From an uncultured Deinococcales bacterium (lineage in GTDB: Bacteria; Deinococcota; Deinococci; Deinococcales; JAAFIG01): a stretch of DNA of 38,932 nt. The DNA is taken from NCBI GenBank assembly GCA_964244895.1, contig CAXTKV010000020.1:1-38932 (forward strand). The letters are read 5' to 3'. The translations under genes were made by a program, and so were the position numbers. The notes under the pieces were generated by a model. It searched no databases. It was given only the letters and a program-made list of their open reading frames with translations, and had not been told where the DNA came from. This document shows positions 1-38,932 of the stretch, piece after piece. The stretch's first letter is position 1. Each line of letters begins with the position of its first letter.

Positions 1-17
1 TGCGTCCAGGACGGTGC
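1..17. repeat. Intergenic box repeat (right box only)
   Basis: TGCGTCCAGGACGGT at 1-15; a partner box would lie outside the window. Confidence 0.8.
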
Positions 18-29
18 CCGTGAGGTCGT

Positions 30-1532
30 ATGAGAGCCATTCTGTCCGTATCCGACAAGCGCGGCCTGGAAGCCTTCGCCAGAGGTCTGCTCGAGCGGGG
101 CTATGAACTCGTCTCGACCGGAGGCACCTTCAAGACGCTGCGCGAGGCAGGCTTGCAAGTCACGTACATCAGCGACGTGACGGGCTTCCCGGAGATTCTC
201 GAAGGGCGCGTCAAGACCCTGCACCCGAACGTCCACGGCGGGATTCTGGCCAAGCGCACGCCCGAACACGCCGCAGAACTCGAGCAGCACGGGATTCAGG
301 CGGTCGATCTGGTCTGCGTTAACCTCTACCCGTTCCAAGAGACGATCGCGAAAGACAACGTGACGCAAGATGATGCCCTGGAAAACATCGACATCGGCGG
401 GCCGACCATGATCCGGGCCGCCGCCAAGAACTTCCCCAGCGTGCTGGTCGTGGTCGATCCGGAAGATTACGGCGCGGTGCTCGAGAAGATTGGTCGGGAC
501 GATCCGGAGTTTCGCAAAGCGCTGGCGCGAAAGGCGTTCGCGCACACCTCGAGTTACGACGCGGCCATCACGACCTACCTGGGCGCAGAAGCCTTCGGGG
601 ATGCCCGGACGCTCGAGTTGACGCGAACCAGAAGCCTGCGCTACGGCGAGAACCCGCACCAGAACGCCAGCCTGTACCGCCTGGGGGCTGAGCGCGGGCC
701 GGTGCTGGACGCGCGGGTCGTGGCGGGTAAAGAGATGGGGTTCAACAATTACGCCGACGCGGACGCGGCCTGGGCGCTGGTTGCGGAATTCGAGATGCCC
801 GCCTGCGTGGCCGTCAAGCACGCCAACCCGTGCGGCGTGGCCGTGGCGGAGGACGCCAAAACCGCCTGGGAACGCGCCCGCGACGCCGACACGCTCTCCG
901 TCTTCGGCGGCGTGGTGGCGATCAACCGAACCGTGACGCTCGAGGTCGCACAGGCCACGCGAGGCACCTTCCTGGAAGTGCTGATCGCGCCCAGCGTGGA
1001 CGCTGACGCTATTCTGTGGTTCCACGCCAAGAAGCCCGATATGCGCGTGCTGATCGCGGGCGAATCCAGCTTTGGAAGGCTGGAATACCGCCCGATGGCG
1101 GGCGGATTTCTGGTGCAGGAGCGCGATGCGCGCGTCTGGGATGACCTCTGCCCGGAAGTCGTGACGCAAAAGCAACCCACGCTGGAGGAATGGCGCGATC
1201 TGGAGTTCGCCTGGAAGGTCGGCAAGCACGCGCGCAGCAACAACGTCGTGCTGGCCAGGAACCTGGTCACGGTCGGTCTGGGCGCGGGCGCGGTCAGCCG
1301 CATCTGGGCCGCCGAACGCGCCATCCTGAACGCGGGCGAGAACGCGAAAGGTTCTGTGCTTTCCTCCGAGGCGTTCTTTCCGTTCGACGACGTGGTGCGG
1401 GCGGCGGCGGCGGCTGGCGCGACTGCGATCATTCAGCCCGGTGGTGCGAAACGCGACCCGGAAGTGATTCAGGCCTGCGACGAACTGGGCGTGGCGATGG
1501 TCTTCACGGGCTCGAGGCACTTCAAGCACTGA
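30..1532 (+). CDS. purH: Bifunctional AICAR transformylase/IMP cyclohydrolase
   Basis: 500 aa. N-terminal SVSDK..STGGT, GRVKTLHP, NIDIGGPTMIRAAAKN, LRYGENPHQ, KHANPCG, IIQPGG and terminal RHFKH motifs. Confidence 0.98.
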   Translation: MRAILSVSDKRGLEAFARGLLERGYELVSTGGTFKTLREAGLQVTYISDVTGFPEILEGRVKTLHPNVHGGILAKRTPEHAAELEQHGIQAVDLVCVNLYPFQETIAKDNVTQDDALENIDIGGPTMIRAAAKNFPSVLVVVDPEDYGAVLEKIGRDDPEFRKALARKAFAHTSSYDAAITTYLGAEAFGDARTLELTRTRSLRYGENPHQNASLYRLGAERGPVLDARVVAGKEMGFNNYADADAAWALVAEFEMPACVAVKHANPCGVAVAEDAKTAWERARDADTLSVFGGVVAINRTVTLEVAQATRGTFLEVLIAPSVDADAILWFHAKKPDMRVLIAGESSFGRLEYRPMAGGFLVQERDARVWDDLCPEVVTQKQPTLEEWRDLEFAWKVGKHARSNNVVLARNLVTVGLGAGAVSRIWAAERAILNAGENAKGSVLSSEAFFPFDDVVRAAAAAGATAIIQPGGAKRDPEVIQACDELGVAMVFTGSRHFKH

Positions 1533-1611
1533 GTCAGGCACTGAGTCGGCCCGCGCTCTCGGGTTCGGTCGTGATCACCTCGAATACATCCGGGCGACGA
1601 ATCAGAATGGC

Positions 1612-1663
1612 GAGAACACCGTCCAGCACGCAAATATAAATATGCGTGCTGGACGGTGTTCTC
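1612..1663. repeat. Paired box repeat, 10-bp spacer
   Basis: GAGAACACCGTCCAGCACGCA-AATATAAATA-TGCGTGCTGGACGGTGTTCTC, a perfect 21-bp inverted repeat. Confidence 0.95.
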
Positions 1664-1820
1664 CGATCTCGCTGCGAAAATTGATCGCGCTGGGGCTGTG
1701 CGCGCGGTCGCGCATCGGCCAACGACCCGTTCGCCCTCGAGCGGCAACGTTGTCTCGGATTCCGGCGCAGCGAGGCTCGAGCATCAAACCGCGCGTTATA
1801 CACGGGCTTATCGGGTCAAA

Positions 1821-1838
1821 AACACCGTCCCCCACGCA
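1821..1838. repeat. Single box
   Basis: AACACCGTCCCCCACGCA. Confidence 0.75.
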
Positions 1839-1905
1839 ATTCTCATCGGCTGCAAATGCGAAATTTTGACAGTTTGGATTTGAAGGCGTCGTTACACTCG
1901 GCACG

Positions 1906-2424
1906 ATGCTTCCAAGACTCGCAGTGCTCATCGGTATGCTCGCGCTGATCGGTTGCGCGCCCGCCAACAACAGGATCTCGCGCGATGCGTACCGCACCCA
2001 GGACGTGGTGCACGACTTCAAACCCGACCGCGGCGAGGGCGCGAACTACAAGCTCGGCGAGTACGTGCGCTTCGCGTTCACGCTGACCCAACCCGGCTAC
2101 GTGACCGTGATCGCCGCCGACTCGAGCGGCATCTACGAACTCGAGCGCAACGTTCAACTGGCGGCTGGAACGCGCAACCTGCCGCTCAAAACCGATGTCA
2201 ACGCGCAGGGTGAAAGCGCCGCGTACAAGATCTCGCCACCCACCGGGATTCAGCGCGTGATCTTGCTCTACACCGACGCACCCGGCCCCGCCAAAAGCGC
2301 CGTCAAGTTCGAGGGCGCGTTCGACAACGCGCGGCTCGAGGAGGCCGTGCGCGCCTTCTTCGAGGGTTCCAGAGCCCGCGCCCGCGACATCGGGGAACTG
2401 ACGATCAACGTGGAGGGCAAATGA
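1906..2424 (+). CDS. Lipoprotein, DUF4384-like
   Basis: Lipobox LIGC. Y.LGE.VRF.FTL..PGYVTV pattern and PPTG. Leaderless-type TACACT 7 nt before ATG. Confidence 0.75.
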   Translation: MLPRLAVLIGMLALIGCAPANNRISRDAYRTQDVVHDFKPDRGEGANYKLGEYVRFAFTLTQPGYVTVIAADSSGIYELERNVQLAAGTRNLPLKTDVNAQGESAAYKISPPTGIQRVILLYTDAPGPAKSAVKFEGAFDNARLEEAVRAFFEGSRARARDIGELTINVEGK

Positions 2425-3611
2425 ACAAAAAACGGCTCGCACCGATGATCATTCCGATCATCACCGCAGCGCTCGTGGCCTGCCCCGCCGCGCCCGCCGC
2501 GCCGACCATCGGCGTCAACTCGAACGTCAAGGTGCTGGCCGCCGCCGACGTGACCACCGCCGACCCGACCCAACTCGAGGTCAGCACGCCCGGCCTGGCC
2601 GCCGGGGACGTGGTCGTGTCCGACTTCAAAGACACCGACGACGACGGATTGCTGCGCCGCGTCACCAGCGTCACGACCGCATCCGTGCCCAACCCTTCAG
2701 GCGTCGGGCCGCAAGCCATCACGAAGGTTTACGTCAAGACCGAAGCCGCCACCCTGGAAGACGTTTTCAGCAACGGCGAGGCCGACATCCCGTTCGGTGG
2801 GCTGGACTTCGGTAACGTCAGCACCCAGACCGCCCAGGGCGTGCAGGTCGAGGCGGTCACAGGCAACATCACGCTCACCAACATCAAATTGCCCCTGCCC
2901 AACGGCGTGGGCGACGTGACCTTCAACGGTTCGATCAGCCAGAGCCTCGAGCCGACCTTCAAGCTGACCTTCGCCAGCGGCAAAGTCGATCAGTTCGAGA
3001 TCGGGCTGGCCGGAACGCTGGCGGCAACCTTGAAAGCAAAAATCAGCACGACCGCCAAGTACACGAACCTCGATCTGGAAAAATCCATCGCCAGCACCAG
3101 CATCAGACGGTTGTTCCTGATCGGCGGCATCCCGGTGATCGTGGTGATCGAACCGAAGGTCGTGATCGGCATGAGCGGCGGCGCGAGCGACAAAGTCACG
3201 GTCGAGGCGGGCATCGCGCCCACCCTGTCGGGCGCGTTCAAGGTCGCCTACAACGCCAAGCTCGCCAGCACGAAGCGCTGGACGACCTCGTGGACGCCAC
3301 CGAAGTTCAACCTCAACCCGAGCTTCAGCTACACCGTGCCAACTTCCGCGACCGGGCAGACCTTCGCCAAGCTGGTGATGGATGTCAAATTTTACGGACT
3401 GTTCGGGCCGAGCCTCGAGACGAAACCGTACCTGGGGTTGACCCTGAAACCCGACAGCACCGCCACCACGGAAGCAGGATTGGCCGCCACGGGCACGCTC
3501 AAGGCGGGCCTGAGCGTTCTGGGCAAAAGCATCGAGATCGCCACCGATCCGTTGACGCAGAAGGCCAGCCAGGGTTACACCTGCTCAGCCTCGAGCGGTA
3601 AGTGCCAGTAA
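2421..3611 (+). CDS. Beta-rich lipoprotein of unknown function
   Basis: 396 aa. Signal peptide with lipobox LVAC, Thr/Gly/Val-rich. ATGA overlap with the upstream gene. Followed by a terminator. Confidence 0.85.
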   Translation: MNKKRLAPMIIPIITAALVACPAAPAAPTIGVNSNVKVLAAADVTTADPTQLEVSTPGLAAGDVVVSDFKDTDDDGLLRRVTSVTTASVPNPSGVGPQAITKVYVKTEAATLEDVFSNGEADIPFGGLDFGNVSTQTAQGVQVEAVTGNITLTNIKLPLPNGVGDVTFNGSISQSLEPTFKLTFASGKVDQFEIGLAGTLAATLKAKISTTAKYTNLDLEKSIASTSIRRLFLIGGIPVIVVIEPKVVIGMSGGASDKVTVEAGIAPTLSGAFKVAYNAKLASTKRWTTSWTPPKFNLNPSFSYTVPTSATGQTFAKLVMDVKFYGLFGPSLETKPYLGLTLKPDSTATTEAGLAATGTLKAGLSVLGKSIEIATDPLTQKASQGYTCSASSGKCQ

Positions 3612-3624
3612 ACTCTTGACCTTC

Positions 3625-3659
3625 AGCCCGAGCCGCGCCGAACGCAGCTCGGGCTTTTT
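3625..3659 (+). terminator. Intrinsic terminator
   Basis: AGCCCGAGC...GCTCGGGCT stem followed by TTTT, 14 nt after the stop codon. Confidence 0.75.
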
Positions 3660-3752
3660 CGTATCGCTCGAGCCCAGAAAAACGCTCAAAATCGCAATAT
3701 CTGGCGAATATCGCGTTAGTTCAGCCACTTCAAGGTTCAGTCGATGCGCGCA

Positions 3753-3772
3753 AGAACACCGTCCAGCACGAC
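3753..3772. repeat. Single box (partner decayed)
   Basis: AGAACACCGTCCAGCACGAC. Confidence 0.8.
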
Positions 3773-3907
3773 TTAAACGCGTATGCGGTCTGAGCGCCGA
3801 CCGTGAAGGTGTGACCGGAGCGGAAAAAACCGAGCCACAAACCGATATCCTGCGCGCAGGACGTTGAGCATCGAAGCGCTGAAAACCCGTCAACCCGGAG
3901 GAAGCTT

Positions 3908-4936
3908 TTGATTCACAAACGCATGCCACTCGCCATCGCCGCGACGCTCATTCTGGCCTGCGCGACCCTGAGCATCGGCTCGAGCCCGAGCGCCAGCATC
4001 ACGCTCGAGCAGGCTCCCGCGACCTCGGGCAGTCCGCCCCAGACGACTCTACCGCTGCCCCCACAGCTACCCACCCCGTTGCCACCACCGGTCAACACCA
4101 AACCCGACTGGCGCGACATCAAAACCTGGGCGGTGCAATACCAGGGCTTCAAGCAGGATCGTCCGACAGACCTCAGCCCAATCGTGAATGCGCGCGGCCT
4201 GAACATGATCGTGCTGGGGCGCTTCGATGGCTGGGGCCGCGAATGGGAACCCGCCAACATCAACAACCTCAAAAAAGGCATGTGGGTGTTCTCGTACCTT
4301 TCGGCTGGTCAGGCACAGAGCGGCGAATGGTACTGGGAAAAGGACTGGACGGTCGGCAATCCGGCCTGGATTCTGAACCGTTGGACGATCAGCGCGGGCA
4401 CGAACACGGGTTCGTACAACGTCGCGTACTGGCATCGCGACTGGCAGAACCTGATGCTGAGAACCATCGACCGGATCATCGCGAACGGTTTCGACGGCGT
4501 GTTTCTGGATCAGGCCGATTCGTACTGGAACCCGGATTTTCCCGGCGGGCCGTCCAGGGAAAATCAGAACCGCACGATAGACCTGGTCTGCAAGATCGCC
4601 AGTTACGCGCGCAGCAAAACGAAAAACCAGTTCCGTATCGTCACCAACGGCACGGTCGAGTTGATCGGTCTGCGCGGCTACACGAACTGCTGGGATGGAA
4701 TTTCCGCAGAGCAACTCTGGTATTTCGAGGATGGTAAACCGCAGCGCGCCAGCTACCGAGATTACATATTGGGCGAGTTGCCTCGGGCCACGCGGATCGG
4801 TAAGAAGGTCTTCACCTTCGATTTCACGCGCGTTCCCGCCGAGATCGAACGCAGCCGCAAGGACGCGACCAGGCGCGGTTTCATCCCTTTTTTCACCGAC
4901 CCTGCGGTCAGCACCACGCCGAAGTTTTACCGGTAG
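3908..4936 (+). CDS. Exported GH114 / TM1410-type endo-alpha-1,4-polygalactosaminidase-like hydrolase
   Basis: GGAGG before the TTG start, signal peptide, Pro-rich linker. WAVQYQ, YLSAGQA...WYW, VAYW...W, GFDGVFLD and AEQLW motifs. Confidence 0.8.
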   Translation: MIHKRMPLAIAATLILACATLSIGSSPSASITLEQAPATSGSPPQTTLPLPPQLPTPLPPPVNTKPDWRDIKTWAVQYQGFKQDRPTDLSPIVNARGLNMIVLGRFDGWGREWEPANINNLKKGMWVFSYLSAGQAQSGEWYWEKDWTVGNPAWILNRWTISAGTNTGSYNVAYWHRDWQNLMLRTIDRIIANGFDGVFLDQADSYWNPDFPGGPSRENQNRTIDLVCKIASYARSKTKNQFRIVTNGTVELIGLRGYTNCWDGISAEQLWYFEDGKPQRASYRDYILGELPRATRIGKKVFTFDFTRVPAEIERSRKDATRRGFIPFFTDPAVSTTPKFYR

Positions 4937-4967
4937 GTTCTTCTCGAGCGCACGGCCAGAGTTCGCA

Positions 4968-5012
4968 GCTCGAGTTCGCGGATCGGCTTACGGCTCGAGT
5001 TCGCGGATCGGC
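4968..5012. repeat. 20-bp direct repeat x2
   Basis: GCTCGAGTTCGCGGATCGGC at 4968-4987 and 4993-5012. Confidence 0.9.
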
Positions 5013-5016
5013 GCAC

Positions 5017-5078
5017 GAGAACACCGTCCAGGACGGTGTTCTTTGACGATCAAAATAGTGCGTCCTGGACGGTCTTCC
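5017..5078. repeat. Paired box repeat, 21-bp spacer
   Basis: Boxes 5023-5037 and 5059-5073. Confidence 0.9.
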
Positions 5079-5197
5079 CGAGCCTGAAGCTCGAGATATC
5101 GCGCGATACCACCGTGCAGGCAGACACACACTGTTATGCTACAACCGCCTCAATCAACCGACCGCGCTCCCGAGGCCAACGAGGATCACACGCACCG

Positions 5198-6130
5198 ATG
5201 AACCGTTTCATGCTCCTTTCGTGCTGCGCCGCGCTCGCCGTGAGCGTTCAGGCGCTCAGCAACCCAGCCCCGAAACCTGCGACCATTCAAGAGCAAATCA
5301 ACGATGACGCGCCGTTCATCAGGATCAAACCCGCCTGGCGCGACATCCAATCGTGGGGCTTGCAGTACCAGAAGTTCAAGAAAAACGACCTGCGCGAAAT
5401 CGCCGCGCTACCGATCGACCTGGTGGCGCTCGGACGGCTGGACGGTTGGGGCAAGGAATGGCAGGCCGCCAACATCAAGGATGTCAAACGCGACAAGTGG
5501 TTGCTGGCCTACATCAGCGCCGGGCAGGCTCAACCGCACGAATGGTACTGGCAGGAATCGTGGCGAGCAAACCCACCCGAATGGAAGATCGCGCGAGAGA
5601 CGCGCTTCGGGTCTTTTAACGTCTACTACTGGAACCCGGACTGGCAAAAGCTGGTCATGCAGACGATCGATCGGATCATCAAGAGCGGTTTCGACGGGAT
5701 GTTCGTCGATCAGGCCGACCCGTACTGGAACACGGGCTTTCCGGGCAGCGCCTCCCTCGAGAACCAGCAGCGATCCAAGGAACTGGTCTGCGCCATGTCC
5801 AAGTATGCTCGGGCCAAACAACCGGGCTTCAAGATCGTGACCAACGGCACGGCGGACTTGCTGGACTTTGTGGGGTTCTCGGGTTGCATCGACGGCATTG
5901 CCGCAGAACATTTGTGGTTCAAGGGAACCCACACCAAGGGCGATCCCGGCTACCGCGATTTCGTGCTGAGCCAGATGCCCAAAGCCCAGAAAGCTGGGTT
6001 GAAAATTTTTACTTTCGATTACACGGACGCCGAGGACGAGATCGCGTACACCGTCTGGCAGTCCTCCGCTCGCGGCTTCATCCCGTTCATCGGCGGACAG
6101 GGCTTGAAGGCGACGCCGAAGGTGTTTTGA
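5198..6130 (+). CDS. Exported GH114-like hydrolase (paralogue of the upstream gene)
   Basis: Start moved to ATG 5198 (MNRFMLL signal peptide), because the ORF-track start runs through a repeat element. Same motifs: WGLQYQ, YISAGQA, GFDGMFVD, AEHLW. Confidence 0.8.
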   Translation: MNRFMLLSCCAALAVSVQALSNPAPKPATIQEQINDDAPFIRIKPAWRDIQSWGLQYQKFKKNDLREIAALPIDLVALGRLDGWGKEWQAANIKDVKRDKWLLAYISAGQAQPHEWYWQESWRANPPEWKIARETRFGSFNVYYWNPDWQKLVMQTIDRIIKSGFDGMFVDQADPYWNTGFPGSASLENQQRSKELVCAMSKYARAKQPGFKIVTNGTADLLDFVGFSGCIDGIAAEHLWFKGTHTKGDPGYRDFVLSQMPKAQKAGLKIFTFDYTDAEDEIAYTVWQSSARGFIPFIGGQGLKATPKVF

Positions 6131-6179
6131 AAGGCAGGGCGAAGGTTAAAGGCTGGGGGCGCGATCTCGAGGCGAGGGC

Positions 6180-6229
6180 AGAACACCGTCCAGCACGCAT
6201 TATTTAATTCGCGTCCTGGACGGTGTTTT
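6180..6229. repeat. Paired box repeat, 10-bp spacer
   Basis: Boxes 6185-6199 and 6210-6224. Confidence 0.93.
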
Positions 6230-6329
6230 TGAAACCGACAAACCAAAGATTGCGCCAGGTGACGCGAAAACGATGAAAGATTGCGGCTCGGCTCGAGCAT
6301 GCCGCGGCGAGCAGCGATAGACTCAGGCC

Positions 6330-7874
6330 ATGTCGAAACTGGTGATCACCGCAGAGGCCAACCCGGAATTCAGCGACATCCTGACCCCAGAAGCCCTGGC
6401 GTTCGTGGCGGAATTGCAATCGCGTTTCGGGGCGCGCCGCGCGGATTTGCTCGAGGCTCGGGCGGCGCGCCAGAGAAAGCTCGAGGCCGGGGAACTACCG
6501 GATTTTCTGCCGGAAACGCGCCACGTGCGCGAATCCGACTGGAAGGTCGTGCCGCCCAAAGCGGATCTGAACGACCGCCGCACGGAAATCACGGGGCCGG
6601 TGGATCGCAAGATGATCATCAACGCCCTGAACAGCGGCGCGAAGGTCTTCATGGCGGATTTCGAGGATGCCAACAGCCCATCCTGGGAGAACTGCGTCTC
6701 GGGTCAGATCAACCTGCGCGACGCGATTCGCAGAACCATCAGCCTGGAACAGAACGGTAAGACCTACCAGTTGAACGACACCACCGCCACGCTGATCGTG
6801 CGGCCTCGAGGCTGGCATTTGATGGAAAAGCACGTGCTGTTCGATGGAAACCCGATCTCGGGCGGCCTGTTCGATTTCGGGCTGTACTTTTTTCACAACG
6901 CCAAGGCGCTCTTGGCGCGCGGTTCCGGGCCGTACTTTTACCTGCCCAAACTCGAAAGCCATCTCGAGGCGAGGCTCTGGAACGATGTCTTCAGCTTTTC
7001 GGAGGACTTCCTGGGCGTGCCGCGCAGCACGATCCGCGCGACCGTATTGATTGAAACGATCCTGGCGAGCTTCGAGATGGACGAGATCCTGTTTGAACTG
7101 CGCGAGCATTCCTCGGGCCTGAACTGCGGGCGCTGGGATTACATTTTTTCGACCATCAAGAAATTTCGCAACAGAGCAGATTTCGTGTTCCCGGATCGCG
7201 CCAAGGTCACGATGGCCACCCACATGATGAATTCGTATAGCCTGCTGGCGATCCAGACCTGCCACAGGCGCGGCGCGCACGCCATCGGCGGCATGAGCGC
7301 CTTCATTCCCGTCAAGAACGACGAGGCTGCCAACGCGAAAGCCTTCGAGCAGGTCAGGATCGACAAGGAGCGCGAGGCCAGCAACGGGCACGATGGCACC
7401 TGGGTGGCGCACCCAGGGCTGGTGCCGGTGGCGCTCGAGGTCTTCGACCGCCTGATGCCCACCCCGAACCAGCTCTCAACAATCCCGGACGCCAAGATCG
7501 CGGCCACGGACTTGCTGACGCTTCCCGAAGGAACCGTCACGGAAGCGGGCGTGAACCTGAACGTCAGCGTGGGACTTCAGTACATCGAGGCCTGGCTCAA
7601 GGGTTCCGGCGCGGTGCCGATCAACAACCTGATGGAGGACGCCGCGACCGCCGAGATTTCTCGGGCGCAGCTCTGGCAGTGGATCAAGCACGGTGCGCGG
7701 CTCGAGGACGGGCGAGCCGTGACGCTCGAGATGGTGCAGGCGATGCTGAACGCGGAACTGGATCGTCTGGGGCGGACGCGTTTTTCTCGGGCCGCTGAAC
7801 TGCTGATGGAGGTTTCGACCCGCGATCCCTTCATCGATTTTCTGACCGTGCCGGGGTACCGACAGATTGCCTGA
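6330..7874 (+). CDS. aceB: Malate synthase A
   Basis: [71 protein letters not shown]6-ATG. Confidence 0.98.
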
Positions 7875-7881
7875 TGACCAC

Positions 7882-7927
7882 AACACCGTCCAGCACACGA
7901 ATCCTGAAATACGTGCTGGACGGTGTT
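7882..7927. repeat. Paired box repeat, 10-bp spacer
   Basis: Boxes 7885-7899 and 7910-7924. Confidence 0.93.
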
Positions 7928-8041
7928 TTTAGAGGTGTACTCGAAAACCCTTCTCGAGATTTCTTGTTCAGTACAAGAATTCCTCGAGATTCACGCCGAA
8001 TTTTCATGGGTCGGGTTCGTCTCGAGCGGACGTATTGATCT

Positions 8042-10804
8042 TCAACTCGCGGCGCGAGGAATTTTTTCCGGCACGAGCGGCAGCGTGATGTGCATGGTCG
8101 TGCCTTCACCCAGCGCACTTTCGGCCCAGATGCGGCCACCGTGGGCGCTGACGATGGCCTTCGAGACGTACAGGGACAAGCCCGCGCCTTCCATCGATTC
8201 TCGGCTGGCGCTGCCCCGAGCGAAGCGCAAGAAGAGTTTCTCGAGTTGGTCATCGCTCATGCCGGGGCCAGTGTCGGTGACGGTGATGTGAACGTTCTTG
8301 CCTTCGAGCACCACGTTGAATTTGACCTTGCCACCGGGCGGCGAGTAGCGCAACGCGTTGGAGAGCAGGTTGGCCGCGACCAGTTCCAAACGCGCGTTGT
8401 CCACGGTCAGTTTGGGCACGTCGGCCACGCTCGCGTCGAACTGAAGACCCTTCTCGGCGGTCAACCTCGAGAAGCGTTCCAGCGTGCTCCTGAAGGTCAA
8501 CTTGGCGGGTCTGGTGTTCAGCTCGAAGATTCCAGCTTCCAGCGTGCTGGCGTTCAACAGGTTCAGCACGGTCTGGTGCAGGTTCTTCGAGGCGTCCAGC
8601 GTGGTCAGGAGGAAGTTGTTCTGATCGGGCGTCAACGGCCCCGCCGATCCTGAAACGAGCAGTTCCACGAAACCGATGATCGCGGTCAACGGCGTGCGCA
8701 GCTCGTGCGAGACGACCGAAAGGAGTTCAGCCTTGGCTTGCTCGATGGCCTGAAAGTTCTCGAGATCCTGCATCACCACGATGGTGCGGTCGTCGCGTTT
8801 GGTGACCACCACCTGCAAGCGCGTCTCTCCGACGACCAGGCTGGCCTGGCCGCGCTCTAAGGTGGCTTTGAGTTGGGCGGGCAGATCGTGCAACTCGAAT
8901 TGCTCGTCGAGGTTCAAGAGCGTGCGCGCCTTAGCGTTGGCCAGACCGGAACCGACCCAGCCCGCCGCGTTCTCGCCGAGTTGACCTTCTAAAAGAATCA
9001 CGCCGTCGGCCATGTTCTCGATCACGTCGGCCAGGCGTTCGCGTTCGGCGCTGAGGCTGCGGTAAAGTTCCGCGTTCTCGAGCGCCAGCCCGAGCTGCCC
9101 GGCCAGCCTGCCAAGTTTTTCTGCATCCCTCGAGAACCAGCGCTCGTCGCGCCCCAGGATCAGCGCACCCAGTCCCAAACCGCCGGAAATGATCGGCAGC
9201 GCGATCACGCTGACATCACCGAAGGCGTCAGCTTCTTCTTTGGCGCGCGCGTCCTGCGATGCGAACGGCACGATCAACGGCTTGCGATCCGTCAGCACGT
9301 GCGCGGTCAGCGTCTGGCGGTCGTGAATGGTGGAATCTTTGTAGGCGTTTTTCTCGCGCGCTTCCCGCGATGAAGCGACCGCGCGGATGCTGACGTGTTC
9401 CCCAATCATCTCGAAGCGCGTCACCAGCGCGAAGCGCGCCCCGGAATACGCGACGGCGGCATCGCACAACGCGTCCAGCCAGCCGCTCTCGAGCGTCACG
9501 TCCTTGAAACCCGCGTCCCCACCGAAACGCGCGGATAGCGTCTGGTTGAAGGCCGCCAGCGCCAGCGCCTCGCGTTCGCGTTCGCGCAGGGCTTCAAATT
9601 CGCGCGCGTTCTGCAAGGCCACGCCGACCTGCGATCCGAGCGTAGAAATGACCTCCAGGTCGGTCTGCGCAATCTCGCGTTCCGGGTTGTCGTGATCGAC
9701 CGCGATCACGCCCAGAATCTGGCGTTCGCCGCGTTCGCCCGCCGCCGTGATCGGCGCGTAACCGATGGTGCGAGCCTCCAAGCGCACGTACTGCGGCAAG
9801 GCCGGGTCGCTGGCGGCGTCGCGGATGACGATCGGCTCGCCGCTGCGGGCCACGCGCGCGAACGGGTCGTTGTGCGTGGCGATCGGGAAGTGAATCTTGG
9901 TCACGTCGCGCGTCCAGTGCAGGTCGCCATCGACGCAGGTCATGTGGCCGCGCACCATGCCGCCCTCGACCAACGCGACCGAGACGCGGGCGTACCCGAG
10001 CCGATCCACCAAGCCGCGCGCCATGCCTTCCAGAATCGTGTCCACTTCCAGGGATCGCGTCATCTCGCGGCCCGCCGCATGAATCAGGGTCAGTTGGTCG
10101 TACTGGCGTTCGGCGCGTTTGCGCTCGAGTTGCGCCTGCCGCAAGATTTGCGCGTTTCTGACCGCCAGCGCGCTGGCCTGCGCGAAATCCATCAACCGGG
10201 ATGCCGTCTGCGGTCTGCGCCCGAAGGTCACTTCCAGCACGCCCAGCGGTGCGAAATTCTGGCAGCCCAGGCAGCTCTGAAGGCGCGTGTCTCGGGTGGC
10301 GCGGGGCGCGACGGTGCAGCGCCGTTCGGGTTCGACCCAGCACAGCGCGTTCGCGCCTTCCGGGGTCGGCCCGATGATCGGGAGCGCGATCAATCCTTTC
10401 GTCTCGAATCCCTGAGATGGTGCGAACAGCGCCGCCTGGAGGTGTCCCGCCGTGGTCATCGGCAAGGACACGTTCGAGACGGTCGTCTTGCCCTGCGCGG
10501 TGTGTCCGACCTCGCCCTGGAGCACGCCCCGGCGACGGTTGAACAAATAAATCGTGGCCGTCCGGTAGCCCATGTTCGGCACCAGGCTCTGCACGATGCG
10601 GCGCAGCACGGGCGTCAGGTTCAGGTCGGTCAGCAGCACGCGGTGGAAATCGTTCAATGATTGCAGGTCGTCGGTCGCGGATCGCACGCGTTTTTCGGCG
10701 TAGGCGCGGGTGCGGTACAGCACGAACAACAGCCCGAGAATCAGCAACCCCAGGGCCACCCAGGCCCAGGTGGCGTTCTCGAACTTGATCAGGTTGCTCG
10801 GCAT
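8042..10804 (-). CDS. Membrane-anchored multi-GAF sensor histidine kinase
   Basis: N-terminal TM helix and three GAF-like segments. H-box VSHELRTPLT, N-box NLLSNALRY, DTGPG, GAGLSL. GGAGG RBS. Confidence 0.92.
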   Translation of the reverse strand: MPSNLIKFENATWAWVALGLLILGLLFVLYRTRAYAEKRVRSATDDLQSLNDFHRVLLTDLNLTPVLRRIVQSLVPNMGYRTATIYLFNRRRGVLQGEVGHTAQGKTTVSNVSLPMTTAGHLQAALFAPSQGFETKGLIALPIIGPTPEGANALCWVEPERRCTVAPRATRDTRLQSCLGCQNFAPLGVLEVTFGRRPQTASRLMDFAQASALAVRNAQILRQAQLERKRAERQYDQLTLIHAAGREMTRSLEVDTILEGMARGLVDRLGYARVSVALVEGGMVRGHMTCVDGDLHWTRDVTKIHFPIATHNDPFARVARSGEPIVIRDAASDPALPQYVRLEARTIGYAPITAAGERGERQILGVIAVDHDNPEREIAQTDLEVISTLGSQVGVALQNAREFEALREREREALALAAFNQTLSARFGGDAGFKDVTLESGWLDALCDAAVAYSGARFALVTRFEMIGEHVSIRAVASSREAREKNAYKDSTIHDRQTLTAHVLTDRKPLIVPFASQDARAKEEADAFGDVSVIALPIISGGLGLGALILGRDERWFSRDAEKLGRLAGQLGLALENAELYRSLSAERERLADVIENMADGVILLEGQLGENAAGWVGSGLANAKARTLLNLDEQFELHDLPAQLKATLERGQASLVVGETRLQVVVTKRDDRTIVVMQDLENFQAIEQAKAELLSVVSHELRTPLTAIIGFVELLVSGSAGPLTPDQNNFLLTTLDASKNLHQTVLNLLNASTLEAGIFELNTRPAKLTFRSTLERFSRLTAEKGLQFDASVADVPKLTVDNARLELVAANLLSNALRYSPPGGKVKFNVVLEGKNVHITVTDTGPGMSDDQLEKLFLRFARGSASRESMEGAGLSLYVSKAIVSAHGGRIWAESALGEGTTMHITLPLVPEKIPRAAS

Positions 10805-10894
10805 GATCTATTCGTCCTCCGACCCAACTTTTCGTGTTGCCGTAGAGCGAATTTCGAGAACCGGAAAAAGTGATGAAACTTTAGCAGAGTAAAA

Positions 10895-10921
10895 CTTACG
10901 GAAGCCTTACAGAATCCTTAC
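10895..10921. promoter_or_regulatory. Three CTTAC direct repeats at 11-bp period (possible OmpR/PhoB-family site)
   Basis: CTTAC at 10895, 10906 and 10917, upstream of the kinase gene. Confidence 0.4.
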
Positions 10922-11028
10922 AACCGAAAACACAGGCACAATATCTTGAGTTTTCCACAGGTCGGGTCACCGTATTTTGTATATCTGCCAATTTGGGCTT
11001 CAGGTCAGAAAAGCGCGAGAATCGACGG

Positions 11029-11174
11029 AACACCGTCCAGGAAGCAAAAATTGAAGCCAATACCGAACCCGCGAACTCGAGACGCGCTTAAAGCAGCACG
11101 TAGCCGATGCGAACACCGTCCCAGACGGTACTTTTGATCCCAAATGAACAGATATCGCGTCCTGAACGGCATTC
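11029..11174. repeat. Three boxes (one single, one pair with 26-bp spacer)
   Basis: Boxes 11032-11046, 11115-11129 and 11156-11170. Confidence 0.8.
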
Positions 11175-11319
11175 TCGAGCCCAAAGAACCATCCATCCTC
11201 GCTTTCAAGCTTCAAATCCGAAGCGTCGACGTGTTAAAGGTCAACGTGTTAAAGTTCGGCACGGCGCTGACGCGCCGTGATTTCGTTTTGAGACCTCAAG
11301 ATTCCAGAGAGGACCAACC

Positions 11320-12534
11320 ATGCCGGGAATTGCGATCATCGGCGCGCAGTGGGGCGACGAAGGAAAAGGAAAAGTCACGGACTTTCTGACGCCGGACGCG
11401 CACTACGTCGTGCGTTACCAGGGCGGCGCGAACGCGGGACACACGATCGTCCTGCCGGACGTGACCTTCAAGCTGAACCTGTTCCCCTCGGGCGTGCTGC
11501 ACAAGGGCGCCATTTCCGTGCTGGCGGACGGCATGGTGATCGACCCGTGGAAGTTCAAGGAAGAGCTCGAGTACGTGCGCACCCACGGTCTCGACCCTGA
11601 AATCTACGTCTCCGAGCGGGCGCACCTGGTCTTGCCGCACCACAAATTCGTGGATGGCAAGAAGGATTTCGTCGGCACGACCGGGCGCGGCATCGGCCCG
11701 GCCTACGCGGACCGGGCGCGCCGCGTCGGGATTCGGGCGGGCGACCTGATGGACGACGCGACGTTGCGCGAACGCATCCAGAATCTTCTGGAGGCCAAAC
11801 CGAACTCCACGGCGGGCGCGGGCTGGGATAGCGTGGACAAAGCCTTCAGCGAGCTTTTGCCCCTGCGTGAGATCCTGCGACCCTTCGTGCGGGACACGGG
11901 CTCGATGCTGCGCGACGCGTTGGCGCACACCAAGAACGTGCTGTTCGAGGGCGCGCAAGCCACGCTGCTGGATTTGAATTACGGCACCTACCCGTTCGTC
12001 ACGTCCAGCCACCCGACGGTCGGCGGCGTGATCATCGGTACGGGCGTCAACCACAAGCACGTCAACAAGGTCTACGGCGTGGCCAAAGCCTTCACCAGCC
12101 GCGTCGGTCACGGCCCCTTTCCCACGGAAGTCTTCGGTGATCTGGAACAGCGCCTGCGCGGCGATGGCAGCCAGCCCTGGGACGAGTTCGGCACGACCAC
12201 GGGCCGTCCGCGCCGCGTCGGGTACTTCGATGCGAAACTCGTGCGTTACGCGGTCGAAGTCAACGGCATGGACGGGTTGGCCTTGACCAAACTGGACGTT
12301 CTGGCGGGGCTCGAGACCATCAGGATCGCGGTGGATCACGACGAGCACGGTCAACCCGTGTATGAAGAAATGGCGGGCTGGGGGCCACTGGACAACGTCG
12401 GCAGCCGCGATCGACTGCCGAAGGCGGTGCTGGATTACATCCACCGCATCGAGGAACTGGTGCGCTGCCCGATCGTGATTTTTGGAACCGGTCAATCGCG
12501 CGCCCAAACCTACGGCGCGGTCAGTTGGATTTAG
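11320..12534 (+). CDS. purA: Adenylosuccinate synthetase
   Basis: GAQWGDEGKGK, RYQGGANAGHT, GTTGRGIGPAY, FEGAQ, GTYPFVTSS, EFGTTTGRPRR, TKLDVL. Confidence 0.98.
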   Translation: MPGIAIIGAQWGDEGKGKVTDFLTPDAHYVVRYQGGANAGHTIVLPDVTFKLNLFPSGVLHKGAISVLADGMVIDPWKFKEELEYVRTHGLDPEIYVSERAHLVLPHHKFVDGKKDFVGTTGRGIGPAYADRARRVGIRAGDLMDDATLRERIQNLLEAKPNSTAGAGWDSVDKAFSELLPLREILRPFVRDTGSMLRDALAHTKNVLFEGAQATLLDLNYGTYPFVTSSHPTVGGVIIGTGVNHKHVNKVYGVAKAFTSRVGHGPFPTEVFGDLEQRLRGDGSQPWDEFGTTTGRPRRVGYFDAKLVRYAVEVNGMDGLALTKLDVLAGLETIRIAVDHDEHGQPVYEEMAGWGPLDNVGSRDRLPKAVLDYIHRIEELVRCPIVIFGTGQSRAQTYGAVSWI

Positions 12535-12664
12535 AGCCGGTTTCGAGATGCAGCATCTCTTTTTGTCATCCTGAACTTTGTCGAAAATTGTTCGCTCTAT
12601 CTCACACGCACCACAACAGCGTTTCTGACGGTAGATTCTCGAGCAATCCAAAATTCGCCGACAG

Positions 12665-12713
12665 GACACCGTCCAGCACGCACTTCAAGAACACCGTCCT
12701 GGACGGTGTTCTT
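12665..12713. repeat. Paired box repeat, 10-bp spacer
   Basis: Boxes 12668-12682 and 12693-12707. Confidence 0.93.
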
Positions 12714-12790
12714 TTCTTTTAACCCGAGCAGGCGCGATAGAAGCCCCGAACGTCCTGCCCTCGGGCTCGAGCCGATGCAGTTGGAACATT

Positions 12791-12823
12791 TCTGGGCTCG
12801 GGTTGATCTCGAGCCCAGATTTT
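12791..12823 (+). terminator. Terminator-like hairpin
   Basis: TCTGGGCTCG...CGAGCCCAGA followed by TTTT. Confidence 0.4.
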
Positions 12824-13132
12824 ACCGCGACAAAATCATGAATTAATCTCAACAAATCAGTGAACAGTAGTGACGAGAATTCATAAATTCGTCAGGATGC
12901 TGTTTATGACATCTCGAGCAAGAACTCAGCTTCAATTCAGTTGGGAATCAGCTCAGATTCAGGAAGACAAAATTGTAGGAGAATACGCATTTTTAGTTTA
13001 AACAACGCTGTGAAACTTGAAAGAATCCTCGAGAGTCCGAACATCCAATTCGCCAAGTTGTTGCGTAACACTACTTGAAGCGCAGAGGCTTCAAAGAAAT
13101 CGGGTGTTCAACACCCGACTTGGAGGTATTGC

Positions 13133-14023
13133 ATGAACGATTCAAGATTGACCCGCCGACAGATGCTCCGCAGCACAGGCATCGCGACCGCCGGGGCGCT
13201 CCTGGCCAGCCAACTGCCGAACCTGAGCCAAGCGCAGATGGCCAACATCGACGTGGACGTGCTGAACTTTGCGCTGAACCTCGAGTACCTGGAGGCGGAG
13301 TTCTACCTGGCCGCCGTCGGACGCACCCCCAGCTACGGCATCAGCGGCGTCGGCGGTGCGGGCGGCACCGTCACGGGCGGCAAGGCCGTGACCTTCTCGA
13401 ACACGCCCTTCGGCAAGGCCGCCAAGGAATACGCCAACGAGATCGCGTCCGACGAGGAAGCCCACGTGCTGTTCCTGCGCGCCGCCCTCGGCGCGAGCGC
13501 CGTGGCGCGCCCGAACATCAACATCGGTACGTCCTTCGCCGCCGCCGCGAGCATCGCCAGCAACGGCGCGATCCAGGGCTTCGATCCTTACGCCAATGAG
13601 CTGTTCTTCCTGCACGGCGCGTACATCTTCGAGGATGTCGGCGTGACCGCCTACAAGGGCGCGGCCCGTCTGATCACCAACAAGGATTACCTCGAGGCCG
13701 CCGCCGGCATTCTGGGCGTCGAGGCCTACCACGCGGGCGAGGTGCGCACGCTCCTGTACAGCCAGAAGGATGTCGTGGCCGCCGCAGGATTGACCGTCAC
13801 GCAGATCGTTCAGGCCATCAGCGCGCTGCGCGACACGCTGGCGGGCACCGCCAAGGATCAGGGCATTGTGACGGCGGACGGCAAGGCCAACATCGTGCTG
13901 GCCGACAGCAATTCGATCGCTTACAGCCGCAGCACCGATGAAGTCCTGAAGATCGTGTACGGCAGCTCCGCCAAGACGGCTGGGTTGTTCTTCCCGAACG
14001 GACTGAACGGCTCGATCAAGTAA
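13133..14023 (+). CDS. Tat-exported ferritin-like (Ferritin_2) desiccation-related protein
   Basis: TRRQML twin-arginine signal. VLNFALNLEYLEAEFY, DEEAHV, IFEDVGVTAYKGAA, GVEAYHA, FFPNGLNG motifs of the PCC13-62/DRB0118-like family. Confidence 0.9.
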   Translation: MNDSRLTRRQMLRSTGIATAGALLASQLPNLSQAQMANIDVDVLNFALNLEYLEAEFYLAAVGRTPSYGISGVGGAGGTVTGGKAVTFSNTPFGKAAKEYANEIASDEEAHVLFLRAALGASAVARPNINIGTSFAAAASIASNGAIQGFDPYANELFFLHGAYIFEDVGVTAYKGAARLITNKDYLEAAAGILGVEAYHAGEVRTLLYSQKDVVAAAGLTVTQIVQAISALRDTLAGTAKDQGIVTADGKANIVLADSNSIAYSRSTDEVLKIVYGSSAKTAGLFFPNGLNGSIK

Positions 14024-14071
14024 GAGAACGCCGTCCGGGACGCGAGCCAGGATCATCGTCCAGGATGGTGC
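14024..14071. repeat. Paired box repeat, 10-bp spacer
   Basis: Boxes 14030-14044 and 14055-14069. Confidence 0.8.
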
Positions 14072-14159
14072 AGCCACCAGCACGCTCTTTCTCGAGCCGG
14101 CCTTCCCGAGCCGGATTGTTCCCTCGAGTCCAACTCAACCGAATCCAACGGAGGCTTCC

Positions 14160-15059
14160 ATGAATCAGAACGCGAAAATCGACCGCCGCAAGTTCCTGCA
14201 AGGTACGGGCGTTTTAGGCGCTGGAGCGCTGCTCGCCGCTTGCGGGCCGACCCCCGCAGCCCCGGCTCCTTCGACGGACATCGACGTGCAAGTGCTCAAT
14301 TTTGCGCTGAACCTCGAGTTTCTCGAGGCGGAGTTCTACCTGGCCGCCGTCGGACGCACCCCGTCGTATAGCGTCGGTGGCGTGAACGGCGCGGGCGAAG
14401 CCGTCGTCGGCGGTAAAGCCGTGACCTTCTCGAACACGCCCTTCGGTAACGCCATCAAGGACTACGCCAACGAGATCGCGACCGACGAAGAAAATCACGT
14501 CAAGTTCTTGCGCGCCGCCCTCGGTGACAAAACCGTCGCGCGCCCCTCGATCAACATCGGCGCATCGTTCGCCGCCGCCGCATCCGCCGCCAGCAACGGC
14601 GCGATTCAGGGCTTCGATCCCTACGCCAACGAGCTGACCTTCCTGCTCGGCGCGTTCATCTTCGAGGATGTCGGCGTGACCGCCTACAAGGGCGCGGCCC
14701 GTCTGATCACCAACAAGGATTACCTCGAGGCCGCCGCCGGCATTCTGGGCGTCGAGGCCTACCACGCTGCGGAAGTCCGCACCCAGCTTTACGGTCAGCA
14801 GACCGTGACCGCCGCCGCGGGCTTGAGCGTCGCGCAGGTCGTCCAGGCGATCAGCGACCTGCGCGACACGCTGGCCGGTTCCGAAAAAGATCAGGGCATC
14901 ACCTCCAGCACCGCGAACACGGCCAACATCGTGCCGGTCGATGCGAACGCTATCGCCTACAGCCGCAGCACGCGCGAAGTCTTGAACATCGTGTACGGCG
15001 CTGCGAACGCCACCAAGGGATTGTTCTTCCCGAACGGCATGAACGGGGACATCAAGTAA
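14160..15059 (+). CDS. Tat-exported ferritin-like desiccation-related lipoprotein (paralogue)
   Basis: DRRKFL Tat motif plus lipobox LAAC. Same ferritin-like motifs as 13133..14023. Confidence 0.9.
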   Translation: MNQNAKIDRRKFLQGTGVLGAGALLAACGPTPAAPAPSTDIDVQVLNFALNLEFLEAEFYLAAVGRTPSYSVGGVNGAGEAVVGGKAVTFSNTPFGNAIKDYANEIATDEENHVKFLRAALGDKTVARPSINIGASFAAAASAASNGAIQGFDPYANELTFLLGAFIFEDVGVTAYKGAARLITNKDYLEAAAGILGVEAYHAAEVRTQLYGQQTVTAAAGLSVAQVVQAISDLRDTLAGSEKDQGITSSTANTANIVPVDANAIAYSRSTREVLNIVYGAANATKGLFFPNGMNGDIK

Positions 15060-15077
15060 GTTGTAGAACCCGAGCGT

Positions 15078-15115
15078 ATCGTCCCGCACAGCTTTTTAAA
15101 AGCGCGCGGGACGAT
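15078..15115. repeat. Divergent paired box repeat, 8-bp spacer
   Basis: ATCGTCCCGC...GCGGGACGAT. Confidence 0.65.
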
Positions 15116-15202
15116 GCCATTTCGGGATCGTCCGCTCGAAACCGATGGATTCTCGAGTCGAGATCGATGCACCGGGACGTTCAAGGTTCACAAGGAGTTC
15201 AC

Positions 15203-15496
15203 ATGGTCAAGGTCGCCATTCTCGCCCGTCTGGAAGCCAAACCCGGCAAGGAAGCCGAAGTGCAGGCGTTCCTCGAGAGCGCCCTGCCGCTCGCGCAGGC
15301 CGAGGCGGGCACGGTCAGCTGGTACGCCCTCAAGCTCGGGCCTTCGACTTTCGGAATTTTTGACACTTTCGAGGCGGAAGCTGGGCGGCAGGCGCACCTG
15401 TCCGGCCCGATCGCCAGCGCCCTGATGGCCAAAGCGGGCGAGTTGCTGAGCGCGCCGCCCGTGATCGAGCAGGTTGACTTGCTGGCCGTCAAGTAA
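15203..15496 (+). CDS. ABM (antibiotic biosynthesis monooxygenase)-family protein
   Basis: AAGGAG RBS then ATG 15203. LEAKPGKE...FL, E.GT..W, FDTF..E.GRQAHL. Confidence 0.85.
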   Translation: MVKVAILARLEAKPGKEAEVQAFLESALPLAQAEAGTVSWYALKLGPSTFGIFDTFEAEAGRQAHLSGPIASALMAKAGELLSAPPVIEQVDLLAVK

Positions 15497-15511
15497 AGCG
15501 TATGTCCTGGG

Positions 15512-15557
15512 AACACCGTCCAGAACGCAGTTAAAATTGCGCGTCCTGGACGGTGTT
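15512..15557. repeat. Paired box repeat, 10-bp spacer
   Basis: Boxes 15515-15529 and 15540-15554. Confidence 0.93.
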
Positions 15558-15563
15558 ACCGTG

Positions 15564-16739
15564 TTAGACCATCTCTGTGGCCATTAACTCATCCCAGCTT
15601 TCGCGCCGACGAATCAGTATCCAGCGTTCATCTTCAAAGATCGCTTCGCTCGGTCGGGGGCGCGTCAGGTACGCGCTGGACATGCTCGCGCCGTACGCTC
15701 CGGCGTCCAGCACGGCCAGCACATCGCCGGGCTGAGGTTCTGGAATCGTCGCGTCGCGCGCCAGGATATCGCCGGATTCGCAGGCCGGGCCAGCCAGATC
15801 GACCGTGACCATCGGTCGTTGCGGCGCAAGCGAGACGACCGGATGATGCGCGCCGTACAGCATCGGGCGGATCAGTTCCGACATGCCCGCGTCCACCACA
15901 GCGAAATCTCGGGCGGTCGATTTCGTGTCCATCACGGTCGTCAGCAGCACGCCACTCGACGCCACCAGCCAGCGTCCCGGCTCGAGCCAGAGTTCCTCGG
16001 CCCGGAACCTGGATGCCGCCTCGCGCCCAAGTTGCGCGAGCGGCGAGAGGTCGAACCGCAGACCGAAACCGCCACCCATGTCAAAGATGGGTCTGTGCCC
16101 GATGGTCTTCGACAGGTTGGCCACGCGCTCGAGCGCCGCCGCGTAATCCTGCGGGTCTTCGATGGCGCTGCCGATGTGCAGGTGCAAACCCGCCACCTCG
16201 AGACCCAATTTTTCGGCGTTCCGCACCGTTTCTGGAACGCGATCGATCGGCACGCCAAACTTGGAACTCGCGTTGCCCGTGGCCAGGTGATCGTGGGTAC
16301 TGACCGCCAAACCCGGATTGACGCGCACCAGCACCCGCGCGCCCGGCGCGTTTCTGGCGACCCGCGCCGCTTCGGATGGCGAATCGAGCGCGATCGTCGC
16401 GCCGATTTCAGATGCCCGAGCGTGGCTCGCATCTGGCTTGCCGGGACCGTGCAGCACGATGTCCCGACCCGACGCGCCCGCCCGCACCGTGCGCTCGAGT
16501 TCGCCGATGGAGCACGCCTCGAAACCCACGCCCAGGCGTTCGCGCATGCGGCGCAGCAACCCCAGGTTCGGGTTGGCTTTGATGGCGTAAAACGCTCGGC
16601 ATTTCAGGTCGTCGGTGCTCGAGAACGCGTCCTGAATGGCCTGCGCTCTGGACTCGATCTCGAGCCAGTCGTAAGCGAACAACGGCGTACCGAACTGACG
16701 GGCGGCTTCCAGCAGATGGGACTTGAATTGATCGCGCAT
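15564..16739 (-). CDS. lysA: Diaminopimelate decarboxylase-like PLP enzyme (fold type III)
   Basis: Real start ATG 16739 (TACAAT 7 nt upstream). GTP, YAIKAN, SKFG, HLHIGS, DMGGG, EPGR, GPACESGD, GAYGASMSS.Y. Confidence 0.88.
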   Translation of the reverse strand: MRDQFKSHLLEAARQFGTPLFAYDWLEIESRAQAIQDAFSSTDDLKCRAFYAIKANPNLGLLRRMRERLGVGFEACSIGELERTVRAGASGRDIVLHGPGKPDASHARASEIGATIALDSPSEAARVARNAPGARVLVRVNPGLAVSTHDHLATGNASSKFGVPIDRVPETVRNAEKLGLEVAGLHLHIGSAIEDPQDYAAALERVANLSKTIGHRPIFDMGGGFGLRFDLSPLAQLGREAASRFRAEELWLEPGRWLVASSGVLLTTVMDTKSTARDFAVVDAGMSELIRPMLYGAHHPVVSLAPQRPMVTVDLAGPACESGDILARDATIPEPQPGDVLAVLDAGAYGASMSSAYLTRPRPSEAIFEDERWILIRRRESWDELMATEMV

Positions 16740-16761
16740 GAGGCGGATTGTAACCCGAAGG

Positions 16762-16805
16762 CACCGTCCCAGACGCGGTTCTGAGCTTGCGCACCAGAGG
16801 GTGTT
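16762..16805. repeat. Paired box repeat, 10-bp spacer (right box degenerate)
   Basis: Boxes 16763-16777 and 16788-16802. Confidence 0.7.
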
Positions 16806-16877
16806 CCGCTCGGACTGATCGCGGTTTCGCACGCGCATCGGGCGTCGGAAACGCACCTCGATATACTCGAGACACGT

Positions 16878-18158
16878 ATGTTGCACATCGACGTTGAAAC
16901 CGCCCGACGGTTCATCCTCGGCAAGCAGGGCCTGTGGCCCGGACGGCGCTGGCGCGGCCTCGAAGGCGCAGCCCACGCCATGCGCGAGATGGAGTACCTG
17001 CAACTCGACCCCTTGCAAATCATCGCGCGCAGCCAGGACATCGCGTTGCACGGGCGCGTGCTCGAGTACGCGCCCGGTATGTGGGAGGACGCGACCTACC
17101 GGCAGCGCCAGTTCTTCGACTGGGGCGGCTGGCTGGCCGCCCGACCGATGGATGAACTCCCGCACTGGCGCACGGTCATGCGCCGCGAGCGCGACGGTAA
17201 CTCGCGCATCCGCGCCATGGGCACCGAGCACGCCGAGGCCATCGTCGAAATGCGGGCCGTCCTGAGGGATCGCGGTGTGGTCAGCAACCGCGATTTCACG
17301 ATGGCAGCGCGCACGAGAACGCAACACTACCGTGGCCGAAAAGACAGCGCGCTGGCCCTGTACTACCTGTGGCGCACTGGCGAGGTCATGACGCACCACC
17401 GCGAGCGCTTCGAGCGCGTCTACGCGCTGACCGAACAGGTCGCGCCCGCGCACCTGATCCGTGAAAGCAGCGAGGCCGAAACGGATCGCTTCCTGGTCAG
17501 AAAAGAAATCAGCTTCGACGGCTTGTCGCGGGTCAAACGCACCAGCGATTCCTTTCAGCGCGGCGAGCCGGATCGCGCGGCGAGGGCGCTGCGCGGGGCG
17601 ATGCTGGCTGACGGCGAGATCATCGAGGTGCAAGTCGAAGGCTGGAAGGCCGTGCATGACGCGCTCGGCAGTGACGCTGGGACGCTCCAGGAACTGAGCG
17701 CAGGGCGCGTACCGAAAGCCTGGACGCCGTTCGGGGCGACCACGACCGAAGAAGTGACGTTTCTCTCACCGCTCGATCAGGTCAGCGCGCGAGGTCGAGC
17801 CAAAATCCTGTTCGGCTTCGATTACGTCTGGGAGGTCTACAAACCCGAGCACCAGCGCAAATTCGGTTACTACACGCTGCCCGTCCTGTGGGGCGACCGG
17901 CTCGTCGCGCGCTTCGATGGCAAGCTCGAGCGCACGAGCGATACCTTCGTGATCCTGGGCTTGTGGCTCGAGGACAAGTTACTCAGCAAGGACGAGGCTT
18001 TCGCGGAGGCGCTGGCTCGAGGCTTCGCGCGCTTCGTGGCGTTCCTCGGGGCGGGCAAGCTCGACGCGAAGGCGATTCGAGAACCGCTGCTGCGCAAACG
18101 CGCAATGACATTCGTGCGCCTCGAGCCGTCGCGGTCAGCCCGTCCGGAGATCGAGTAA
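16878..18158 (+). CDS. YcaQ/AlkZ-like (HTH_42) DNA crosslink glycosylase
   Basis: LQLDP..IIARSQ (QxD motif), LSPLD, LFGFDYVWEVYKP..QRKFGYYTLPVL.GDRLV. Confidence 0.88.
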   Translation: MLHIDVETARRFILGKQGLWPGRRWRGLEGAAHAMREMEYLQLDPLQIIARSQDIALHGRVLEYAPGMWEDATYRQRQFFDWGGWLAARPMDELPHWRTVMRRERDGNSRIRAMGTEHAEAIVEMRAVLRDRGVVSNRDFTMAARTRTQHYRGRKDSALALYYLWRTGEVMTHHRERFERVYALTEQVAPAHLIRESSEAETDRFLVRKEISFDGLSRVKRTSDSFQRGEPDRAARALRGAMLADGEIIEVQVEGWKAVHDALGSDAGTLQELSAGRVPKAWTPFGATTTEEVTFLSPLDQVSARGRAKILFGFDYVWEVYKPEHQRKFGYYTLPVLWGDRLVARFDGKLERTSDTFVILGLWLEDKLLSKDEAFAEALARGFARFVAFLGAGKLDAKAIREPLLRKRAMTFVRLEPSRSARPEIE

Positions 18159-18207
18159 GAACACCGTCCAGCACACGGTCTAAGATATGTGTGCTGGACG
18201 GTGTTCT
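18158..18207. repeat. Paired box repeat, 10-bp spacer
   Basis: Boxes 18163-18177 and 18188-18202; 19-bp perfect inverted repeat. Confidence 0.95.
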
Positions 18208-18297
18208 CGAGCGTTCGTCCGGTTCAAACTCGATCTCGAAGCGCTATTCCCACGAGGGCTCGCTCGCAGCAACCCTACAGCGACGATTTCTCGAGGC

Positions 18298-19425
18298 TCA
18301 ATCGCCGCGAATCGCGCGACCCAGACGCTCGAAGAAACCGGGCTGTCCGGCCTGCGTCTCCTCGCCGACTTCCTTGGCGTACTCTTCCAGAAGTTCTTTG
18401 GCGCGTTTGGAGAGCTTGCGAGGCACGATCACGTCCAGCGTCACGACCAGATCGCCCTCGCCCCTGGATTGCAATCGGGGCATGCCCTTGCCGCGCAATT
18501 TGAGCGTATCGCCGGGTTGCGCGCCCGAAGGAACCTCCAGCACTTGCGGCCCATCCAGGGTTTCCACGTCGAAGGCACCGCCCAACGACGCCTGCGCGAT
18601 GCCGATGGGCAGCGTGTAATGCAGGTCGTCGCCGTCTCGGGTCAGATGCTCGTGGCGCTCGAGTTCCAGGAAGACGTACAGGTCGCCGGGAGGGCCACCC
18701 AGCATGCCCTGATTGCCCGCACCGGAGACGCGCAACCGGTAACCGCCGTCGATCCCCTTGGGCAGCGTGACGGACACTTTTTCCGGTTTGATGGTGCGTC
18801 CGCGACCGTGGCAGACGGTGCAGGGTTCCGGGTTGATCTCGCCGGAACCGCGACAGGTCGGACACGGCGCGGCGGTCATGAAGTTGCCCAGGATCGTGCG
18901 CTGCTGCTGGCGCACCTGCCCAGCGCCGCCGCAGGTCTGGCAGGTCTGAAGCCCCTTGCCGCCGGGTTCCGAGCGAGCGCCGTCGCAGTGCTCGCAGCTC
19001 ACCAGCCGATCCACCTCGACCTCGATGTCCGCGCCGGATCGGGATTGCTCCAAGGTGATCTTGACTTCGACCTGCAAGTCCTCGCCGCGCGCGGCGCGCT
19101 TGCCGGCACGCCCTCGGGCCTGACCGAACGGGTCGCCGCCGAAAACGCTGTTGAACAGATCGAACAGGTCGCCGACCTGCCCGAAACCGCCCGGATCGAA
19201 GTTCTGGCCGGGGCCGCCGACGCGCCCGAACTGGTCGAATTGCGCGCGCTTTTCGGGATCTGAAAGCACCGAATAGGCTTCGTTGATCTGCTTGAATTTC
19301 TCTTCGGCGGCGTGATCGCCGGGGTTCTTGTCGGGGTGGTACTTGAGCGCGAGGGCTCGGTAGGCGCGTTTGATCTCGTCGGCATCGGCGCTTTTATTGA
19401 CGCCGAGAAGTTCGTAGTAATCCAT
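18298..19425 (-). CDS. dnaJ: Chaperone DnaJ
   Basis: [12 protein letters not shown] motif, G/F region, four CxxCxGxG-type zinc-finger repeats. Start moved to ATG 19425 with GGAGA RBS. Confidence 0.97.
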
Positions 19426-19580
19426 GCGGTCTCCGGGAGTTTGGCTCGAGGTTGCTCGAGCCAGGAATGGCATGGATTATACAGGCACACTCAAGTTTAA
19501 GGAGTGGGTATGTATCACGGTTGTGCAGCCATGAAGGCATCTTCGCGTGCTGCACGTCACGCGGGATACACTGGCCGGAC

Positions 19581-21218
19581 ATGAACAAGACCCTGCGAAG
19601 CCTCGGTTTCGTGATGCTGGTGCTCTGGAGCGCTCAGCTTGGCGGCCCGCTGCAAGTTTTTAGCGCGCAGACACCGAAGCTCCTGGACGCACCGCCGATG
19701 GGATGGAACAGCTGGAACGCGTTCGGCTGCGATATCGACGAGGACAAAATCCTGACCCAGGCGCAGGCCATGACCAGAAACGGGATGCGCGAGGTGGGCT
19801 ACCGATACGTCGTAATCGACGATTGCTGGTCGGCACCAGCGCGGGATGCCCAGGGGAATCTGCAGGCGAACCCGGACAAATTTCCGCACGGCATCCGGGC
19901 GCTCTCCGATGCCATTCACGCCCTGGGATTGAAGTTCGGGATGTACTCGGATCGCGGCGCGAAAACCTGCGGCGGATACCCCGCTTCGCAGGGGTTTGAA
20001 CAACAGGATGCCGCGCAATTCGCGCGGTGGGGCGTGGATTACCTCAAATACGACAACTGCAACGCCGTGCTGGACGAAAAAACGCAGTACCAAACAATGC
20101 GGACAGCGCTCTCTGGGGTAAACCGAGCGATCGTGTTCAGCGTTTGCTCGTGGTGGTTCCGCCCCTGGATTCCGGAAGTGGGCGACATCTGGCGCACCAC
20201 CTTCGATATTCGTGACGTCTGGGAGAAGCCCGCCATCGCCTCGAACGCCAGCGATCAGAGCGTCATGAGCATCGCGGACACGAACAACCTTTACGCCAGC
20301 TACGCTCGAGGCGGGCATTACAACGATCCGGACATGCTGATGGTCGGGAATCGCGGTCAGGGTGGGTTGGGTGGGCCGGGCATGACGAATACCGAATACC
20401 GTTCGCACTTCGGCTTGTGGGCGATCATGAGCGCACCGTTGATGTCCGGGAACCGACTCGCGGTGATGGATGCGGTCACGCTCGAGACCCTGACCAACCG
20501 CGAAGTGATCGCCGTCAATCAAGATCCGGCGGATGCACCGGCCCACACGCAGGGCGTGCGCGTGCGCCGTTTTCCAACGAGCGAGGTCTGGGCGAAACCG
20601 CTCTCGGATGGGTCGGTGGCGGTGCTGTTGTTGAACCGTTCCGATCAGACAGCAGATGTTCGCGCGCAGTGGTCGGACGTGGGCTTGCGGGAAACGGGTG
20701 CCGCCGTGCGCGACCTGTGGCGCAAACAGGACGCTGGCGTGTTCGATTCCGGCTTCACAGCACAGGCTGTCCCGGCGCACGGTTCGGTGATGCTCCGCGT
20801 GCGCGGAACGAAACTCAAAAGCGAACCGCAGTCGAAGATCAGCATCGAGGCGGAATCTTCGAGCAACACGCTCCTCGAGCCAGCCGCGGTCAAGCCGTGC
20901 GCGGGCTGCTCAGGCGGGGCGCTGGTCGGCAACATCCGTGGAACGGGCTCGTTGAGCTTCAACAAGGTCTTCGCCTCGCGTGCGGGTTCGGTTCCGGTGA
21001 CGGTCTACTTCACCAACCCATCCGATCAGGCGCTCCTCAAGATCACCACCGGCGCGGGCGCGAACGTCATCGCGCGGATTCACTCGAGCGGGGATGCGGT
21101 GGCGAGCCTGCGTTTGAACCTCGAACTCGAGCGCGGCCAGAACACGATCACGTTCTCGTTACCGGGCGCGAAAGCGCCGAGCATCGATCGGATCAGTTAC
21201 GAGACGGGGCCCCAATAA
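19581..21218 (+). CDS. Exported GH27 alpha-galactosidase with C-terminal CBM35-like module
   Basis: PPMGWNSWN, IDDCW, DYLKYDNC, WRTT.DI, NDPDML, QDP. C-terminal IEAE...CAGCSGG..VG. TACACT upstream of ATG 19581. Confidence 0.92.
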   Translation: MNKTLRSLGFVMLVLWSAQLGGPLQVFSAQTPKLLDAPPMGWNSWNAFGCDIDEDKILTQAQAMTRNGMREVGYRYVVIDDCWSAPARDAQGNLQANPDKFPHGIRALSDAIHALGLKFGMYSDRGAKTCGGYPASQGFEQQDAAQFARWGVDYLKYDNCNAVLDEKTQYQTMRTALSGVNRAIVFSVCSWWFRPWIPEVGDIWRTTFDIRDVWEKPAIASNASDQSVMSIADTNNLYASYARGGHYNDPDMLMVGNRGQGGLGGPGMTNTEYRSHFGLWAIMSAPLMSGNRLAVMDAVTLETLTNREVIAVNQDPADAPAHTQGVRVRRFPTSEVWAKPLSDGSVAVLLLNRSDQTADVRAQWSDVGLRETGAAVRDLWRKQDAGVFDSGFTAQAVPAHGSVMLRVRGTKLKSEPQSKISIEAESSSNTLLEPAAVKPCAGCSGGALVGNIRGTGSLSFNKVFASRAGSVPVTVYFTNPSDQALLKITTGAGANVIARIHSSGDAVASLRLNLELERGQNTITFSLPGAKAPSIDRISYETGPQ

Positions 21219-21298
21219 AGGACTGAAGGTCAAGGGCCAACACCGAAACCATCGCGCCGCTCGAGCCTTCCTTCGGCGGGCCGTGCCAGAATCGGGCG

Positions 21299-22528
21299 AT
21301 GCCGCACACGTACCGCATTCCCGGCCTGGTGCTGACCGAACACGAGTTCTCGGTTCCGCTCGATCACGACCGCAAAGACGGCCCGAGCATCAGCGTTTTT
21401 GCCCGAGAGATCGCCGACCCGGACGGACTGGACAGGCCGTTCCTGGTGTTCTTTCAGGGCGGCCCAGGCTCCGAAGCGCCGCGACCAACCGGGCCGGAAA
21501 CATCCGGGTGGCTCGGGCGGGCGCTGCGCGATTACCGCGTGCTGATGCTCGATCAGCGCGGCACGGGACGCTCGAGCCCGATCGGGACGCTGCCCAAAAT
21601 GACACCGCAACAGCAGGCGGATTACCTGCGGTTCTTCCGCGCGGATTCCATCGTCCGGGACGCGGAGCACATCCGGCGCGAACTCGGCGGCGAGCGCTGG
21701 AGCGTGCTCGGGCAGAGCTTCGGCGGGTTCTGCGTCGTGACGTACCTGTCGTTCGCGCCCGAAGGATTGCGCGAAGCCTTCATCACCGGCGGCTTGCCAC
21801 CCGTGGGTCGCCCGACCGACGACGTGTACCGCCTGACGTACCAGCGCGTTCTGGAACGCAACCACCGGTATTACGCGCGTTACCCCGAAGACCGCGCGCG
21901 CGTTCTGGAGATTCACGCGCGGCTCGAGCGAGACGACGTGCGCTTGCCGTCCGGCGACCGCCTGACCTCGCGCCGATTCAGGCAGCTCGGCATGATGCTC
22001 GGCGCGAGCGACGGCGTTGAAAACCTGCACTACCTGCTGGAACTGCCCGTGGATTCACCCGCCTTCCTGCACGACGTGGACGCGGCCCTGCACTTCGCGC
22101 GCAACCCCATCTACGCGATCCTGCACGAAGCCTGCTACGCTGATGGTTGCGTGAGTGACTGGTCGGCGGATCGGTTAATTCCGGCTGAATTCCAATTACC
22201 CGAACTGTTCACCGGCGAGATGATCTACCCGTGGATGTTCAGTGAATACGCCGCCCTCGCGCCCTTGCGCGAAGCCGCCGAACTGCTGGCCAAAGAACCC
22301 TGGAAACCGCTCTACGACCTCGAGCGCCTGCGCCGGAACGACGTGCCCGTCGCCGCCGCGATTTACGCGGAGGACATGTACGTCGAACGCGCGTGGTCAG
22401 AAGAAACCGCCGCCAGGATTCGCGGTCTGAAACCGTGGCTGACCAACGAGTACGAGCACAACGGCCTTCGCGCCGACGGCGCTCGCGTGCTGGGTCGGTT
22501 GATGGATCTGGTGCAGGGCCGCGCCTGA
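21299..22528 (+). CDS. Proline iminopeptidase-like alpha/beta hydrolase (S33)
   Basis: FQGGPG, DQRGTGRS, FRADSIVRDAE, GQSFGG, DMYV, NEYEHNGLR. Confidence 0.92.
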   Translation: MPHTYRIPGLVLTEHEFSVPLDHDRKDGPSISVFAREIADPDGLDRPFLVFFQGGPGSEAPRPTGPETSGWLGRALRDYRVLMLDQRGTGRSSPIGTLPKMTPQQQADYLRFFRADSIVRDAEHIRRELGGERWSVLGQSFGGFCVVTYLSFAPEGLREAFITGGLPPVGRPTDDVYRLTYQRVLERNHRYYARYPEDRARVLEIHARLERDDVRLPSGDRLTSRRFRQLGMMLGASDGVENLHYLLELPVDSPAFLHDVDAALHFARNPIYAILHEACYADGCVSDWSADRLIPAEFQLPELFTGEMIYPWMFSEYAALAPLREAAELLAKEPWKPLYDLERLRRNDVPVAAAIYAEDMYVERAWSEETAARIRGLKPWLTNEYEHNGLRADGARVLGRLMDLVQGRA

Positions 22529-22638
22529 GGTGCTGATCGAAGGCGCGTTCTCGAGTTCAACCTGAATCTCGAGGGCGACCGCGTGAAGGTTCGGGCGCAT
22601 TCATGGGAATCCGTGCCGCACCGTGTTTTCAAACGAAG

Positions 22639-22675
22639 CGAGACTCAGCCGATAGCGCCGAGTCTCGAGTCGAGG
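22639..22675 (-). terminator. Hairpin downstream of the basic protein gene
   Basis: On the minus strand CGAGACTCGGC...GCTGAGTCTCG, followed by CTTCGTTTG. Confidence 0.4.
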
Positions 22676-22681
22676 ATTTGC

Positions 22682-22951
22682 TTACTTCTTGGCGGCCTTC
22701 ATCATGGTCGTCTTGGTCGTGCGCTTGGCGACAATGCGCTTGCTGGTGCGCCTGGCCATCACCTTATGCGTGCGCTTGGCCACGACTTTGTGCGAGCGCT
22801 TCGCCACGATGCGCTTGTGCTTGACGGCCATCTTGGCGGGTTTGACCATCGTGGTCGAGGTTTTGGCGACCGCTTTCGCGGCTGGTGCGGCGAACGCGAG
22901 CGGGGCGAGCATCAAAGCGAGTGCGGACAGAGCAATCTTCAGGATCTTCAT
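22682..22951 (-). CDS. Small exported Lys/Arg-rich repeat protein
   Basis: GAGGAGG RBS. Sec signal ending AFA. The 68-aa mature part has 23 K/R and no D/E. Confidence 0.85.
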   Translation of the reverse strand: MKILKIALSALALMLAPLAFAAPAAKAVAKTSTTMVKPAKMAVKHKRIVAKRSHKVVAKRTHKVMARRTSKRIVAKRTTKTTMMKAAKK

Positions 22952-23083
22952 GGGTGGAACCTCCTCGTGCGTCGCCGGGCGCGCCCACGGCGATTGAGAA
23001 GAGTTTCGACGGGCAAGGTGGAACGAAGGTGAAACCGTTTCAAGGTGATGCGGATGTCTCGGGTTTCAGTTCGGGCAATCTCG

Positions 23084-23132
23084 AGAAGACCGTCTCAGAC
23101 GCGAATCATAAATCTCGTACAGGACGGTATTT
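23084..23132. repeat. Paired box repeat, 10-bp spacer
   Basis: Boxes 23089-23103 and 23114-23128. Confidence 0.8.
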
Positions 23133-23181
23133 TTGCGTGGAGCGCGATCCCGAGTCATGAACGCGGCGTTATGCTTGAGCC

Positions 23182-23466
23182 GTGCTCAGGATTGTCCTGA
23201 TCGGTTTGATCATCATTTCAGGTTGCACGACACCGAATACCGCGCCGTTCCAGGTCTGGCCTCTGAAGGCCACGGTTCGCGTGGGTGCAACCCTGAGGCT
23301 CGAGGCGAATTACGCGAACCAAGTGACGGGCTGGTTCTCGAGCGACCAGAGTATCGCCAGCGTGCAGAACGGAATCGTCCTGGGGATCAACACTGGTCAG
23401 GTGCAGATTCACGCCGTCAGTAACGGCGTACCGAGCGGCGACGCGCAAATGACGGTCGTACCCTGA
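23182..23466 (+). CDS. Small lipoprotein with Big_2-like Ig domain
   Basis: TATGCT-N6-GTG. Lipobox ISGC. W.SSD.SIASV.NG.V.G...G...I.A pattern. Confidence 0.75.
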   Translation: MLRIVLIGLIIISGCTTPNTAPFQVWPLKATVRVGATLRLEANYANQVTGWFSSDQSIASVQNGIVLGINTGQVQIHAVSNGVPSGDAQMTVVP

Positions 23467-23467
23467 T

Positions 23468-23513
23468 TACCGTCCCGGACGCATCCTCGAGAACACCGTG
23501 CTGGACGGTGTTC
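23468..23513. repeat. Paired box repeat, 11-bp spacer
   Basis: Boxes 23469-23483 and 23495-23509. Confidence 0.9.
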
Positions 23514-23515
23514 CT

Positions 23516-24430
23516 TTAACGCGTTTTCTCGATCAGCACTTTCGCGACCGCTTCCGCCGTATGCGATCCATCCCGGACGGCTTCAAACGGGCTGGAACCT
23601 GCACTTTGCACGATCTCGCGCACGGCGTTCTCGATGGCGGAGGCGACCTCGAAGCGGGCGCGTTCCAGGCGGCGCTTTTCCAGGCCGGGTTCATTCAGGT
23701 GCGCGCGGTGGGCGTCCAGGGCGTCTATCACGGCTTCCGTGCCCTGGTTGCTCGAGGCGATGGTCTGGACGATCGGTGGCCACCACGTATGTTCGTCATG
23801 GGGTGCGAGTTCGAGGGCAGCTTTGATCTCGCGCTCCAGGCGATCCGCGCCGGGCAGGTCGGCTTTGTTGATCGCGAAGACATCCGCGATCTCCATGATT
23901 CCGGCCTTGAAGGCTTGTACGGCGTCGCCCCCGGCGGGCGTCATGACCAGCAGGACGTGATCGGCCACGCGGGCGATGTCAATTTCGGATTGTCCCACGC
24001 CGACGGTCTCGATGAACACGCGGTCAAAACCGAACGCCTCGAGGATGCTGACCACGGCCACGGTCGTGCGGGCCAACCCGCCCAGTGCGCCGCGCGTGGC
24101 CATCGAGCGCACGAACACGCCGCGATCCTGGTGGTGGCGTCCCATGCGGATGCGGTCGCCCAGGATCGCGCCGCCGGAGAACGGGCTGGACGGGTCGACG
24201 GCCAGCACCGCGACGCGTTCGCCGCGCGCGCGGCAGGCTGCAATCAGGTGGTCGGTCAGGGTGCTTTTACCCGCACCTGGTGCGCCGGTCACGCCGATCA
24301 CGCGGGCGCGCCTGTTCAGCGCGCGGAGCTGCCCGAGCAGCTCGAGCCCGCCGGGTAGTCCGGCCTCGAGCGCGGTGATGGCTCGGGCCAGGGCGCGTTC
24401 GTCCCCGGCGAGGAAGCGATCCAGGATCAT
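23516..24430 (-). CDS. meaB: Methylmalonyl-CoA mutase-associated GTPase MeaB/ArgK
   Basis: LARAIT, GVTGAPGAGKST, AVDPSSPFSGGAILGDRIRM, ETVGVGQSE, KAGIMEIAD, NKAD. Start ATG 24430 after TACGAT. Confidence 0.95.
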   Translation of the reverse strand: MILDRFLAGDERALARAITALEAGLPGGLELLGQLRALNRRARVIGVTGAPGAGKSTLTDHLIAACRARGERVAVLAVDPSSPFSGGAILGDRIRMGRHHQDRGVFVRSMATRGALGGLARTTVAVVSILEAFGFDRVFIETVGVGQSEIDIARVADHVLLVMTPAGGDAVQAFKAGIMEIADVFAINKADLPGADRLEREIKAALELAPHDEHTWWPPIVQTIASSNQGTEAVIDALDAHRAHLNEPGLEKRRLERARFEVASAIENAVREIVQSAGSSPFEAVRDGSHTAEAVAKVLIEKTR

Positions 24431-24488
24431 GGTCTGAATCGTACCCGTGATCCCGGTGGTGCATTCGGGTTCGAGGCTGGGGTGCGCC

Positions 24489-24548
24489 AGAAGACCGTCC
24501 GGGACGCTATTCTCGAGATTCAAAAAACATCGTTCGGGACGGTTTTTT
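24489..24548. repeat. Paired box repeat, 20-bp spacer
   Basis: Boxes 24494-24508 and 24529-24543. Confidence 0.85.
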
Positions 24549-24672
24549 TTGAATCAAACCCCAGAAAATGGTGATCGCTACGACGTTAGCTGATCCTCGA
24601 GAACGAAAGTCCAAAACCCGTTCGTGATCGAAACACAGCAATTCCCCACCGCAGGACGGATAATCGAAAGCG

Positions 24673-27600
24673 ATGAGCACGGCCAGCGCGGACCGTTATT
24701 CAATCGTGCGCGAACTGGGCGCGGGAGCCACCAGCCGCGTCAGTCTGGCCGTGGATCTTTTGACGGGCGAGCAGGTCGCGATCAAGCAACTCTTCGAGAC
24801 GGGCACGTTGCAGGGCGGCGTGCGAATGCGCCGCGAATTCCGGGCGCTGAAACGCCTGGAGCATCCGAACGTCGTGCGGGTGCTGGATTTCGGTGAGCAA
24901 CGCACGCCGTACATCGTGATGGAATTCGTGCCCGGCGAGGATCTCTCGACCTGGCTCGAGAAAAGCCCGGATCTGGGCGCGATCGCGCACGTTTTCGCGC
25001 AGATCGCGGACGCGCTTTCCGGCGTTCACGGTCAGGGTCTGATCCACCGCGATCTCAAACCGGAAAACATTCGGGTCACGCCGGAAGGACAGGCCAAGCT
25101 GATGGATTTCGGGCTGGCCAAGAACCTGGAGAGCAGCGTCGCGATCACGCGCGTCGGCGCGGTCGTCGGCACGGTCTTGTACATGGCGCCGGAACAGTGC
25201 CGGGGCGCGGAGATCGACTACCGCGCCGACCTGTACGCGCTGGGTGCGCTGATGTACCGCGCCTTCACCGGTCAGCCGCCCTTTCCCGGCGAGAGCCTGG
25301 CGCAGGTGATCCTGGCGCACATCCAGCAAGCGCCCAGACCACCCAGGCAGTTGCGTTCTGATCTGCCGGAATCGCTGGAGGCGTTGATCCTGAGCTTGCT
25401 CGCCAAGCACCCGCTGGATCGCCCGCAGACGGCAGTCGCGGTGCGCGATGCGCTGATCGGGATTCTGAAGGACGCGCTGGGCGCATCTCTGGGCGGCGAG
25501 GACGCGCTGGGCGCGGCGGACGGCAGCGCGCGCGCGGACGCGCTCTTGGTCGCGCCGTTGCTGGGCCGGGACGAGGCGCTTTCCAGCCTAGAATTTTTGC
25601 TCGACTTCGATCACGATGCGCCGCTGGTGGCGGTCACGGGCGACGCGGGCATCGGCAAGACGCGATTGTTGCGCACGCTCGAGGAGCGCGCTGCGGTCGA
25701 GCGCAAACGGATCGTCTGGGGCGAGGCAGCTCTGCACGATCCGACGCCGTTCGGCGCGATCTCGCGGCTGATTCAGGGCCTGTCGCGGCACCACAAAAGC
25801 GTGCTGGACGGTCTTTCGGATGCGGATCGGACGGAACTCTCGAGGATCGCGCCCTCGCTCGGCGAGGCTCCGCCACCGGATTCTTCCCTGCCGCCGGAAT
25901 TGCAGCGCCTGCGGCTTTTTGAAGCCTTCACGACGCTCCTGGAGCGCGCGTCCAGGGTGGCGGTGCTGGTGCTGGAAAACCTGCACTGGGCGGACGAGAG
26001 CACGCTCAATTTGCTGGCGCACGCCACGCGAGCCGTGCAGCACCCCAGGTTGATCGTGACCTACCGCATCGAGGATTTGCCCGAGGGCAGCGACACGCCG
26101 CGCGGCCTGAGCAAACCGGGGTTGACGCTCGACCTGGAACCCCTCTCGGAAGCCACCATGCGCGAACTGCTGAACGCCCGGCTGGGCGGCGCGGTCGAGG
26201 CGGGGCTGGCCTTCGAGCTGGTGTCTCGGGCGGACGGCAACCCGTGGGTGCTGGAAGAGCAACTGAAATTAATGCTCGAATCGGGCGCGCTGGCGCGGCG
26301 CGCGGGCGTCTACGAGTGGAACCAGAAATCGGTCACCAAAGCGCCGAGCGGTGGGCTGGTGACCTCGAGCCTGGACGACCTCTTGACCCAACGCCTGTCC
26401 ACGCTGCCCGCGGCGGCGTTGGAATTCGCGCGGGCGGCGGGCGTGCTGGGGCGCAGTTTCTTGTTCGAGGACGCCCGCAGTCTGCTGGAATGGGACGACG
26501 AGACCGCCCTGGACGCGCTCGAGCAGCTCGTGCGCTCTCGGGTCGTGACTGAAACGCCGGGCACGCGCGGCGAGGGCTACCGTTTCACGCACCCGCTCTA
26601 CGCGCAGACCCTGGAGAACTCTCTGATCAGCTTGCGGCGCAAACGCTTGCACGCCAGGGCCGCGCAGCGTCTGGAGCACCGCGCGCCGCCGATGGCGTTG
26701 GCGCAGCACCACCGCGAGGCGGGCGAGGACGCGCGCGCCCTCGAGTACGCGCTGTCCGCCGGGCGCAACGCGCAGGCGGCGTTCTCGTACCCGCTGGCGG
26801 AGCGCGCGTATCGGCTCGGGCTCGAGGCATCCAAGGCGCTCGATGGGAACCTGCGCGGGCTGTTGTGCGCGCACTACCTGGCGCAGGTGCTGTCCGCCAC
26901 GGGTCGCAACGAGGAAGCTGTGTGGTTGTGGGCGCAGGTGATCGATCAGGCGCCGCGCCTGCCGGGTGGCGAGACGCTGGCCGCCAACGCCAAGATCAGC
27001 CTGGTGGTGGTGCAGCGCCGCCAGGGTTCAATCGAGGACAGCCTTTCACTGTTGGGCGAACCGCAGCGCAACACGCCGCTGTTCGACGAGCTGTGCGTCG
27101 AGCTGTGCGCCGTTTACCGCGCGCTGAACGACCTGCCCAAAGCCCGGCATTACGGGCTCGAGGCGCTGGCCGAATCCCGACGCCTGGGCAAGACGGGCAC
27201 GCTGGTCAAGGCGCTGGTCAACCTGGCGGAAGTCGAGAACGCGCTCGGGCGGGCGTCCCGAGCGGAGCGTCTGTTGCGCCTGGCGACGGGCTTCGCGGAA
27301 CGCGGCGAGAACCACCACCTGCGATCGCTGGCCTGGAACAACCTGGGCAGCACGCTGTACCTTCAGGCTCGAGACGACGAGGCGCTCGAGGCCTGGGAGA
27401 CCGCCGCGCGCTCCAGCCGCATCATCGGTGATATCGCCTACCAGGCCACGCTGGAAGTCAACATCGCGCTGATCTTGATGGGTCAGGACGATTTCAGCGA
27501 GGCGCTGGCGCGATTCGAGGCCGCCTCCAGCCTGAGCGAACGCGCCGGTTACGCCACCATCCAGAAGCACGCGCTGTACAACGCGGGCGTCTGCGAGTAC

Positions 27601-28119
27601 GCGCTCGGGCATCTCGAGCGGGCCAGGGAGCGCTTCAGGTCCATCACCAACCACGTGCGCGAACCCGTTTCAAAAGTCTGGGTGACGCGCATCACGCTGG
27701 CGTTGGGTGATGCCTTCGTGCTGGACTTGCCGGAACTGCCCGGTCATTTCGGGCAGAACGTCTACCGGGCCGCGCAGGTCGAGCTGCAACTCAGCTTCGC
27801 GGCCTACGAAACCGTGCTGAAGATGACCTATACCGACAACGAGGACGAGTGGTGGTTCTGGGCGCTGGCTCGGGTTCACGCCTGCTGGCGGCTCGGACTG
27901 GATTTCAGCGCGCCGCTCGAGCAATTGCTGGACGTATCCCAATCGATGATGCTCAAGACTTCACTGGCGCTCGAGTACGCCCGGTTCGTCGAACGGGTCG
28001 TCGAGGGCGACTGGAACGACGCGACCCGCGCGGAGCTGAATGATCGCGTCGAGGCGTACCGCGCCTCCGTGATCGGCGTGTTCGCCAGGGACGCAGCGAT
28101 GGCGCTCTCAGGGCTTTAG
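24673..28119 (+). CDS. Hanks-type Ser/Thr kinase - STAND (AAA_16-like) ATPase - TPR protein
   Basis: GAGA, VAIK, HRDLKPEN, DFG, APE kinase motifs. Walker A GDAGIGKT, ENLHWAD, GNP, YRFTH. C-terminal TPR-like helices. Confidence 0.92.
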   Translation: MSTASADRYSIVRELGAGATSRVSLAVDLLTGEQVAIKQLFETGTLQGGVRMRREFRALKRLEHPNVVRVLDFGEQRTPYIVMEFVPGEDLSTWLEKSPDLGAIAHVFAQIADALSGVHGQGLIHRDLKPENIRVTPEGQAKLMDFGLAKNLESSVAITRVGAVVGTVLYMAPEQCRGAEIDYRADLYALGALMYRAFTGQPPFPGESLAQVILAHIQQAPRPPRQLRSDLPESLEALILSLLAKHPLDRPQTAVAVRDALIGILKDALGASLGGEDALGAADGSARADALLVAPLLGRDEALSSLEFLLDFDHDAPLVAVTGDAGIGKTRLLRTLEERAAVERKRIVWGEAALHDPTPFGAISRLIQGLSRHHKSVLDGLSDADRTELSRIAPSLGEAPPPDSSLPPELQRLRLFEAFTTLLERASRVAVLVLENLHWADESTLNLLAHATRAVQHPRLIVTYRIEDLPEGSDTPRGLSKPGLTLDLEPLSEATMRELLNARLGGAVEAGLAFELVSRADGNPWVLEEQLKLMLESGALARRAGVYEWNQKSVTKAPSGGLVTSSLDDLLTQRLSTLPAAALEFARAAGVLGRSFLFEDARSLLEWDDETALDALEQLVRSRVVTETPGTRGEGYRFTHPLYAQTLENSLISLRRKRLHARAAQRLEHRAPPMALAQHHREAGEDARALEYALSAGRNAQAAFSYPLAERAYRLGLEASKALDGNLRGLLCAHYLAQVLSATGRNEEAVWLWAQVIDQAPRLPGGETLAANAKISLVVVQRRQGSIEDSLSLLGEPQRNTPLFDELCVELCAVYRALNDLPKARHYGLEALAESRRLGKTGTLVKALVNLAEVENALGRASRAERLLRLATGFAERGENHHLRSLAWNNLGSTLYLQARDDEALEAWETAARSSRIIGDIAYQATLEVNIALILMGQDDFSEALARFEAASSLSERAGYATIQKHALYNAGVCEYALGHLERARERFRSITNHVREPVSKVWVTRITLALGDAFVLDLPELPGHFGQNVYRAAQVELQLSFAAYETVLKMTYTDNEDEWWFWALARVHACWRLGLDFSAPLEQLLDVSQSMMLKTSLALEYARFVERVVEGDWNDATRAELNDRVEAYRASVIGVFARDAAMALSGL

Positions 28120-28168
28120 TTTCCAGGTGTCGCCCGAGACGGCCTTCTTGAAACGCAGTTTCTCGAGA

Positions 28169-28225
28169 TACACCGTCCTGGACAGCGTTTTTTGATTCCT
28201 CAAAAGTGCCGTGCTGGACGGTGTC
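28169..28225. repeat. Paired box repeat, 21-bp spacer
   Basis: Boxes 28172-28186 and 28208-28222. Confidence 0.85.
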
Positions 28226-28338
28226 ACCATTTCAGGCCCGACGATGTCCGATCCCGAGATTCGCGCCGAGTGCTCGAGATGCGGTCGTCTCGCGCCTCCG
28301 GGCAATCTCATGGAGCCCAAGCTATGCTCGTGAAAAGC

Positions 28339-28470
28339 AAAGACCGTCGGGGATGGTCTTTTCATTCGGCCTTTTCAACCGGATCGGTTTTGGACAAAAA
28401 CTCGAATTCCAAGCCCGAAACGAACACCGTTGCCCACCCATTACTTCTCTATCTTGCGTGATGGACGGGT
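28339..28470. repeat. Degenerate boxes (one single, one pair with 14-bp spacer)
   Basis: Boxes 28343-28357, 28426-28440 and 28455-28469. Confidence 0.6.
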
Positions 28471-28527
28471 ATTTTGACCAACGATTTTTGCCGAACGCCT
28501 TACCATGAGAAACGTGGAGGAAGTCAA

Positions 28528-29217
28528 ATGTTGAAACGTTCAGGGTTCGTTCTGGCCGCCATGATCGCGGTCGTCGGGTGCGGCAGCATCAAGATTCCGG
28601 TCGGCGAGACCAACGTGCGCGTCGGCGGTCAAGTCGGCGAGACCGTGACCGCGCCGATCACCAACGGTTCGGTGGATCGCGTGATCGGCTCGCCCGTGTC
28701 GCTCGATCGCGGCTCGCCCGTGTCGCTGGACGGCGTGACGGCGGATCAGGTCAACCACATCGGCGCGGACAGCGGTTCGTGGAGCCTCAAAGGTGCCAAA
28801 CTGAGCAGCACCGCCCCCAGCGTCCAGGGCGTCAAGGCGACCGCCGCCGGAACGCTGGACATCACCGTCACGATCAAGCTGAAGTTCTACCAGAATGACG
28901 CCGATGCCAGCACCGGTTGCAGCTCGGGCGAGGTTTACACGGCGGTTGAGGCCGCCAGCGCCAGCGCCCAGGTGGACGCCGCGGGCAACATCAGCGACCT
29001 GAGCGCCCAGTTGAGCCAGGCCAACCTGAACAACATGACCAACGCCATCAAGGTGATCTACACCAAGACGCAAGCCTCGAAGGTCGCGGGCACGACGCCC
29101 TGGAAGATGCTGGCCTGCCTGAGCGGCAACGTCAACTTCAATGGTTCGCCCGTGGCGAACGGTTCGTTGATCCTGACCGGCTTCGATCTGGGGCTGGGAT
29201 TGTACTACTCGCTCTGA
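28528..29217 (+). CDS. Lipoprotein of unknown function
   Basis: GGAGG RBS then ATG 28528. Lipobox VVGC. Followed by a terminator. Confidence 0.85.
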   Translation: MLKRSGFVLAAMIAVVGCGSIKIPVGETNVRVGGQVGETVTAPITNGSVDRVIGSPVSLDRGSPVSLDGVTADQVNHIGADSGSWSLKGAKLSSTAPSVQGVKATAAGTLDITVTIKLKFYQNDADASTGCSSGEVYTAVEAASASAQVDAAGNISDLSAQLSQANLNNMTNAIKVIYTKTQASKVAGTTPWKMLACLSGNVNFNGSPVANGSLILTGFDLGLGLYYSL

Positions 29218-29226
29218 GCTGAAGTG

Positions 29227-29257
29227 AAAAAAGGGCGGCATTGCGCCGCCCTTTTTT
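29227..29257. terminator. Bidirectional intrinsic terminator
   Basis: AAAAAA-GGGCGGC-attgc-GCCGCCC-TTTTTT. Confidence 0.9.
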
Positions 29258-29296
29258 CGTCTCGCGCTCGAACAACGCAACTTCTCGAGAGCCCAC

Positions 29297-29354
29297 GAGA
29301 CCGTCCAGCACGCGAATCCTCGAGTCCCGAGGATACCGTCTGGGACGGTCTTCC
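29297..29354. repeat. Paired box repeat, 20-bp spacer
   Basis: Boxes 29300-29314 and 29335-29349. Confidence 0.9.
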
Positions 29355-29400
29355 TGAGATTTTCAAAGCACAAATCGCGATCCGGTGTCAGACTGAAAGC

Positions 29401-30099
29401 ATGACACTCCAGGGCAAGGTCTTCATCATCACCGGTGCGGGCGGGGCGATCTCGAGCGCGATCAACGCGGCTTTCAACGCGGCGGGGGCGCAGTTGGCGC
29501 TGGCGGATCGTCCGGGCAACGCGGAACGCGCCAGCGAAAGGTTGGGCGCAGGGCTGGCCGTGCCGGTCGATCTCAGTTCGCTTTCGGGCGCGGGCGAGAT
29601 GGTCGCGGCGACCGTCGCGCATTACGGGCGCGTGGATGGCCTGATTCACACCGTCGGCGGTTTCGCCACGGGCAAGATTCTGGAGTTCAAACCGGACGAT
29701 CTGGATCGGATGATCGACCTGAACCTGAAGACGCTGGCCTACGCGGTCGCGGCGGCCCTGCCGGAAGTCCTGAAGCAAGAAAACGGTTTCATCGGCGGCA
29801 TTTCGGCGGCGCAGGTGGCGCGCGGCGCAGGCGGGGGCGCGGCCCTGTACACGGCGACCAAAGGCGCCGTGGCGTTGTTCCTGAAATCCCTGGACGCGGA
29901 ACTCAAAGGCTCGAGCGCCAAGGCGGGCGTGATTTACCCGATGGGCACGGTGGACACACCCGCCAACCGCAAGGACATGCCGGATGGCGACCCACAGACC
30001 TGGATCGACCCCGGTGAAATCGGCGCGGCTTTCGTTCACATGGCCAGCCGTTCCGCTCGGGGCCGGGTGCTCGAGATGCAGGTCTTCCCACCGAGGTAA
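29401..30099 (+). CDS. Short-chain dehydrogenase/reductase
   Basis: ITGAGGAIS, YTATK. Start ATG 29401 after CAGACT-N6. The ORF-track extension covers a terminator and a repeat. Confidence 0.9.
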   Translation: MTLQGKVFIITGAGGAISSAINAAFNAAGAQLALADRPGNAERASERLGAGLAVPVDLSSLSGAGEMVAATVAHYGRVDGLIHTVGGFATGKILEFKPDDLDRMIDLNLKTLAYAVAAALPEVLKQENGFIGGISAAQVARGAGGGAALYTATKGAVALFLKSLDAELKGSSAKAGVIYPMGTVDTPANRKDMPDGDPQTWIDPGEIGAAFVHMASRSARGRVLEMQVFPPR

Positions 30100-30102
30100 T
30101 CC

Positions 30103-30330
30103 ATGAAGGAATCCCTTTTCCGCGTGCACGACATCGGCATCGACGTGTTCGATGGTTCGGACGATTTTCTCGAGGACTGGCGCTCGCGCTGGGGTGCGGC
30201 CATTCAGGATTTCCAGGACATCGGTTGCGGCTGCTGCGTTCACGTGCTGAGTTTCATCGGGCCGAAGGCGGCGATTCTGGAACTGGAATCGCGCTTTAAT
30301 GAAGAAATCTGGCACGCGGCTGCGAATTAA
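30103..30330 (+). CDS. Small acidic hypothetical protein with GCGCC motif
   Basis: GAGGT RBS, 3 nt after the SDR stop, typical codon usage. Confidence 0.65.
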   Translation: MKESLFRVHDIGIDVFDGSDDFLEDWRSRWGAAIQDFQDIGCGCCVHVLSFIGPKAAILELESRFNEEIWHAAAN

Positions 30331-30349
30331 CACCGTCTGGGACAGTGTT
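30329..30349. repeat. Single box overlapping a stop codon
   Basis: AACACCGTCTGGGACAGTGTT; a further remnant GTGCTGACGGTGTT at 30447-30460. Confidence 0.8.
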
Positions 30350-30460
30350 CTCGGGTTGCGCGCTGGAGCGATCCTGCCCGTGTGGTGCATGTTCAGGATC
30401 AAGACAGGTGCTGTCTCGTGAGCAAGAAGCGCGAACAGCCCGCCAGGTGCTGACGGTGTT

Positions 30461-31594
30461 TTACAACCTCGAGCGCTCGAGCGCCCTGCCAAAGGCCGAA
30501 ACCGCGAGCACCAGATCATCCCTGGTCGTGTCCCGTCCGAGGCTGAAGCGCACACTGGAACGCGCATCCTGGCGCGTGTGACCGAGCGCCAGCAGCACGT
30601 GGGATGGCTCGAGCGTGCCCGCGTTGCAGGCGCTGCCGCTGGACGCGCTGACGCCCTCAATGTCCAGGTTCATCAAGAGCGCTTCGCCGTCCGCGCCGCT
30701 GGCGGTGATGCTGACGTGCTTGGGGCTGCGGTTCGGCGCGCCCAGGCCGGGGCCGTTCAAGCGCACGCCGTCAAACTCGAGCAAGCGCACCGCGAACCAG
30801 TCGCGCAAACCGGCCAGCCGCGCGGATTCCTCGGGTTGCTGCCTGACGGCCTTCTCGAGCGCCAGGCTGAGGCCGACCGCGCCAGGCAGGTTGTGCGTGC
30901 CGCCGCGCAGACCGCCTTCCTGGTGACCGCCCATCATCAAGGGCGGCAACTCCAGACCGCGCCTGACGAACAGCGCACCGACTCCTTTCGGGCCGTAAAA
31001 CTTGTGGCCTGAAATGGACGCCAGATCGCAGCCCAGCGCGCGCGCGTCGAACGGCACGAAACCGGGGCTCTGCACGGCGTCCACGTGCAACGGAATGCCT
31101 CTGGCGCGGGTGATTTCCGCGATGGCGGGAATGTCTTGGACGGTGCCGATCTCGTTGTTGACGTGCATCGCGCTGACCAGGATCGTGTCCGGTTGCAGCG
31201 CGTCCCGAACGGCTTCTGGGTGAATCGCGCCGTGCTGGTCGGGTTGCAGGTACGTGACCCGGCAGCGCCCCGTGGCCTCGAGCGCGCGGGCTGGCGCGAG
31301 GATCGCGCTGTGCTCGATCGCGGTCGTGACGATGTGACCGCCGCGCGCCAATCCGAGCGAGAACACCGCCTGGTTGTCCGCTTCCGTTCCGCCGGACGTG
31401 AAAATCACTTCTCTGGACGATGCGCCCATCGCGTCCGCCAGTCGTTCCCTGGCGTCTTCCAGGGCTTCGCGGGCTTCCGCGCCGTGGCGGTGAACGCTCG
31501 AGGCGTTGCCGGACAAAAAGTGGTACGGGCGCATGGCCGCCTCGATCTCGGGATCGAGCGGGGTGGTGGCGGCGTGGTCGAGGTAAACGCGCAT
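30461..31594 (-). CDS. iscS: Cysteine desulfurase (class I, IscS/NifS type)
   Basis: YLDHAATTP, FTSGGTEADN, NNEIG, HVDAVQ, SGHKFYGPKG, SSGSAC. Start ATG 31594 with GGAGA RBS. Confidence 0.93.
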   Translation of the reverse strand: MRVYLDHAATTPLDPEIEAAMRPYHFLSGNASSVHRHGAEAREALEDARERLADAMGASSREVIFTSGGTEADNQAVFSLGLARGGHIVTTAIEHSAILAPARALEATGRCRVTYLQPDQHGAIHPEAVRDALQPDTILVSAMHVNNEIGTVQDIPAIAEITRARGIPLHVDAVQSPGFVPFDARALGCDLASISGHKFYGPKGVGALFVRRGLELPPLMMGGHQEGGLRGGTHNLPGAVGLSLALEKAVRQQPEESARLAGLRDWFAVRLLEFDGVRLNGPGLGAPNRSPKHVSITASGADGEALLMNLDIEGVSASSGSACNAGTLEPSHVLLALGHTRQDARSSVRFSLGRDTTRDDLVLAVSAFGRALERSRL

Positions 31595-31635
31595 GGTGGG
31601 TGTCTCCGAAGGCGAGCAGTTTTGACGAGCAGTGA

Positions 31636-31691
31636 AAAACACCGTGCCAGACGGTGTTCTCGAGTTTACAGAACAATCGTCCCGGACGATG
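31636..31691. repeat. Paired box repeat, 20-bp spacer
   Basis: Boxes 31641-31655 and 31676-31690, inside the rrf2-iscS gap. Confidence 0.85.
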
Positions 31692-31692
31692 C

Positions 31693-32172
31693 TCAGTCGT
31701 TCGCGGCCATCGGTAGGGCTTGAGCGCCTTCGATCTGTGCCTGACGCATCCGCAAAGCGGCCTGAACGAACTCGGCCTCGTGCAGCAAATCGGCCAGGGT
31801 CGCGCCGGAGAGCACCTCGCGGATCGAGTGATCCACGCGCCGCCACAGGCCCTCGGTACCGCAGGCTCCGGCGTGGTGGCAGGTGTCGGTGTCCTCGATG
31901 CAACTCACCGGCGCGAGGCTGCCTTCCATGGCCTCGACGACCTGAAGGGCGGTGATCTGCTCGGGCGGGCGGGCCAGTTTGTAACCGCCGTTCGCGCCGC
32001 GCACGCTGCGGATGAACCCGGAACGGCGCAGGTTGGACGCGATCTGCTCGAGGTAATGCTGGCTGATGTCCTGTTTTTCAGCCACGTATTTGAGCGCGAT
32101 GGATTCGCCATTGGCTGCGGCGATCTCGATCAGCGCGCGCAGGCCGTACTGGGCTTTGGTGGAGATCCACAT
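31693..32172 (-). CDS. Rrf2-family regulator (IscR-like, three Cys)
   Basis: YGLRAL, YLEQI, SVRGANGGYKLA, C-x6-C-x5-C. Directly upstream of the cysteine desulfurase. Confidence 0.93.
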   Translation of the reverse strand: MWISTKAQYGLRALIEIAAANGESIALKYVAEKQDISQHYLEQIASNLRRSGFIRSVRGANGGYKLARPPEQITALQVVEAMEGSLAPVSCIEDTDTCHHAGACGTEGLWRRVDHSIREVLSGATLADLLHEAEFVQAALRMRQAQIEGAQALPMAAND

Positions 32173-32255
32173 GATGCTTCCTCTTCTCTGATCGGCGAAC
32201 CCGTCGGGCTCGAGTTTGAGGTTGCTCGCTCTCGAGGGTCTGGACGGCCCCGAGT

Positions 32256-32308
32256 TGAGAATGATTCGCAGTTTAAATCCGTAAATGTCTTACGTCAAGT
32301 ACGGATTT
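32256..32308 (-). promoter_or_regulatory. sigmaA promoter of rrf2-iscS with overlapping operators
   Basis: Minus strand TTGACG-N17-TAAACT (32298..32270). Inverted repeat AAATCCGTA-N16-TACGGATTT. 7-1-7 TGAGAAT-G-ATTCGCA. Confidence 0.65.
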
Positions 32309-32380
32309 CTCGTTCGTCGCTCGAGATGGCACGAACTCGAGATGGCTGGACGAGGTGACGGGAATCTGTAGAGTTTCGGC

Positions 32381-32632
32381 ATGACCCTCGAATTCATTCC
32401 CGAAAACGATTATGAACGCGTGCTGTTGCGCATCACCGACGACCACAAGCGCGTCACCGTGACGCTCGAGACTGAGGATCGCGGCTCTTACGCGCCCAGA
32501 GTGTACGAACTGCACGCGGAGCATTTGGGCCTCTGGGACGATGGCGCGCCCATATCCACCCTCGACCGGGATCGCATCCTCGAACTGGCAAAACGCGCCA
32601 GGCCGGACTTCGACTTCGAGGTTTTCGATTAA
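32381..32632 (+). CDS. Small acidic hypothetical protein
   Basis: 83 aa. TAGAGT-N6-ATG leaderless-type start. Fills the gap between genes. Confidence 0.7.
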   Translation: MTLEFIPENDYERVLLRITDDHKRVTVTLETEDRGSYAPRVYELHAEHLGLWDDGAPISTLDRDRILELAKRARPDFDFEVFD

Positions 32633-32678
32633 ACACCGTCCACCGCACAAATAAAAAACACCGTCTGGGACGGTGTTC
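32632..32678. repeat. Paired box repeat, 10-bp spacer
   Basis: Boxes 32635-32649 and 32660-32674. Confidence 0.88.
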
Positions 32679-32700
32679 TCGAGATGCTCAGGTCTGGAAT

Positions 32701-33207
32701 TTACGGGGCGGGCGGTGGGTAGCACGCGCCGACATCCACGCCGTTCAACGCCAACGGCCCGGCCTGCTCGCCGCCCGTGTTGGAAACGGAAACCGTGACG
32801 TTCATCGGATAAGAGGTCTTCGGGTCGGGCTGCGTCACGCCCTCTGCCTGCACACTCGAGGCGGTCACCGCGACGTTGGCCAGATCGACCTTGACCGTGA
32901 CCTTGTTGGACGCCGGGAAGGGCAGCTTGACACCCACCGGAAGGCTGTTGACATCCGCGACCGTGACAGTTTGGGTGGCCTTGTTGCCCGCCGCACCGTA
33001 GGGCGTGAAGCCCATCTTGATGGCGCTGATCTTGCCGATGTAATCAAAATTCAGCGTCAGGTAGTTCTTGCCGTCCGTGTCCACCTGGCAGGCGACCGTC
33101 GGCGCCTGCAAGTTCGAGATGGTCAGCGGAATGCTGACGCTGACGTTGCAACCAGCCAGCGTCAGCGCGAAAACCGCGCCCGCCCCGAGAATCGCGATGC
33201 TTTTCAT
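32701..33207 (-). CDS. Lipoprotein of unknown function
   Basis: Lipobox LAGC. TATGCT-N7-ATG favours start 33207 over 33219. Confidence 0.82.
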   Translation of the reverse strand: MKSIAILGAGAVFALTLAGCNVSVSIPLTISNLQAPTVACQVDTDGKNYLTLNFDYIGKISAIKMGFTPYGAAGNKATQTVTVADVNSLPVGVKLPFPASNKVTVKVDLANVAVTASSVQAEGVTQPDPKTSYPMNVTVSVSNTGGEQAGPLALNGVDVGACYPPPAP

Positions 33208-33300
33208 GGGGTTGAGCATAGCCTGGGTGTTCCACGCAATCTCTGAGGCGCAAGTGAGTTACGTGGCGCGCATCACTCGAGCCAGATCACTCCGGCTGAA

Positions 33301-34068
33301 TCACTCGAGGTCCGGCGCGTAAGCCCTGAGCGGCTCGAGCATCTCTCGGGCGGTCAAATCCATCTTGATCGGCGTGACGGCCACGAAACCCGCCGTCACG
33401 ACCGCGAAATCGCTGTCGGGTTCCGTGTCACCCGTCGGCGTGCCAGCCACCCAGTAGTACTCGTGCCCGTCGGGATCGACGCGCTTGTGAACGGCGTCCT
33501 TCCAGTAGTGTCCACCCTGCGGCGCGACCCGCACGCCCAGGGGTTTGCCGACCGGAAAATTCACGTTGAGAAGCGTCCTGGGCGGCAAACCTCGCTCCAG
33601 CACGGCCTGCGCGATGCGCGGCGCGTAGGCCGCCGCGTGCGAGAAATCCAGGTCTTCCTCACCGACCCGCAACGAAAACGCGATGCTCAATACGCCCATC
33701 GACGCGCCCTCGAGCGCCGCCGCGACCGTACCCGAATGCGTCAGGTCGTAGCCGAGATTGCTGCCGATGTTGATGCCGGAAACCACCAGGTCTGGCTGGC
33801 CCAGGTTGTGAACGCCTAGCACGACGCAATCGGCGGGCGTGCCATCGACGCGGTAGGCGGGAATATCGCCGAACCCGGCGGCTCTGGTGTGCTTGAAGCG
33901 CAGCGGGCGGCGCACCGTGATGCCGTGCCCGACGGCGGATTGTTCCACGTCCGGCGCGACCACGAACACGTCCCCGATTGCTTTCATGCTGAGCGCCAGG
34001 GCTTTGATGCCCGGCGAGAAGATACCGTCGTCATTGGCGACCAGAATCGTGGGTTTCTTCAAAGACAT
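33301..34068 (-). CDS. surE: 5'/3'-nucleotidase SurE
   Basis: ILVANDDG, VAP..EQS, GTPADCV, SGINIGSN, SGTVAAA. TACAAT-N7-ATG. Confidence 0.97.
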   Translation of the reverse strand: MSLKKPTILVANDDGIFSPGIKALALSMKAIGDVFVVAPDVEQSAVGHGITVRRPLRFKHTRAAGFGDIPAYRVDGTPADCVVLGVHNLGQPDLVVSGINIGSNLGYDLTHSGTVAAALEGASMGVLSIAFSLRVGEEDLDFSHAAAYAPRIAQAVLERGLPPRTLLNVNFPVGKPLGVRVAPQGGHYWKDAVHKRVDPDGHEYYWVAGTPTGDTEPDSDFAVVTAGFVAVTPIKMDLTAREMLEPLRAYAPDLE

Positions 34069-34105
34069 GGCGCGAATTGTACACCTGAGGCGGGAATCTC
34101 GAGAT

Positions 34106-34157
34106 GGGAGCACCGTCCGGGACGCGTTTCAAAATAGGCGTGCTGAACGGTGTTCCC
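34106..34157. repeat. Paired box repeat, 10-bp spacer
   Basis: Boxes 34112-34126 and 34137-34151. Confidence 0.9.
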
Positions 34158-34165
34158 GAGTCGCG

Positions 34166-34516
34166 TCACGGTCGGTTCGAGATCTGGAACGGGTTCCCTT
34201 CGGGGTCTTTTCCGTCGCAGAATCGCAGGTCATCGGACGATTGCACGCGCCCCATCTTGACGCCTCGAGCCACCAGGATGGCGCGCGCCGCATTCACGTC
34301 CTCGGCGTAGAACACGACCTTCGGCGCGCGCCGCGATGCGTTCGGAGCGCCGCCGTCGTGCAGGGCGATCGAGCATCCGCCCGCCTCGAACTCGAGCCAG
34401 CGTTTCGGGTCGTCGGGCGTGGGTTTGAGCTTCAACCCGAGAACATCGCGGTAGAACGCACCGACGCCGGGCACGTCCTCGACGAACAGGGTGATGCGCC
34501 GAACGGAAAGCTTCAT
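34166..34516 (-). CDS. VOC/glyoxalase-family protein
   Basis: FYRDVLGL, F...DV.A....L...GV, DPEGN. Confidence 0.88.
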   Translation of the reverse strand: MKLSVRRITLFVEDVPGVGAFYRDVLGLKLKPTPDDPKRWLEFEAGGCSIALHDGGAPNASRRAPKVVFYAEDVNAARAILVARGVKMGRVQSSDDLRFCDGKDPEGNPFQISNRP

Positions 34517-34583
34517 GGCTCGAGGCTACGCGATGCGATCACGCGGCGCAAGCGCTATTTTTTATCCCGAGCGAACGATTCCA

Positions 34584-34602
34584 GGCGTTCCAGACGGCGT
34601 TC
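34584..34602. repeat. Single degenerate box
   Basis: GGCGTTCCAGACGGCGTTC. Confidence 0.6.
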
Positions 34603-34621
34603 TTCAAGCTCGAGCATCAAT

Positions 34622-35326
34622 TTACCTTCTGCGCCTGTCCTCTAAACCCATGCCCAGGCGCTCCAGGTAGGCTTCCATCGCGTCCACCAGCACGACCACG
34701 GTGCGCCCATCGCGGCGGATCACGCCCTCGCGCTCGAGTTCACCGAAGTTCAAACTGACGGTTTCGCGGCGCACGGTGATCAGTTCGGCCAGCTCTTCCT
34801 GAGTCAACGGCAATTGCAGGCGCAGGCCGTCCTTGACGGGTTTGCCCTGCTCGCGGGCGAGCTGAAACAGGATGCGCGCCAGCCGCGCCGCGACCCTGGA
34901 ACTGTCCGAGATCACGCGCGAACGCAGATCGCGTTGCGCCGCTCGAGCCAGCACGCGCCCGACGGCGATGGTGAACGAGGGCACGGTATTGAAGCGGGCG
35001 CGCAGATCGCCGACTTCCCAGGTCAGGACGCTGGCGCGCGTCAGGGCCACGACTTCTGGCGTGACAAATTCCGCGTCTGCGACGGCTTCCAGCGATAAGA
35101 ATTCGCCGCCGCGTTTGACGGTCAGGACGCGCTCCTCGCCTTCCGGGGTGAAGGTCGCGAGCTTGAACCAGCCTGTTGATACATAACTGACGAAATTCGG
35201 GCGTTCATCGAAGGCGTAGAGCAAATCAGATTTTTCGATCTCGCGCCTGCGGGCCATGTCCATCAATGGCAGCGCCACCTCGTCCGGTAAGCCTTCGAGG
35301 ACGCGTGGGGACTCGAGCATGGTCAC
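34622..35326 (-). CDS. Crp/Fnr-family transcriptional regulator
   Basis: cNMP-like N-terminal domain, RLARIL, HTH LTQEELAELITVRRETVS. GTG start overlaps the upstream TGA. Confidence 0.9.
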   Translation of the reverse strand: MTMLESPRVLEGLPDEVALPLMDMARRREIEKSDLLYAFDERPNFVSYVSTGWFKLATFTPEGEERVLTVKRGGEFLSLEAVADAEFVTPEVVALTRASVLTWEVGDLRARFNTVPSFTIAVGRVLARAAQRDLRSRVISDSSRVAARLARILFQLAREQGKPVKDGLRLQLPLTQEELAELITVRRETVSLNFGELEREGVIRRDGRTVVVLVDAMEAYLERLGMGLEDRRRR

Positions 35327-35568
35327 GCCTGAGCCCCGTTCTGGTTGAGCGCCTTTGAAAGCTCCTCGTACAGAAGCTGATCCAGCACGCCCAGTTCATC
35401 GTCCAGCACGCGCTCGGAGGCCGCCAGGATGCGTTCGAGTTCGCCGATCGCCTCGCCGAACGCGCGGTTCTGAATGTTCTCGCGGAAGACCTTGACCAGA
35501 GGCGTCAGGGCTTCGCGCACGGCAGCCCGGAAGGTCTCGAGGTCGGTGTCCTGATCCACGATGCTCAC
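35323..35568 (-). CDS. Small acidic helical hypothetical protein
   Basis: GTG 35568 overlaps the stop of the response regulator (GTGA), and its own TGA overlaps the Crp start. 81 aa. Confidence 0.7.
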   Translation of the reverse strand: MSIVDQDTDLETFRAAVREALTPLVKVFRENIQNRAFGEAIGELERILAASERVLDDELGVLDQLLYEELSKALNQNGAQA

Positions 35569-36197
35569 AGCTTCCCGATCAGGTCTCGCAAACTCGAGGC
35601 GTGATCGAGATGCCACTGGCTGAGGGTCACGGGAACGCTCAGTTCGCGCGAAAGCGCATCGAGTTTGGCCAGGGCGTTCGCATCGCGGCAGAACACCAGG
35701 TAATCGCCGGGCGCGTAGCGCACAGGCATGGCTTCAATCGGCAGCAGACGCAACAGCAGGCTCGAGAGTTCGTCCTCGGCGCTTTCCGCGTCGGCTTCCA
35801 GGCGCACCCGCGCGACCTGACCGGAGAAGCGACCGCGCGATTGTGAGAGGGTTTCGCTGGCGACTTCCGGCAGTTTCGAGACGTAATGCGAGTCCTTGAC
35901 GATGTAATTGGCCGCGCCCGCCCGGAGCGCGTCGACGGCCAGTTTGGCATCGCTGCGGCCCGTCACAAACACGACGGGTACGTTCAGCCCCGAAATGGCG
36001 GTCAGCACCTGCATGCCATCCATGTCCGGCAATCCGTAATCGAGCAGCACCAGATCGAAACCCTGGCTGACGCTATCGATGCCTTTTTGTCCGGTGGTCA
36101 CGGTCGTCACGCTAAAGCCCGCTCGCTCCAGGACGCGGCTGGCCACGAGCGCGTGGTCAGGATTGTCCTCAATCAGTAGAATTCGGCGCGATTGCAA
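35565..36197 (-). CDS. Response regulator (REC) with short, possibly degenerate GGDEF-like C-terminal domain
   Basis: GGAGG then TTG. ILLIED, LLDYGLPDMDG, FVTG, GAANYIVK. Confidence 0.88.
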   Translation of the reverse strand: MQSRRILLIEDNPDHALVASRVLERAGFSVTTVTTGQKGIDSVSQGFDLVLLDYGLPDMDGMQVLTAISGLNVPVVFVTGRSDAKLAVDALRAGAANYIVKDSHYVSKLPEVASETLSQSRGRFSGQVARVRLEADAESAEDELSSLLLRLLPIEAMPVRYAPGDYLVFCRDANALAKLDALSRELSVPVTLSQWHLDHASSLRDLIGKL

Positions 36198-36295
36198 GGT
36201 TTCCTCCGCGATCTGAACGGTCTTTTCTCGCTCTCATGAAGAACAATTTTGAGTATACCCGAGGCGCTCTTTATCCGCGCTTTGTACCCTGATAG

Positions 36296-36420
36296 GCCGT
36301 TCAGGACGCTTTTCCTGAATTTATTCGGCTCGAGATGATCCGCATTCTTCACCCGTCAGCCACCCCACGAACACCGTCCCAGACGCGATTTTACCGAAAA
36401 GACCGTTTGGGACGATGTTT
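36296..36420. repeat. Single box plus pair with 14-bp spacer
   Basis: Boxes 36296-36310, 36373-36387 and 36402-36416. Confidence 0.75.
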
Positions 36421-36582
36421 TTGATGGTTTCTTTTCGATCTGGAACACTGGACACGCATTCATCTGGAAGTTGTTGATAGGCTTTGAGCCTCAGCGGAAC
36501 TTTTTTCCCTGAGACTTTTCGCCCCCAAACCCTTCGTCGCAACCGCGACCGACAAAACCCCGAGACGCACAAGGATGGTGAC

Positions 36583-38025
36583 ATGACAGCTTCCAGACAA
36601 ACTGCCACGACGCTGGGTCAACTCAAAACCCTGGGCTACCGCGCCAGAAGCGTCCAGGACGAAGTCCGCGAGAACCTGATCGAGAAACTCCGCAAGCGCG
36701 AAACGATCTTTCGCGGCGTGCTGGGTTACGAGGACACGGTCGTTCCGCAAGTCGTGAACGCGCTGTTGGCACAACAGAACTTTATTCTGCTGGGTCTGCG
36801 CGGACAGGCAAAATCGCGCATCCTGCGCGCCATCACGGATTTATTAGACCCGGAAGTGCCGTACATCGCCGGAACCGAACTGCACGACGATCCCATGAAC
36901 CCGATCTCGAGCGAAGCTCGCGCAATCCTGGCCGAAATGGGCGACGAGACGCCGATCGCCTGGATGCCGCGCGATTCGCGCTACGTCGAAAAGCTGGCCA
37001 CGCCGGACGTGACGGTCGCCGACCTAATCGGCGATGTCGACCCGATCAAGGCCGCACGCATGGGCAAGACGCTCGGTGACGAACTCACCATTCACTACGG
37101 CCTGCTGCCCCGCGCCAATCGCGGCATTTTTGCCGTCAACGAGTTGGCGGATCTCGCGCCGAAAGTCCAGGTCGGGTTGTTCAACATCATGCAAGAAGGC
37201 GACGTGCAGATTAAGGGCTACCCGATCCGATTGGAATTGGACGTGATGCTGGTCTTTTCCGCCAACCCGGAAGATTACACGGCGCGCGGCAAGATCGTCA
37301 CGCCGCTCAAAGACCGAATCGGTTCTGAAATCCGCACGCACTACCCGAACGATATCCAACTGGGCATGGGCATCACCAAACAGGAAGCCTGGCTGGAATC
37401 GGGCGGCAAGCTGCGCGCCGAGATTCCGGGATTCATCGCTGAAATGGTCGAGGAGATCGCGTTCCAGGCCCGCGAGGACAACCGCGTGGACAAGCAATCC
37501 GGGGTCAGCCAACGCCTGCCGATCAGCCTGATCGAACTGATCGCCTCCAACGCCGAACGCCGCGCGCTGGTCGCCGGTGACGACGTGGTGGCTCGCCCCG
37601 CCGACCTCTACGCGGGCTTGCCCGCCATCACCGGCAAGATGGAACTCGAATACGAAGGCGAGATGAAAGGCGCGGACAACATCGCCAAGGACATCATCCG
37701 CAAGGCCGCCGGAGCCGTCTACGGCAGGCGCGCCGCCCGCACCGACACGAAAAACATCGAGGATTGGTTCGAGGCCGGGAACACGCTCAACATTCCGCAA
37801 CTGGGCGGCGCGAAAGCCGCCGTCAAGGAACTCGAGAAGGTTCCTGGGCTGGTCAAGATCGCCCGCGAACTGGCTGAAGGCGCGAGCGACGCGCACACCC
37901 TTTCCGCCGCCGAATTCGTGCTGGAGGGTCTGTACGGGCGCAAGAAGGTTTCGCGCAGCGAAGAACTGGGCTACAGCGCCGCCGAACCCGAGCAGGTTAG
38001 AGGCAAGGGCGGGCGCTGGAACTAA
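36583..38025 (+). CDS. Mg-chelatase/MoxR-like AAA+ ATPase
   Basis: [53 protein letters not shown]. Start ATG 36583. Confidence 0.9.
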
Positions 38026-38086
38026 AAACACCGTCCCAGACGCAAATTCTGATGACTCGAGAACACCGTCCAGGACGGTGTTCTCG
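38025..38086. repeat. Paired box repeat, 20-bp spacer
   Basis: Boxes 38030-38044 and 38065-38079. Confidence 0.93.
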
Positions 38087-38127
38087 CACTTACGATTTGA
38101 GGAAAGGAAGCGGAGTACGATTCATTC

Positions 38128-38715
38128 ATGGCGCTGGCCGCTCGAAAGGACACGTACACGCTCGAGGAATATCTCGAGCTGGAGCAGGAAGCGCCCTTCA
38201 AGAGCGAGTTCGTGGACGGTCAACTGTTTGCGATGGCAGGGGCGGCGGATAACCACAACATCATCAATACGAACATCGTCACCGTCCTCCGCACCGCCGC
38301 TCGAGGCTCGAAATGCCGGGTGATGGCAAGTGACATGAAGGTGTTGCTTCGAGAACGCCCGCAGATCGGGTACTACCCGGATGTCGTTGTGGCCTGCGAC
38401 GAAACAGACCGCGAGAAGCTGTTCAGAATCCGCCCTTGCCTGGTGGTGGAAGTCCTTCCCAACAGCACAAAACGCACCGACCGCAACGAGAAGAAGCTCC
38501 ACTATCAGCGAATCTCGAGCATCAAAATGTACTTGATCGTTGACCAGAACTTGAAACGCGTCGAAGTGTGTCGGCGCTCGGAAGACGGAACCTGGCAAGC
38601 GGAAACCCTCGAGAACGAAGGCTTGATCGAACTGGAATGCCCAAACACGACGTTGACGCTCGAGCAAATGTACGAAAACCTGGACTTCTCTGAACGAAAC
38701 GAAAGGGTCGAATGA
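38128..38715 (+). CDS. Uma2-family PD-(D/E)xK-like endonuclease
   Basis: EFVDG..FAMAG...HN.I, YYPDVVV.C, LVVEVL..ST...D..EK...Y. TACGAT-N6-ATG. Confidence 0.9.
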
Positions 38716-38932
38716 AAAGCACCCGGTACTCCAAGTACGAATCCACCCTGGACGACATCGACTCGAGCGAACTGATGGACATGATCAAGGAAGCCATCAT
38801 GGGCGCGGGCATGAACAACCCGTACGACCCGGACCCGGATGGTCGCCAGAATATGGACGAACTGCGCGAGGCGATCATGCAGGCCCTGATGGAGCGCGAC
38901 CTGATCCCGGAGGACATGCTCAAGGAAGCGCA
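38712..38932 (+). CDS. Partial CDS, probable VWA-domain partner of the AAA ATPase (runs off the window)
   Basis: ATG 38712 overlaps the Uma2 stop and the frame stays open to the window end ([28 protein letters not shown]...). The VWA call rests on recalled similarity and context; the domain itself is not in the window. Confidence 0.6.

Follow-up and report, generated by a model that had tools for sequence, protein, structure and literature searches.

The genome of an uncultured Deinococcales bacterium carries thousands of short palindromic boxes, most of them arranged in pairs whose two centers lie at one of two distances that differ by a single turn of the DNA helix. Judged from sequence, these phased twin boxes, with approximately one pair per 1.7 kb, are candidate operators for a dimer-of-dimers protein, maintained at regular intervals as a lattice along the chromosome, a reading that we hold with about even confidence. 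The window, i.e., the whole stretch of DNA analyzed, comprises 38,932 nucleotides, and the genome assembly from which it comes (G000) consists of 328 contigs, is 91% complete and lacks the gene for ribosomal L3.

Architecture and Abundance of the Boxes

A profile scan of the genome recovered 5,666 boxes compared to 164 in a reversed-genome control, with approximately 5,500 being spread over most contigs, and the family as a whole occupies 2.6% of the genome. An earlier, sequence-only reading of the window had estimated about 50 boxes, and exactly 50 matches to the ideal box were counted at up to three mismatches (3.06 expected; 0 of 100 shuffles reached 50). The box core, CGT-N5-ACG, is near-invariant, its positions being 94-99% conserved. 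Boxes occur in twos and rarely in threes (1,981 pairs genome-wide vs. 32 clusters of three or more), as pairwise cooperative binding would explain. Of the two flanks of a box, the outer one is strong (GAGAAC-AC) and the inner one is often relaxed and AT-rich. This polarity, previously proposed for pairs in general, holds for those with 25 bp between centers (d = 25), where the outer half-sites are strong-strong in 768 of 873 and the inner relaxed-relaxed in 561 of 873, but it is largely reversed in the minor 30-31 bp class. Spacers were likewise found to be AT-rich as claimed (29% GC at d = 25 vs. 57% for intergenic DNA) but not unrelated, since a loose T-tract/A-tract bias is common to them. 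Their sequences are mostly distinct (417 of 466 in a strict 40-bp set and 246 of 247 in a second set), and duplication of a 10-mer does not explain the 20-bp spacer (identity at lag 10 of 0.228 vs. 0.240 permuted).

All 18 canonical pairs of the sequence-only reading were recovered in the window with their positions and spacers. Pairs with 25 bp between centers are located at 1618..1657 (downstream of purH), 6185..6224, 7885..7924 (in a convergent gap, 10 nt past the malate synthase stop codon), 12668..12707, 14030..14069 (same place and spacing in a related contig, run X1, where 5 of 10 spacer bases differ), 15515..15554, 16763..16802 (with a degenerate right box of 10.9 bits), 18163..18202, 23089..23128, 32635..32674, and 34112..34151; a pair with 26 bp is found at 23469..23509. 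Distances of 35 bp are seen at 24494..24543, 29300..29349, 31641..31690 (directly past the stop codon of an Rrf2-family gene), and 38030..38079 (4 nt past a stop codon), and of 36 bp at 5023..5073 and 28172..28222. Four deviant pairs had also been listed; two were found, one of the minor 41-bp class at 11115..11170 (spacer 26) and one off-class pair of 29 bp at 36373..36416 (spacer 14), but those with a spacer of 8 and a second spacer of 14 were not recovered at 9 bits. Single strong boxes lie at 1824..1838 (20.8 bits), 3758..3772 (25.2 bits), 11032..11046 (in the divergent gap before purA), 25798..25812 (26.3 bits, within the Ser/Thr kinase gene 24673-28119), and 30332..30346 (18.9 bits). A further single box was recognized at 34584..34598 (17.2 bits), and one at the contig end, 1..15 (20.0 bits), would have any partner off the contig.

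Helical Spacing and the Question of RNA Hairpins

Among 2,051 next-neighbor center distances of 16-50 bp collected genome-wide, 1,822 were either 25-26 bp (1,023) or 35-36 bp (799), with 67 at 29-32 and 55 at 40-43 bp; the two classes proposed from the window thus extend to the genome. These main classes correspond to 2.4 and 3.4 DNA turns, one turn apart, and the minor classes of 30-31 and 41-42 bp are half a turn off. Twin operators of the K-box/NrdR type likewise consist of two palindromes whose discrete spacings differ by one turn; that the main spacings are not whole turns counts against such a reading. At both of two orthologous loci, position and spacing were kept and the spacer differed at 5 of 10 and 8 of 10 bases, respectively; at one of them an indel lies directly outside the element, with the spacing unchanged. 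The idea of a faster-than-neutral change of spacers was dropped (n = 2).

The elements could instead act as REP/REPIN-like RNA or single-strand hairpins at mRNA 3′ ends, with a role in stability, termination or ribosome stalling. Their median distance to the upstream stop codon is 24-26 nt, and whole elements fold as RNA at about -24 to -28 kcal/mol. The arms of d = 25 pairs covary at the box center (z 8.9, 7.9), with anti-covariation at +7 to +9; perfect arms occur in 72 pairs (17 expected), folding is 1.4 kcal/mol better than that of arm-swapped controls, and one compensatory arm change was found between L021 and C118. Pairs of d = 25 are also more often convergent (269/1,029) than those of d = 35 (150/822). 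The covariation and folding of the d = 25 class, together with d = 25 spacer pairs being identical somewhat more often than simulated (218 vs. 55-103), likewise speak against the operator reading. However, the arms of d = 35/36 pairs are independent (mean mismatches 5.03 vs. 5.01 permuted) and fold no better than arm-swapped controls, no excess of G.U was seen on the transcribed strand (G.U/A.C = 610/678, 130/138, 396/512, and 190/155 for d = 25, 26, 35, and 36), pairs and singles showed no orientation bias relative to transcription, and Rfam gave no match for the element. Intrinsic terminators were rejected, as the transcribed strand does not combine hairpin and U-tract: T following the element equals A preceding it, with six or more T in 4-7% of tandem pairs. 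Ordinary terminators were as frequent with an element as without (0.21 vs. 0.25 in convergent and 0.10 vs. 0.12 in tandem gaps). Hairpins would also leave the quantized loops, the exclusion of neighbors and the sites inside genes unexplained, and we regard them as very unlikely to account for the family. The sharp histogram, spacer drift at fixed length, independent arms of the 35-bp class and lack of an RNA-strand signature support helically phased double-stranded binding sites, in agreement with the sequence-only reading.

Placement, Lattice and Gain of Sites

Neither the spacing of elements along the genome nor the gain of sites within genes had been anticipated from the window. Mean element spacing is 1.64-1.78 kb, and gaps hold one element regardless of their length (variance/mean 0.29-0.47). 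The coefficient of variation of the lattice is 0.63, vs. 0.72 ± 0.02 for a random choice of gaps; elements avoid each other below approximately 1 kb, and the more distant the next element, the more often gaps of 80-250 bp are occupied (41 rising to 80%). The assertion that nearly every intergenic gap holds boxes proved too broad, as 70% of gaps of at least 60 bp (retained contigs) and about 1% of those under 30 bp do so. In gaps of at least 400 bp, occupancy was 0.75 (convergent), 0.77 (divergent), and 0.68 (tandem), which weakly disfavors the topoisomerase loader that had been suggested. Coding DNA holds 40 of 1,851 main-class pairs (98% non-coding). Coding pairs and strong singles (94 in total) are farther from intergenic elements than length-matched gene positions (quantile 0.61, p = 7e-4; weak-box control 0.49), but a test of their position within genes was not significant (p = 0.17), which counts against the operator reading. 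So does the placement of elements close to stop codons even within long convergent gaps, as REPs do. Of 56 divergent gaps shorter than 100 bp, 4 are occupied, and for convergent gaps of 0-100 bp the figure is 142 of 222; the promoter location of K-box and NrdR regulons is thus not the one seen here.

At 28 of 38 alignable coding sites the gene has the same length as its orthologues, the codons having been overwritten in place, whereas a P-type ATPase gene gained its pair by the clean insertion of 51 nt. Intergenic elements add length compared to the genome G006, the median difference being +74.5 bp where one is present (n = 78) and -0.5 bp where none is (n = 138), hence some copying occurs; the G006 junction orthologous to 31641..31690, for example, is without the element and 88 bp shorter between anchors. 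The added length and the 51-nt insertion call for a copying mechanism that the operator model does not name.

These gains bear on a second alternative, that of a selfish, non-autonomous mobile element that brings the host nothing and whose mobilizer needs two boxes in fixed geometry to cut or copy, so that only the 25- and 35-bp forms would spread. Consistent with this, 23 pairs occur among 81 junctions with less than 40 bp between anchors, where the G006 genes overlap or abut, the P-type ATPase insertion comprises a whole element, the family is lineage-specific, and its post-stop placement matches that of REPs, as described in the consulted part of the source (PMC3733652). Nevertheless, no identical pair over 52 bp exists among 872 d = 25 elements (nearest-neighbor distance 7.95 vs. 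approximately 8.3 module-shuffled), the core bases of a given locus remain conserved as its spacer diverges, copies repel one another, and most coding sites are not insertions. Adjacent d = 25 elements resemble each other no more closely than randomly drawn ones do (8.12 vs. 8.13). Target duplication was not evident: direct flank identity showed no excess at d = 25 or 35 and a slight one at d = 26 and 36 (z 2.6, 1.4), and CTCGAG, in the one hexamer position examined (-16..-11), stands on both sides of 11 pairs vs. approximately 31 expected. CTCGAG sites otherwise show a 3-bp codon periodicity only. The limited set of X1 pieces listed contained no precise empty site. A MITE was rejected, the elements having neither target-site duplication nor internal sequence homology with near-identical recent copies. 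The RAYT-like mobilizer raised by the sequence-only reading found no backing, with 0 matches to PF01797 (Y1 transposase) in G000 and 16 of 18 relatives positive, though the 91% complete assembly also lacks ribosomal L3. Altogether, a selfish element is quite unlikely.

A third alternative is a drive resembling that of uptake signals, in which a receptor, or a step of transformation or recombination, prefers fragments bearing a phased pair, the task of the sites being self-recognition of DNA. As pair-bearing fragments are preferred, sites would accumulate until each recombining fragment carries roughly one; the geometry of binding would not differ from that of the operator reading. The mean spacing resembles the approximately 1.5 kb of the Neisseria DNA uptake sequence (DUS), sites in genes are gained in place, elements are rare on accessory contigs, and gap occupancy is 0.78 when both neighboring genes have G006 homologues and 0.63 when neither does. 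This drive would account for the regular intervals and for the absence from accessory DNA just as well as operators would. G000 also encodes comEC and several genes that we take, from a motif, to be ComEA-like; competence genes are widespread, however, and uninformative on specificity. A search for ComP_DUS gave 0 of 19 and is uninformative, its control being silent too. According to the consulted part of PMC2397512, DUS arise by recombination over non-matching sequence, are biased toward the core genome and do not occur in recently acquired DNA, and known uptake signals are short and asymmetric, with a single copy sufficing and about a third lying in genes. The unit here is a twin palindrome with few coding copies, and we consider an uptake drive unlikely.

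Search for a Binding Protein

A search across the candidate DNA-binding families of G000 linked none to the boxes, which weighs against the operator reading. Three genes of the HU/IHF family were ordinary, none of 25 HTH_3 matches was linked to boxes, and four ParB-family genes were without a special box cluster. Four paralogues, presumably LexA-like, have promoters with other inverted repeats and no box. Most of the genes that follow the 54 promoter-proximal elements and the 9 short divergent gaps are metabolic. A ribosomal-protein reference cluster for codon-bias ranking was not found in G000.

Comparison with Known Systems

MatP/matS, SlmA/SBS, Noc/NBS, and ParB/parS, as well as lambda CI at OR1-OR2 and the NrdR boxes, involve palindromic dimer sites with a structural or cooperative role, which number in the tens and are limited to a single region or to promoters. 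Unlike these, the present boxes are spread over most contigs in their thousands, with no such protein linked to them.

REP/BIME/REPIN repeats with their RAYT (TnpA-REP) are, in the parts of PMC6006769 and PMC3733652 consulted, species-specific intergenic palindromes, often inverted dimers, near gene 3′ ends with few intragenic copies; the present elements share this placement and a share of about 1% or more of the genome. By contrast, position logos showed no GTAG/GTGG guide (or terminal CGTC) 0-2 nt 5′ of the hairpin foot, the flank being GAGAAC and CGTC being internal to the palindrome, and there is no match to the CGTC families as excerpted there, with their stem of 8-9 bp, loop of 4-5 nt and CCA tail. 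The two spacer classes, single occupancy of gaps, mutual repulsion and coding overwrites also set the family apart. Approximately 50 ordinary GTAG-type hairpins are present separately in the same genome.

The ComK K-box of Bacillus subtilis is the nearest match for how a pair would work, consisting of two short palindromes at discrete spacers of 8, 18, or 31 bp in helical-turn steps (PMC3536758, in part). K-boxes as described there are rich in AT, belong to promoters and present their two boxes on the same face, whereas the present boxes are GC-rich, lie past stops, are rare in short divergent gaps, are set 2.4 or 3.4 turns apart, and form approximately 2,000 pairs. With the DUS/USS of Neisseria and Pasteurellaceae the family shares thousands of lineage-specific, evenly spaced sites with a core bias, inverted pairs after genes, and gain by replacement of non-matching sequence (PMC2397512, consulted part). 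The same text gives DUS as single, asymmetric motifs of 10-12 bp whose inverted pairs are terminators; the phased twin palindrome has neither a large coding share nor a terminator signature.

In Deinococcus radiodurans, 295 mosaic SNR repeats of at least nine types and the upstream regulon motif RDRM have been described (PMC1978522, in part), intergenic repeats or palindromes in apparently the same order. The family differs in its confinement to one lineage: the strict 25-26 pattern has 522 matches in G000 and no more than one in any of 60 further genomes from this order. Four lone matches in relatives comprise two after tRNA-like sequences (terminator-like), one over a gene end and one intergenic single. 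At least 23 lone matches in a wider genome collection, mostly in GC-rich Actinobacteria, are chance-like, and viral sequences held 0 pairs and, at the level estimated for chance, 63 lone matches, all of which lacked a partner at either class distance. An analogous dyad family was not seen in 1.76 Mb (35%) of G006; other relatives were covered by samples of 2-28 kb.

Proposed Mechanism and Significance

Under the operator reading, the two dimers of one tetramer would hold both boxes and bend the AT-rich spacer, so that only whole-turn changes of the spacer would be tolerated and a third box would add nothing. Existing copies would give rise to new sites through recombinational copying or patching, together with point mutation. 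Such sites would persist where they fill a vacancy in the lattice and harm neither promoter nor protein (just past stops, or in loops that tolerate them). As the most speculative step, tetramers on adjacent pairs may bridge to form gene-sized loops. A CTCF-like lattice in full, with thousands of phased twin operators that space themselves at roughly one for each gene or operon, occupy intergenic DNA and replace even essential codons, served by one new tetrameric protein and forming gene-sized loops chromosome-wide, is offered tentatively and seems to us doubtful.

Given the membership tests that it failed and a search of the open-access literature, the family appears to fit no known class, its mechanism being proposed rather than demonstrated. 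To our knowledge, bacterial sequence-specific chromosome organizers use tens of sites, and motifs present in thousands (REP, DUS, HIP1) are short or hairpin-based. The present family combines a helical geometry like that of operators with regular intervals and in-place gain like those of DUS. Should a protein bind it, the motif is precise enough to make this binder easy to isolate, and the system would provide a direct test of whether a bacterium addresses its whole chromosome by sequence, or else a third independent origin of sequence-specific uptake. Some repeats now filed as REP-like may likewise be double-stranded binding lattices.

Box Pairs and Their Spacing Classes

Comparisons drew on a family of 19 genomes in which the source assembly, G000 (5.12 Mb, 328 contigs, 62.7% GC, 91% complete), is the sole member of its own genus. 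The window carries ordinary housekeeping genes (purH, malate synthase A, purA, surE, an Rrf2 regulator, and kinases), together with tandem paralogues at 3908-4936 and 5198-6130 that resemble the MJ1477/TM1410 putative glycoside hydrolase family, both under the curated cut-off. Gene coordinates came from a dicodon caller (4,672 genes, 81% coding), with some starts and small genes wrong.

A 15-bp palindromic box, ideally ACCGTCC-N-GGACGGT, has 50 matches in the window where 3.06 would be expected, bearing out the abundance claimed in the sequence-only reading; all 18 of its canonical pairs were recovered, as were two of the four pairs it had listed as deviant in spacing, but not the other two. 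Using a weight matrix trained without spacing information and a threshold of 11 bits, the scan that it had proposed detected 5,666 boxes genome-wide compared to 164 in the reversed genome. These form 3,619 elements (1,981 pairs, 1,606 singles, and 32 clusters of three or four boxes), of which the strong ones cover 2.6% of the genome, and many intergenic single boxes stand beside a decayed partner at 25-26 or 34-36 bp. The two spacing classes first noted in the window dominate the whole genome: among 2,051 centre-to-centre distances of 16-50 bp between neighbours, 1,023 fall at 25-26 bp and 799 at 35-36 bp, or 2.4 and 3.4 turns, with minor classes at 29-32 bp (67) and 40-43 bp (55).

The box core, CGT-N5-ACG, is 94-99% conserved at most positions, and the outer halves carry the flank GAGAAC-AC. 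Relaxed inner halves, as earlier described, are usual at 25 bp; the pattern is mixed at 35-36 bp, and in the 30-31 bp class the strong halves mostly face inward. The spacers, taken to be unrelated, are indeed diverse (in the strict set, 417 of 466 are distinct at 10 bp and 246 of 247 at 20 bp), yet they share a bias toward a T-tract followed by an A-tract, and those of the 25-bp class have 29% GC versus 57% in intergenic DNA. Comparison of spacer sequences led to rejection of the 20-bp spacer as a doubled 10-mer.

Placement of the Elements

Called genes contain only 40 of the 1,851 main-class pairs. The median distance from the preceding stop codon to a pair is 24-26 nt; short divergent gaps seldom contain pairs, and in long convergent gaps the pairs stay close to either stop. 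REPs are placed likewise near stop codons and 3' ends, according to one account (PMC3733652). Tests of gap occupancy, spacing, and evenness, made with 19 element-poor contigs excluded, revealed one element per gap regardless of gap length (variance/mean 0.29-0.47); in gaps >200 bp, both random-placement nulls yielded far more doubles than observed. The mean element spacing is 1.64-1.78 kb, and this lattice is more even (CV 0.63) than gaps picked at random (0.72 +/- 0.02). Within gaps of 80-250 bp, occupancy climbs from 41% to 80% with growing distance to the next element, and does so in all three gene orientations.

Other Repeats and Regulators

The hexamer CTCGAG, often found at the flank of an element, is present in 21,883 copies in G000 (12.8x the base-composition expectation) and at 2.4-8.3 per kb in samples of all 16 relatives examined (L001-L020). 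It is a HIP1-like, hyper-abundant palindrome of the entire family, separate from and older than the boxes; a literature search found no paper on its abundance. Genes of ~500 aa with an N6-adenine methyltransferase domain occur in many family genomes, although the analysis tied none of them to CTCGAG, and CGGCCG, CCCGGG, CCGCGG, GACGTC, and GCCGGC are strongly avoided genome-wide (observed/expected 0.01-0.12).

Beside the lattice are ~50 ordinary GTAG-type REP-like hairpins (G000 genome-wide; L021:761-784, L019, and L020), even though a Y1 transposase was not found in G000. Heptamer tandem repeats in inverted arrays, similar to cyanobacterial STRR repeats, often adjoin elements (gaps on C21, C80, C85, C89, C93, and C159). 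Four LexA-like paralogues (C122:1219-1851, C45:12046-12672, C164:7845-8477, and C276:543-1175), some on element-poor contigs, each have a different inverted repeat upstream, and three HU/IHF-family paralogues are encoded at C103:16593, C117:13596, and C10:5198.

Double-Stranded DNA or RNA

The arms of pairs at 25 bp covary at the box centre (z 8.9, 7.9) and anti-covary at +7 to +9, and perfect-arm pairs number 72 against 17 expected. This covariation counts against a pure double-strand reading; it may have arisen through template-switch correction or from the symmetry of a complex. At 35-36 bp, the arms are independent, with 5.03 mismatches versus 5.01 for permuted partners, and their folding equals that of arm-swapped controls. 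The elements show no consistent G.U excess on the transcribed strand (610/678, 130/138, 396/512, 190/155), no orientation bias relative to transcription, and no U-tract asymmetry. Gaps that have an element contain ordinary terminators as often as gaps that lack one (110 gaps per class), and Rfam gave zero matches within the window. That the pairs serve as RNA hairpins was judged very improbable. With spacings restricted to classes one turn apart, spacer sequence free to vary, boxes strictly paired, and neither strand favoured, the evidence suggests a rigid binder that contacts two sites on double-stranded DNA.

How Sites Arise

Boxes at 18 bits occur 140 times in gene interiors compared to 27-36 after synonymous shuffling. 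Of 144 coding sites searched, 38 were alignable with an orthologue; length was unchanged at 28, increased by 1-4 residues at eight and by 17 at one, and decreased by one residue at one. In a PheT-like and a FadB-like gene (named from their motifs) and on contig C274, whole pairs have taken the place of existing codons and changed amino acids; a P-type ATPase gene carries the element as a 51-nt insertion. Relative to G006, another family member, intergenic length differs by a median of +74.5 bp at 78 pair-bearing junctions and -0.5 bp at 138 without an element, and the length-adding elements include junctions where G006 genes overlap. Given both the intergenic gain and the overwritten codons, copies are inserted as well as written in place.

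Compared with positions in genes of matched length, the 94 coding pairs and strong singles are more distant from intergenic elements (quantile 0.61, p 7e-4; weak-box control, 0.49), although the distance test within the own gene was non-significant (p 0.17). Seldom found between genes, the 30-bp spacing is enriched within them (8 of 40 coding pairs), probably because both boxes are thereby kept in one reading frame.

A selfish element moved by a geometry-bound mobiliser is an unlikely source of the copies. No target duplication of the flanking hexamer was detected, nor any recent burst, with zero identical pairs among 872 of the 25-bp class, but identical spacers of that class are in excess over simulation (218 versus 55-103). 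The RAYT-like mobiliser suggested earlier was not found: Y1 transposases are present in 16 of 18 relatives and none was detected in G000, whose assembly, 91% complete and also missing the L3 gene, may simply not include it.

Proposed Function

Elements keep ~1 kb apart, fill holes even where this costs amino-acid changes, and are absent from accessory DNA. Such behaviour suggests either a slight benefit or a drive, saturated as soon as a region has its pair. Quite plausibly, the elements constitute a structural lattice bound by a putative dimer of dimers, a model in which binding, the tetramer, and looping are all putative; candidate searches of G000 found no binding protein for the boxes. MatP, SlmA, Noc, lambda CI, NrdR, and CTCF served as comparison systems. 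A drive of the uptake-signal type predicts identical spacing statistics (PMC2397512) and is considered rather unlikely; the structural lattice is preferred, twin palindromes being a better fit for a cytoplasmic dimer than for an uptake pilin.

For the pair geometry, the closest precedent is the ComK K-box (PMC3536758). The box family is K-box-like in geometry, DUS-like in spacing, and REP-like in placement, and it departs from each of the three in one defining feature or more; REP families were set apart by their text descriptions, and consensus sequences in figures or supplements could bear on novelty. No description of the motif or of such a lattice was found in the open-access papers searched. 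PMC5217627 reports unexplained spaced palindromes near gene 3' ends, in ~50-125 copies with one spacing each.

Conservation and Distribution

On metagenome contig L021, 80% identical to G000 contig C118, the element occupies the same place at 25 bp with its core intact and 8 of 10 spacer bases different. Similarly, a low-depth contig of sequencing run X1 retains the window element at 14030-14069 at 25 bp; 5 of its 10 spacer bases have changed, and 14 bp are deleted immediately outside it. None of the eight long X1 pieces listed, a minority of all the pieces, has a net deletion the size of a pair. Although two loci are a small sample, the spacing kept there, taken together with the sharp distance histogram, implies that spacer indels are purged.

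The strict 25-26 bp pattern has 522 matches in G000 and one each in 5 of 60 other genomes of the order, and the single-box pattern 832 and 847 per strand and one each in 4 of 18 family members. No analogous dyad family is present in 1.76 Mb sampled from G006. One of the lone matches is a perfect, full 25-bp element just past a stop codon in another genus (L045:1662-1701, from contig C557 of G005). It is probably mobile DNA, since its contig also carries a transposase-like gene and a ParB gene, and may have passed through the G000 lineage. Two relatives carry one box-like hairpin each, with A/T tails and downstream of a tRNA-like sequence (L052 near 1001, L054 near 995); these look like intrinsic terminators and could be a chance look-alike or the seed of the box family. 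The box family is real, lineage-specific, and outside described families, with its mechanism offered as a proposal.

Certain large contigs of G000 are nearly empty, with elements in 1 of 28 gaps on C5 and 2 of 38 on C15, and the element-poor contigs C130, C156, C173, C187, C5, C15, C55, C50, and C36 are normal in GC and CTCGAG content. Within G000, the lattice sensitively marks out recent DNA acquisitions.
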